A stretch of 64,000 bases of DNA from Lophium mytilinum (GCA_010093605.1 MU004189.1:751834-815833); one strand, 5' to 3'. Counted from the stretch's first letter, positions 1 through 64,000 are shown. Translations and numbers: made by a program. Notes: generated by a model from the sequence alone, not told the origin.

Positions 1-244
1 TGTACTGAGTTGAGATATGAAAATGTTTGTGTTATGGATTATATACTTTATGATCAATGCAACCAATGAAAAGGTTATTACCAAGCAGATCGTAGAGCGG
101 GGTATCATGTGTGTCAGTCGTCGTATTAGGAGCCATGGATCCAGTCGCAAGGTGAGTCCCCATCAACGCCCAATCAAACCTTCCCATCCCATACAAACCC
201 CGAATCCGCAACATGCGCCTTAAACCGACAATAGCGAATCGAGT

Positions 245-985
245 TCAAACATCTTCATCAAGGAACTTCCTATTCCTCCTCCTCCTCTTCGCCAACTGCG
301 GGCTCCAGATCCCTGCAAACAGATCCTCACACTCATCCTCGTCCTGACTATCAAACTGAAGCTCCTCCTCTTTCCCCTCTTCTTTCCCCCCGGTTCGGAA
401 TCCAGCGCTCTCGCCTATCACCTCCAGCTCCTCTTCTTCCCGCTCCCAGTCCACAGCCCGGCATACCCTCTTCGTCTCCAGAATATACTTTCCCACTTTA
501 TAACGCTGGCTTTCCTCGTCTGCCGCGACGTACTTCCAGCCCAGCACAGTCCCGCAAAGGGCACAACTTATATCGGAGACGGTATGGGCGCCGGTGACGA
601 GCTGTCGCGGAACTGCCTTGTGGATGTGCGTGTTCGGTAATTCTCCCGGCTTACTGCGCAGACTGGTAGCTATAGGAGGGCTCGGCGGCGCTACGAGGTA
701 TGCACGACCATGGCGGCCAGTGAAGCCTTTGCTAATGATGGAGGCCGTGGGACATATATCTGTGAGACAGCGTGCGCAGCGAAGGTGGGAAGAGGAGCCG
801 GTCAGATAGGCGGGTTGCGGCGGTAAGGTGGATATGGTACTGGTAGGGGAGCTGGAGAGAGAGGGCGGTGAGGCGGAGGTTGAGGTTGAGGAACGCCGGC
901 GGAATGGGAGGGAGGGGAAAAGGTAGAGGGGGAAGATGGCGGGGGGTGATGGAAAAGAGGGGAGGGTGGGGGATGAGAAGGGCAT
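245..985 (-). CDS. Yippee/Mis18-family zinc-binding protein
   Basis: Single ORF with CxxC (CARC), GFTGRHGRAYL, LVTGAHTVSDISCxxC (CALC), LGWKY and YKVGKYILE, which are Yippee-domain motifs. Ser/Pro-rich N-terminus. Confidence 0.9.
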   Translation of the reverse strand: MPFSSPTLPSFPSPPAIFPLYLFPSLPFRRRSSTSTSASPPSLSSSPTSTISTLPPQPAYLTGSSSHLRCARCLTDICPTASIISKGFTGRHGRAYLVAPPSPPIATSLRSKPGELPNTHIHKAVPRQLVTGAHTVSDISCALCGTVLGWKYVAADEESQRYKVGKYILETKRVCRAVDWEREEEELEVIGESAGFRTGGKEEGKEEELQFDSQDEDECEDLFAGIWSPQLAKRRRRNRKFLDEDV

Positions 986-2938
986 GTCGTGGCTCAGGTG
1001 TCGTGGTGTTGTTTCGCGTTTGGTGGTTATGAGGGTAGTAATAGACCAAGGTCACTGAGGTGGGGTCAGTGGGTGCTTTCATTCGGGCATCCGGATTAAC
1101 AACCTTAAGAAGAGGAGGTTTCGGTGATTGCTGTTGGACGAGCGCCGGCACCGCGTCCTGAGGCACCGCCCCAAGACGCTTGCAAATAGCCTCTTACGGC
1201 AGAAGTCGTGACGTGGTGTGTCGATGTCGTTGGGTCTCAAAAGCTACCCGACAGCTCACAGGTTGGCGATAAGATAAGACGCAAATAGAAGCGCGCGAAG
1301 CGCCACAACGGCGATGCAGCAAGGCGCGTCGAGGGGCGAGTGCGAGGCTGAACAAGCAGAAAAAGCACCGAGAGTCTCGCAGCCGTTTGGTTGCGAGAGG
1401 CGTCTTCGTTTCTTGTTCAATGCACGATGGTTTCACAGAGCGAGAGGTTGAGGCGGGGCTGGCGTTTCGACTCAGACTGGATGGATCACGGGAATGCGGG
1501 TCGAGCTGGGTCATGCGGTCGACTGACGACTAAAGGATGCTGGCATGCATCACGGGGTCGTTGCTGGCACGTTGGACCGAGTGTGTGCTGATCCGCCGTC
1601 TTACTTCGAACGTCCAGCCTCATCATGGTCCGCGCTCTCCTCTGTCGTCCGTCGTCTGAGCAGACGAAAGACGGCAGACCTCCCCCCTTACCCCTTGACT
1701 ACATGCCTTTCTCCATGTCGGACGAATTTCGTGGACCTCGCCCGTCTCTTTGTAAAGAACGGTACTCTACTGCTAACCCTCAGCATCTCCCCGACGCCGC
1801 TCGGTAGCCGGCATCTCTGCTGTGGAGGTGTGGACGACGCGTTGCCGTAACAAGTAGAGCCACAACTGTGTGAAATTAACAGCAGACGACCGAGGCTGGC
1901 TGGAAGAAAGATCTGAAGTTTCAGCCGTCATCCGATGCACTCCACTGGAGGATGAAGCCACAAGCCCGCTCTCTCCCGGATGCTGGATTGGGGGTTAGCT
2001 GAGCGTCGCCGGGCACCTGAGAACCACGGTTCGTAGTATTTCCTGGGGTCTAGACGGCTGCTGCAGTGAGTTGGTTGCTGCTCCAGTCCGTGTTGCCAGG
2101 AGGCCCTGTCTGTCGCCTGCATGCCGGTCAATACTTTGTGCACCACTCCCCTCAGCGCCGCAACAACAGGTGTGCTGAGTAGTGGAGTTGTTTGGATAGC
2201 AACGATCCCATCGCCAGAGATCTCCACTGGCTCCACAACGCCGCACGCCCTCTCGGGTTATTCTTGAGCCTGCAAAAGCAGCAAGGCGAGATCCACCCTC
2301 ACGCGCGCGTTGAGTCTATGCGATCTCCCGGCTCGGGCCAGGCGATCGGACACAAAAGATCCATGGCCCAACTTCAGCCACCAATACGCTACCACGCGAC
2401 TCCCCGTGCACCTCAGGGGTAACGCCGCACCACTGCACTCTGTTCCCCCGCGCCTCTCTACAAACAGCATTCACCTTCTGGTCGCCCTCGTCACGTGGCG
2501 CCTTCTTTCGGCGTCAAAAGGGCCCTCGCGTCGCCCCATGCCTCGCATCCTCCTCCTAGAAAGGGACCCCCTGTCGTCTAGCTGACCATTCTGATAGGTC
2601 ACTTCATATACAGCCGCACGCTTTCTGCTCCATTTGGCTATATCTCCACCATCGAGAGGGCTTCCAGGTCACATCGGCGCTACGCTCTGAGCCTTGTTTC
2701 CTTTTGTTTCTCCTCAGCGAGCCCAGAGCGCCCGAAACCCGAGCTCAAGCCCCGGTCTGTCTGTTGCACACAGAGCTACTTCTTCCAAAGTAGTCCCGAA
2801 GAAAACATGGCTTGCGGGAGGACTATATATGTCTTGTCCCCAGCCGCAAAACGTAGATCATTGTCAATCATTACTTCTCTGTCTCTGCCTTGTTTCCTTG
2901 CATACACATAAGTCGTTTCGACTCCACACTCGTTAAGA

Positions 2939-4474
2939 ATGTCTATCAAGACTCTTTCTAGCGCGTTTGCTCTTGCGGCGTTGCTCTCTTCGGCCACGGC
3001 CCACACGACCCTTCAGCGTCGTACCCAGACTCCTCTCCCACCATGCTCTTACCCTTTTACCGACTTTGTGTCCTCCGGCTGCTATGTCGACTCTGTCAGC
3101 AGCCGCACTCTTCCCTTCATGGCTCCTATTGAGTTCAACAACGCTACCATCGAGATCTGCACGGCTGCTTGCAAAGTATGTTGTGCCTCTAACTGTGGCC
3201 TGATCTGTGCTGAATTTCTTCGCAGGGCAACGGTTACCGTTATGCTGGTCTGGAATACTATGGCCAGTGCTTCTGTGGTTCCAGTGTCATCGGCACTGCT
3301 GCTCCGGAGACTGACTGCAACCTCCCTTGCAACGGCGACTCTGGCGAGATCTGTGGTGGCCAGGACAGGCTCTCCATCTACCAGGACCCCACTTTCCCTG
3401 AGGCCGACAACATTGCCGTGTCCTCCGACTACATGTCCCTGGTAAGAGCCTTCCGCTTCATACTCATCTCCCCTTCTGCATGCTGACTACTCCCAGGGCT
3501 GCTACACTGAGGCCTCCGCTGGTCGTGCCCTAGCCTACTCCCAGATCAACGAGGGCGCCAACCTCGATGGCACGAAGATGACCACCCAGCTCTGCCTTAA
3601 CGCCTGTGGGGCTAGGGGCTTCCCCTTTGCCGGTACAGAGTTCGGTGGCGAGTGCTACTGCGGTGTTGTGCTTGGGAACGGAACTGTTCCTGCCCCTACC
3701 TCTGACTGCGACAAGACCTGCAACGGGGACTCCACTCAGACCTGTGGTGGTGCCCAGCGCCTGAGCCTATACGTGGCTACCGACTTGGAGTCCACGGAGC
3801 CTTGCGAAGCCCCAGCTGTCTCATCTTCCAGCGCCGCTGCCTCTAGCACCGTCTCCTCTAGCACTTCCTGCTCCAGCACCGTCTCCTCTACCACCGTCTC
3901 TTCCACCTCCTCGGTGTTCAGCTCTTCGACCCTGTCCACCCAGACTACGTCGTGCCCCATACCGACCAACACCTATGTTCCTCCTTCGGCACCCACCACC
4001 AAGACCACCACCACCGGCGCCACCGCTGCCCCGTCCGCTTCCTGCCTGTGCGCCACGCCCACCGCCTGGGCCGGCAAGAAGGCCGTCGGCAACTACCAGC
4101 TCCCCTGCGTCGGCTGCAACGACAACAAAACGCAGCGCCAGAGCTACCCATGGAAGCTGTTCAACAACCAGAATTTCGGCCGCTGCCCCAGCTACGGCAA
4201 GGGCAAGCAGGTCAACGCGTGCCAGGACGCCTGCACGACGCAGTACAACTGGTGCCTGAGCTACGCCAACTCGTGCAAGAACAGCCGCAGCGCGCCCGAG
4301 AGCTTCACCTCTGCGAACGGCAAGTGTCGCCAGCAGTATGCTGACTGCTATAAGGCGAACAACAATGTCAAGGATGATGGACGCTGCACGGTTACCAGCT
4401 CGCCGAAGCCGGTGCCGCAGCAGAGTGACCAGTGGTTCAACTGGTGCTCTAGCTGGTTGAAGCAGTGGTTCTAG
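2939..4474 (+). CDS. Secreted protein: two WSC domains, Ser/Thr linker, Cys-rich C-terminal domain
   Basis: Exons 2939-3175, 3226-3441, 3497-4474 (GT-AG introns 3176-3225 and 3442-3496, frame preserved). Signal-peptide-like N-terminus. WSC motifs GCYxD...YAGLEYYGQCFCG and GCY...FAGTEFGGECYCG. Confidence 0.9.
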
Positions 4475-5945
4475 ATGCCTCGCTAGCGTCGATGCGTTGG
4501 GTCTGGAAATGATCGCAGTGTGTGATGTTGTGAGTGGTTGGTTTGGTGGGGGATGGTGTTGGGGATGGAGGGGAAATGGAAGTGATGCATGGGCGGTATA
4601 ATCGATTGAAAATGTCTAATACTTAATCTTTGATTCTCTTGCTGTATGGGAGGGAATAATTGTATGAATGTATGGGCCTTAGGAAAAATAAAACTAATAA
4701 TTAAACATTCCATGGCCGCTTTCTTGGTGTTTGTGTGTGATTGACTAGCTCCTAACGTGTTCGCACTGTTATGCGTTCTTTTCGCACGCGGTGTAGCATA
4801 AAACATGACGTAAACTCTCAATTCTTCACTTTCTCACCACAGAACCTTGCAATCATCCCAAATCTCTACCAGCAAACACCTCCGTACACCGCGATTTCAT
4901 CCTCCTAACCAACATCAACGCAGCCTACCCAGTCCTGTAAAGCCTCAGCACTTATGCGCGACCCTGCCATCACTACACCTATATCTCAAAACCACCAGAC
5001 GTTGAGGTAAAGTTTGTGGGGCTTGCTATCGCCATTCTGACGCCGGAAGTCGTGATTGCGATCTTCACCCCAGAACTACCCGTCGCTACTAAACCTCCGA
5101 GCGATCCCTGCGAGCTTGAACGTTGGTGCTTTCTTCCTCCGTACACACTTCTCAATGTTTCGAATCACAGCCGTGGATTTGGCAAGGGGTTGAAGCCGTA
5201 AGTACTTTTGGGCGCATTCTGTTTTGATGTAAATCTGTGACTTCGAATTGCACCTATAGTGTAGATTAAATACTACGTGGAACAAAAATTTCTTTCCAAC
5301 ACAGCCAAACAGAAAACAACAGAACCAAGTCCACAACGGATATCTGTACCATGCTCGCGGAGGTAAAAATCCCACAACTCTTGAAACGGCATATGCGCCC
5401 CTGTGCTGGAGGCCATAAGTCTAAATTTTGCCGTCCACGACCGTGGCTCTCGAGTCAACTGGTGAGACATCGAATAATCCCATGCAGCACGCCTCTATTT
5501 TGGCGTTCGGAACTTGTGTGTCCGTGCGTTGTGGTCTACTGCAGGGGCTCTGTGTGCGGCTGGGGACGAGGTCGGGATATCCATGCTTTGGCGATGGAGT
5601 GGTGGTTGCACGGATACGGAGATGGGATAACTGGCGTTCGAGGAGCCGAGTTGAAGGGGGTACGCTTCAGTAGTTTGGTTGTGTGGAAGAGAGAGTCTGA
5701 AAGTTCTTGAGGTCTTTGGTGAACGGCTCACGTGTGCCTTAGAGACCCGAGCGTGGAAAGTTTACACTCGAATTATGAAGGGTGCTGTGTGCAGCTGTGA
5801 AGCCACGCGGAGTATTGAAGCATGAAGGGTCCAAGTGTATAGACTATCGATACCAGGTGCTTTATGTTAGTCGTAAAGCATACAATTCATACTACAAGCA
5901 CAGCTCTACCCCATATACAAACGCCTCGAATGCATTCCCAAACGC

Positions 5946-8900
5946 TCAGAAGTCCACCCTCCCCAAGCCCCTATTTTTCACAGCTCCCTGCACTTCATCC
6001 TTGACCTTCTCAACCGCCTTTTCCCACTTCACCCGATCCATCTTCTCACCCGAATCAACTCCCTCTTCAACCACCCAAACCAACCACTTCACCACCGCCA
6101 CAGCCTTTGCTAGGTCCCCCTCCTCTTCGACCACCTTCACCAGATACGTTCCCAGCGCCTCCAAATCCTCCTTATACGGCCCATCTTCCCGAAACTCCTC
6201 ACACCACGCCGTAATAGCCTCCCTCAGCTCGTCCATCTGCCATAGCTTCTGCGTCGTAAACGTCGGGCGTTTCGGTCGCTGAATCTGCAGCAGGCGTGGC
6301 TGATGCGGCGCGGGAGCTGGAGCATTGGCCTTACGGGCATTGCTTGCGACGATTGCGAGGTTCGAGCGGACCTTGAGACGCTTCCGACGGTGCTCTTCCA
6401 GCACCTCGCGGCGGAGGTCTTCTGGGAGGGCAGCGAGGAAGTCGGGGTCCAGGTCTTCATCTTCGGGTGGCTTGCTGTTGCCAGGTTCCGCGCTTCCTGA
6501 GCGGGAGCGAGGGATTTTGGTGGTAATGAAGTTGGACTGCGTTAAAGTAGATCCGCCAGAGGTCGTGGTCGCTGTCGCGGACTTGGGAGGCCTGCCACGT
6601 TTGCGAGGGAAAACAGGCGCGGACTTCTTGAAGACTGGGGGTAAGATCCGGTTCTTGCGGGGTGATTGAGGGAGAACGGGTTGATCACCAGTGCGTCTAG
6701 AGGGCGAGCTTGGGGTTTCCTGATATTGTGCAAGGACTTCTGCCTTGACGTCGTCAGGGAGTGCAGCTAAGATCTCGGGATCGAGCTGAGACTCGGTGGG
6801 TAATGCCGTTAAAGAAAATGGTGCCTTTTTTTGCCTGGCGCGATTGAGAGGAGATGGCGAGGTAGGACGAGTATGTCTTGCTAACTTGGCTCGGATGGTC
6901 CCCGGAAGTTCGGCGAGAACTTGAGGATCAACCTGAGAGGGAAGTATGAACTGTGTACCTAGCGTGTTCAGAGGCCTTCTGCTTGGGCTGTCCTTGTTCA
7001 AGCTTTCAGCGCCAAAAGCGACTTGATCTGGTTGGGCTCTTGGTTTCTTTGGCGTTTGAACATCGTCCTGGATAGGATCATCCGCTTTGGCGACACGGAC
7101 TTTTGGTTCACTGACCCTGAATTGGAGACGTCTCTGGCTGCCATCCGCTTGCCCATCCGCAGCCATTTTTATCGGTTCTAGTTTGGTCACTTGAACTCCA
7201 ATTCCCCGTAGCTCCCCAGGGGAAAAGCCGAAGCCTTTCATGATAGACAATGCTTCCTTGGTCAAGACCTCTGCGGCATTCGTAGCAACCCCAAGCACCA
7301 AGCTCTTATTGTGAGTATCGCATTTTCCATGCCCAAGATGCTTGGGTGGATCTAGAGGTGCGTCTGGAGAGCGTCTCATAATCTTCATCGTGAACTGGCG
7401 GCCTTTAACTCGTTCCTTCAGTAAACGCTTACTCAACTCTGTACACAAGCTTCCAACAAACTCTTCAGCTTGGTCCTGGTTTTCGAACCGTACGCCCCAG
7501 TTGACTTCCGCTGAAACCGACTTTCGGATAACTTGTTCACCAACCTCAGCTCGATCGATACCTCTTGAATATTCCCAGAGCTTGTCGCCTGTCTTTGGGC
7601 CCAGTGTTTGGACCATTCTCTCTTTTGTGACTTCCCGGATATCTTTCACTAACTTTATCCCTATTTCTTCTAGTTTTCCCCCAGTACTCCATGCTACACC
7701 TGGAAGATCTTGCACTTGTAGATCACCGATAAAATCGAGGATGTCTTCCGGCTTGATCTGGTGCTGGCCGGCCGGTTTCGCTTTCCGAAGAGCAAGCTTT
7801 GCTAGAAGGATGTTGCCTCCAATGCCCACCGAAACATTGCAGCCAGTCCTTCTCTTGATCTGATCTCGCAATGCCTGGGCTACTCCGTCCGCCTTAGCTT
7901 GTTCTCTGTATATGCTCCCTTCGCTAACTTTCTTGCCATCAGATCCACCTTCCGCAGCACAGAGTGTCGATATATCGATAAGTGCTTCATCAACACTTAC
8001 ACTTTGAACTATGCCATCAATAGCAAGAATACAGTCGTAGAAACCTCTGCTGGCTTCCTCATAGGCTGGAAAGTCGTAGGGCAGAATTTTTAAATCGGGG
8101 CATAGTTCTTGTGCTCGCTTCATCCACATCCCATTCTTCACACCAAATTTTCTAGCAGGATAATTGCAACTGGCAATCTCAGATCCACTACCGTTTCCGT
8201 GAGCAACTACAGCAGGCTTGTCTTTATATTGAGGGTACTTTTTGAGGGACACGGCGGCAAAGAAGCTGTCGAAGTCAACATGGAGGATATATCGCCTGGC
8301 ACCTGGGGGCCGCTTCTGTTTAGTCTTCTGAGATGAAGACTTCTCTGCTGCCAGTGCTTGAAGCTGAGACTTCAAGTCTGCCTTCCAGGTCGAAAGATGA
8401 TGTAACCGTGATTCGCGGTAGTATTGATCTAGGAAGTTGGGGTCCACGACAGTAGACTTTCGGATCTTCGGATCAGCGAGCAAAATCGCATTATGTTCTT
8501 CTGCCGTCAATTTCGTCTTCTTAGATGGAAAGGCAACGTCGTCGTCACTGGACCTCTTGTTGTTCTGTGCGGGACGAACAACCGGGCTCCGAGAGACGGC
8601 TACTGGAGGATCTGGGCTCGAATTCGAAAGAGCTGAATCGAGGTGTCGAAAGGGTGAACTAGTCTTCGGCGGAGTCACAAGTTCCGGATCCTTGGTGAGA
8701 CCGTCCTCTTGATTAAGAGGTGCTGCGGGCCCATCGTGATCTATACCGAACTCAGGTTGATGTGAGGGAGGGAGATCGACAATGTCATCTTCGTCCGGCG
8801 TCGGTGGTCGGGTTTTCAGGAATGGCGAGCGCACTGAACTACTTGGTGTACTTTCTGCCCCTTTGAGCTGACTTGTATACCAACTAGTATCCGTCTGTTC

Positions 8901-9485
8901 CCGATATCCTTTGGATAGTGTGTTTGCCTGGCTGACGACTTTCCCGTTGTCAAACCCTAGTATCTTCTGGCCGGCACCTTCATCCAAGACCCTGAAACTA
9001 TCCCAAGGCAGAAGCTTTCCAGCCTTCACACTCTCAACGACCCATGCAGGCTTGACTATTCGATATCTCTTGAACTCTATTGCTTTCTTCGGAGTAAGAC
9101 TGCTAGCGATGATGTGCGTGACCGTCGTTTTGCCGTCGAGGTATTGCATAAATCCTCCTCCATGTGACACGATGAGTTTGTGAAGATCGTTCAGAGATGG
9201 TTGTGTATAGCCGTTGACTTGCGCGACGATTCCTCGAAAGATGGCGGGCTTGTCTCCCGACTGCAAGCGCAAATCGGCATCGAGGTTCTGCAGCTTAATC
9301 TTCTTTCGCCGAAAGTAGTCTGTGAACCCTCCAAACTTGGAGCTCTCATACTCGTCACCGTCCTCATCATCGAAAGTGTCTATAAAAATTGTTAGCTTGG
9401 AGACTTCCAGACGAAACGATTCATCCATACGGTTCTCGATGCGCTTTCGCACCGCATTCGAGTTGCTTTCCAGCCTGGAGCCCAT
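5946..9485 (-). CDS. REV1: DNA repair protein Rev1 (Y-family deoxycytidyl transferase)
   Basis: N-terminal BRCT domain; SRLHHLS, HVDFDSFF, SCNYPAR and SVDE motifs; UBM-like repeats (LDPEILAALP, LDPDFLAALP); Rev1 C-terminal domain. Probable in-frame intron 9380-9430 (GTATGG..CTAAC..TAG). Confidence 0.97.
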   Translation of the reverse strand: MGSRLESNSNAVRKRIENRMDESFRLEVSKLTIFIDTFDDEDGDEYESSKFGGFTDYFRRKKIKLQNLDADLRLQSGDKPAIFRGIVAQVNGYTQPSLNDLHKLIVSHGGGFMQYLDGKTTVTHIIASSLTPKKAIEFKRYRIVKPAWVVESVKAGKLLPWDSFRVLDEGAGQKILGFDNGKVVSQANTLSKGYREQTDTSWYTSQLKGAESTPSSSVRSPFLKTRPPTPDEDDIVDLPPSHQPEFGIDHDGPAAPLNQEDGLTKDPELVTPPKTSSPFRHLDSALSNSSPDPPVAVSRSPVVRPAQNNKRSSDDDVAFPSKKTKLTAEEHNAILLADPKIRKSTVVDPNFLDQYYRESRLHHLSTWKADLKSQLQALAAEKSSSQKTKQKRPPGARRYILHVDFDSFFAAVSLKKYPQYKDKPAVVAHGNGSGSEIASCNYPARKFGVKNGMWMKRAQELCPDLKILPYDFPAYEEASRGFYDCILAIDGIVQSVSVDEALIDISTLCAAEGGSDGKKVSEGSIYREQAKADGVAQALRDQIKRRTGCNVSVGIGGNILLAKLALRKAKPAGQHQIKPEDILDFIGDLQVQDLPGVAWSTGGKLEEIGIKLVKDIREVTKERMVQTLGPKTGDKLWEYSRGIDRAEVGEQVIRKSVSAEVNWGVRFENQDQAEEFVGSLCTELSKRLLKERVKGRQFTMKIMRRSPDAPLDPPKHLGHGKCDTHNKSLVLGVATNAAEVLTKEALSIMKGFGFSPGELRGIGVQVTKLEPIKMAADGQADGSQRRLQFRVSEPKVRVAKADDPIQDDVQTPKKPRAQPDQVAFGAESLNKDSPSRRPLNTLGTQFILPSQVDPQVLAELPGTIRAKLARHTRPTSPSPLNRARQKKAPFSLTALPTESQLDPEILAALPDDVKAEVLAQYQETPSSPSRRTGDQPVLPQSPRKNRILPPVFKKSAPVFPRKRGRPPKSATATTTSGGSTLTQSNFITTKIPRSRSGSAEPGNSKPPEDEDLDPDFLAALPEDLRREVLEEHRRKRLKVRSNLAIVASNARKANAPAPAPHQPRLLQIQRPKRPTFTTQKLWQMDELREAITAWCEEFREDGPYKEDLEALGTYLVKVVEEEGDLAKAVAVVKWLVWVVEEGVDSGEKMDRVKWEKAVEKVKDEVQGAVKNRGLGRVDF

Positions 9486-10120
9486 CTTGCGCGCAGGTGT
9501 TACGCGAGTGCCCTTGTAGCAAGTCCGCCGCCTTGGACAGGCTCATTGTCGTGGTGCGGGCCCAAAATCACGTCGACATCAAATCTCGAGTGAATGCGAC
9601 ACGATGCGCGCGTCAAGGTGGAGTTTGGCCCTCGTTCGCAAGGCGGGAAAAGTGGCACCGCCCCGCCAAGCTCTCAAGGTTGCTCACCAGCTCGAATAAA
9701 TTAACTTCAGTCTTCATTCTGGACAACGCCATTAGAAATGGCTTGACCATTCCACACTAATCAAGCTTTCATATCATTGGAACTCCGGAAAAGGTGTTAG
9801 AGCACTACAAGTAATGGTATTAATGCTTGCAAAGAAGACGATTAATTGAGTGCCACCTTTTGCATGCCCTGCCCGCGAAGTGGAGCATTCTGCCGGCGGT
9901 GAACCGCTTAGCGGCTGGGCGCCAAGATTTACAGCTTTTTCTACCTCTTCCTCCTCTCTCTCTGCGCGCTTCTCTTCTTCCCGCTCTCTACTTTCAAATC
10001 ACTGAGACGCCCATTATACTCAGTACACCCACTCCTTTGTACAGCGCACGTCTTGTACAAAGTCCTCCTCTTTCTACCACTCCTGCAAGCATCGACTAAG
10101 AGCTATCCAATCGAGCAAAA
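9486..10120. promoter_or_regulatory. Divergent intergenic/promoter region, REV1-FPR4
   Basis: Head-to-head starts 635 bp apart. CGCG-core motifs near 9502, 9606-9615 and 9873; GCGGGAAAA at ~9643; pyrimidine tract at 9935-9995. Confidence 0.55.
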
Positions 10121-11908
10121 ATGTCGAACATGCTTCCAGTGCAGGTCTATGGCCTCGAAGTCCCGCCCGGAGACGACCTTTTGGTTGAAGCCGCGCCAGA
10201 CTTCCCTGCGACCGTAAGTATAATGTCACCATTGCGGTCGGCCACCGAAGCCCTGTCCCATCTAGGAAAAGACCTTTCTTCGGCTGTCGCATCGAGACTT
10301 TTTTATTACCTGTCGCATTTTTTTCAACCATGCTGATTTCGCCAAGTTCCGCATCACTATGGCGGCGCTTGACCCCAGCGCTATTCCTCAACTCGACTTC
10401 CACCCTGACGGCGCTGCCCCTCGTGCTACATTGAAGCTTATTAGGGAGCGCATTGACTCTCTCGACGACGACTCTGAAGACGAGGACTACGACGACAATA
10501 TTGACGCTATTAGAGCTCGTCTGGGTATAACCGAGGAAGATGATGAGGACGGAGACTCCGAGGAGTCGGATAGCGAGGACGAAAAGAATGGTGGACCGAG
10601 CGACCCCTCCAGATCGAAGAAGGCGATCGTCGAGAAGCTGAAGAAAGCGCTCAAGGGCGAGGAAGACATGGACCTTGACGATGCTCCCAATGGCCTGGCG
10701 AACGGCATCAAGTCTGACAAGGGCAAGGGCAAGGCCTCTGACGTTCTCGGTCTTGAAGATGATAGCGACGAGGAATCAGAGGACGATGAAGCAGAGGAGT
10801 TCGTGCTCTGCACCCTAGATCCTGAGAAGGTAACCGAACTGCGTCCCATCAACACGAGTACCCTACTGACCTTTCTCTCAGCATTATCAACAGCCTTTGG
10901 ACATTACTGTCAACGAAAATGAGAAGGTTTACTTCAAGGTCTCCGGGACACACACCATCTACCTGACTGGAAACTACGTTATTGAGCCAGAGGCTCACAA
11001 CCATGACGACGAAGATTCTTCTGACGAAGAGATGGACTACGATCTCTCGCCCGATGAGGATGAGCTCGACGATGAAGATGAGGAGGATGATGTGCTCGAT
11101 AGCATCAAGGACCCTCGTATCACTGAAGTTGACTCGGAGGAAGAGGAGGCACCCAAGCTGGTCAAGGCTGCTAAGTCAAAGGGCAAGAACAAGCGCCCAG
11201 CTGACGATTCTGATGATGAGCAAGCTGTCACTCTAGACGACCTGATCAGCAAGTCAATGAAGCCAGAACCAGCTGCCAACGGCGAACAGCACCTAAGCAA
11301 GAAGGAGCGCAAAAAGCTCAAGAAGAACGACGGTCAGGCCACCGCAGTGGAGACCCCCGCGAAAAAGGACGAGTCCAAGAAGGACCAGAAGGACACCCCG
11401 AACAGCGCGAAGGGCGATAAGAAAGTTCAATTCGCCAAGAACCTTGAGCAAGGGCCGACTGGGTCTCCTTTGGCGGCGAACGGCAAGAATGGTGTCAAGA
11501 AAGAGGAAAGCCCTAAGACTGGGCCAAAGATCGTCCAAGGTGTTACCGTCGACGACAAGAAGCTTGGAAAGGGTCCTGCCGCCAAGAAGGGTGACAGGAT
11601 TGGCATGCGCTACATCGGAAAGTTCGCCAAGGACGGCAAGGTGTTTGACTGTAAGCTTTCTCGCCTTCGCGTTGCTCGAACAATCGACTAACTCCTAGAC
11701 AGCGAACAAAAAGGGCAAACCATTCACGTTCAAGCTCGGCGTAGGCGAGGTCATCAAGGGCTGGGACATCGGTGTCGTTGGCATGACTGTCGGAGGTGAG
11801 CGTCGCATCACCATCCCATCCAAGCTAGCCTACGGCAACAAGCCTCCGCCCGGGATTCCCGCCAACGCCGAGCTCATCTTCGATATCAAGATGATGTCGG
11901 TGAACTAG
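10121..11908 (+). CDS. FPR4: Nucleolar FK506-binding protein (nucleoplasmin-like domain, acidic/basic tracts, FKBP PPIase), Fpr3/Fpr4 type
   Basis: Exons 10121-10213, 10347-10829, 10882-11650, 11703-11908. Contains FVLCTLD..YQQPLDI, D/E tracts and [41 protein letters not shown]. Confidence 0.93.
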
Positions 11909-13390
11909 AGCCCTTACCATCAAGAAGATCTCTCACTGTACGCACTTGAAAACTCAGCTCCATGTACAACCACCCGACTCCACTCCTGCGCAGAAGAGCT
12001 CGCGCAGGTCCCGCCTGTGTCGCGTACCTGCGTCTCTTCCATCTCTCTCTCTCTTTCCTTCCGTCACTCTCGTGTTTCCATTTCATTAATTGCATTGCGT
12101 CTCGAGATATCCGACTTGCATAAACTGGGTCTTTGCGTATTAGATTTGTGCAGGGAGGAAGGATTTCTCGCCTCTAATGTCTCACGGCTTCTCTCTCCAT
12201 GCTGCCTATGTCTCTTCCGATAATTGGTTTCTGAGGGTGGCCGGAGCGGATGACGAAGTGGTAGGGCATCTGCTGCGGTGTTTGCAAGATGTTTCGATAG
12301 CTAGGTGGGCTCGACGTAGGTGGTGGCTCGCTGAGGACGCTAAACTGTTCCTGTTGCGATAAAAAAGTTGGGGGGGTGGGGGGTGTCATTTTCGGAGTCT
12401 TTAATTGGGCGGGTCGGATAGGTAGTCCAATGTCAGACCTTATAAAATATATGAGAAGTCTGAGTGTGGATGATGTGAGGTTTGTTATATGACATTGTCT
12501 TTCCATCTCCTCCCGTTTCAAAATGAGATGCTGGGGTGTCACAAGCAGTGGCAAGTAGGCCGACAATTGAGAGGAGTATCGAAAGATGCAGTGTCTTGTC
12601 AAAGTTCTGGGCACACTTGCGCACCACCACTGGAGGTGCTTTACGGCTTTCTTGCAGTTTCGATAAGATGTTAAATCCCTGAGAGCTTGATTCTGACATA
12701 TCACGCCGTGACAACTAAATATACCCCCGAAGTGCAGTCTCGAGACTTCAGTTTGGGTGCTTTTTCTGGCCACTGCTTGGGTCTACCTACAGGCTTTTCA
12801 TGACCTAAAGTCGATGTCAGGGCCAATGCAGTGGAAAATAGGCTACCTTTTAGTTAGGTGAGGACCCGCTAATCGAGGCACTCCTGACAGAGGTGTCCAC
12901 CTTCCAAAGAAGCACTCACAGTGGTACATCGGAGTGCCCGATCTTATAGCTACTACAATGTCAAGGTTGATACAGTACAATGTGACAGGCTTCTACTTGC
13001 CCCAATATCTGCGAGTTGGGTTACTCTTTACAGAGGGGTCGAGCGAGCAAGAGTAGAGCCTGGGTAGAATGATGCCTGTGTGTCCAATTTTACAACCTAG
13101 TAGGGCATTATATATTACCTCCTCGACCGAGCCCCCAGTTCTGAGCCCTAAATATGCTGTGCTGTACATCCGAAAACCCCCAAGCCAGCCACCGAAAGGC
13201 CGCGGCATCCCTACCCTAAAACTCCAATGCATTGCTATGCTCCGCTTCGCTATGCCCTGAACCCAGAAAAACTTGGCCGTAAACTCCAAACGCGATGATA
13301 GTATGCCGAAAAATCCAGACAATATAGCACCGGGGAGCACTCAGCCAGCCCTCAGCGCAAGATCGACAAGCCGATAAAAGCAGCCCATCT

Positions 13391-15422
13391 TCACCTCTCC
13401 ACCGGAACAACCTCAGACCCCTCGGGCACCGGCAGCCTCCTCCCCATGAAACTCTCCCACCTCTCCGGCTCCTCCGCCCTCGTCCGCTCCCGCGCCCTGC
13501 GATGCCTCACCAACTTCTCCGCCGTCTGCGCCAGCATAACCTTCGGCGCCGCATACTCCTTATCCACCTTCTCCCTCGTCAAATAATCATCCGTCACCTT
13601 CTCCATCCAACTCAGCGTCTTCCCGCCAGGCACAACCTCCATCTTCTTCGTCCTCGCATCATACCGCGGGCCCTTTTCCCAATTATCCAGCTTCATATTC
13701 TCCAGCCCCGTCGTAACGTTGAGCCGCTTATACCAATGATGCTCGCCCTTCGCAATCGTGCGCATCATCTTATGCCGCTCCTCGCCCTCCGTGTACTTAA
13801 TCAGCACGTTCTTGAACACGGCGAACTTCTCCGCCCACTTCTTCGTGAACTTGCGCATCCCAAACGGGCCCGGCCACGCGGACGCGAAGCCGTCCTGCGT
13901 ATGGTCTGGGCGGCCGGTGCCCACGCTGAGTAGTAGCCCCGGCATCTGGTCCTCGCCGCGGAGGGAGGCGTGCTCCGAGTAGGCGGCGTAGGAGGGGTTG
14001 TTTTCGCGGATGCCGCCGTCTTTGAAGCCGATTTTGCGGCCGTGGAGCTCCGCTTCGAGCATTTTGAAGAAGAAAGGCGCGGCGGAGGTCGCGCGGGTTA
14101 CTTGCCAGATTTTGAGGTGGTCGGCGCCTTCGTTGTAGGGTGTTACCCATTCTGGGGTGGAGTCGGAGTATTGGTGGTCGTAGGTGCGCAGGAGGTAGGC
14201 TTCGTCGATTTGGCCGCTGTGGGTGGCGGTGAGGCAGATTCTGGGGGATGTGTTAGCATTTGTGGGACGTAGAGGGCTGCAAATGGTGATGGTGGCAAAA
14301 GTTCTCCAAAAGTGTGTGGGGAGTACAGTACTAGGCCATAGGTCTGGGCACACGGATTCATCGCTGCTCGGCTTCAGTCTTGCGCACTTGATACTACTGA
14401 GAAGAGTAGTCCTGCAAGTCAGTAGCCAGTGAGTCAGGAAGCAGTGTGATTTGCACTGCTTGAAACTTGACATCGCGCCTAGACTTTCGAAAACCGTAGG
14501 GGTACCCCGAGCAGTAGTAAACGGGTGGCCTCAGACTTTTGGCCGGTTTCTGAAATGAAGGGGGCTCGTGAAGACATGATCTGGAAATGACTTACGTTTG
14601 ACATATTCGTTTTGAGTCTGTTTGTGGAACCATGTCTTCATCTTCTTGTTCTTCATGTTCTTCTTCTTCTGAAAGTGTTTCTTCTTCTGGAAGCGACGAG
14701 GAACTCTCGGACTGCTCATTGTCGCTCCACGGATGCCAATCCTCTCCGTCGCATTTGTCGTGGTGTTTGCAGTTCTTCCGGACGATTCGCCTAACAGCTT
14801 TCTCTAAAGGTTTGTGGTGGTATTTAGTCGCAAGAGGCAGCACGTTGCGCCGGTGACCAAACAGGTCATTGCCAACCTCGCGGTATATGTCCAGGCACTC
14901 TGGAATAGTCATACGAAGTCTCCCTAGTAAGACTGATATAAGGCCGCCAGTGCTGGTGCCGTACATAAAGTCGAAGTAGTGGCATAGCAGGAGGGTGTTT
15001 TCATCAAAAGTTTGCTGCTCTCCTTCCACGACAGGGCCTTCTTCTTTCTGGAGGCGCGCTTCGCATGCGACGATTTCATGGACGAGGAACTTGAGGATGA
15101 GGAGACTGGAGTAGCCCCGAATGCCACCGCCATCTAGGGAGTAATGTTAGTAATCGTTCAATATGATGGTTGAAGTACCAGAGACATGCAAAGTGCATGG
15201 ATACGCCGATGGCGCAAAGCGCAAACAGCTCCAGGATACCCATCAAGCTTCACATGCGCTGGCACCTTTGGGGGCTTCCAACGTACCTAGCGTCAAGATC
15301 AAATCGTCCCACGCATTGTACTGGTTCACTTCTTGGGTCCAGGCAACGCCCGAGTGGTCGGCCTGCGATGCGGTGGTCATGACGCTCAAGGGGCGCGGCG
15401 AGTCTGTCGGTGGTTGAAGCAT
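13391..15422 (-). CDS. Patatin-like phospholipase with intact catalytic motifs
   Basis: Exons 15422-15287, 15133-14596, 14240-13391. Spliced protein has DGGGIRG, GTSTG (nucleophile Ser), RATSAAPFFF and DGG..NNP. Confidence 0.9.
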
Positions 15423-17122
15423 GGCGGCGGCTATAGCAGTCTGTATATGAGAAAGCTGCGGTGGGTCTGTGTCCACTTGGTGGGTAATGCAAAACGAGCG
15501 GATGCCCCAGGGAGATGAGGCCCGCACTTAAGGCAGTCAGGGTGTGTTAATGAGGCTCATGTGCAGGGCAGGTAAAGGCCCGCTGAGGGTGGGTGCGCGG
15601 TGTGGCTGGGTCGCTTCGACTCATGGGGTCAAGTGCTCTCACAGCTAGGAGGGCTAGTTAGGGATCTGCCAGGGCTGTGAGACGCATCCGCGCACCGCAG
15701 TAGAGCAGGACACCCTCTTCGTGCAGCTGCTGCACCTCGGAGGGCTGAAGGAGCTGTGCGCGCGCTTCAGTTTGCCCTGCGGACGTATTGTTGCAGCCAT
15801 GGTTCAGGCGGTCGTCGTCTAATCCAGGGGCTGTCCTTCACCCTCCGCCCGGGTCTGTGTAACCACGGCTCGGGGCGAGCTGATGAAGTCATCCCGCCCT
15901 AAATCTGGGGAATCGTGGTTTAAGCATCGCCGGCCCGCTCGATTCTATCACGATGCACCAGACTTCAAAGGACCCTGAGAGATCACGACCCTGCTACCCA
16001 GATCAGGCTGTCGACGGTCGCCAGGTACAGCCCAGCGTACCTTGGCTGAGAGTGCCTTGTAGCCTGCGTGCTTCCTGTGGACTGCACGACTCCCAGCAAT
16101 AGCGGCTGTTTGACTGACAAAGGCCGAGCAAGCAGCGGCTAGGGGCCAGATCACGCCTCTCTCCGCGTCGCCCTGTGACGGAGGGCGGTCGGATCGGCTG
16201 GTTGGCTGAGCAAACAGGAGGCAGATGGCTGCAAGACTCAGCGCGAGACCGGGCCACGGGGGGTTGCTTCCATTACGTGACTGCGGTGCGACAAGAGTTG
16301 CCCTGTCCGACGTCCTCGAGTACTCTATGATGCTATTCCCGAGCAGTGGAGATCGGACTCACGACCTTAACGCGGTGAGAGCATCTTGGGGACCTCCTGA
16401 CGACGACAAGCAGCCAGCATCGGTGTCTGGCTAACTACCACAAACCACACACTGGCGTATCGGCGTCTGCAGCCTGCATGAAACGTGACAAAGAGTGGCA
16501 GAAACAGCTGGATTTTGATTGGAAACGACTGCAGAACTTAACCAACAGGATGCAGTCTCGTGCCACCTCCTGGCAGCACAGCCCCACGCAACTTTCCAGC
16601 TCTTTCTTTTCTCTGGAACCGCTCGTGCTGTGGTTCCAAAAGGGGGGCCTGAAATAGCTGCAGCATCTGGGAAAACTGGGATATCGGGAACAGACAGCGC
16701 GGAGGAGCAGTGTGCCTCTGTCAGCTCCCGAATATCAAAAGTTTGCAATAGTGAAGCCGAACGGGGAACGTCTACCGGCAGCACCAAGCCCGGAAGCAGC
16801 CGAGCCCTGTGGCGCCACAGTAACCCCAGCTTTTGGTGCAGTCAGGTTGGCAAACGAGCCACACTGCATCATCTGCATAGCGTGGGCCCTGCCGCTCAGG
16901 CAAGACTTCATCATCCTGCGTCTCTCCACCGCCGCTTCACCTGCCCTCAAGAACACCCTCCACAGTCACCGGGAACTGCTAACCCAGCCCCCTTCTTTCT
17001 ACATAACACCTACGCCGACTGAAATTCCATTGCCACCGGCCAACCGCTCACCGAACTTCCACACGGTCCAGCGCGCCCTGTCCTACTCCCACTTAGCAGA
17101 ATCCGCCCTCCGCATTGCGACC

Positions 17123-17708
17123 ATGAGTTGGGCAAGCAAATCCTCCGCCGGCACCAACTCGTCCAAGTCGTCCCTCAGCAGCCAGAAGTTCGGCCTCAAC
17201 GAAGACGACAAGAGTCCTATCCTCGTGTACCGCTACCGCTCCGGCAGCAAGAGCCTTGAAGTGTCGTCACAGCAGGACCTCTGCAAGAATCTCGATGCAG
17301 GTGAGTTTTCGACAGCCTTGTGTTTATGCCTAGCTGTGTCTTTCATCGCTAACAGGAGGCCGCTCGTACACAGACCCCAATTTGCAGAGCATACGCGTCG
17401 CCCGCAAGAAGATCCCACGAGGCAACAGCCGCGTCGAAGTGCGTGGCGAAGACCTATTCCCCGAGCAGGACCGCAAACGCTTCTCCGATCGACCCACGGT
17501 GAAGAGTTGTCTGGCGAATGTCGGATTGCCCTCGAGCGCATACTGGAAGAACCTGCTCTTCAACTCGTTCCCCGAACTCTACATCATATCGAAGTCGCCC
17601 TCGACGACGCCCAATAGCTCGGCGGACAATTCTCCAGAGGCGTCGCAGCATGTAACGCCCAGCACGACGTTTCCTCGGGATCACATCAGTACGCAGGACC
17701 ATTCGTGA
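17123..17708 (+). CDS. Hypothetical protein (~176 aa), two exons
   Basis: ccATG at 17123. Intron 17301-17355 (GTGAGT..GCTAAC.AG) joins two ORF-track fragments in frame. No recognised domain. Confidence 0.7.
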
Positions 17709-18507
17709 CCCAACGAAGCTGGATGCTACGGGAGTTGGGGCCGTTCAGCGACCGGACGAGACGGCAAAGTGCAGTCCTCTGTGACTCATGAGGATTGCAC
17801 TTGCAAGGAACTATCACCGTCGACTCAGGCTCTCGTTCAACCTTGCTACGTTGCATCAATCAACATGTTACACGAAAAGTCCGGGAACGTACGATCGACC
17901 CATCAGCGCCTCCTTTATACGTCGACGATACCCATTGGTTTCTATAAACGCATTTCAGCGAAGGGTCACGAGGTGTTCTAAGGCGTTTTCTGGCGTTCAT
18001 ACGGCCCAGTCATTTATCTCTTTCTTTCTTTCATTTCCTGTAAGGTTTTCTTGGATATGCAGATCAGCCTGGCATTGGCGATCTGATGAATGGGCTGGTA
18101 CTTTGCTCCTAATGCTCGGAAAGGTCATCATGTGTCCGTCCCTGTCTCTATATCATTCCATTTTCTATCATCTAAACATGGTATCAGTGACTGAACTTGG
18201 TACGATGATCATGATAAAATCAGCATCGCCTAGATAATGCATCTCAGCACGCATCAAGCCATCAAAAAGAAAAGCATACATCATCCGTCCGGCGCCAAGG
18301 ATCGAACTTGGGTCTTGCTTTGGCCCAAACACCAAAGCCAAAGCACATTTTGGCCAACTAAACCACACTGGATTGAAAGATTTCTTCAACAATCTATCTT
18401 AAAGGCACTGACAGGGTCAGAGCCTGTCCTACACTTTAGCTCCCATTGCCTTTGTCTAACAGCTACCCCACCAGCACCACCCACGCTTTTCCCGGTCGAA
18501 CCTCTCC

Positions 18508-19513
18508 CTACAACTTCGCCTCCCCCGTAATAACATCCCGAACAAGCTTCAGCCCCTCCACCGCAAACCTCACCATATTCGCCTCCCGATCCCCACCCAG
18601 CCCCGTCTCCACCTCGCGCGTCACCGTGCCCGCGGCCGACGTCACGGCTAGCGCGACATAGCCCCTAACCCAGTTACCCGTTAGCAGTGCTCTCGCAATA
18701 CCCTCAACCTGTCCTCGCAACCATGCCTTGGAAAAGAAAAGGGGAAGGAGGAGGAGAGGTAAACATACGGCGTCCTGTTCCGCGTGGTACCGCCCGTCGG
18801 TCCCGCGGTCCCGCTCTCTGAGACTGTGTAGGTTGAGCCGAGAGTCTTGTTGACGTGCTCGGCGAGCCCGGCGACGACGGCGGGGGTGGGACCGGCGTAG
18901 GTTTTGAGGATGTCGGGCGTCCAGCCGGCGTAGGCGATGCGGGATTCGAGGGTGTAGAGCTAGGAGGGGGGTATTTTAGTACGGGTAAGGTGGTGGTAGG
19001 AAGGGGGAGTAATGGGAGTAATGGGAGTAATGGGAGTAATGGGAGTAATAGGAGTAATGGGAGTAATGGGAGTAATGGGAGTAATGGGAGTAATGTAGGA
19101 TATATAGGAAATGTAGGAAATGTAGGAAATGTAGGAAATGTAGGAAATGTAGGAAATGTAGGAAATGTAGGAAATGTAGGAAATGAATAATGGGCATCAA
19201 CTTACAGTCAGCCCTCCCTGTCATCGACACCACATCAGCACTCCCTCTAATCCATTAGATATAGGTCATAACACACCTTGTAAAATCCGCTCGCACCCGG
19301 CCTGGACAGCAAAGCCGCAGAGATCAATCCACCAGCCGCCTATCAAAGATATACGTCAGCAATGCTTCACAAGACCATTGCATTATTTGGTGAAAAGGTT
19401 GTTCATCGTACAGTCTCCGCAACCGTGATCGTCTCCTTCCGCTCCTTCAGCAAACTCGCTACCTCCGCCGCTATCTCACGAATAGACTCAGGTGGGAATT
19501 CCGAAGATGCCAT
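18508..19513 (-). CDS. CinA C-terminal/PncC-like family protein, five exons
   Basis: Exons 19513-19412, 19339-19277 (end approximate), 19217-19206 (12 nt), 18959-18769, 18664-18508. Splices to MASSEFPP..LLKERKETITVAETAAGGLISAALL..PGASGFYKGGLTLYTLESR..SESGTAGPTGG..GYVALAV, a CinA-domain pattern. Confidence 0.88.
19005..19184. repeat. Compound 9-bp minisatellite: (GGGAGTAAT)x10 then (GTAGGAAAT)x10
   Basis: Read directly. 19005-19094 has ten units (one variant AGGAGTAAT). 19095-19184 has ten units (first two are variants). Lies inside intron 18960-19205 of the CinA-like gene. Confidence 0.97.
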
Positions 19514-20272
19514 AGTGCAAAGTGACTCAACAAGTGTTGATAGTGATGAATGTTAATCACGCTGAGCTGGCCGTATATATCCTATAGCGGAGGTAAATGT
19601 AGTAGTTTATTGCTTCTGCAGAATCATGTATCTAAGGCTCTACCTTCATTTGAAATCAGCTTGAAACGTTACAAATCCCCACCGCGGGGTCCCTGACGTA
19701 CATGTCCGACGAGGTGGGGTGGAGGGGTTCGGGAGATCGGCATTCGAAAGGTCGCCCTGCAGGAGGGCACGTGGAGGGGCGTTCCGAATAGAGATGCCGA
19801 GGTGAAACTTTGCATTTCAACTCTGGTTCCACTGCTCTTTAATGTGATTTCCATGATGTTTTCATTGCAAGGCATGGGTAAGGAGCAAGCATCCTGAGGC
19901 ACGTACTTCATTTTATTTCAGATCTTCTCCAGATATCTCGCGCTTAAAGGGAGGCAGATGCACCTCGATCCATCACTCCCTCCACACCAATGATCTTCCC
20001 GATGGTAAATCCTCTTCAGGTCATTTCATGGTGGCATGCTGTGCCATGCTGTGCCGAAGTTGCTGCCGCATGTGGTCTTACGCATGTAGTCTTACGCTCG
20101 ACGAGACCAGCTTGTAGGTTGGGGTGTATGACTACCAGTCCCGCTGACGGAGAGGACCTAGTAGTACAACTTTGATGGTTGATTTTCAGCTCAGGATGTG
20201 TCCAATGCATCGATTCACACATAAGGAGACCGAAACGCATAATACTGCAGAATGTCAAAACTGAACATCCTT

Positions 20273-21181
20273 TTACGAAAACATGTCTAAAAGGAACAGT
20301 AGTACCCAGGCATATTCGGCTCGAAACGGGTCCAGTATTTGCTCGATCCAGTAGCCCCAGTCATCCCTCCATGCTCCACACCCAAACAGCGCTCTTGAAT
20401 ACTCCCAGTAGCTTGGATACCATCCAGAGAACTCCCAGTCGATGATCACAAGCTCTAGGTCCGTTGTGTCCCACTGGACTTTGCCGTTTTCTGTTGTCGT
20501 CGGGGGATTACGGAACATTATATTTTTTCGCTGAAAATCTCCATGCGTGAAAACCGGGGCGTGACTATGAAAGATATCCTTGAAGGCGCGCGAGAAGTGC
20601 TCCGCCTTGTGTTTAGTAAGGCCTTCCTTGACATATCTGGCGAGCATAGTCTCATTTAGGTCCGACTCGGTATCGAACGGCCCATTGAATAGCTGCGAGC
20701 CATCCTCCAAATTGAAAAGCCCATCCGGCAATCCACGATGACCAAAGCTGCAGTATCCTCCCGGTGATTGTAACTTCCGCATCTCTTCGAAATGAAGGCG
20801 GAGATTCGAAGACACTCCCTCTTTTGCCGCTGGATCCATCTTTGACCAAATGGAACCTAGAGTCGGACCTCTAATGCGCTCCATGACGATGTAGCTGTAG
20901 GTGTACTTGTCGGGTCCGAGCCTCTGGTATAGCGCATAGACCCGAGGTACTGGAATAGTCGTTGACTGTTTTAGAAAGAGCATTGTCTCTCCCTCTTGTA
21001 GATTGACAAAGGCACCATATTTGACAACGAAGTGATCGCCAACTCCGACGACTTTGCCCGACACCACTGACATGCGCTCATTGAGGATTTCCGTTGCAGA
21101 TTTGATCTCTTCTATCGTGGGCAGTATAGCAGGAAGGCTTCCTTCATCAGCAAAGTACGGTAGGCTGAAGGAGGCCATCAT
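20273..21181 (-). CDS. Phosphotransferase (APH/choline-kinase-like) family protein
   Basis: Intronless ORF with VVKYG, EGETM, IPVPRVY, FTHGDFQRKNIM and IIDWEFSGWYPSYWEY. Confidence 0.9.
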   Translation of the reverse strand: MMASFSLPYFADEGSLPAILPTIEEIKSATEILNERMSVVSGKVVGVGDHFVVKYGAFVNLQEGETMLFLKQSTTIPVPRVYALYQRLGPDKYTYSYIVMERIRGPTLGSIWSKMDPAAKEGVSSNLRLHFEEMRKLQSPGGYCSFGHRGLPDGLFNLEDGSQLFNGPFDTESDLNETMLARYVKEGLTKHKAEHFSRAFKDIFHSHAPVFTHGDFQRKNIMFRNPPTTTENGKVQWDTTDLELVIIDWEFSGWYPSYWEYSRALFGCGAWRDDWGYWIEQILDPFRAEYAWVLLFLLDMFS

Positions 21182-21572
21182 AGAAACTGTCGAAGAAATC
21201 TAGAGTGAAATTGGGGCGACTAATGGTAGTGTGACGGAGAAGAGAAAGATGGTACCTAAGGAGTGAGATGCGTCGTGCGCCACAGCTTGGACCGCTTCTG
21301 CCTGCATCCTCACATTCACGCCACCCCCGTCTTCACTGTCTCTTTCTCTTCAATCATGCCGGCAATTCCAAACCGACCCTCTGTATCTTCCAGCTATCAA
21401 ACTTCGGACTACGCACTAGTCTTTAGTGAGCGACCATTGCCCAAAGACAGCTAGCGCGAGACTATCACATTTCAGACTTCTATAGGAGCTTTCAAATACA
21501 GAGACCCCCACTCAAAGTTTTCTACTTCTCGTCCAACTTTTCTTGTGTTGACCGGCCGCTATTGATTTTCTC

Positions 21573-24152
21573 TCATATCAGGTTGAAAGTTTCAATAGGA
21601 TACTGGCCCAAAGCCTCTCCATACATCAATCCATGAACGTAACAATCTCCCACCAACTTCCAAGTGTTGCCCTCCGCTTTCCTCACCACAAAAGGCGTCT
21701 CAGCTCCCAGGAAGAGAACCAGGAAGTCGTCCTTTTGTGTGCCCGGCGGCACCACTGCCATCTTTCCCCCACCCGTGACCGCAAACCGTCTCCCAGCCGC
21801 GCATACCAGACCACGACACCACTCCGCCATCGACGCCACGTCTTCCAAGATCAAAGCCGGCACGTCGGATTCTGAAAGCTGTGTGCCGTTGGCCAGTATA
21901 CGCGACTGGAACTCAAAGGTCCTCTTTGAAGCCTTGTATCGTTCACTGCAAGCCATGGGAGCCGGGTGAATGAAGTCACCTGTTCCGTCCCGCTCTCGTA
22001 CTAAATCCCCAATCAGGGTGCGCCATAAAGCTTCGTCGCGCGGCTGAGTACTAGTGCTTAATTGGTAATTCTCGGGGTGACGGAGCGCTAGAAGCTGGGC
22101 ATACTCGGGGCCTATTGGGTAATTCGCAGGGCAGCGGAGCGCTAGGAGCTCGACCTCACTCATGAATCGTAGTGTCAGGGCGGCTAGGGAGTCTTTGGGG
22201 TCGTCCAAGGTATTTCCGTCTCCCATCCACGGGTAGATGTTGGCTGAGACCGCGTCTATTTTTTCGACCACCAGTGCTTGTACTGACAATGTGGTAGATG
22301 AGGCGTTGATAGAGATTGTCGGTATAGTTGAGCCAGACGCCGCATAGACGGCTCTTTCATAGCACGCTTGCAGCGGCGATACATCTGGCAGACAGCTGTA
22401 ATCTGGCACCCAGGACGGTAGGCCGTCAATCTCTCGCTTGTGTCCGATTCCAGCGTATTGCAGCGACTCCAATCTCTCATCTTGCTGCAGCAGCAGTTTC
22501 GTTGTACGCCTGTATACTTCTTCTGGGGTCTCACCGAACGACTTAAAGAGTCTGCCTTTATGCTTCTCTGCACTGAGGGCAACAAGACTAAACACATAGT
22601 CCTCTTTTCGCGTGGCCTTGAACATGATAGCCTCACGTAAAATGGTGGTCAGACTCGCCTCCAGTCCCCGTTGGGCCCTTATCCTGAACCCCGCAAGTGT
22701 ATTCACCTGGGCGAACCCCTTTCCCCTCCCTTCATCCATCATAACCATCGACTCCCGCATATTCCCGCGCGATTCATCTCCGAGGTAATAGCAAACGGAA
22801 GCGAGTAAATCCCAATGTAGCCACACATTGCCATACCTGACGTCTACCTGGGGGGCAACGGAAATCTCCTGAATGATCCAAACACGAAAGAAACAGGGTC
22901 GTCCGATCATATCCCTTAATATCTGAATATGCTTATCATCCTGTTTACCGTCGACGGTCGCTATTTCAAGCAGTTCCTCCCTCTGCTTCCTTATGTCTTT
23001 GATTCTAACATAATTGGCTTTATTCATCGCCTTCAACGCTCTCCCTGCCTCCTGTGCCTCGAAGGATTCGCCAACCCATAATATTGTCCGCCGCGCACCG
23101 CTGTAAATCTCGCGCATGAGCGGGATCTGCGCGCCTTTTTCCGTGGAGCTGGGTGACTGGTCGATGCAGATGTAGTCGAGCCAGACAAAACGGGGTTCCA
23201 GGATGGAAGCGCGGTCGGTGAGGACCTTAAACGCATTTTCGGGGAACTTCATGCAGTAGCGATTTTTGTCAACATGGAGGACGAGGAATCTGGTAGGCTT
23301 CTCGCTGCCCCAGCAGTATGAGAGCGCGTCATATACCGGAGTATCCGGCGAATCGAGATCGTGCATTTCGAGCGTGCAATGTAGGGTGCGTGACCTCCGT
23401 GTATGTACACGGAGGAGCCGGAAAGAACGAGGGGAAGGTAGAGATTCGTAGGTGTATGCTGAGTATTGAGGTGCTCGATCAAGAGATCCGCCTGATTGGA
23501 TGAAGGGCAACCATCTGCGACGAGTCGCTGCGGAGGCGTAGGTACATAAGATGCAGTAACGCCTGATGAGCATAATTGGCCCGACGCATACCCAGATGGG
23601 TATTCCAGGGATGGCTCCTCCAATCGCAATGGCGGCAAATAAGATTGTAGCGTAGGGGTTGGCGGCTTCCTCAGTGAGAGTTTGGGACTCGCGATTGAAG
23701 TATAACCAAAGCATTATCACCACGGGGCTGGAAAGTAAAAGGGCGTACACTTCCACCTTAGCCAGGAAGATGACATTTGACATAGTGAGGTAGCGCAACA
23801 GCAAAACCGTTAGGAGGTACTGCATCACTCCCTCTGCATTCATCTGTATCTGCCCTCCGAGCAGCTAGTCGGGCTGGTCGGTATGGAACCAAGTCCATAT
23901 ATTCTTTCCGAGAGTTACGGCTTCTGGGAGCAGCCCGTATGAGGGCGCATAGATGGCCACGGGGTGGAAATAAATGACCCAGGGGGTAGAGAAAGTGACC
24001 AGAGGGATTAGGTCAGGTATGTAGAAGGCTGGGTTAGCGAGATAGGAGACGATCCTGGCGATAAAGGCGTGCAAAGCAGCCGTCCCAATGATGGAGAGAA
24101 AAGCTAGGGATCTGGCTTTGAGCACTTGGCGCTCAACGTCGCTGAATTCCAT
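21573..24152 (-). CDS. HET-domain protein (HET-6-like) with hydrophobic N-terminal region; 5' end uncertain
   Basis: YDALSYCWG, VWLDYICIDQ, LMREIYS, RVWIIQE, LPSWVPD and C-terminal LVGDCYVHGLMYGE. Upstream ORF 23865-24152 is in the same frame, separated by one TAG at 23865-23867. Confidence 0.85.
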
Positions 24153-24922
24153 GCTGCGGTACCTCCCAGAGAGATTATTTAATCAATAGGAGGGCTTTTT
24201 GGTGGAAGGTGAGGGGATGAAAAAGCAGTGGCGGGGGAGAGGGGAGCGGAAAGGGGTGATCGAGACCCAAGAGAGAGGAAGGCGAGCTCGAGAAGAAAGG
24301 GGAATAATAGTACAGAGAGTATACCTAGGAGTAAATCTATATTTGATAGAAGTATGATGAGGAGTGTTGAGAGGTTGATGGACAGGATATGTGTGACCAT
24401 GCTCTGGTGCGGCTGAGCGACGCCCACGCTAATACATATTGAGCTCCTGAGAACGGTGTTAATGGACATATTATAGAAGAATTTGGCTCTACGTTGCGCT
24501 GAAGTATTTAGTTCTGTTTGCTTTCCGTTGAGATGTACGCTGGATGTACTTTAAGATAGAATATGTAGAAATTCCGTGCCAGTTCCGTGCCAATAGGCCG
24601 GTGCAAATTGAAATGCGAACACGCTAGAGATTAAGCTGCGGTGGGAGTGCAGGAAAGCCTAGCTCAGATCCCCTTGAATGGGCCAGCATGCCTGTGAGGC
24701 CCAAGGCTGGGTGCAGGGCTATCAAATTGGATGAATGAGCGCCACCAATAAATTTCAGCGACCTCAACTCCAGGCAACGACGTGGCAGCTGTCGTGGGGT
24801 ATCTGCTACGCCCCATCTTTTCTAGAGACTCGTCATCCCAGCTCTCCCTTCTCTGGCTAGTCCCGAAGTAAAATCTTGAATTATTACGGTAGCCAGATCT
24901 CTTGGAATGGAACCGCTCTAAC

Positions 24923-27200
24923 ATGTCGTCCTTCCAATATCATAGATCGGACAGCTCCCTGGCTAGCGTCAGATTACTGGAGCTCCGTATAGACCCTTCT
25001 AGTCCTCATGGATTATGGTGCAAGCTAGGATGCTGTGGCACTCAACAACAATACTCGAGCCTTCGCTACCGTTACATACCGGCAGAGCACCTGCCCGCCT
25101 ACAGCTGCGATAGAAATCGACCATCAGACTTCCAAACTCAACAATATAAGGTGTTTAAGAGTAACTTATAAGCCAGCGGTGAGGCGGTGCAGTTCTACAG
25201 AGATAGCACGAGGGCTAGCCGATCCTATAACGTCCGAACAAAAAGCGGTTAACAGCAGGCCCTTACAATTATCGGCGAACCTAGGCTGCTTGTGCCGAAT
25301 ACGGTTCTTGGAGGTTTATCTTACGGTATTTCCATGCTATCCAGACTCCTACAACTGTGGCAAGGGCACTGATGACGCCAATGACGATACCCACTATCGC
25401 GCTCGTGCCTAAAGAGTCACTTCCGCCTCCAGATTTGCTATTCACCGGCGGTTGAGCTGTTGCACTAGACTGTGCTGTAGACGACGTTGATGACTGCGAA
25501 ACTGCTAGTACTGATGAACAAAACCATACTTCCGGATGGCAGAAATCGCATGCTTATGACTTACCAGTTGAAGTTACGCGTGCTAGTTGGAACTCTGCTA
25601 CACTCGAGAACGCGGTTTGGCATGCATATCCCGTTCTGGCGTCTCCTGTCATAGCAGCGTCAGAATAGATGACGCCAGTGAAGCAATAGCCATCACTGCC
25701 GTAGCTTGTCAGCAGAGGAGATATGTTTGCAAGGCGGCCTCACCATTTCGTTGTTCTTTCGACGGTACCACCCTGTCCGACGAATATACGGTCGGCTCCG
25801 TTGGTGTATGTGCAGCCCGAAGGCAGGGTATAGGGACTGACATCGGCAGTACCACTGCAGCCCCAATGGCCAGCATCGGTAAGAATTATCGTCTTGTCGG
25901 CGGGGCAATTCAGGGACGTCCCTGTGTGAATGGTATCGTAAGTTGTGTGCGATGGCTAGAAAATGCGCAGCCAGAAAGCAACAGCGGATGTACTTACACG
26001 ATCCATCAAACCTCGTGTTGCCTATGAAGTCTTCATTAGCAACTGCGCCTCTCAGATCAACGTGATTCTCTGGGCGCCTGCTACGTGAAGTCGCAACCGG
26101 TGTGAATAGAACGTTGGCCCAGATGCTCAGGCTTGCGGCAAGCCGCATATCTCAGACTGGAACTAGGTCGCAAACTCAAGAACGGCTGGTAATAACTTTG
26201 TCTCGGCTTGGCCCCAAGTTTCGAGCGGGGCTTCCGCAGCTTTATACTGGGGGACAATCACGCAACGGAACTCAGCCTAACTCATACCTTTGTAGCTTAC
26301 AGTTCCCCCCCCCGGTCAGGCTGGACACCACCATGCGCAGGACAGGGGAGACTTTAAGGAGGAAGCAAGTCGCGATTGGCTTTTAGTGCAAGAAATAAGT
26401 TCTGTTTTTTTCGGCTAAAGATGGGACTGGCGGTAATATAAAGCTGTGGGCCTGCCATTAACTCAACTTAATAGCACCTTTTATGGATCGTTGCGTTATG
26501 TATCAACCAACCCAACATCAGCGAACGGCATCACTAGGTCAAGCTGATGAGTGAGATTTACGCGTCGGCAAAACGGGTCCTCGTGTGGCTTGGGGAGACA
26601 GAAAACAACAGCGACTCTGCTCTGACTTATCTCAAGTGGATTGACAAGACTGGGGGACTCAAGGTCTTTTCGGATCGCCATTTCATCGAAGACACTCAGT
26701 GGATTGAAGGTGAGAAAGTCAAAGTCCGCCAATACTTTGTCTATTTCGACCGATTTCTCCAGTATGACGAAAGAAAATATGTCCATGATCAACTCAACCG
26801 AGAATACTGGAGTAGGATGTGGATTATCTAAGAGATACTACTCAACCAGCAGGTTCTGGTGCTCTGTGGCTCTCATATCGTCAATTGGGCTGTAATCGAG
26901 AATTTTGTGACAAAAATCGACAGTCTAGAACAAAACGGAGAAAGAGTGTTAGCAACCATCGCTCGCCTTACAGCTACCCAACGGTATCGAATTGTCCAGG
27001 TGAAACGGAAATAGCGGTTCATCCGGGATCGCGAGAATCCCCGTGGAAACTGGCTCAACGTTGGGTGCCGTAAGGTGATGAGCGTGATCCAAATTTTTGA
27101 ACTGTTATCAGCCTTCCGCGACTCTAAGTGTCATGATCCCAGGCGCGATGATATTCCTGCAACTACAGGCTCTCGGCCGACGACCTCGCGTCAATTGTTC
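24923..27200 (+). pseudogene. Degenerate HET-domain gene, interrupted by an inserted gene
   Basis: 26484-27140 reads in one frame as WIVALCINQ..ERHH*VKLMSEIYASAKRVLVWLG..YWSRMWII*EILL..K*..LLSAFRDSKCHDPR, with stops at 26535, 26829 and 27012. A candidate N-terminal piece at 24923-25142 (MSSFQY..VRLLEL..CKL; FATVTY..IEID) is more weakly supported. Confidence 0.8.
25281..26148 (-). CDS. Single-pass membrane protein (226 aa): signal peptide, Cys-containing ectodomain, Ser/Thr stalk, TM helix
   Basis: Exons 26148-25998, 25921-25744, 25695-25565, 25501-25281. Three GT-AG introns give one continuous frame ending AIVGIVIGVISALATVVGVWIAW-KYRK. Mostly invisible in the ORF track. Confidence 0.8.
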
Positions 27201-28255
27201 TCTGATGCGTTGTTGGAAAGTCAAACAAGATCCAGCTGGAATCAGATGCGAGGGGTTTTGCGCATGTTCTCGCGCGTAACATGCATCTTCAACGGAACCA
27301 CGAACTCGTGAATATGGTAGAAGAGCTTTTCCGCGGTAGACTGGAAATTGAGGACAAGCGGATCGACCTGTCTCGGTCGTGCGGTATACGCGCTGTGCAG
27401 CCGTCTCTCGACAGCCATCCATTCAATCGCAAGCCGACTTGGAAAAGAGATGGATAAAAGTTGAGAATGGATGCTACAGATGGTTATCTGCTATGACCAC
27501 TGACCTTTTGAGTTTGGATATGCTTAGGGAGCTTGCCTCCTAGCAGCAGATGGCCTCAAGAGAATGTGAGGCAGTCGGAACGCGAGATGCCCACTGGATA
27601 CATCTAGATAAGACGGCAATTCGAAAGTGGAGGGATCTGATGGGATGCACGAGATGAAAAAGTAGGCAAGGTACACAGAAGGTACGTGTGTCTTTTCTCT
27701 AAAGGTTCTTGGGCTGATTACATAATCAAGGATGAAACCACGCGCTAAGCCGAAAGGGAGTGTTCTCTTAATCCGCTTCACGCTTGCCGTCCGAGTCTCT
27801 ATGAATGCTGCTTCTTGTACACATTATCGCCGTAAATAAAGATGGCGATGTCAATTCAGGCTATCGCGGAATCGGCCTCACTGAACGGCCCGGTCCACGG
27901 GTCCTACATACTTGTACGACCACAAAGATTGTATTGCTCAATGCATACATCTATCTGATAGCCTTGGCCAAAGAAACCGAAAGCTCGGTTTGCTTGAACC
28001 AGCGCTCCAAACTACTACTATAGCTCATAAGCTCCAGCTAGCTTCGCGCGAGAGTTGTTTGAGCGGAGCAAACAATTGCTAGAGATGATATTGGTGATGC
28101 CACTAGACACCAGTCATTGGACCAAAACTCTGATTGTGGGAAGTCACGTCGGCACTATCAAGACAGCCGGATCGATCTCATATAAACCGGCTGAAGGCCG
28201 AACGGAGCAATCTCAGTTTGATCACTTACCCCAACTTGAATTCCTTTTGAAAGTC

Positions 28256-29044
28256 ATGTCATCGAGATATCCTCCACCGAAGACTCGCTCACTCCCGCCG
28301 GCGTATGGCAGATACCCGCCTGAGCATGACGAGTATGACGAGTATGGACGCGCAGTCCAAGTGAGATCACCGCACAACGCTGGTGTTGTCTACGAAGATC
28401 CTCGATACTTCAGCTCTGCTCCTCGATCCGAACCTAGGCGGGCCGGGCGAAGCGTCCACTTCGACAAGGCCCTCGTCCAGCTAGCAGAAGGGTACGAAGC
28501 AGCAGAACCAGTAATTACAGAATTCAAGGCCGGGTTCGATCAGGAGATGGGCGCTATCAAGATGTACGCCGACGATGAGATCTTGGACAGGCTATGGCAT
28601 GCTAGAGTGCAGTTTAAGCCAAAAGCGGACCAGAGGAAGGGAAAGGATCAGGAAGATCAGGACGATGATAACGGCTCAGAAGAAGAGCTGCTGGCGAAGA
28701 GCAAAGACTTTCAGAAGTCGCTACAGGCGCTGATTCGCGGGTTGGAAAGCTCGATGAATGCGACGCCTACGCTCCAGTCAAAGTCAAAACTTACACAAAA
28801 AGAGAAGGAGAATGTCGAGCGGGTAGTCAGGAAGCTTCGGCCGGCATCGGAAGAGTGTCTGAAGCTTGCTAGGCAAGCGGGGAAGCGCGTTACACAGCTT
28901 CAGGAGTTGTTGAAGGAGTTGGCATATCTCAAGCTCATGATCGATGAGTGGCCAGAGTTCACGTCGCCTGAAAGCCGCAGAAGGAACGATGAGAGCTTCG
29001 AAGAGGGAGAAGACTATGACAATGGATCACGGGAAGAGGATTAG
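28256..29044 (+). CDS. Hypothetical protein with helical/coiled-coil C-terminal half
   Basis: Uninterrupted ORF. Likely start at ATG 28256 (MSSRYPPP). Charged, helix-like composition. No recognised family. Confidence 0.7.
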   Translation: MSSRYPPPKTRSLPPAYGRYPPEHDEYDEYGRAVQVRSPHNAGVVYEDPRYFSSAPRSEPRRAGRSVHFDKALVQLAEGYEAAEPVITEFKAGFDQEMGAIKMYADDEILDRLWHARVQFKPKADQRKGKDQEDQDDDNGSEEELLAKSKDFQKSLQALIRGLESSMNATPTLQSKSKLTQKEKENVERVVRKLRPASEECLKLARQAGKRVTQLQELLKELAYLKLMIDEWPEFTSPESRRRNDESFEEGEDYDNGSREED

Positions 29045-29189
29045 ATTGAACCAAAAGTATGTAGGTAGCTCATCAACTTTTATAGCAACTGCGTTGACAC
29101 GTCATGAGGTTGAAGAGAATTGTCGTTCAAGCATTGAGGTCGAAGTGGTGGTATCATGAGAAAACGCTCTTCTCGATAGCCCGGTATCA

Positions 29190-30283
29190 CTACATTTTCC
29201 AATCTGTAGTATCGTTAGCGTGGGATTCTGCCTTTCTTTCGAGCGGGAGCGCACTCCATGTTGTCGGCTCCGAGTTCCGCTTTGTAACGAACACTTCGTC
29301 ACCTATCCTCACTCGCTTCGCTTCGTCCTTTGGTTCCAGAAATCCGTACCTCCCAAAAACAGGAGTATACTTGATGCCTTTATCAACTCTCCTATCCTTT
29401 TGTAACTTCTTCAAAATAGTCCCCGCTTCTCCAGTCCCGGGTTTGCCAGTAGAGTAGTCGACGTTGATGCTTGCGCAGCGACCACAGTTGTGCTTGAGGG
29501 ATATCTCAGCATCACCTAAGCGGACTGCCCCCCACAAATCTTCTTCCCATGCTGACCCGGCTCCTTCTACAACAACATTCGGTCTGAATTTGGTGATATC
29601 CATCTCTTCGCCTTCTGGAAGTCGGGAGGATACGTCTTCCAATGATTTCTGGGATACAACCAGATAAGAAGCACAATCCGTGAACGTGAGCTGATCGGAT
29701 TCTTGTTTCGACGGGGCCAGGCCTGGGACAATGCTTGTGATGCTTGAAAACCATGATCCTGTTGGCTTTTCGATCTCTTCTTCTCCAAAGAGAGAAGGCC
29801 TCGTATTGTTACCTACATGAACCAAGATGACGTCGTAACCAAAGCAATCAGAGAACCACTTGTTGAAGCTCTCCTGCATTTTGTAGCCGTCGAGACCACT
29901 ACGATACATGGAAACCTCAACAGTATCTAGGCCAGTGACGTCAGGCAGGAGAGGAACAGAGAGTTGCTTCTCTTCGCCACTTGGAGGCTTAAATGTTACG
30001 ATGATACTACCGGCCCCCGATTCATCTTCTTCTGGAAAGATGATGCGGGTGAAGAAAAGGGTCATTGCCGTGACTTTAGAGACCTGCATGGGTTCGTAGC
30101 GATCCGGATGGACCCTGAGCAGGATGTATTTTCGATCGTACGGAAACCCATATTTTGTGACGACGGTCTCGGTTACTGCAGTGGGTCGCAGTGACTTGAT
30201 GGGGTACGTGTATAGCTATTTTAAGGGATACTCAATTAGATGAAACTATTGAAGTGAAGCTGACTTACTTGGCTGATCTTCAT
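29190..30283 (-). CDS. MOSC-domain protein (mARC-like)
   Basis: Exon 30283-30269, intron 30268-30216, then LYTYPIKSLR..GFPYDR, FTDCASYL, KFRPNVVVEG..WEED, CGRC and PVFG. Probable last intron 29254-29204. Confidence 0.9.
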
Positions 30284-31992
30284 GTTGATGCCGCACAGTT
30301 CGTCAATTCGAGCCTGACCTGGCTCAGTATATTTGGTGTCGCTGGAGTGAAGGAAGAACCATAAAGTGGTCTTCGCGCTACAGAGGAGTTTCGAGCTTGT
30401 GCAACACTTTCGCGCCCTTCGAAGTTTGACGACAACTTACCCCAGCTTTCCCTGGCTTTGGGGAGGTCGATAGGCGTGATAAGGCCGGGTCCTTCTTCCT
30501 CGAGCGAGTTAGCGTCCGGAAGATCTTCCCGAACGGCCACAGAAGGTTACCGTGTGCCGTCACACCGTGGCAGTCAGCCACATGACCAGTGCCGGCTCTA
30601 CGGCGTCACTGACGATATTAAGGCTCTCTTGCGCATCACATTCCCATCTTTGATGCTATTTATGTCAGTTTCCGAAATTGGGCTGTAGACTTGTCTACTA
30701 GCTTGAAAATGTCAGGATGCCTTCATCGTGCTTCAGAATTCTGATATCACTGTCGTCTGTTACTTTATTCAAATTTGAACTGGAAAATTCATGATATCTG
30801 CACCGTACTCGGTAACACTGGAGAGAATCCACACTGTGTTTGTTCCTGCATATGCACTTTGTGCCATTTAGATCTTCAGAAATCTGCTTCAGCCGCTGCT
30901 CTCCTGCAGGGCCTAGGAGACTGCCTACGAATCATTCGAACATGACACCCGAATAGTAATTGGACATTAGCGTTCCACAAACCTGTCACAGATGCTGTGC
31001 TAGCGTCTTGCTGCATCGGCCACGAGGTCAGGCAAAGGTACTGTAAATTCGGTCGTACTCCAAGTAGGGTAATGATCGCAACTCGGCTATGAAGAGCAAG
31101 GCTTCACTGCGAGTACCAATATGGCATCTTGCTCTCTCGATCTCGGGAACTCCGGCACCTTGGACCCTGCGTTGGCCCACCTTCACCATGGCTGGCTTGC
31201 CGTTTACGTTAGCAGGACGAAGAATGGGACCGCGTGGCCATCAAGCTGGCAACAGACGCATGTCATTGGGTCCGTGAAGTTGGAAGACTTGTTCCTGGCG
31301 GCACCGAGACGGGACAGGAGACAGCCGCTGCAGGTTTGAAGATCGTTCAGACGGGCCCGAGGAGTGCTGCTGCGCTCGAATCAAAGGATTCTGCACAAAC
31401 AAGCTTGGGCAGCGGTGGGTAGGGAAGCGCGGTGAGTGGTGGGATTGAACGAAGACGGTGGCTGTGCAGGGCGGGCAAAGCTGAACTGGCTGGGATGCTG
31501 GGCCGTGACGTTGGGCGGGTGTGTGTGCGAATCGCCCCTCGACCGATGAGTGATGGAGAGGAGGGAGGGACAGCTGCCAGGCAAAAGTCATGATTAGGAA
31601 GCGCTGTACAGCATTCGCCGCCTTCAGCACTCAAGAGCACGTGAAGAGCCCTGCGAAAGCTATGTATCCAGCTTCGTCCATCCATCACTATCGCCTTCCT
31701 GACCACTACCAACTCCACACGCTCCGACCAACCTCCGCCTCGTTTTGCAGTCAGCCTGAGTGAACGCCTCGACAAGCCACCATCCACACCGCGTCCTCGC
31801 TGACACAACCCGCGCCTGTTACGCAACCTTGCCAGTGCAGTTATCAGCACTTTGCGACAAACAATCTGGGCTTCAGCTGCGGCTAAAGGCTGACGACTGT
31901 TCGAATACACTAAACCATCCTCCCCCGCCTTTTATACCACCACGTCATCTCTCACAGCTCCCAACCGCAATCAACAACCACATACTACAGAC

Positions 31993-33971
31993 ATGGCCAT
32001 GGCGTCGAGCGGGATACGGCGGAAGGACACTACCAAAGGCCCGCCTTTGCGCATTCTCTCTCTAGGTAAGTGATTAAAAGACGTGTTGCGCATACGACCT
32101 TAACTGACTTTGCCTATGTAGATGGCGGGGGCGTTCGAGGCTACTCAATGCTCATTTTGCTCCAAGAGCTCATGCACCGGACATTCGTCGAGGTCGAGGG
32201 CCGCGCACCGAAGCGACACGAAATCCCGAAGCCATGCGAACATTTCGACCTCATCGGAGGGACGGGAACAGGCGGCCTGATTGCCATAATGTTGGGTCGA
32301 CTGCGGATGGATATAGACACCAGCAAGGACGTCTATGTGCGGATGACGAAGAAAGTCTTCGAGACTGATAAAACATTTGCTGGAATTCCCTACCGATCTA
32401 CCCTGTTCAAGGCGTCAAAGCTGGAAGAGGCTATCATGGAGTGCGTGAGGGAACACACCATCTACGACGACGAAGGAAACGATCACGACGAATCGTCAAA
32501 GGTGGATCTTAGGACACCCATGACACCCGGAAGCGCGTACCATGTTCCCAGGAGAAGTCCCAGCAATGCCAGCCGATATAGCCAGATTGGGTCGACCCCG
32601 CTTAGCCACCGGATTGCCGCGATGAAATACGGAGACCCCAATGCTCTAATGTACGACACAAGGGAGAACCGAACCAAGACGTAAGTTCCGTACTAAAGTC
32701 ACCATTCAACCAATGCTAACACTCGATGCAGTGCGGTCACAGCAGTATACAAAGGCACACCGAAGAAGGGTAACTCAGTGCTCCTTCGTTCATACGACTC
32801 TCGCAAAGAACCAGCCCCGGAGTTCAACTGCACCATATGGCAAGCTGGCCGTGCAACCTCTGCAACTGGCCTCGCCTTCAAACCCATCCAGATTGGCCAA
32901 TCTGTCTTCATCGACGAGGGCGCCGGGAAATATAACCCAGCCCCGCAGATCCTTGACGAAGCCGTCTGCAACGAGTGGCCTGGCCGCGAAGTTGGTGTCT
33001 TCGTCAGCATCGGTACTGGCAAACGGCCGTCCGGCTCAGATGGGCGGCAGCAAGAGTGGTGGGAAGGTTTCGTTGGCTCCAACATGGGGAACTTCGCGGA
33101 AGCACGACGCAGGCTCATCTCCAAGATCGAGGGCTGTGAAGAGACGCATCTGGCGATGAAAGATCACCTGGCTAAGCGTCAAGTCAACCCAGAGAACTAC
33201 TACCGCCTCAACGTCAACGTCGGCGTCGGAGAGTTCGGCATGAACGAGTGGGGCCGCTTAGCAGACATCAGCACGAATACACGCAGGTATCTATCAGATC
33301 CTGACGTGCAGAGCAAGAATCTTGACGCTGCAGCTAAACTGGGTCGCATTCACCGCGCAAAGATACGTTGGGAGCGCGCTCAGAACGGCGAAAGCTACCA
33401 GCCGCAGCAACAAGGAGGCCAATGGGACCGCCCTCTACCACCGGCCCCATCTGCCTTCACTTATTCGGAGCCGATGGCCGTCGAGCTCCCAGCCAACGAA
33501 GACGTCGTCCCTCAGAGCTACGACTACCAGCGCCCCCAGTCACAGCTCCTTTCTCCATCCAACTACCAGCATCACCCACGCCGGCCGTCAGAATCCGAGA
33601 AAATTATGATCACCTCCGCGGACGAGTTCCCCACCTCCGATCCCCGGCATTCTGGCGAGCTGACCATTGGCTACCGTCGCAGCAACGAGCAATTCACTTC
33701 TGAGCCCCACGGCTCTTCCGCCGGCTCATATAGAGAGTCGCCCCGCCGTAGCGGCGAAGAGGGGCGAGTTAGCAGCGAAACAATGCCCAATACGCCTCCG
33801 CCACGGCCCCCAAAGACTCCGATCCAGCACGATATTAAGCCTGGAATTAAGCCTGGTATGCAGGGCACACTGTCGCGCCCGCCGGCGGGCATCGCGCTAC
33901 CGTATCCGGACACAGATGGCCCGCCACCTGTGGTAAATATGGCGAGGAAGCCAGAGTATGGCGTGCGATGA
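31993..33971 (+). CDS. Patatin-like protein with degenerate catalytic motifs and Pro-rich C-terminal tail
   Basis: Exons 31993-32065, 32122-32680, 32732-33971. DGGGVRG is present, but the GxSxG position reads GTGTG and the DGG position reads DEG. Confidence 0.9.
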
Positions 33972-34900
33972 GTGGAAGAGAATCACGGTTCTTATTCATT
34001 TACATCTATTTGTTTTCACGTGGCGTTTTTGGCCTAGCCACGGTTCGGCATGGTATACATGTTTGATGAACAAACTCACGACGAGGGTCTCGGCGCTTAA
34101 GATAGTAATTTGGGCAAGGGAAACTAAGGCATATAGAAACGAGTTAGCCTCTAGACGTTACGTTTAGGTTGTGGGAATGGGATCTGGAAACGAGGGGATG
34201 GGAATTCGGGGTATGTCCTCGTAAGATGCTCCTGATTAGAGCGAGGGATGGATGATTCTCGTTATGTATTTGATACCCATGAACTACAGCCGCTATTGTT
34301 TGAAAATTTCTGCTTTGGTGCTATCCAAGCTGTGAAATACTGCCCCTCTCTTGCAGAGTAATCTTGACTTGGTACAGTGAACTCGAAATGAAATGAGTGT
34401 TACAACACTAGCAATCTGATTGGCGAGCAAAATATATCGGAGACGGGATGATCTTCAACGATTCGAACATCGATATCCCTCCGAAGCTCCGTTGATCATC
34501 CAATCACTCATCTTGATATCTTAAGCAGCACGGAACTTGCGAAGCGTCCGACATGTTCGTCTCTCATGCAGCTCTGCTTTCACTCTGCTATCGGCCCGAC
34601 GAGGTCGCCCGCTACGGCCGCAAGAGCACACGCTGATGGCGTTGATATCTAAAGATCCTCCGACACCGTTCTTGTGCGTGAAAGACAATAACTATATAAA
34701 CCTGCAGGGCTTCATACGGATCAATCATCATCTACATTCTACATACCCCGCGCACCTGTCTCAACAACTCACCTACCTTCCGAATCTAGATACGCAATAG
34801 CGCAGCTATCACATTAGCTTCAACTTCCGAACCTCAACTCCAACTCCATCAGCAACCCCACCTCTATTTGCAACCAACACAAAAACCCCAAACACCCACA

Positions 34901-35484
34901 ATGGCATCCCTCCTCCCTCTCAGCCCGTCCTCGACCTCAATCCTCCAAGGCTACGCCATCATCAGCGCCGCTCTCGCAGCCGGTTCGTCCCCCTCTCCAC
35001 TACCCCTCAAACCAAAGAACCCCCCAACTAACACCCCACCCCAGGCACCAACCTCTCCACCTCCTTCCTCACAATCCCCACCCTCCTCCTCTCCCCGCAC
35101 CCCCTCCTCCTCGCCCAATGGACCGCCCTCTACAGCGCCGGCATCACCCCCATGATCACCCTCTCCATGACCTCTTCCACCGCCTTCGCAGTCCTCGCGT
35201 ACGCCGCCCATCCTACCGCCGCTAGCACGGCGAAGCTCTATGGCGTTGCGGCCGCCGCGGCGTTCGCGATGGCGCCGTGGACGCGGCTGGTTATGTGGGG
35301 CACGAACCAGCGGCTGCTGGAGTTGAACGAGGAGCGGGAGAAGGGGACGGGCGGGAAAGGGGTTGTGAAAGCCGGGGAGGAGCCGGTGGATCGGTTGGTG
35401 GAGCGGTGGGCGGGGTTGAATGTTGTGAGGGGGGTGGCGAGTTTGGTTGCGGCGGTTGTGGGGGGGTGGGCGAGTTTGGGGTAG
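34901..35484 (+). CDS. DUF1772/anthrone-oxygenase-like membrane protein
   Basis: Exons 34901-34982 and 35045-35484. Four hydrophobic segments; QW..LY..G, PWT..VM..TN..L and LVERWAGLNVVR patterns. Confidence 0.8.
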
Positions 35485-37258
35485 GGGACTGGAGAGATGT
35501 CACGGCTTGAACGTATGGAGATGTTCGGGTCGAGCGGTCGAGGCGGGAAGTTGGAGGCGACGGGAGGGAGGTCTGGAGCTCGCAGTGGATGCGGGGGAGG
35601 AGGGTTTATGATAATGATAATGGGGACGATGCGGATGGGGCATGTGGAATTGGTATTGGTGGACTTTACGACTTCTCTCAATTTTCTCTGGACAGATGCT
35701 GTACATACATATTGCTCTTCACTGTATACTGTTCAAGGCCACATGCAAAGAACCTAAATCACGTGCTCCCCTCGATTGCTGGCTACAAAACCACACGCCT
35801 CTTCGCCCGAGTCCACTTTCTTCCACAGAGTTGGGTGGACTTAGGAGTTCAAACCGACACCGCAAACAACGCATGTTCGGTGCTTTGGTGTCAATCTCGC
35901 AACCGAACCTTGCTTCTACACATGTTTGGATCTTGGTGGAGAGGTGGGGCTACGTTCACCGAGTTGGCGCTGATAGTCTACATCTACTTTCGAGAGGATG
36001 AAGGACACAAGTAAGACGTGCGGGTAGTTATCCTGAAACGTCGAAATTGCACGTTATCATGAGACCTTCGCCATGAAGTCTTTCAGTTATTTTATGGTGA
36101 AGAGCATCATCGTAGCTCGATGTTCACCAAGCTATACTCCACGACCACATGGAGGATCAGGTTCGCCAGAGTCTAGACCACAACCATGTACATAGTCTTT
36201 GTCACGGCTTTGAGGACCTCGAACCCTCCTCTGTCCATACTAAGCACAAGAACCTGAGCTCACTCACATTCATATTTATAGAAGTCGAGAAAGCTAAGGT
36301 CACATGCTAGCATACCTAGTACGTGCACATCATACTTGTAACCAGTTCATTTCAAAGCCAAGCTCGAGACTTTCTCATCGGTGGCACAAGCATGTACTAT
36401 ACATCCCACTCCCTTCTTCCTCCTCCCTGTCCCTTAGCCTCCTAGCCTCTCGCCTTCCTCCTTGCCTCCGCCGCTGGTATCAATCCCAAACTCAACACTT
36501 CAAACCTCCCGAATCTCCACAAATCTCCAACCCCCTTCCCCCCCTCCCACCACCAATCTCAGCTCCCTCCCCCCAAAGGTCAACAATGCACGCTTTTTAC
36601 CCATCCATAACCAGCCCAATGATTTCCATTCCGCGCTACCAATACAGGTGATCAATCTTAGGGACACGCAAAGCTCGCGCCACCAGAGGCCGGCTTCTGC
36701 GGATGATACAAAACGGGTGCTGCGAAACCCCCAACCCCTCCTCGGGGTTTTTATGGGGGAAAAGACCAAGCAAGAGAAAGTCGAAAACGCCTCCCAGTCA
36801 TTCGTCCAATGTAGTAGATATGTCATCGAGCCAGCAAAGCTTTCGGGCCGAAAGGATGCCGGGGTTTTGGGGGAGTCGCCGCCCGGTGGTCTGTCATACC
36901 ACGTGTTGGTATCGGCGGGCTGTCGAACTTCCGATATCCCAATGGCAATCCAAGAGGGCCCGGGCTGGTCGGATCGAGAAAATGTAATGAATACATTTGG
37001 AGGCGTGAAGAGAAGGAACGAAAAGAGTTCCTCCAATGTGCAAATAAAGAGCCATCGACACCACGCTATAACGCAGAGCATGCAGAAAAACACACAAAAC
37101 AATCCCGCTCGCTATCAAATTCGTACATGAGAATTGAAAAGAAATAGTCGTTAGTGCTGAAGAGCTGTAAATTTGGCTGGACATAAAAGTCGGCCAGTCT
37201 ATAGTCGTTAATGGTGCGGGCAGGAGGAGGCGAGGAGAGAAGGCCGGCGAGAGCTGGA

Positions 37259-40200
37259 TTATGTTAAGCGTGTGTGAAAAGGTCGTCTGCGGGCGTCCCA
37301 TCGTCCCCATATTGGGGTGTTCGGGTTGTGGGTATCTTCCATGATATGTCCGTGGTCTATCTGCGTAGCAACGGCACCTGTAGCCTTCTCTTTACTTGGG
37401 TCGTACATGTATTTGCCTGTGATCGGGACCGTGTGATCCCGAGTGCTCAGTGGAAGCTGGTATTTCAGCACACCACGAACGATAAGCTCAAATGGATATT
37501 GAAGAATCTTCTCCCATCTCTCCGTGCCTCCAGCCTCGGTTTTGTTGCCAGGTTTCGAAATACGGAACTCGCCAAGAGAGTAATGGGGGTGGCGTTTTAT
37601 GAACGATCCATCGAAGTTGAGCGGTGAGTCGAAGTGGAAGATTCGTCCAAGAACCATGGGAGAGCTATCGCCCTCATCGTCATCGGGGATAGGATCAGTA
37701 CCCTCGTCGACGCCGCCGCTTGTATGGAGCTGCTGGGTCACGGTCTCCCGTTTCAGAGGACCAGGGACAGCCTTCGGAGGCAGGATATCGAGAATGTCGT
37801 CATCTTCATCGACTGGAGAAGGCTGTGGACCATGCTCGCGCCACCACTTCTCTGAAGTAACATGCTTGCTCTTCGCGAAGACGACCACGTCCATGTCCGC
37901 AACAGTGACGCCGATAATGTTCGGATTCACTGCTTCAATGAGAAGGTCCATGATGATTTCCTGTTCGCTAGCAATGACGTTCTGTACTTCTCGGACACCC
38001 ACTCCATACAGTGGTTTCGTTGTTGCGAATATGAGTCCGACAGCGCCGAATATTAAAACGAGTAGCAATATTGATAGAACGAGGCATCCGGCAAATCTGC
38101 GGAACCAGCCGCCGCTACGGTGATGTCGATCAAATGGATCGATGCCTCGAATACTCCCGGTAGCTGGTCTTCGAACTGGACGATTTCGCGGACCACGAAT
38201 CGATCCCACTAATGGCGTTCGTTCATCATCCGCAGCGCCTTCCCCGTCGATATCATATGCTGAGTATTCTCCGTTCTTCTTAGTACCATTGCCGTTGCCG
38301 TTCGTCCGTAAGTTGTAGTTTGGAAACCTTGGACTTGTGGGCCTAGAAGACTGTCGGGATGACATTATGCGGCTCTTCGCATTTTGAGGGAAGGGAGAAT
38401 CATGGTCGAAGAGTGACGTGTGGTGGCCACCTCCTCTAGGTTGACCGTGGCGTCCGATATGGTGGTGGTGAATACTGCTTCCGCCGCTAGGCCTCGACAT
38501 TCCGCTGCGCATGGTGCCTTCTGGTCGATCATTACCATCATGGTCAGGGCTTCCGTTGTTGTAAGGATTGTTCGCAAACTTCATGCTCCTCTTTCCGACC
38601 ACCTTGTTGGACTCTCGAACCACACTGCGAGGATCTGCAAGGCTTGCTATCGACGTCATACTGGGAGTTCTAGAATGGTGATTTCGGCTGCGAAGTGGTT
38701 GAGAGTCTGGGTTTGACTCATAGACGAAAGTCTCGTCCGAGTCGGAGGAGTTGGCCTCGTCAACGGCGCTAGCGACCTTGGCTTCGAAGACGTCGGCTTT
38801 GGAGGACGCTTTACGAGTACTAGCGTTAGTGTATGTATAAAAATATACGAAGGAAGGAGTGAAGGAAGATGCTCGTAATGAGGGTCTGCGAGCCACCATT
38901 TCCGGACTCGATGACGTTGAGGTCGCCCGTGACGGCGATTTCTCGTGTGCCATCGGACTGCCAGAAAATGAAGCCGCAGCATGTGAGCGTGGACGATGGT
39001 CCAAACTCACGCTAGGGTGATGATGATGATGAAAATTATGAGCGCGCGAGGACATACCAGTGCCTGAATTTATCGAGGGTGCTTTTCGTGATGCTTTCTT
39101 CTTGGTCGGCTTTGGGCGAATAGTTTCGTTGCTTGCCTTCAACCGTAGACTGCCACTTGCATCTCGTCCGGATGCGACTCTCTCTCCTTGGTTAGCACCC
39201 AGAACGGCCTGGGGTATCGAAGGAACGGTCTCTGTCTCAACAGTCATGTTCTTAGAAGGGATATCCGGGACAGAGCGTGGCGGGTTCGCCCGAAGCGAGG
39301 AGTATGAGGTCTTGGACGGAAGAGTGGCGGCCTTCTGCGTGGACGTGACACGTTGGTCCAATGTCCTGCCTCTCTTCTCGACCCTGTTAGGTCCGCTGTC
39401 GCTTCCACTCTCAGCTTTCCCCGTTCTTAAACTGAGGTCTTCGGTTACTTTGGTAGAGGCGGGTTGGGATCGGTCGTCGTCGGAGAACTTTGCACTGTGA
39501 GAGCCGTGTATGGAGCTGGTCAAAGGTTAGTACTATTCGGGCATAACGGAGAGCGCAAGCCAAGGGAGTCGGTAGGCTGCTCCGCGTTCGCGCCCTGGAT
39601 GTTTTGTTAGACGTACCTTTGCGTTTGTGGCTCAAGCCCATCGAAGGCCGGGGTGGTGGGTAGACTGCCTTCTTGAACTGTTTCTAGCATCGGCGCCGTG
39701 CCGCTGGCACCCCTTGCAGAACCCTTCATTGCCGGCTGTGCTTGCTCTTCAGCATCAAGGGTTATGCCTTCATGCTTCGCTGGTATTCGTGATGATGGCG
39801 CGGGGGACGAGCTTTGAACGACGATGGCGGGGGCTGTAGACGAGTCGGCCTTTCGGGGTTGTGTACGGAGAGAGTCGCGGCGTGATCGTGAACGTGAGTC
39901 TGTGGTGGGAGGCGGTGACTTCAGGCGTGGAGACACAGGCCAGTGGGGTGTGGTTTCCCCAGAGTTTGTGCCTGACGCCGGCTTCTGCGGCCGGGGAACC
40001 CTCGAAGGGTCCGGCACTGCGATGGGTGGGAGCTGGGGTGTGTTGGCCGTGGACAAGGCGCGCTGGATGGCTGCCGCAGAGGGAACAGTATTGCCAGAAC
40101 CAGCGAAGCTAGCACCTCGATTGGGACTCACGTCAGTACTGCTCTTCCGGGAGCGTAGTCCTGACTTTGCGATGGCGCCTGTGGTTGCGCCGGGGCGGAG

Positions 40201-40458
40201 TGGCGGTCTGGCGGGCGAGCTGTCCCTGGACGACAGCGGTGAATTTGCTGTCGAGGGCGAGGCGGACAGGTTCAGTGACCGTGATCCAGCAAGCACCTGC
40301 GAGCGCATCTGGGCGTAGGACCCGCCCTCGGGAGTGGTCGACGGTGTCTGGGAGCTGCTCGCGGACGCAGCTCCGGGTGTGTCGTCGGCCACGGTTGGGG
40401 GCTCGGCCGACTGCATCTCTCCTGTAATGCTGCGGAAGTCGGTGTCGTTGGTGGTCAT
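37259..40458 (-). CDS. VAC7: Vacuolar segregation protein Vac7 (Fab1 regulator)
   Basis: Likely start ATG 40458. Intron 39616-39516 and probable intron 39057-38809. Motifs MTVETETV and SSKADVFEAKVASAVDEANSSDSDETFVYESNP, one TM helix, then QNVIASEQE..D..VFAKS..PFELIVRGVLKY. Confidence 0.88.
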
Positions 40459-41818
40459 TGTGTCGGGTATGCGGGCGTGGGGGAGCGGCAGGAGTTTCGC
40501 ATGCTGTGAGTCGCCGTGGCAGAGTGAGGGTCGACGTCGATGTCGATGCTGGCCGACGTGGTCACTGAGAAGCGAGAAATGGCTCAATGGGCCGTCGCGG
40601 CGACAGGGCTCAGACGGGCCAAAGGGTGCTGGACAGGTGGCCTCGGGGCTGTCGCTTTTGGCGATGCACTGCTGAAGTGGCGCAGATGTCCGGAGATTTT
40701 ATGGCGGTTGGGGGAGGCGGTGGTGTAGGAGTGGTTTGGGAGTGGTCGGTTGAGGCATGACGATCAAGACGATTCTCCCGCGCCGAATTGCCAGCACACA
40801 ATATACGCCCACGGCTCCTCCTCTCTGCGCACATGCGACGAATTACACGACCCGAGCCGCTCCGTCAGCTGATTTCGTACAGTACGATACGGCCGTGGCT
40901 CCGCAGCCTTCAGCCGGCGAGCTCGCGGCCATGCACATCATCCCAAGCAGCGCCTGATGCTACTGTACTACGCCGGCCGAATCCTGCCCCAGGACCGTTG
41001 CTCCCGCTCTGCCACCCTCACCACGCCAAGCCAGCTGCATTTCTGCCCCAGTGCTGTGCCGTGCCTACGACAGTCTTGGTCGGCATACTTCGTACTATTC
41101 GATCAGACGTGGCCGGCCCAGCACTGGCAGCCTGATCACGCTGCCACCGCCACCAGCGTCGTCGACAGCGGTGCCGCATTCGATAGGGCTTGCGCGTGCC
41201 TGCATCCCACGCGGGAACGACGTTTGAATGCTCCAGCCACAAGAAGCAAGTGTGCGGGAGTCTCTGGCGCTTTCCAACGGCTTCGCTCGCGCCCAACGCC
41301 GGCAGCCGCTTGCTGCTACCTAGTTGACAAATCGCGCTGACGTAGGCTCAGTCGAGGCTTCAAAGACTCTTCTCCAGCCTTCTTTGACAATCCCATCGAC
41401 CTGAAAGCACGACGCTTGTGGGTGGGGCGGCGATCAAACCAGAGCGTTGGGTAAAGCTTGCCGTTGGGGGTTACCTCACCATCGTGTGCCTGTATCAGCC
41501 TGGTGCGGTGGGACGCTTGGCACGGCGCCAGATTTATCTACACACCGTAGTGTTTTAAGTCCCAAGGACCTCAAATGGCAAGTATCTGGCCTCGTCAGGC
41601 TGCAAATAAGCCTCCTTCGCACGTTGCAGTGATTGGTGCGAATTGCTGCAGGCGTTCTCGAAAAGACAGTAGGCGGGGTTGACCAGGCTGTGTGATTTCA
41701 GCCGCTGCAACTCAAATCAGCCTTCTTGCCGTATCACAGTATCATCCTATCCGTCATCTCAATAACAAAATACTACTGTTTCATATATTGTTCACTGTCA
41801 GTTCTTCAGCTCATTATC

Positions 41819-43411
41819 ATGGCGTCGATAGCGTCGATAGCGTCCCCCGGCTCAGCTCTCCCGGAAGTATTGCATGAGGTCTACACGGCGTCAAATCCGC
41901 CCCCCATCAGGCATGTTCGTGAGCTTGGAAGAGGAGGATTTTCTATTGTCGACGCCGTGGAAGTTACTCGAGGTCGACACTCAGGGCATGTCATGGCTCG
42001 GAAAGTCGTACGCTTGCCACGTCTAGCCAGCAAACATCGCAGCATGCTACGCTCCGTTCTCGAAGAGGTGCAGATTATGCATCGTATCAAGCATGTCCAC
42101 GTCGTTACTGTCGCATTTACCTACGAGGAATTAGATGCCAAAAGCAGGGCAATAGCTTTCGGTATCCTGATGCCGACAGTAGCGGAACAAAGCCTGGCTG
42201 AGTTTTTAGAAGAACAGGAATCCGATCTTCAAGACTACCGGGACCGTGAACTGGAGTCAGAGGCCGCTCAACTCCTCGGACAAACCCGCAAGAGAATGAG
42301 TGAATGGTATGTGTGCCTTGCGCAGGCTCTCGCATATCTCCACCAGGAGCGCATTCGGCATCGAGATATCAAACCAGCAAACATCCTGATCAAGAACAAT
42401 GCCGTGTTTCTGACCGACTTTGGCCTCTCAAAGTACTTTGAAGACCATTTGACTACGATGACCTATGGAGTTACTGAGAAAACACAGATGTACTGCGCGC
42501 CGGAGGTGGCAGCAAGCGAAAGCAGAGGTCGTCCCTCGGATGTCTGGTCATTAGGCTGCGTTTTTCTCGAGATGACCACTATATATGCCGGAGCCTCAAT
42601 TTCGGAATTTGAATCCACGCGAGGCCCTGTTGGTCAACGTGCGTACCACTTGTATCCTGCAGCCATCCTCAGTTGGATCTACGAGCTTCAAACCAACCAC
42701 CCTTGGCTAAGGGCAAACTTAATACCCTGGTGCCTGTTTATGCTCAATCCCGTTGCATCTAAGCGTATAACAGCAAAGACATTAGCCGATGTGACGCGGT
42801 ATTGGCGACTCTTATCTTTGGGTCGTTCCGGTTCTTATTGTTCCTGTATGCCATCTGGCACCGTTGACTGGAACTTAGTGAGCGCCCAAGCAGCCTTCTT
42901 GTGGCGTAATTGCTCCTCTTTTTCAATCACAGAATCTGTTTCTTGGGATGATATGGAGAGCTTTGAGTCACTTCAAAAGCTGGCTGCTTTTCATGATCAA
43001 CAGAACCTAGAACCGGCAAACTATTTTCTAGAGCCGCCTCAGGCTCGCTCTGTCGACGATGAAGACGTTGAAGATGCTTCTCCTGCTCTACCGCCCTCTT
43101 CGTTGTCTCCGTCCCAAGATGACGCCTCCCTTCCCCGACCGGGGCAAGACCGATGGGCTCAGATTAAAGAGAATGCTAAGAACGGTGCTGAAGACCTTTG
43201 GGTAGAACATGAAGCCCGGGCACAAATCGACGCTGCAGACAACTATGAGTCTAACGGAGTGGAGACGATCGAGAGCCGTGTTGCCCGCATCAAGGCTCGT
43301 GTTGCCGAGCTTAGTGGGAATATGGGGGAGGATGAGTGGCCTCCTCTGCCCGCCGTGAAGTCCTCGAAAAACCCGATATGGAAAGCGAGATCGCCCCGAG
43401 AGGACACATAG
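41819..43411 (+). CDS. Ser/Thr protein kinase, intronless
   Basis: LGRGGFSIV, ARK, HRDIKPANIL, DFG, YCAPE and DVWSLG. Likely ATG at 41819. Confidence 0.92.
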   Translation: MASIASIASPGSALPEVLHEVYTASNPPPIRHVRELGRGGFSIVDAVEVTRGRHSGHVMARKVVRLPRLASKHRSMLRSVLEEVQIMHRIKHVHVVTVAFTYEELDAKSRAIAFGILMPTVAEQSLAEFLEEQESDLQDYRDRELESEAAQLLGQTRKRMSEWYVCLAQALAYLHQERIRHRDIKPANILIKNNAVFLTDFGLSKYFEDHLTTMTYGVTEKTQMYCAPEVAASESRGRPSDVWSLGCVFLEMTTIYAGASISEFESTRGPVGQRAYHLYPAAILSWIYELQTNHPWLRANLIPWCLFMLNPVASKRITAKTLADVTRYWRLLSLGRSGSYCSCMPSGTVDWNLVSAQAAFLWRNCSSFSITESVSWDDMESFESLQKLAAFHDQQNLEPANYFLEPPQARSVDDEDVEDASPALPPSSLSPSQDDASLPRPGQDRWAQIKENAKNGAEDLWVEHEARAQIDAADNYESNGVETIESRVARIKARVAELSGNMGEDEWPPLPAVKSSKNPIWKARSPREDT

Positions 43412-43961
43412 TAGTCAAGTACAACAAGCGCGGGTTTCAGCGGCTGAATCTTTGCTAGTCCTATCAAACTTTGGGATCAGGCCTGGCTGGGGGCAGGCCA
43501 AACGCCAGGATGCAATTCCGAGGCCAACTATGTCGACTTTTATTTTGAAGTCGAAAGAAATGGAGTGTTTACCGCTAAGGAATTTAGTATTTAGATCAAG
43601 TGTTTGGGTTGATATTACTTCTGTGGGGCTTCCCTCTCCAATGACAACCAGCGAATGAGCTTTGAAGCATCCCAAACCCCTCTCTCGTTATCATATCAGA
43701 TGAGTTCCTTTCTAGCCTCTTTAAGTTCACCTATCTCTCCACTCTTCTTCCTCGCCGACATCGTCATTGACGCCTGACGTCCAGATTGAACTAGTTACTC
43801 ATGACTCATGCTCCATTGAGGGAAACTATAGCAATGTCTATTTTCCGCAGAACTGCACCATATGAATGAGGAAATCTGTCTGGCTGCTCAAAGAATAGTA
43901 AGCAAGGTATGCGCAGACTTTCCACCATACTCTCAACTTCAAAATGAAATGCCATGGCCAT

Positions 43962-44136
43962 AATCCGCCGGATCATAACTCTCCTAAAAATCCTCATCAT
44001 ACCCCTCCGGCAACTCATCCTCCCCGCTCTCATACCCATACGGATCCCCAATCTGCCGGATCATAACTCTCCCAAAAATCCTCACCATACCCTCCGGCAA
44101 CTCATCCTCCCCGCTCTCATACCCATACGGATTCCG
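43962..44136. repeat. Tandem duplication of ~88 bp at the 3' end of the F-box gene
   Basis: Copies start at 43962 and 44050. They differ by four C/T substitutions and a 1-bp indel. Confidence 0.93.
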
Positions 44137-45459
44137 ACACCCCCCCTCCCTCCTCCTCCGCCACGTCTTCCGCGCCCGCGTCCCCATCCCCGCCGGCACA
44201 ACCGGTTCCAACCCCCTCGCCACACCCCCCAGCCTCAGTATCCCATGACACCCCCTACAAACCCCCGTATCTTTCCCCCCTAGCTCCCGCTTATACCCCC
44301 GACACGCCCTGCAAAACACATGCGTCACCCCGCCTACAATGATCTCAGACCCCGGCGCGTACCGCGACGCGTGCGTGGCAGGGCTGGTGTGGATGCCGCA
44401 GGCGACGCAGAAGCGCTTGTGGGGCTCTTTGCCGTTGAGGCCGCGCGCGCCCCGCACCATGGTGTCGGCGAAGGAGGGGGTGGGGCGGAGTCGCAGGCAG
44501 ATGGAGCAGGTCCAGAGCGGGAGAGGGCGGGCGCGGGCCCAGGGGGTGTGTTCGAGGGCGAGGAGGGAAGAGAGGGTGGGGGTGGGGATAATGGTGTGGA
44601 GGTAGTTGCAGGTGGTGCGGAGAGCGAGGATGGTTTCGGTGGGGAGGAGCTCGGTGATGGAGAGTTGGAGCTCGGTGGGGAGGGAGAGGAGGAGGGAGAA
44701 GGGTGCGGTGGTGGTGGAACTGCCTGATTGGGCGGTTGTATTGGCGGGGGGGATAGGAGGGGTTTGCTGCGAATGAGTTAGTCCTATTGCCTGGAAATTG
44801 ACTTGGGGAACTGCGATCTGGTTTGAAGTGTGGATGTCTGGAATTGAAGTCCTGAACATGCGACCACTTACCGCTGTAAGGATGGCTTGGATTTTCTGGA
44901 AGCTCCAGCTTGTTTCCGGGGCCCCCAGTTTCATCGAATCCAAGGCTGGATACACCTGCGGTGTCGTAATAGAGGACTTGGGATGCAGAGATACTACACA
45001 TCTGGTTTGTGTAGTTGGAAGCCTAGATGATTCGCCGCCGCCAACCACATCTCCAGCTTGCAATTGCTGTTCGCCGCAGATCACATCTTCCGTCTTCGAA
45101 GTTCGCTCGGCGGAATCTCCCTTAATGCTGGGGATGCTCCAGTAATCCTCCACCCCTTCTTTCTCTACAGCTGGAAGTTTCGAAATGCTGTCCTTCCCAC
45201 CACTCCAAACTGTTTTCACTGGGATTTTCCTAGAACTAGGCCTAGCAAAGCTCCCTGACCCCTCGAAGTCTTCTACGCTCTGTCGCTCAGTCGTCTTCGC
45301 CGGTATATCCCAAATGCTCTTCTTCATCCCCTGCCTCCGCATTCCTCCACTTCTCCCGCTATACACCTTTTCAGGCGGCCCGGTGTAGACCCACGGATCA
45401 TCGTCCATCGTTTTGCGAGCCTTTGAGGAGAGCGCGCTGCTGTTCCCGGCTTCAGGCAT
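43984..45459 (-). CDS. F-box-like protein with Cys-rich region; N-terminal extent uncertain
   Basis: LLSLPTELQLSITELL..LALRTTC (F-box pattern) followed by CxxC pairs (CSIC, CVAC, CRAC, CRGC). Confidence 0.72.
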   Translation of the reverse strand: MPEAGNSSALSSKARKTMDDDPWVYTGPPEKVYSGRSGGMRRQGMKKSIWDIPAKTTERQSVEDFEGSGSFARPSSRKIPVKTVWSGGKDSISKLPAVEKEGVEDYWSIPSIKGDSAERTSKTEDVICGEQQLQAGDVVGGGESSRLPTTQTRCVVSLHPKSSITTPQVYPALDSMKLGAPETSWSFQKIQAILTAVSGRMFRTSIPDIHTSNQIAVPQVNFQAIGLTHSQQTPPIPPANTTAQSGSSTTTAPFSLLLSLPTELQLSITELLPTETILALRTTCNYLHTIIPTPTLSSLLALEHTPWARARPLPLWTCSICLRLRPTPSFADTMVRGARGLNGKEPHKRFCVACGIHTSPATHASRYAPGSEIIVGGVTHVFCRACRGYKRELGGKDTGVCRGCHGILRLGGVARGLEPVVPAGMGTRARKTWRRRREGGCRNPYGYESGEDELPEGMVRIFGRVMIRQIGDPYGYESGEDELPEGYDEDF

Positions 45460-45930
45460 GCTGTCGATATTCTATGGATAGAAAGAGTACAGGACAAGGT
45501 GCGTGGGAGATGTAGGTTTTTTATGCTCAGCTCCCCCGCTCCAGAACCAAGTCTTGTGCTCGTATTGCACAGCCTAGTTACCAGGCTGCGAGGCTGGCTT
45601 TGAGGTTGCACGGGAGGGCTGGAGGGTCCGTGTGGCGTGCATGAGGGCGGTTAGGATGTGGCTGTGCTGTCTCCGACCAGTGGTGGACCAGATGCCGTCC
45701 TGAGTCTTGTTAGGGATAAATCGTGCTCTTAAGTATATTATCTTGTTATAGGTTAGCTTTTTAAGGTATTTCTGTTCCATAAGAAGACCATCTGGAGATT
45801 TGCGCAAAGTGATCTTGACCTTCGTAGTATATGAGTACCTAAAGTGGGTTTTCCAGAGTTGGATGCATCTTTAGTAAATCTGCGGCAAAAACAAGGATAT
45901 TCTTCTTGAACATAGCGTTCTCATATACAA

Positions 45931-46998
45931 CTAGATTGGCGGCCGCTTGGCTGTTCTCTGCTCCGCGTGAATCATTCTGACATAGTGCTCCACATCCAAG
46001 CTTGATAGCTCTGAGTACGATTGGCCGCTATTAAGAGAGTGCTTCAGTCGCCGACCAAGATCGACATGGTTTTTAACATCAAGGTGCCACTCATCGTGTA
46101 CAACACGGTAAATGACGTCCGTAAAGATCTCGTACAATGACTTTTCGTAGTCAATGGGAACTCTGCAGTGTTCTGGGACAAGGCCGAGCAGGCCATACAC
46201 TTTGTCATGAGGCTTCTCACACTTCCATCGCTCGAAGGTCTCGAGGATATAGCCTAATCTTTGACCAGAGCTAATCTCGGCTTTCTCGTTGACGATAGTC
46301 CAAGCCTCGTGACGTGTGCCTGTGCCCACGAAGTTGTCTCTAGCTGCACCCGGTAGTGCTCTCAGCGTCCATGGGATCTTGAAAAATTGCTCGAATTTCG
46401 ACCAAACGACAGTAGAGTTACCGCATCGCACGACTAAAGATCGGGCGAGCATTATCTCTTGGAGTATCCAGATGCGTTTCCAGTAGGCCCTTTGGAAAAG
46501 GTAGTTTAGAGATACTGGATCGTTTCTGCGGTAGTGTGACGTGTGGCTCTGACTGCGAGAAATCCAGAACATGGCTTCGTCGCTACCATCAGCCGCCGGC
46601 CCAAGCCAAGCTACAACTTGTATCGCCTCATGGTAGATCTGACCCATGAAGTTCACTTGGTGGTTTCGCTCCTGGACATTGGACTGGTCGATACAGATTT
46701 GGTCAATGAAGAAAAAGAAAGTTGGTTTCTCGTGGTGTATTGTCCTCAGAAACTGGTAAAGATTTTCCCGGACCGTGAACGGTTCGCCGTTCACTAGTAT
46801 TTGCCTAGCAGGGAGAAGGCTTCCCCATGTGTAAGACAAGGCCTTGTAGAACGGGCGACTTGCGAGTTCGGTCGAGATCTTCAGTTCGCAGCTAATGGTG
46901 TCTGACATTGATGGTACAATGCGAAGCACACGGAATTGCTGGCGCGAATGATCCAGGGGCTCATAGCGGAAGCCACTATTCGGGTTCGGAGAGCTCAT
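45931..46998 (-). CDS. HET-domain protein, intronless
   Basis: YEPLD..FRVL, YKALSYTWG, VRENL, FIDQICIDQ..ERNHQV..MGQIY, YWKRIWILQE and CEKPHDKVYGLLGL. Confidence 0.92.
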   Translation of the reverse strand: MSSPNPNSGFRYEPLDHSRQQFRVLRIVPSMSDTISCELKISTELASRPFYKALSYTWGSLLPARQILVNGEPFTVRENLYQFLRTIHHEKPTFFFFIDQICIDQSNVQERNHQVNFMGQIYHEAIQVVAWLGPAADGSDEAMFWISRSQSHTSHYRRNDPVSLNYLFQRAYWKRIWILQEIMLARSLVVRCGNSTVVWSKFEQFFKIPWTLRALPGAARDNFVGTGTRHEAWTIVNEKAEISSGQRLGYILETFERWKCEKPHDKVYGLLGLVPEHCRVPIDYEKSLYEIFTDVIYRVVHDEWHLDVKNHVDLGRRLKHSLNSGQSYSELSSLDVEHYVRMIHAEQRTAKRPPI

Positions 46999-49341
46999 GG
47001 TGACTGCAGGCTTAAAGGAGCTTGCCTAAACATACAGCCTCGCAGCCTTGCGCCGATCCTACTCCGAGGGACGAAATGCGTCGGTTCAAGGATTAAGTGT
47101 ATCTTACGGCGGCACTGAGAAGTGTAAAGATACGGAAACAGATATCGCGAACTAACATGATATGAACACAGATGATGGATGAATGCTGCGGAATGACGAT
47201 GAGAGGCAAAGGACGAAGAGGACAATTCAGCCTCGCAGCCTACCAGATCCTAGCTATGTTCTTTGACACATGATCCGTACAGGTCGGGGTTAATACTGCC
47301 CAAAACTTGACTGTGTTCAGCATTCTTTCCAGATCTCAATTTCTGTATACTTCTGAAAGAGGTTCCGATGTCGTGCTCCCCTGTGGCCGTGCACGTCAGC
47401 ACGTGTTTCACACGTGCATGTATCACGTATTCTAATGGAGTACGACTTGACGCTAGAGATGTCGGAGTCCGTATCATCGAATCCTTCTACTAGGGCTGAC
47501 ATGAGAGGAAACGGGATGCCTAGAATAGTTTCTTGAGCTGAACAACGTGGTACCTATAAAGTGACCGAGAACAGGCAGTGTTTTTAACTAACGGCTAAAG
47601 ATTACCGTATCATATCCGAATGAGGAAGCACCACAGAGTGAGTTGATTCTGTATCGATCCCAAGGTCTCAAGCGTGATATAAAGACCATTGATGATAACA
47701 ACATTAATCGAGATGGACTATCGAGACTAGACGATTGAGACCCATACATCGACCCATGCTCACGCGATTTGGGGAAGGTTTAGTCCCGAAACAGGAGGAC
47801 GAAGGGGAAGACGAAGAAGACTCCACCGTCCTCGAACTTGACAGGCTATAATTGGTATGGGTTCGCATCAATGGACGCCGCTCGTGATGAAGACACGTTG
47901 ACTGCAGCCGGTGGAGTTTGACGTGCAGTGGTGAGGCGCAGGGGCAGGGAGCAAACAGCGGTCAAAAGTTTTTCGACACCGCCATGAGGACGAATTGGCC
48001 AATGAATCGGTCTCGACCTGAGTTTCTGTCAGGTTTTAGTGCTCGCTTTGCTGCGGTCCTTGGGGAGGCCGCAGTGGTGCGATGTTCACAAGGCGTTTCG
48101 TTAAGGTTCGGATGTGTGCTTTGACTTGTAGTTCGCACAATCGATACCTCAGCTGATAGATGATAGATGTATCGATAGAGAGGGCTATCGAGATCTCCGC
48201 CACGTCGTCGGCGGGCGAGGAGGGCAGGCCGCCAATTGGGTACCCAGCGGGCCGCACCCGGGGATCAGTGTGCCCTTGACCCCTTTCCAGCATGAAGCGC
48301 GGGAGATTGGGCTTGCTGGAAGCGGCAGAAGTGCGAGGGCATCCTGGGACCATGCAAGATGACGATTAATTTAGGGGTTCGAGGGTCTTGGGGATCAATT
48401 GCGCGGACATCGAGGCAGATCTTGGGCATCATAACAATCAACACCAGATGTAAACACGGGGGCAAACATCACTGCTGGCTGCCTCACAGCCTCACGCAAC
48501 CACGGCGGCCTAACGCAGGCAGCCGCCTCACACGCAGCGCCCTCGAGTCCGCTCGCAGCAGTCGGAGGCGTCTGGGGCAGTGAAGGGCGTAGGAGCCGTG
48601 GAAGAGGGCGTCCTGGCGTTTAGCTGCCGTCTGGCCGTTTTTGTTTGCATGGCCCGAGCGGGCTTGGCAAACGCGTGAATCCATCGACGGCCCGAGTCCT
48701 GGACCCCGATGCCCATAATCCGACTCTCCTCCTGTTCGCACCCTATCCTGCTCAGCACAACCTCCGACAGCCCTTCTTCCATATCGCCGCTGCTGCCCTC
48801 GACAACCAGCGCTGCATCGCCGCGCCGTCTGTTGCGCGCCCTCGCCACCGGTTTGTTTACCGGAAGCGCATTCCAAACCCACACGGCCCACGTCACCCAC
48901 GCTTTCACGCCTGCCACAGGCTCCACGCAGCATTCGCCAGCACATCTCCGCAAACCCACTCTGCCGCTGCCTCCATCGCCTACTCGTCAACAGCCCGCCC
49001 CTCGCGCTGCCATCCGCGTTGAATGGAGCCCGGACACGCCCTGCTGCTCATCGCTCGTTGACTGGAGGCGAGTGAGCCGCTGCGCAGTCGACACCACATT
49101 CCACGCATTCCTACGTCAGGCCGCTCGCTGTCCGCTTGCCGTATCGTTATCGATTGACTCCGCACCTCAATGCGACCCTCACCTTCATCGACTGCTGCTT
49201 GATCCGCAAGTACGCGACAGAGACATCCGTTGACACTGGTTTCACTTGCTAGACACACCCGGCGCAAGCACTCACTGCCGTCGCCGCAGTTCACTTCCAC
49301 AACAACACCACCCGCATTCACCTCCTCCATCGCACCGCGCC

Positions 49342-52300
49342 ATGGACTTTGTTTATTCCCCGCACCGCGAGACGGGCGGCACCCTCCACCTCCACTCCCC
49401 AACACACCCACACCCTCACCAACACTCTTACCACCTGGACGGCTTCCCCTCCATCAAGCAGATCCGACGCTCCCTCTCACGTTCACCGTCGAAGCCGTCG
49501 CGCTTTCAGCTGCACTCCAAGTCCTCGGATTCACCAGGATCGCCCATCTCGCCTCTGGCTTTATCGCGCGCCTTCAGCCCCAGGACTTCAAAACCCGCGA
49601 GTCCCACCGGACCTCACACCGGCTCACCACTGTCGCAAGCGCCCACCACCACCAAGAAGAAGTTTTCGCTGCGCCGCACCACGCGCCGAACCGCATCAAA
49701 GAGTCCCCGCCGCGTTCTGGCCGACTCCGCAAGCCAAGGTAACGCAACGCCATTTACCTCTCGTCGAACCTCTGGAGAGGAGAACCAACTCATGAGCGCG
49801 CGCGCACCGCTCTTCGCCGACCAACCTGAAACTGAGTGCAAACCCTCGGTGCCGCGATTCAGTCTCGACGACGGCCCCATCAAGTTCGAGTTTACGCGCT
49901 CACGTGGAGAGAGTGCGCCAGGTGCAAACTGCCTGATGCCGGCAAAATCGAGTCCGCTGAAGCGTAGCGACGGCATCATGAACCTAGACCAGGCCAGCTT
50001 GGGCAGTCCTGTGGCCAAGAGGAGGAGCCTGCATGGTGCTTCATTTGGCCCCGACTTCGACGTCTTCGATCATGGTCCAACGCCCAACTCGGAACAACCA
50101 CAGCAATTCCGTAGCCACGACCACGACATGGGTATTCACTCTTTCTCATCGCCAATCCAGAAGACTGGCTCTCCACTGCGCAAATCTCTCTCGCTGAGGA
50201 AGTCGACTCTATCCCAGCGATACGGCTCAAATGCTGCTCGACCCAAGGCCCAGGACCAAGTTCACGAATTCGCAATTCCCGGTCCGGCAGCTTCACGGAC
50301 GCGGAACCGTATGTCGCTCGACAGCTCCCTAGGATTCGGCTCGCCACAAGCCCAATCACCATTCCGCAAATCCATGGGTCTCGGTCTTACGTCCGAGCCT
50401 GGGCGCCCAAATTTGCAGCAGCATTCCCATTCGTTTATGCGTAGTAGTGGCTCCATCGGCCACCAGCCCCATCCTCTCTCAAATGCTCTGACTCCGTCAT
50501 CTTCCATGTCGAGTCTAGGAGACGACTCACCGACTCATGCCCCTGTGCACGCTTCTCAGCATCACGCGCCTCCAACTGCGGCAGCGCGACACCATGTCTT
50601 TTCAAGGTCGCTGCCTCTTGGTGCTACCCGCCCTCATTTGGGTGGCGATGCTCCGGATATAGACTCTGAGAATGGATCCTTCGCAACCCCAGCTGCGTAC
50701 AAGATGGCGAAGCCACTTCCTCAGGCGTTCATGTCTACGGGTTTGATATCTAAGCGCAATCGCAACGCCGACCTACCCCAACCGGGTTCTTATGCTGGCT
50801 ATACTATGCCAGACACGCCGTCCAAGAGGGCATCTTTTCCCCCCATCACGTCGTCTCCGTCGATTCATCGTGGATTCGGAAAATCCATCACACGCCATGA
50901 GTTTGGTACCCCGACCACTCCATTCAGCCTGCACCCCGCTGGTGTGACTCCGATCTCGTTCGGAAAAGGAGTCAACATCTTTGGTACTCTTGCCAATCCT
51001 AGCATGAATCGTCGTGGTAGCTTCGCTAGCATCGACATCGACGTCGATGATGATAACTCAGTTTCACCATCCGGCAAGATGGACAGCCAATCCAGCATTG
51101 ATGATATGCCACCAACCCCTACGAAGCAAGGTGATGGCGCGGGTCGACGTTCCAAGGACAATAGCCTACGAAGCAGCCTCTTTGGTCGGCGTACATCCCT
51201 GGGAGCTGATACATTCACCCCACCGACAGCGTTAGATTTCGAGTCTCCCGCCCAAGAAAACAATTGTAAGTTATCTCCCTCAGCATCCGCAGAGAGTTTG
51301 GTTAGAGGCAGCGGTGATCCCATACTCCATGGATCTCCGACGCCTTCTCCTCACGCTTCTCCGACGTCCGTTGCCCTTTCTCTCGCTCGTGCGCGGACTT
51401 CGCGACAATCGCAGAGCAAACCGTTACCGACGCCTCTCCTAAGACGCTCGATTCGAACATTTCTTTCTCCTTCCGACGCTTTGAACAATACTAAGAAGTC
51501 TCCCCTTTCCGCAGTGAGCCCGATACAGGCTTCAGAATCGTCTGAACGCAACTCTCCACGCACCCCATCGGAGTCATTTGTTCCACCTGACGCCAGTGGG
51601 CTGACGATCTCCGGTCGCGCCAACCGTCGTGGATCGGTACCTTTCAACAGCAGCACGAACAGCAACATGTCGTTCCCGCCCGCAACCCCGACCACTAATC
51701 GCGATCACAAGTCGTACTTTGCAAACGGCCAGTCTGCTATTGCTCCGATTGCAGGACTAACTAAAAACGACGTGGACACTGCTCTTACTAGCAGATTCGA
51801 AAACGTATCGTTGCATGGAAACGGGGAGTTCTCGCAAGTCTACCGCGTCGAAGGTCTCATTGATCCGCCCCCAAGGTCACCATTCGAGTCTCCATCCGGA
51901 AGTGTATGGGCTGTCAAAAAGGCGAAGCGACCGTATGCTGGAATGAAAGATCGGGACCGAAAGCTACGCGAAGTCCAGATCCTCCAAGCACTAAGTGGGA
52001 ACGAGCATATTATCTCGTTTGCGGGCAGCTGGGAACATAAGAACTACCTTTACATCCAGACAGAGTTTTGCGAGAACGGCAATCTAAAGGATTTCTTAAC
52101 TCAACATGGATATAAGGGACGATTAGACGACTTCCGGATATGGAAGATTCTCCTAGAGTTGTCAATGGTAAGTTTTCCATCTTCTCCCGCATGAAGCCAT
52201 TGTTAACATATATCCAGGGCGTCAAACACATTCATGATTCTGGCTTCATTCATCTCGATCTGAAGCCCGCAAACGTCTTCCTTGACTGGGAAGGCGTCCT

Positions 52301-52943
52301 CAAGATCGGCGATTTTGGCTTGGCGAGCACGTGGCCTGCTCCTCCAAACATTGATGGAGAAGGCGACCGCGAATACATCGGACCGGAGATTCTTTCTGGT
52401 CGCTTTGACAAGCCTGCCGATATCTTTGCTCTCGGCATGGTCATGCTCGAGATCGCTGGTAACATCATCCTCCCTGACAATGGTACCTCCTGGCAGCGTC
52501 TTCGGTCTGGCGATATGACCGACCTCCCGAGCCTTACGTGGAGCTCCGAGAGCAGCCTTCCGAGAGACCAATCTGGAGATCCAATCGCCGACATCAGCAC
52601 CAACGCCTCGAACGAGACTTTGTGCGGATCCGAAACCGAAGAGGAAAGCTTCAGACTATTCAACAATGCCGAGCCCAAGCCGAACTACCCAGAGCAGCTA
52701 GTTCAGCCTCCCAACTTCATGGTCGATCCAAACGATAGCGAGTGCCTAGACAAGATCGTGGAGTGGATGATCAGTCCCAACCCAGACGAACGCCCTACCG
52801 TTGACCAGCTCTGCAACTGTGCTGGCGTCCAGTGGGTCAAGAATCGTCGACGTGCAGGGGCAACCGTCTATGAGGGGACTTGGGGCCCTGCTGATGACGT
52901 CCTATCCACCGAGCACGACGTCGATATGATGGACGCCCTGTAA
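49342..52943 (+). CDS. SWE1: Wee1/Swe1-family mitosis inhibitor kinase
   Basis: Long S/P-rich N-terminus. GNGEFSQVY, WAVKK, YIQTEFCENG, HLDLKPANV, KIGDFG and EGDREYIGPE (Wee1-type EGD). Intron 52168-52217 and probable in-frame intron 51266-51514. Confidence 0.93.
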
Positions 52944-54258
52944 ATCAATCACTCTATCAACGGACCTCTTCATTGCTGTGGATATCTGTTGCAATGGCTA
53001 CAGACATTGGAAGGCAGCCTTGTCTGGAATTTAGGAGCCCATACTGGCGTTTGTGGGGGTGGGGTGCGTAGTCACGACGGTGATTTGGAAAAAGAAGGAA
53101 TGCTGGAAACGAACGCCTGCTCGGTCTATGGATTGCAGCCACGCCTCATTTGTGTAGTACGGAGTTCGACATTAGCATTTCATAGGAACGGCGTCCATCC
53201 ATCGATAACTATCACTAAAAGCGACGCCTCGGCTGAGCTTGCCGGAGCTATTTCAACCGGAGTTTTCTATGATCCGAACAGCTTTTGTTACGGTTCAAAA
53301 GGTACGTTACGTGTGCAACATTTGTTCTTTGTTTTCTCTCCCTACATTACGACACGTGCTCTGGCACATGTTTCTGTTGATCCTTCGAGTATTGCGATGC
53401 ATGGCGGCACTTTTTGGACACTTTGGGCTTTTCTTGGGACTACGGGTGGTGTTTTATGGTTTCTGTCTTTATTTCCTTCCTTGGGAGATCAAAAGGGGTC
53501 TTGGGGCGCGTCAGGGTCTAGCTGCATCAGTTTCAGGGCCATGTGGCTGCGGCTCGGCCTAGGAAACAGGAAAGGGGCGTTTTTGGAAACGGACGGAGAG
53601 TGCACTGAGATGTGTGCTTGCTTTACTGGGGCGGCTTTTTCGTGCGTTTCGAACAGCCCAATGGGCTTTATGATGTTATGTCTACTGCGGATGATGATGG
53701 AGGGTGGAGGAGTGTGCCGGGTGGAGGTTGTGGATTGTGGAAGATTGATTGGGGACTGCGAGTTGAGTTTGGTTGGTTGTTAGGGCACACGAATAGAGAC
53801 GTTTGAACTGGACTTTTGAGTGTTTTGCGGGGTGATTCGTGCTTCTTCTTGTGACGTGAACGGCACTAAATGGTACTACATCTGGCGCTGAACCCACCAA
53901 CAATGGCGAAGAACTCCATAATGCTGCTAAGCATAGACCTTGAAACTAAATCTGCCAGCCTAGCCTGCGATCGTTGGGCTAGACGATGTGAAAGAAGCGT
54001 CTAAATCTCACTCATGGCTTAGCGACGATAGCGAGGGACAGAACTCCTAAAGCTAAAGCACTCTGATAAGTCTAGGCTCCATATTCATCACGATGAAGCC
54101 GAGAAATTCCAAAAGGGGTCCCTATCACTCACCTAGCACACAACTGTCTCATCTAGTAAAACCATGTCTTCATGTACTTTTCTACCTTCGTATCCCAAAA
54201 CCAACCACCGCCCATCCCAACCTCATCCCCACACTCGATGCCCCCATCCGCCCCCCTC

Positions 54259-57200
54259 CTACCCATAATTAAACGCATTCCGACACAACGGACACGAACT
54301 CGCATTACTCGTCTTAAACCACTTAAACAAACAACTCGCATGAAACAGATTCTTGCACGTGCTGCACCGCTTACTCGGCAACTGCTTATCCGCCCCGATA
54401 ATGCTGTAGCAAATCGCGCACTCGCTCTGCCCCTTCAGCGCACCGACCACGTTGCGCCGCCACGCCGTCAGCCCGTCGACCAGGTTGCCGTTGCTGAACG
54501 CAATCACGCCCTGCGCGGACCGCAGCCAGCTCTGCCACTTCTTCTCGTCGACGGCGACACGGTTGAGGCCCTCGACGAGCGCGGGGTGCAGCGGGTAGGT
54601 GGGCGGCAGCGCGATGCGGATGCGCATCGTTTGCTCGTCGACTTCGTAGCCGGCGGTGACTTCGCGGGCGCGGGGGGAGATTTTGAGGAGGAGGGGCTCG
54701 TCGTCGGCGGGTTGGGCGGCGGACCAGGCGCTGACGGCGGCGAGGGCGGTGGTGATGACGTGGGGGGAGATATGGAGGGCTTCGTTAGGATTTGGACGGG
54801 GTTTTACGAGATTGATGGGGGACACGTACGAATTTCTCGGTCCAGGACTCGACGGCGATGACTTTCTGACGCGATTTGCAGTCGATCCACCACGTCTTTG
54901 CGAGCGAGGGCATGTGCGTTAGGCAGAGGTAGTAGATGTGGGTTAGTAGCCATTGTGCATCGCGCTCTGGAGGCTCGACGTCGGGGGTGTAGGTTGTGAC
55001 GTCTAATTTAGCTACATCAACCGGTTTGCCGCGGGCGTGACCGAGGAAGTCGAAGGTAAAGTCGAGCAGGCCGGGGAGGTAATCGCCTTCCTTGATATGC
55101 TCGATATAGTCCGTCTTCACTTTGTACGATGCGTGCTGCATGTGGTCGAAGACGAGTAGCCAGCTAAGCAAGTAGCCCCGTAGTAATAGTGGCATATTAC
55201 GCTCGAAGCTGGCGTTGGCGAGGGATTCTAGAGTCGGTGCCTCGAGGATGAGAGAGAGCAGTTCCTCGGGGAGTCGAGCTGTGGACTTGTCAAGCACCGC
55301 GTCGATCGAGATTTGTTCTTGTGCCACTGGGATTTTCTGGTGCAGGATATCGAATGCTGCTTGCTGGACTGGCTGAGATTCTACGTAAAGCAAGGGAAAT
55401 AGCTCCTCGGTTTCATTTAGGTGCTGGAGCGGGATCTTAGATATTTGTCGGGCGAGTAGCTCGTTGACGATCTTCAGAGGCTGGTGGAAATCGTCGGGAA
55501 AGTGTTGAGAGTGCTTGAGGAGGTTGATCAGGCCTCTCGCGACGTTCTCTTCCGAGTCCTTCCAAGCATCCACAAGGTCGTCGTTCGGTTCCTCGCTTCC
55601 TTTGAGAGATCTCAGAATAACGTAAAGCTTCAAGGAGGCATGAATGAAAGGGATAGTAGCATCGGAGTTCGAGCCGCGGTCGTCGATTTCTCTTGGTAAT
55701 GACCATTGATCAGCCAAGCAGTTGAGGATCTCGCCCCAGTGTGATCCATAGATATCGCTCATCAAGGGCAGCAGTGAAGTTAGAGAGCGACAGACTTCCG
55801 CACGAATTGACAGAGAAACTGAGTGGTCTTCCAGCCATGGTATGACATGCTTGACGAAGAAAATAGCTCGCTGTTTGGCGATACCTTCGCCCACGTCTTC
55901 GTGATTATGAAGAATCAAGTTTAGCATTACCAAGTGCCGGAGACCTGCGTGAGGATAATTTAGAATCTGTCACATTGACAATCGAGATACAAGGGGCTGT
56001 CACGTACCTTCTTCAGACTTCTCAGCAATGTCTAAGCCAGTGATATCAGCAACATACTCATTACATAGCCTTGTCGACGATTTCGTAGTGGACAACGGTA
56101 AGCTATATCCCGTCAAGAAAGCCGCGGGATAAAAGGGACCTAAATAATGTCAGCAAAAGTTCCCATCAGCTTGATATCGACTGCTTACTCTTGCTTTTCC
56201 GAAGGCCTTTCAAAGCGGTCTGAAGATTCGGAGTTCTCTGGCTGTTCCACCCGTGTATTTCAATCAATTCTGTGATCAGCATGCTTATGGCCCTCGCGCT
56301 GTAGTAGGAAGAGGACAAAGTCTCCTCGGAGTCGGCTTGTAGAGATGCTAGCGCCGACTTCAAGAAAGACGCAGAGCCTGCACTATCCTCATCCCACCAA
56401 GTTCCGTTGGTTTTGATTTGGTTGTTCAAGAAGTTCCGTGCATCTTCTAAAGAAAGAATAACGACATTCTCAACTTCCGGGGTGTACTGAGCCCATAGGT
56501 TGTTAGAGCCCGCAAGCGCAAGGTTGTCCTCAATGAGCTGTACCGTTAGCGCGGTGAGGCGGTAGATTTCTTCTTGTCGTCCGATTGCGATGTGCTCAAA
56601 CAGGCTCGTTTCGCATAAGACTCTGCTAGTATAAGATGCGATGCGAAAGGCGGCCGAGAATCCGTCCCCATCTCGAGGATAAGTCTTGCTGAACGCCTCT
56701 TGCGAAGAGCTGGAAGGAACAAGATAGGACGTGCCTCCAAGGACATTTGTTATAGAGAGAGAAGCTCTTGGTTGTACATCAAGAAAGGGGGCCAAGGCTG
56801 CTGTCCATGCACTTCCATCGGGTAGAAGGCCGTCAGCAACGTCTCTTGGGGGAGAGACCGAATCCTCCGCTTCCCAGATTTTCGTTGCAAGTTCTACCAG
56901 AGTATTGACAGATACAGAGGCTCGGGAAACTTCTTTAAGGCCATTCTGGATGACATCAAACATTGATTGCTGAGAGTTCACGCCATCAGAACCCCGTGTG
57001 AGGATGGAGTGTATGCTGTTGTTGACATCTGATGCTGCTTGTGCTATTTGGTCATCTGTAGACTCAGCAAGCAACAACAAACTGCGGAGCAGCTCGGACC
57101 CTTCTGGTGTAGGAATGAATCGCTTCAGCAGTAAGGGATTAAGCTTCGTGACTTTCTGGAAGCCTTCAAGTGCATTGGACGTCGCGCTAGCAATTGACAA

Positions 57201-59479
57201 TGACTTCGTCATGCTGGACAGAATGTCGTCTGCCGTCTCAGTAGCAATAGCAGTGGACGGACTCGGGAGAAGTTGTCCAATAAATAGCCAATCCGAACTG
57301 CCTTCTAGAGCGCTATGAACCTTCGCGTTTAGGTAGGTCTGCAATTCTGCATTTGAAGAAGCCAAGTTGAAATCAGTGGGAACTTTTGGCGAGGTAAGCA
57401 AGTGTCTCAGGGCCTCCAGCTTTGGTGGAGAATCTAGGCTTCCTAGAACGGCTTTGAGTGTTGCTTTCCACGAGTCTTCGAATGCCGCTTGGTCTTTGCA
57501 AGCGTACAGGATGTCCGCAAGTTGTGAGCAGGATGGCGAGATGAAAAGGCTCGGAAGATCATCATGCACAAAAGACATCAGCTCGTCTTTGCAGTGCTCC
57601 TTGCCAAACACAAGACTTCCGCATAGACGGAGGATCTCTGCGACGACACCTGCTGCTCCGTACGGTTTTCCCTGACGGCTTTTCAAGACATCTATAGATG
57701 CCGAGACTACCAAAGCAGTTGCCGAAGACAGCACCGGACGGGAAAGCCCTGATGAGTCATGATCAAGAGCATAAGCTTGCAGACCAGCAAGTCTAGCTGC
57801 TTGTTGTATCAAGGCATTATGAGACTTTTCAAAGTCTTTGGACTGTTCTGGTGCTGAAACTTGTATGTCTTCAATGAGCAACTTGGCGTATTTCGGCCAC
57901 TCCTCTTGGAGAATGGACGGAAGGATTCCAGACACCATGGCCTTGCCGATAATCTTAGGGCCGTTAGGTCCGGGTATTGCCCATTGCGACTGTTCAGGGC
58001 TTGGTCGCAAGTACTGCGAGAAGATTGGCAGCACCATTTCGCTCATCAAATTATGTTGGTCGTCCTTTGGAAGTAAATTGCACACTATCAAAGCGGCATG
58101 GACATAGGCACTGAAGGCTGCTGTAAGATTGGCACGAGGCTCATCCTTCTTGATTATACCGTTGTGCATTGCTCCAAGTAGATCGACCGCACCAGCCAGA
58201 GTAGTAGGCAGAAGTGGTTCTGGTAAGAGGGTGAAAAGTCTCGCGACGCCATCCCAGAACTCTCGCGGTCCGCTTTGCGAGCCCCGTTTCAGGAAATGCT
58301 GAAACTTCTGAGTGGCCGTCTTCTTCCCAGAGTAGTGGTCAGTCCAAAGCAAGGGGAATGACTCCGTTAGCAAGACGACAGTCTCAACATATTCATATGC
58401 CGATCCAGTCTGGTCAGAGCTCAGACCTTGATATAGATAGGACTTGCTGAGGATACGTAGGTGTGAAGTTAAAGAACCTTGGGGTCTGTTAGCTCAGAAT
58501 GCCCATGGGATATTCTTCCCAAGAAACGGAAGGTCATGAAGATATTAGACTGCAGGATTTAGTCTTGGCCAAGAAATCACTCACTTTTTTGCCTTAAAAG
58601 GCACGTCCTCAGAAACCTATGTGTTGAGCGTCTTACGGAAGCGTCTTCATAAGTTGCAAACTCCCACACCTTCTGATCTCCCAGAACTGCATCGTAGTCT
58701 GATTGGTATTTGGTAGAGTCCTCCGGCTTCAAGTCCGTCAAAAGACTCCCAATGACGGCGATGCAAGCTGCTATGACTCGACAGTACTTCCCTTCAGCAT
58801 CATCCGGACTGACAGTTCGCTCGTCGCTGAGCGTCAACGCAGTCTCGTTGTCGATTGCATAGCGACAGTACTCCAGAATCGGCTGTTGGTATGCCTTGCG
58901 AAGGCTGTGGAGTTTCTCTGGGGTGGAGAAGACCAATTTTATGGACTCCTGCGTGGCCTTCACAACTGACCGGTCGTTGTCGTAGAGGCCACATAGCCAA
59001 GCTCCCACAGCCTTCGGCATATACTTAGCTATTCTCTTACCGGCAGCGGCGCAGATCTGACCTTGCAGCGACTGGGCAAGCTGACGAACTCTTCGCGAGC
59101 TATCTATCGAGGTGCGGGGAAATGTCTTGATCTGAAACAGTATCGTATTACTATCTGTATAATGTGTACATCCATGGAGGGCACCCACCCATGCCTCCAG
59201 TATCCCATCTTCCACCTGTCCACCAACTGACAAGATGTGCGTTTGTAGATCTTCCAGCGCCTTTGCCTTTGTTGTGCTGTCTTTTTTCGAGAGATTCTTG
59301 AATGCGACGACCACATTAGGATCTGATATTGCGGAGAGGTCTGGAGGCTCCGAAATATAAGATAACGGCGAAGAAGAGGCTCCGAATGCTGTCGCTGAAG
59401 CCGCACCAAAGCCCGAACCGAATGCGCTGGACGCAGCCCGGCTGCTGCTGGCTTGTGCCTTGACTTGGCGCTTGCTCAT
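54259..59479 (-). CDS. RKR1: E3 ubiquitin ligase listerin (Ltn1/Rkr1)
   Basis: N-terminal FKNLSKKDSTTKAKAL..SIDSSRRVR and C-terminal RING ECAICYS..CSTCKNLFHASCLFKWF..CPLCR. Introns 59188-59132, 58584-58478, 56188-56140, 56007-55945 and 54829-54772 (last has an abnormal acceptor). Confidence 0.95.
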
Positions 59480-59853
59480 GGCGACGATGGAAAAAAGAAA
59501 TCTAGGAAATCCGAAGCGTTGTAGGCTGCCGGAGAAGAAAAGAAGAATGAATGTAAGAGTGGTTGTTGCCTATGATTTGAAAGAGCAAATGGCAATGACG
59601 AAGTTCACTTAAGCCGAAGTATTTCCGAAAAAACGCTAAGCCCCTTCCGGGTCATTGAGGCAACTGCATGTCTTCTCCCCGGGCATAAATATATAACCTT
59701 TACACCAGCAGCGCTCAACACACTCACCACTACATACAGGCCCCTTTCCTTTCATACAGCCCGTACCTAAGTCCCATTTCTGGCTAAGCTCTCACCGGGG
59801 TACAAGCTGTTTTCGATTCACTACGGTGAAAGACACCTCCCACCTCCCTCAAC
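59480..59853. promoter_or_regulatory. Compact divergent promoter, RKR1-RAD3
   Basis: Head-to-head start codons with 374 bp between them. TATA-like ATAAATATATAA near 59685. Confidence 0.6.
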
Positions 59854-62262
59854 ATGAGGTTTAACATAGAGTGAGTCCCAGTAGCTAATGGCATGTAGCC
59901 GCGCTGAACATGGTACAGGGAGCTTGAGGTGCTCTTTCCGTATCCAAGCATATACCCCGAGCAATATGCCTATATGTGTGACCTCAAACGCACCTTGGAC
60001 GCAGGTGGCCACTGTGTCTTGGAGATGCCTTCGGGAACAGGCAAAACCGTGTCCCTTCTGTCCTTGATCGTGGCATACCAGCAGGTTCAGCCTGAGAAGC
60101 GGAAACTGATATACTGCTCACGTACCATGTCCGAGATCGAAAAGGCTCTTGCTGAGCTGAAGGCGCTCATGAAGTACCGAACCGAGCAATTAGGGTACGA
60201 GGAAGAGTTTAGAGGGCTGGGTCTGACGAGCCGTAAGAATTTGTGCCTGCATCCGTCCGTAAAGCGCGAAAAGAGTGGTTCCGTGGTTGACGCACGATGC
60301 CGAAGCTTGACGGCAGGGTTTGTCAAAGAAAAAAAGGAGCGGGGTGAAGACGTCGAGATGTGCGTGTATCACGACAACCTCGATCTTCTGGAGCCTCATA
60401 ACCTCATCCCACCAGGCGTCTGGACATTCGATGGCCTGCTGAAGTATGGCGAGTCACAAAAGCAGTGCCCATACTTCACGGCAAGGCGAATGATGCCATA
60501 TTGCAACGTGATAATTTACTCCTACCATTACCTGCTTGATCCTAAGATCGCCGAGAGAGTGTCGAGAGAACTCTCGAAAGATTGCATAGTTGTCTTCGAC
60601 GAAGCTCACAATATCGACAACGTGTGCATAGAGTCTCTAAGCATCGATTTGACTGAAGACTCATTACGAAAAGCTACAAGAGGAGTCAATAATCTAGACA
60701 GAAAGATTACAGAGATGAAGTCAACCGATGCCGAGAAACTCCAGAGCGAGTACGCGAAGCTGGTCCAGGGCCTCCAAGAAGCAGACGAGGCGCGGAACGA
60801 GGATGCGTTCATGTCGAATCCGGCATTGCCAGATGATTTGCTAAAAGAAGCTGTGCCTGGCAATATACGGAGGGCAGAGCACTTCGTTGCTTTCTTGAAG
60901 CGTTTTATTGAATACCTCAAAACACGAATGAAAGTGCTGCACGTCATATCAGAAACACCACCTTCCTTCCTCAACCATCTCCGAGATCTCACATTCATTG
61001 AGCGAAAACCACTCCGCTTCTGTGCCGAACGCCTTACGTCTCTCGTCCGTACCCTCGAGCTCACAAACATTGAAGACTATCAGCCTCTCCAAGAAGTAGC
61101 TACATTCGCCACTCTCATTGCTACCTACGAAACCGGGTTTCTGCTCATTCTTGAGCCATTTGAGTCTGATACAGCTACCGTACCCAATCCAATTCTCCAT
61201 TTCACATGTCTCGACGCCGCAATAGCCATCAAACCTGTGTTCGAGCGCTTCAGCTCCGTCATCATCACCTCCGGGACCATGTCTCCCCTCGACATGTACC
61301 CAAAGATGCTCGCCTTTTCAACAGTCATCCAACAATCCTACACCATGACTCTCGCCCGCAAATCCTTCCTCCCCATGATCGTCCCCCGCGGCACCGACCA
61401 AAGTCGCATCACCTCCGCCTTCCAGCAACGCAACGACCCCTCCGTGATCCGCAACTACGGCAACCTCCTCACGGAATTCTGCAAGCTAACCCCCGACGGC
61501 ATTGTTGTCTTCTTCCCCTCCTACCTGTACATGGAAGGCATCATCTCCATGTGGCAAGGCATGGGCATCCTCGACACCGTTTGGAAATACAAACTCATCC
61601 TCGTCGAAACCCCAGACTCGCAGGAAACCGCCCTCGCCCTCGAGACGTACCGCACGGCGTGCAACAACGGCCGCGGCGCCGTGCTGCTCTGTGTCGCGCG
61701 AGGCAAGGTGTCCGAGGGCATCGATTTCGACCACCATTATGGCCGCACCGTGTTGTGCATCGGCGTCCCGTTCCAGTACACCGAGTCGCGCATATTGAAA
61801 GCCCGCCTTGAGTTCTTGCGCGAGACGTACCGGATTAAGGAGCAGGAGTTCTTGTCGTTCGACGCTATGCGCCACGCGGCGCAGTGCCTTGGTCGTGTGT
61901 TGCGTGGGAAGGATGATTACGGTATCATGGTTATGGCAGATCGCCGCTTTCTTTCTAAGCGCCAGCAGCTACCGAAGTGGATCCAGCAGGCCCTGGACGA
62001 CAAGTACGCCGATCTGAGTGTGGATCAGGCTGTGTCGGCGGCAAAGGCCTTTTTGCGCGAGATGAGCGTGCCGTGGAGCCGTGTGGAGCAGCGGGGAGTG
62101 AGCACGTGGGATGCGGAGGACCTGGCGATGCACAAGGCGAAGCAAGAGGAGGAAATGATTAGGATGCTAGAGGAGGAGGCGCAGAATGGTGGTGGGATGG
62201 TGGAGGTTGATGAGTATGGGGGAGATGATTTGGATGAGGTAATGGCGGACTTGGATGCTTGA
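59854..62262 (+). CDS. RAD3: TFIIH helicase XPD/Rad3
   Basis: Exon 59854-59870, intron 59871-59918, then FPYPSIYPEQ, EMPSGTGKT, Fe-S cysteines, DEAH, TSGT, RGKVSEGIDF and QCLGRVLRGK. Confidence 0.98.
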
Positions 62263-62503
62263 TGGGTGGATATCCAGTAATAGATTGTAAGATTTGGGAC
62301 TTGGGACTTAGGATGGGGATTAGTAAACTTCGGAATTGCCCAAATTGATATGGATTTGCCCTGACTTGCGGTCCAAGAAAGCGCAGAGATGCTCAACATC
62401 AATTTGAACACAAGAAGAGCAGTCAATGAGAAGTTCCAACGATTTAAATTTTGCAGTTCTCTTATTAGTCTAAGGTTGCTTTTGTACATCTTCATGGAGC
62501 GCC

Positions 62504-64000
62504 TCATGATGGAATTGCCTCTAACCCCGATTTTTGGTTGTACTGGTCAAGATCCTGTGCAATATCTCTTGACGCCCTGATGCAATCATTCACGCCTACG
62601 CCAGTGTAAGAATTGCCCACGACTCTCAATCGCCCCTTGAAGCGGTGCATGAGCCGAGTGTGAGTTTGTTTCATTCGAGAGATATGACCGACGGTGTACT
62701 GCGGTATACAATCCTTCTGCAATTTTGCTTGGGCTGCAACGGGCTCGTCGGTAATTCGTAAATGACGCTGGAGAACTGATCGGGCAGCTGCAATACCTTC
62801 CTCTTCGGTTGGGTAGGTGCTCCATCCGTCCCACCAGTGGCCGCCCAATATAATGGTGAGTTTGGTGCCGGTGGCTATATCTTGGCCTTTGATAGAGTCG
62901 GAGTCGAATATGACACCGAGTGCGCGTTCGGGATTCTGCTGGAAGGGAATGGTTTGCGGTATGAGGTAGCCGAAACCTTCAACGGGAACAAGTTTGGGGT
63001 TCGTGTAGAAGAGGTTGATAACCATGACGGTAACCGCGTGAGTCTTGGCAAGCTCGGGGAGTAGTGTTTTCGAGTCTGAAGTGCAAAGTTCTGATAGCTT
63101 TTTCGAAAAGATGCTGGATACTACCATGTCATACGTCTGACTTTCAGATTCGGTGGATACCTGATCACATGTATTAGCATTGATCAATTCAATTCCTAAG
63201 CTCACTCACCTTGATCTTCTTATCGCCACCAGCAGCTTCCTCGAGCTCAATATGTGTGACTGGCGTGTCTAATCTAGTAGTGACTCGTTTCTTGCCTGCC
63301 ACTATCTCTGCCAAGCGGTCCACCAACTGCTGTAGCCCGTTCCTAAAAGAGAAGATGCTGGCCTTTCCTAGCGCCACCATAAATTCAGGATCCAACACCT
63401 TCTTCGTCTCAGCGAGCAATTCCCTATCCCGACGAGGTACTGTGATATTGTCTTCTGGACGGCGCGTCGCAAGAGCGCCAATCACACTCCCTCCTTGTTT
63501 TTCCAAAGTCCATAGTAAAGGGAATATTGCCCTTATGCTCAACTGATTCACATCCCCTGCGTATATGCCATGGAGGACTGCTGATACGATGTTTTGCGGA
63601 ATGCGTGGGTCCAACCTTCGTGCGAAGAATGACGCTACAGATTCATCATCCAAGCTCTCTGGTCTCGTTGGCCGAAATGCCTCCCCTATAAGCCCTGGTA
63701 TCACTCCACTGAACAACGGCTCTCTGAGTATACTAAAGGCAATTTCCAACATAGAATCGGTAGTCGGGTGTGGCAGCCGCACCAGGTGGTCTGGGTAATA
63801 GATGAAGCGATTCACAGCAGACGCGGCGGTCTTGTCTGTGTATATGACATCAGGGATCATGCCAAGCTCTTGGATCTAGAATTGAAGCTTTAGCAAAGCT
63901 TCTGATGGAGTTCTACTCGGATTTACATACTAGCGTAGTCGTCACTAGGGCACCCATCCCAGGACGCAGCGAACGCGGGCCATGCTCAAACAGCACCCTC
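62504..64000 (-). CDS. HEM14: Protoporphyrinogen oxidase (5' end outside the window)
   Basis: FEHGPRSLRP, NRFIY, DESVASFFARR, HGIYAGD, GFGYLIP, LGVIFDSD, CIPQYTVGH and GVGVNDC. Introns 63930-63876 and 63209-63161. Confidence 0.94.

What the first reader, a model, noticed from the sequence alone, without database searches (positions are those of the whole stretch)
245..62330. Recurrent, orientation-independent C-rich to G-rich strand-skew switches
Seen by eye: at about ten places the + strand is strongly C(A)-rich for a few hundred bp, then flips to G(T)-rich for a few hundred bp. Approximate switch points are ~650, ~4320, ~6270, ~13870, ~18730, ~35240, ~36700, ~44370, ~54570 and ~61740. The polarity is the same whether the host gene is on + (WSC, DUF1772, RAD3) or on - (Yippee, patatin, CinA, F-box, RKR1). 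It rewrites synonymous codon use within single exons, e.g. RAD3 ctc/atc/ccc before ~61740 and ttg/gtg/ggg after. Established: a C-to-G skew jump on the top strand is the polarity expected at a bidirectional replication origin with a G/T-rich leading strand. Inference: these are fixed focal sites of strand-asymmetric mutation, such as replication origins or recombination/break hotspots, mostly near gene 3' ends or convergent junctions. Gene content does not explain this pattern.
Basis: partly seen in the sequence, partly recalled or inferred. Interest (0 to 1): 0.75.

Follow-up and report, generated by a model that had tools for sequence, protein, structure and literature searches.

The report
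Paired C/G skew islands near gene ends
About one gene in five of this filamentous fungus carries, a few hundred bases before its stop codon, a 1-kb mirror-image patch in which silent letters are pushed to C on one side and to G on the other, a sharp local form of a known but unexplained fungal skew that may mark where chromosomes break and recombine.

Summary
Real. All 10 named switches are significant for C/G (p 3e-4 to 5e-36); the A/T part is not consistent. In 81 stretches (807 kb) of this dothideomycete genome, strong C-to-G islands outnumber the reverse 19 to 1; about 3,200 genome-wide. 'Orientation independence' is automatic, because the flip reads the same on both strands. The islands are gene-anchored: 45 of 51 gene-assigned ones centre 100-650 bp before a stop. 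They are not the plain 5'-C/3'-G gradient of McLean and Tirosh. The C arm rises from baseline inside long last exons and is coupled to the G arm (rho -0.47, n=123). Gene starts lack it (0 of 35), and weaker islands lie far from stops. Skew vanishes beyond 600 bp and yeast leading strands are C/A-rich, which argues against origins. Deamination alone fits badly. Same-site islands occur in RAD3 and RKR1 orthologs of Dothideomycete- and Lecanoromycete-like fungi. Best guess (0.35): recombination-initiation sites with mismatch-type-biased gene conversion; untested. This scan noted such switches before in at least 9 genomes and read them as the generic gradient.

The parts
230..1050 (.). Island, centre ~620, in Yippee-family gene (minus strand, ORF 245-1051), ~375-400 bp before the stop
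   Evidence: D=187; PF03226; four-fold C/G 51/11 to 13/23, p=6e-6
3900..4600 (.). Island, centre ~4250-4320, last exon of WSC-domain gene (+); G arm runs into the 3' flank
   Evidence: D=118; PF01822; 3' flank G56 C12; not beyond synonymous shuffles at h=200
5880..6850 (.). Island, centre ~6250, in the last 0.9 kb of the 3.6-kb REV1 ORF (minus, 5946-9542), ~300 bp before the stop
   Evidence: D=173; REV1 domains; four-fold profile flat for the first 2.7 kb; 0/200 shuffles
13300..14400 (.). Island, centre ~13900, patatin-like gene last exon (minus), ~500 bp before the stop
   Evidence: D=149; four-fold C 0.73 to G 0.84; p=2e-12
18380..19000 (.). Island, centre 18730, across the short CinA-family gene (minus, with a predicted intron), ~220 bp before the stop
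   Evidence: D=194; PF02464 on 18684-18959; p=9e-22 all sites
34800..35660 (.). Strongest island, centre 35229, across the DUF1772/anthrone oxygenase gene (+) and both flanks
   Evidence: D=267; PF08592; 5' flank C85 G19, 3' flank G75 C19
36400..37100 (.). Lopsided island, centre ~36740: strong C arm, weak G arm; host gene uncertain (minus ORF 36500-37111 has no Pfam match)
   Evidence: L -105, R +26; sequence
43900..44850 (.). Island, centre 44369, last 0.8 kb of the 1.5-kb F-box-like ORF (minus), ~385 bp before the stop
   Evidence: D=264; four-fold C 0.91 to G 0.89 with a flat 5' half; p=7e-29
54050..55100 (.). Island, centre ~54480-54580, 3' end of RKR1/listerin (minus), ~220-320 bp before the stop; C arm crosses an intron
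   Evidence: D=159; RING/UBC-like domains; four-fold C 0.79 to G 1.00; spliced RNA contig
54772..54829 (-). RKR1 intron inside the C arm: C-rich like the arm (C23, G7); ends in CAT instead of AG
   Evidence: RNA joint; vs four other RKR1 introns C60 G59, p=0.013; sequence; AG in 5 of 5 orthologous introns
61000..62340 (.). Island with a broad centre ~61700-61900 in the last 1.2 kb of the single long RAD3/XPD exon (+, stop 62262)
   Evidence: four-fold C 0.82 to G 0.65 after 1.1 kb of flat usage; p=2e-8; same site in orthologs

Best explanation
SHOWN: each island is one coupled unit about 1 kb wide with a GC-rich centre. The strand whose 3' end points to the centre is driven to C and the other strand to G, at silent sites, in an intron, in UTRs and at codon positions 1-2, regardless of neighbouring bases. 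Units sit mostly ~350 bp upstream of a stop codon, in about a fifth of genes, at the same genes across distant Pezizomycotina. INFERRED mechanism: these are long-lived recombination-initiation (double-strand break) sites positioned by gene-end chromatin. After resection the 3' overhangs (top strand left of the break, bottom strand right) pair with the donor. Repair toward the donor works better for G:G than C:C, G:T than A:C, and purine:purine than pyrimidine:pyrimidine mismatches. Conversion then favours G>C, T>C, A>C and G>A on the overhang strand, which gives C-left/G-right arms one conversion tract long and a GC peak where the arms overlap. A weak generic 3'-end G bias is added on the sense arm.
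For: Mirror symmetry: four-fold C 0.67/G 0.10 vs G 0.70/C 0.09, context-independent. Arms coupled without selecting on the switch: rho -0.47, n=123; G arm in 7 of 13 genes with a C arm vs 6 of 66 without, p=6e-4. No skew beyond 600 bp. Arm length matches median conversion tracts of 432-539 bp in Zymoseptoria tritici, where conversion shows a weak GC bias (bioRxiv 10.1101/2022.11.30.518637, section 6 and passages). In that dothideomycete 1435 of 2578 hotspots lie in exons with no enrichment at transcription starts (PMC5844332, section 27); my estimate here is about 3,200 islands. The four fitted biases on the G strand (C>T, A>G, C>G, T>G) all have the predicted sign, and transitions alone fail. 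Special handling of C-C mismatches in S. pombe is mentioned in PMC4154643 (one passage); the full efficiency ranking is recalled, not from a call. Regional variation (16 of 48 gene ends near the window vs 23 of 148 elsewhere, p=0.012) and lineage variation (17.8 per 100 kb in 3 Lecanoromycete-like loci, 0 in 13 distant loci) fit a population-level drive.
Against: No break, crossover or conversion data for this organism. Mutation at human hotspots removes C from the single-stranded strand left of the break (PMC7615360, passages), the opposite polarity, so the model depends wholly on repair bias. Z. tritici LD hotspots are short-lived (6% shared with a sister species) and gBGC was weak or absent in 10-kb intergenic windows, while these sites persist across classes. 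The divergence test did not single out fixation bias: entry into C x5.5 and x2.95, exit x0.81 and x0.65; one pair favoured mutation and one fixation; those C arms lack a full G arm. C>T bias is 1.55 in the sense G arm but only 0.22 in the C arm, an asymmetry that points to transcription. Why breaks should sit 350 bp before a stop is unexplained.
Confidence: 0.35

Rival explanations
1. Transcription-linked single-strand mutagenesis at gene ends: a sense R-loop or pause over the G arm and an antisense transcript heading upstream over the C arm expose the G-rich strands; deamination plus Rev1-type insertion of C opposite lesions turns damaged bases to G, with positive feedback.
For: Directional anchoring to stops; sense arm stronger and with extra C>T; 'X>G only' fits the C arm almost fully (nll 2047.6 vs 2046.0); entry rates raised 3-5.5 fold with exit little changed in one pair; weak 3' G rise also in non-island genes; C>G as REV1 signature (PMC7615360 passage).
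Against: Needs near-equal antisense activity with divergent geometry inside exons; the fungal rule near transcription starts is C-rich RNA, the wrong sign (PMC555766 abstract); no excess in convergent pairs; hosts such as RAD3, REV1, RKR1 have flat codon usage upstream (C4 0.27 vs 0.33, n=6 vs 28, p=0.06); no preference for G runs. Strand of RNA could not be seen.
Confidence: 0.27
2. Replication origins with a focal error-prone footprint.
For: Symmetric bidirectional shape; human origins carry focal 1-4 kb mutational footprints, local GC gain and skews (PMC9645720, passages); the exposed lagging templates would be the G-rich strands.
Against: Leading strand is C/A-rich in three yeasts, jumps are small and decay slowly; no signed skew at 0.6-5 kb (0.006-0.042); five islands within 6 kb in L005 and pairs ~1.1 kb apart; centres lie inside transcribed exons at a fixed offset from the stop.
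Confidence: 0.12
3. Only the generic fungal gradient (C-rich 5' end, G-rich 3' end, reset at introns) at unusual strength; no focal unit.
For: [quoted passage not shown]
Against: 0 of 35 long genes have a strong C arm in their first 300 bp (mean four-fold C 0.29, G 0.22), while 13 of 79 long terminal segments have one at -800 to -500; C arm rises from baseline inside uninterrupted exons of RAD3, REV1, F-box and crosses the RKR1 intron unchanged; orthologs without that intron keep the island; complete but weaker islands 4.4, 2.4 and 1.0 kb from an ORF stop (L026 NRPS, L029 NPR3, L008).
Confidence: 0.12
4. Selection on the RNA or on transcription (C-arm/G-arm fold-back, Pol II speed or termination signal).
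For: Site conserved in orthologs; centres about 750 nt upstream of RNA contig ends in both genes examined; exit from C lowered in three of four pairs.
Against: No specific pairing: mean folding z -0.08 vs synonymous and +0.05 vs local shuffles in 13 islands; only short low-complexity inverted matches in 6 islands; intron follows the arm; no shared motif of useful frequency (best 6-mer in 15 of 44 cores, expected 5.3); codon positions 1-2 are shifted too.
Confidence: 0.1

Closest known systems
Opposite GC skews at 5' and 3' ends of fungal genes (McLean and Tirosh 2011, PMC3315797; parts 1-3 of 4 read)
   Same: C-to-G change along the coding strand, G bias strongest near the stop and reaching into the UTR, four-fold sites and amino acids affected, many but not all genes; Pezizomycotina were in their set. 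These islands probably underlie their averaged 'group four' curve.
   Different: They describe averages and a 5' ramp. Here the C arm is anchored to the 3' end, coupled to the G arm, mirror-symmetric around a GC peak, about 1 kb wide, absent from 5' coding starts of long genes, and sometimes mid-gene.
Replication-associated skew jumps at yeast origins (Marsolier-Kergoat 2012, PMC3459929; passages)
   Same: Skew changes sign at a point.
   Different: Opposite polarity for origins (leading strand C/A-rich), about 9% amplitude, slow decay; upward jumps there mark termination zones of 2-10 kb.
Strand-asymmetric mutation around human meiotic breaks (Hinch et al. 2023, PMC7615360; passages)
   Same: Symmetric flanks on a kilobase scale with complementary changes on the two sides.
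   Different: C is lost from the single-stranded strand left of the break, giving the opposite sign; context-dependent; PRDM9-positioned.
Intragenic recombination hotspots and short conversion tracts of Zymoseptoria (PMC5844332 sections 25, 27 and passages; bioRxiv 10.1101/2022.11.30.518637 section 6 and passages)
   Same: Same fungal class, thousands of hotspots, over half in exons, tracts about 0.5 kb.
   Different: No skew analysis ('skew' 0 occurrences in PMC5844332); hotspots poorly shared between sister species; no 3'-end enrichment reported in what I read.
Focal mutational footprints at human origins (PMC9645720, passages) and bidirectional asymmetry at CpG islands (PMC2817419, abstract and outline)
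   Same: Local GC gain with skew inversion at a focal site.
   Different: Tied to promoters or mapped origins, with long-range asymmetry; here 3' exons and no long-range component.

Membership tests
McLean-Tirosh fungal gene GC-skew gradient | Coding strand G-biased near the stop, extending into the 3' UTR | tested here: met
McLean-Tirosh fungal gene GC-skew gradient | C bias belongs to the 5' end of the gene | tested here: not met
   0 of 35 long genes with strong four-fold C bias in the first 300 bp; only -0.22 all-site skew in the 100 bp before predicted ATGs; C arm is 3'-anchored
McLean-Tirosh fungal gene GC-skew gradient | Affects four-fold sites and non-coding DNA; AT skew not parallel | tested here: met
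Replication origin skew jump | Skew persists over the replicon and decays slowly | tested here: not met
   signed skew 0.006-0.042 at 0.6-5 kb
Replication origin skew jump | Polarity as in fungi with mapped origins (C/A-rich leading strand) | tested here: not met
   observed C-to-G; yeast origins give the reverse; polarity in Pezizomycotina itself is not known to me
Replication origin skew jump | Position independent of gene direction | tested here: not met
   45 of 51 gene-assigned centres 100-650 bp upstream of a stop vs 45% expected, p=1e-10; 20 of 71 islands had no gene call
Replication origin skew jump | ORC/MCM binding and nascent strands | not testable with these tools
   no such data
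Meiotic break / gene-conversion hotspot | Spo11 breaks, crossovers or conversions concentrated at the site | not testable with these tools
   no cross or population data; the one same-sequence RNA run showed no differing letters
Meiotic break / gene-conversion hotspot | Two mirror arms of conversion-tract length with central GC gain | tested here: met
   the 350-bp detection filter shapes the inner profile, arms reach -700 and +450
Meiotic break / gene-conversion hotspot | Fixation bias (lower loss of the favoured base) rather than raised mutation | tested here: inconclusive
   exit from C x0.81 (p=0.44), x0.65 (p=0.054), x0.39 (p=0.006, n=61), x0.64 (p=0.35) in four pairs of other fungi
Meiotic break / gene-conversion hotspot | Polarity of resection mutagenesis (C loss left of centre) | tested here: not met
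   C is gained left of centre
Single-strand deamination skew | Transitions C>T and A>G suffice; G strand is T-rich | tested here: not met
   predicted four-fold T 0.39 G 0.35 vs observed T 0.13 G 0.70
Selected RNA fold-back or inverted-repeat element | Arms complementary beyond composition | tested here: not met

The most novel reading that the evidence does not exclude
Filamentous ascomycetes initiate recombination at thousands of stable sites inside gene 3' ends, and mismatch-type-dependent repair produces a strand-skew-biased gene conversion (C on the invading strand) strong enough to overwrite codon usage, amino acids and possibly a splice acceptor. The islands would then be a recombination map readable from one genome, and the cause of the published fungal gene skew.
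Probability: 0.3. Interest if true: 0.82.

Novelty: new variant of a known kind. Interest (0 to 1): 0.56.

Why it matters
The averaged fungal 5'-C/3'-G skew has had no explanation since 2011. Resolving it into discrete, paired, conserved 1-kb units turns it into a list of about 3,000 coordinates per genome that can be overlaid on break, conversion, origin or R-loop maps. If the conversion model holds, it adds a second kind of biased gene conversion (strand skew, not only GC content) and locates hotspots in fungi without crosses. Whatever the cause, four-fold G or C near 0.7 at a fifth of gene ends will distort codon-bias, dN/dS and gene-prediction analyses.

Tried and rejected
Convergent-gene preference: suggested by eye but 26 of 102 vs 14 of 76, p=0.28; both partners carry islands in 4 of 40 pairs, rho -0.01. 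Clustering within 10-kb loci: 12 pairs vs 8.8 expected, p=0.16. Contig-size effect: C1-7 18 of 114 vs the rest 28 of 101 (p=0.045) is driven by the region around the window. Intron reset: weak only (22 of 30). RNA fold-back and inverted repeats: none. Core motif: one 6-mer (GACACC, 15 of 44 vs 5.3) and several 7-mers exceed the shuffle maxima, but that null is self-normalised and no motif is in most cores; not pursued. Substitution spectrum from reads: only 40 of 652 difference rows were shown, too few to use; 6 of the 11 shown in the RKR1 core for run X4 were C/G exchanges. RAD3 vs RKR1 island strength across 20 loci: rho 0.28, p=0.23. The RAD3 tree is the quick one; the careful search did not finish. 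No run was on record as RNA; X3 gave spliced contigs, which show neither strand nor true ends. Ten paper searches listed no paper describing paired 1-kb skew islands at fungal gene ends; subscription journals are mostly missing, and supplements (McLean-Tirosh additional file, bioRxiv tract tables) were not seen.
Full report
1. Observation. The window lies on contig C9 of a 43.4-Mb assembly. Its RAD3 protein is 100% identical to one a source names Lophium mytilinum, with Lepidopterella, Cenococcum and Glonium next, so it is a dothideomycete. All ten named switches are real for C versus G and exceed shuffles. At four-fold degenerate sites the coding strand goes from C 0.7-0.9 to G 0.65-1.0 inside single exons (8 of 8 genes tested). 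The A/T part is not consistent. A C-to-G flip reads the same on both strands, so equal polarity in + and - genes is automatic.

2. Genome sample. I analysed the window plus 80 stretches of 10 kb (807 kb scannable, about 2% of the genome). With a 350-bp matched filter there are 71 C-to-G vs 40 reverse switches at D>=130, 45 vs 14 at >=150 and 19 vs 1 at >=200. In the first 61 stretches the cores had GC 0.62 vs 0.49 for reverse switches, with arms of about 450 bp and little TA skew. The 60 stretches outside the two runs flanking the window give 73 per Mb, about 3,200 per genome; the flanks are richer (16 of 48 vs 23 of 148 gene ends, p=0.012). Beyond 600 bp no signed skew remains.

3. Position. 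I predicted coding segments with my own amino-acid-level scorer. It is unvalidated genome-wide; frames for 14 of 16 ORFs checked had Pfam matches, and it misses short genes such as Yippee. Of 71 islands, 45 centre 100-650 bp upstream of a stop, 6 lie elsewhere in coding DNA and 20 had no call; 45 of 51 against 45% expected, p=1e-10. 46 of 215 terminal ends and 6 of 62 internal exon ends carry one. Convergent and tandem ends do not differ. Spliced RNA contigs end about 750 nt beyond the centres in RAD3 and RKR1, though contigs do not fix true ends.

4. One unit, not the generic gradient. In 44 gene-oriented islands four-fold sites run C 0.71/G 0.08 at -300 and G 0.72/C 0.08 at +200, returning to baseline by -800; two-fold sites follow (C among pyrimidines 0.80 to 0.17, G among purines 0.42 to 0.86); positions 1-2 shift too. 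That profile is selected on the switch itself. Two tests are not: skew at -800 to -500 and at -250 to 0 from the stop are anticorrelated over 123 ends (rho -0.47, p=5e-8), the upstream baseline is not (n=47), and a G arm accompanies 7 of 13 C arms vs 6 of 66 other ends. None of 35 long genes has a strong C arm at its 5' coding start. Non-island genes show only a weak G rise in the last 300 bp. Complete, weaker islands occur 4.4 kb before the stop of an NRPS ORF (L026), near the start of NPR3 (L029) and 1 kb before an ORF stop (L008). The bias ignores neighbouring bases. The RKR1 intron in the C arm is C-rich like the arm, unlike the gene's four other introns (p=0.013). Skew drops only slightly after 22 of 30 predicted introns.

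5. Conservation. 79 RAD3 loci came from metagenomes. The 3' C-then-G pattern recurs at the same place in loci nearest to Cenococcum, Delitschia, Rhizodiscina, some Pleosporales and, most strongly, three loci nearest to the lecanoromycete Seirophora. It is absent from RAD3 in most Capnodiales/Mycosphaerellales-like and Myriangiales-like loci and from the distant ones (labels are nearest named hits only). By the strict all-site criterion only 5 loci pass at RAD3 (L068, L078, L083, L097, L099). The neighbouring RKR1 shows a full island in L097, L099, L116, L083, L070, L075, a C arm with only a short G spike in L106-L115, and little in the Alternaria-like L080-L085. Island density: 17.8 per 100 kb in 3 Lecanoromycete-like loci, 4.8 in 9 Pleosporales-like, 1.6 in 7 Capnodiales-like, 0 in 13 loci at 76% identity or less (near-duplicate loci dropped by hand).

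6. What kind of force. An equilibrium fit with biased transitions only predicts a T-rich G arm (T 0.39, G 0.35) against T 0.13, G 0.70 observed; C>G and T>G biases are needed (exchangeabilities borrowed from two pairs of other fungi, so rough). The C arm is nearly 'everything to C'; the sense G arm adds C>T. Pairwise divergence in C arms of related fungi gave raised entry to C and modestly lowered exit, between pure mutation and pure fixation bias: inconclusive. No specific RNA pairing, inverted repeat or common motif was found.

7. Mechanism. Mutation on resected breaks gives the wrong sign (PMC7615360, passages). Donor-directed mismatch repair does give the right sign if G:G beats C:C, G:T beats A:C and A:G beats C:T; that ranking is recalled, with only the special status of C-C seen in a passage (PMC4154643). 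Tract lengths of 432-539 bp and exonic hotspots in Z. tritici fit scale and place; fast hotspot turnover and weak gBGC there do not. I put this at 0.35, transcription-linked single-strand mutagenesis at 0.27, origins 0.12, generic gradient alone 0.12, selection on RNA 0.10. The anatomy is shown; every mechanism is inference.

8. Known and new. McLean and Tirosh 2011 (PMC3315797, parts 1-3 read) report the averaged C-to-G change in fungal genes, Pezizomycotina included, without a cause. Fujimori 2005 (abstract) and Bourras 2012 (PMC3411245, passages) cover the promoter C skew; Palsson 2025 (PMC11922761, passages) reports asymmetric mutations, not asymmetric conversion. My ten searches listed nothing on paired 3'-anchored islands. 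Earlier notes of this scan (51 findings in at least 9 genomes) saw the same switches and filed them under the generic gradient; my tests agree on gene anchoring and against origins, and disagree that the C arm is the 5' bias or that break sites are excluded. Verdict: real, new variant of a known kind, interest 0.56.

Noticed in passing
window 54772-54829 (minus strand): The RKR1 intron spliced in RNA contig X3 starts GT but ends CAT, not AG; 5 of 5 orthologous introns (of 28 other loci examined, the rest lack it) end in CAG or TAG. A G missing from an invariant acceptor inside a G-poor arm; an assembly error is not excluded.
   Followed up: partly
window 54053-54132: An 80-nt intron in the RKR1 3' UTR, about 125 nt after the stop (RNA joint).
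   Followed up: no
window 62440-62453: RNA contigs of the convergent RAD3 and protoporphyrinogen-oxidase-like genes end 13 nt apart (the second name is recalled from the translation).
   Followed up: no
window 18287-18372 (minus): tRNA-like sequence with an unassignable anticodon loop, just downstream of the CinA gene.
   Followed up: no
window 19005-19185: Two abutting 9-bp tandem arrays, about 10 copies each, upstream of CinA; a similar 9-bp array gives a skew peak at L017:8718.
   Followed up: no
window 43962-44132: 87-bp tandem duplication spanning the F-box-like gene's stop, repeating its C-terminal peptide.
   Followed up: no
window 54259-62262 and L042-L120: The divergent RKR1-RAD3 pair is syntenic in most Pezizomycotina-like loci; the downstream neighbour is shared only with the two Cenococcum-like loci.
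   Followed up: partly
L016:4760-5750: A C-to-G island in apparently non-coding DNA, perhaps a long 5' leader of a minus-strand gene.
   Followed up: partly
L149:8350-9350: Strong island (D=258) whose centre is about 380 bp after a probable start codon and 800 bp or more before the stop (frame read by eye).
   Followed up: partly
island vs other gene ends: Stop codons of island genes avoid TAA (5 of 44 vs 41 of 128), as the G arm would predict.
   Followed up: no
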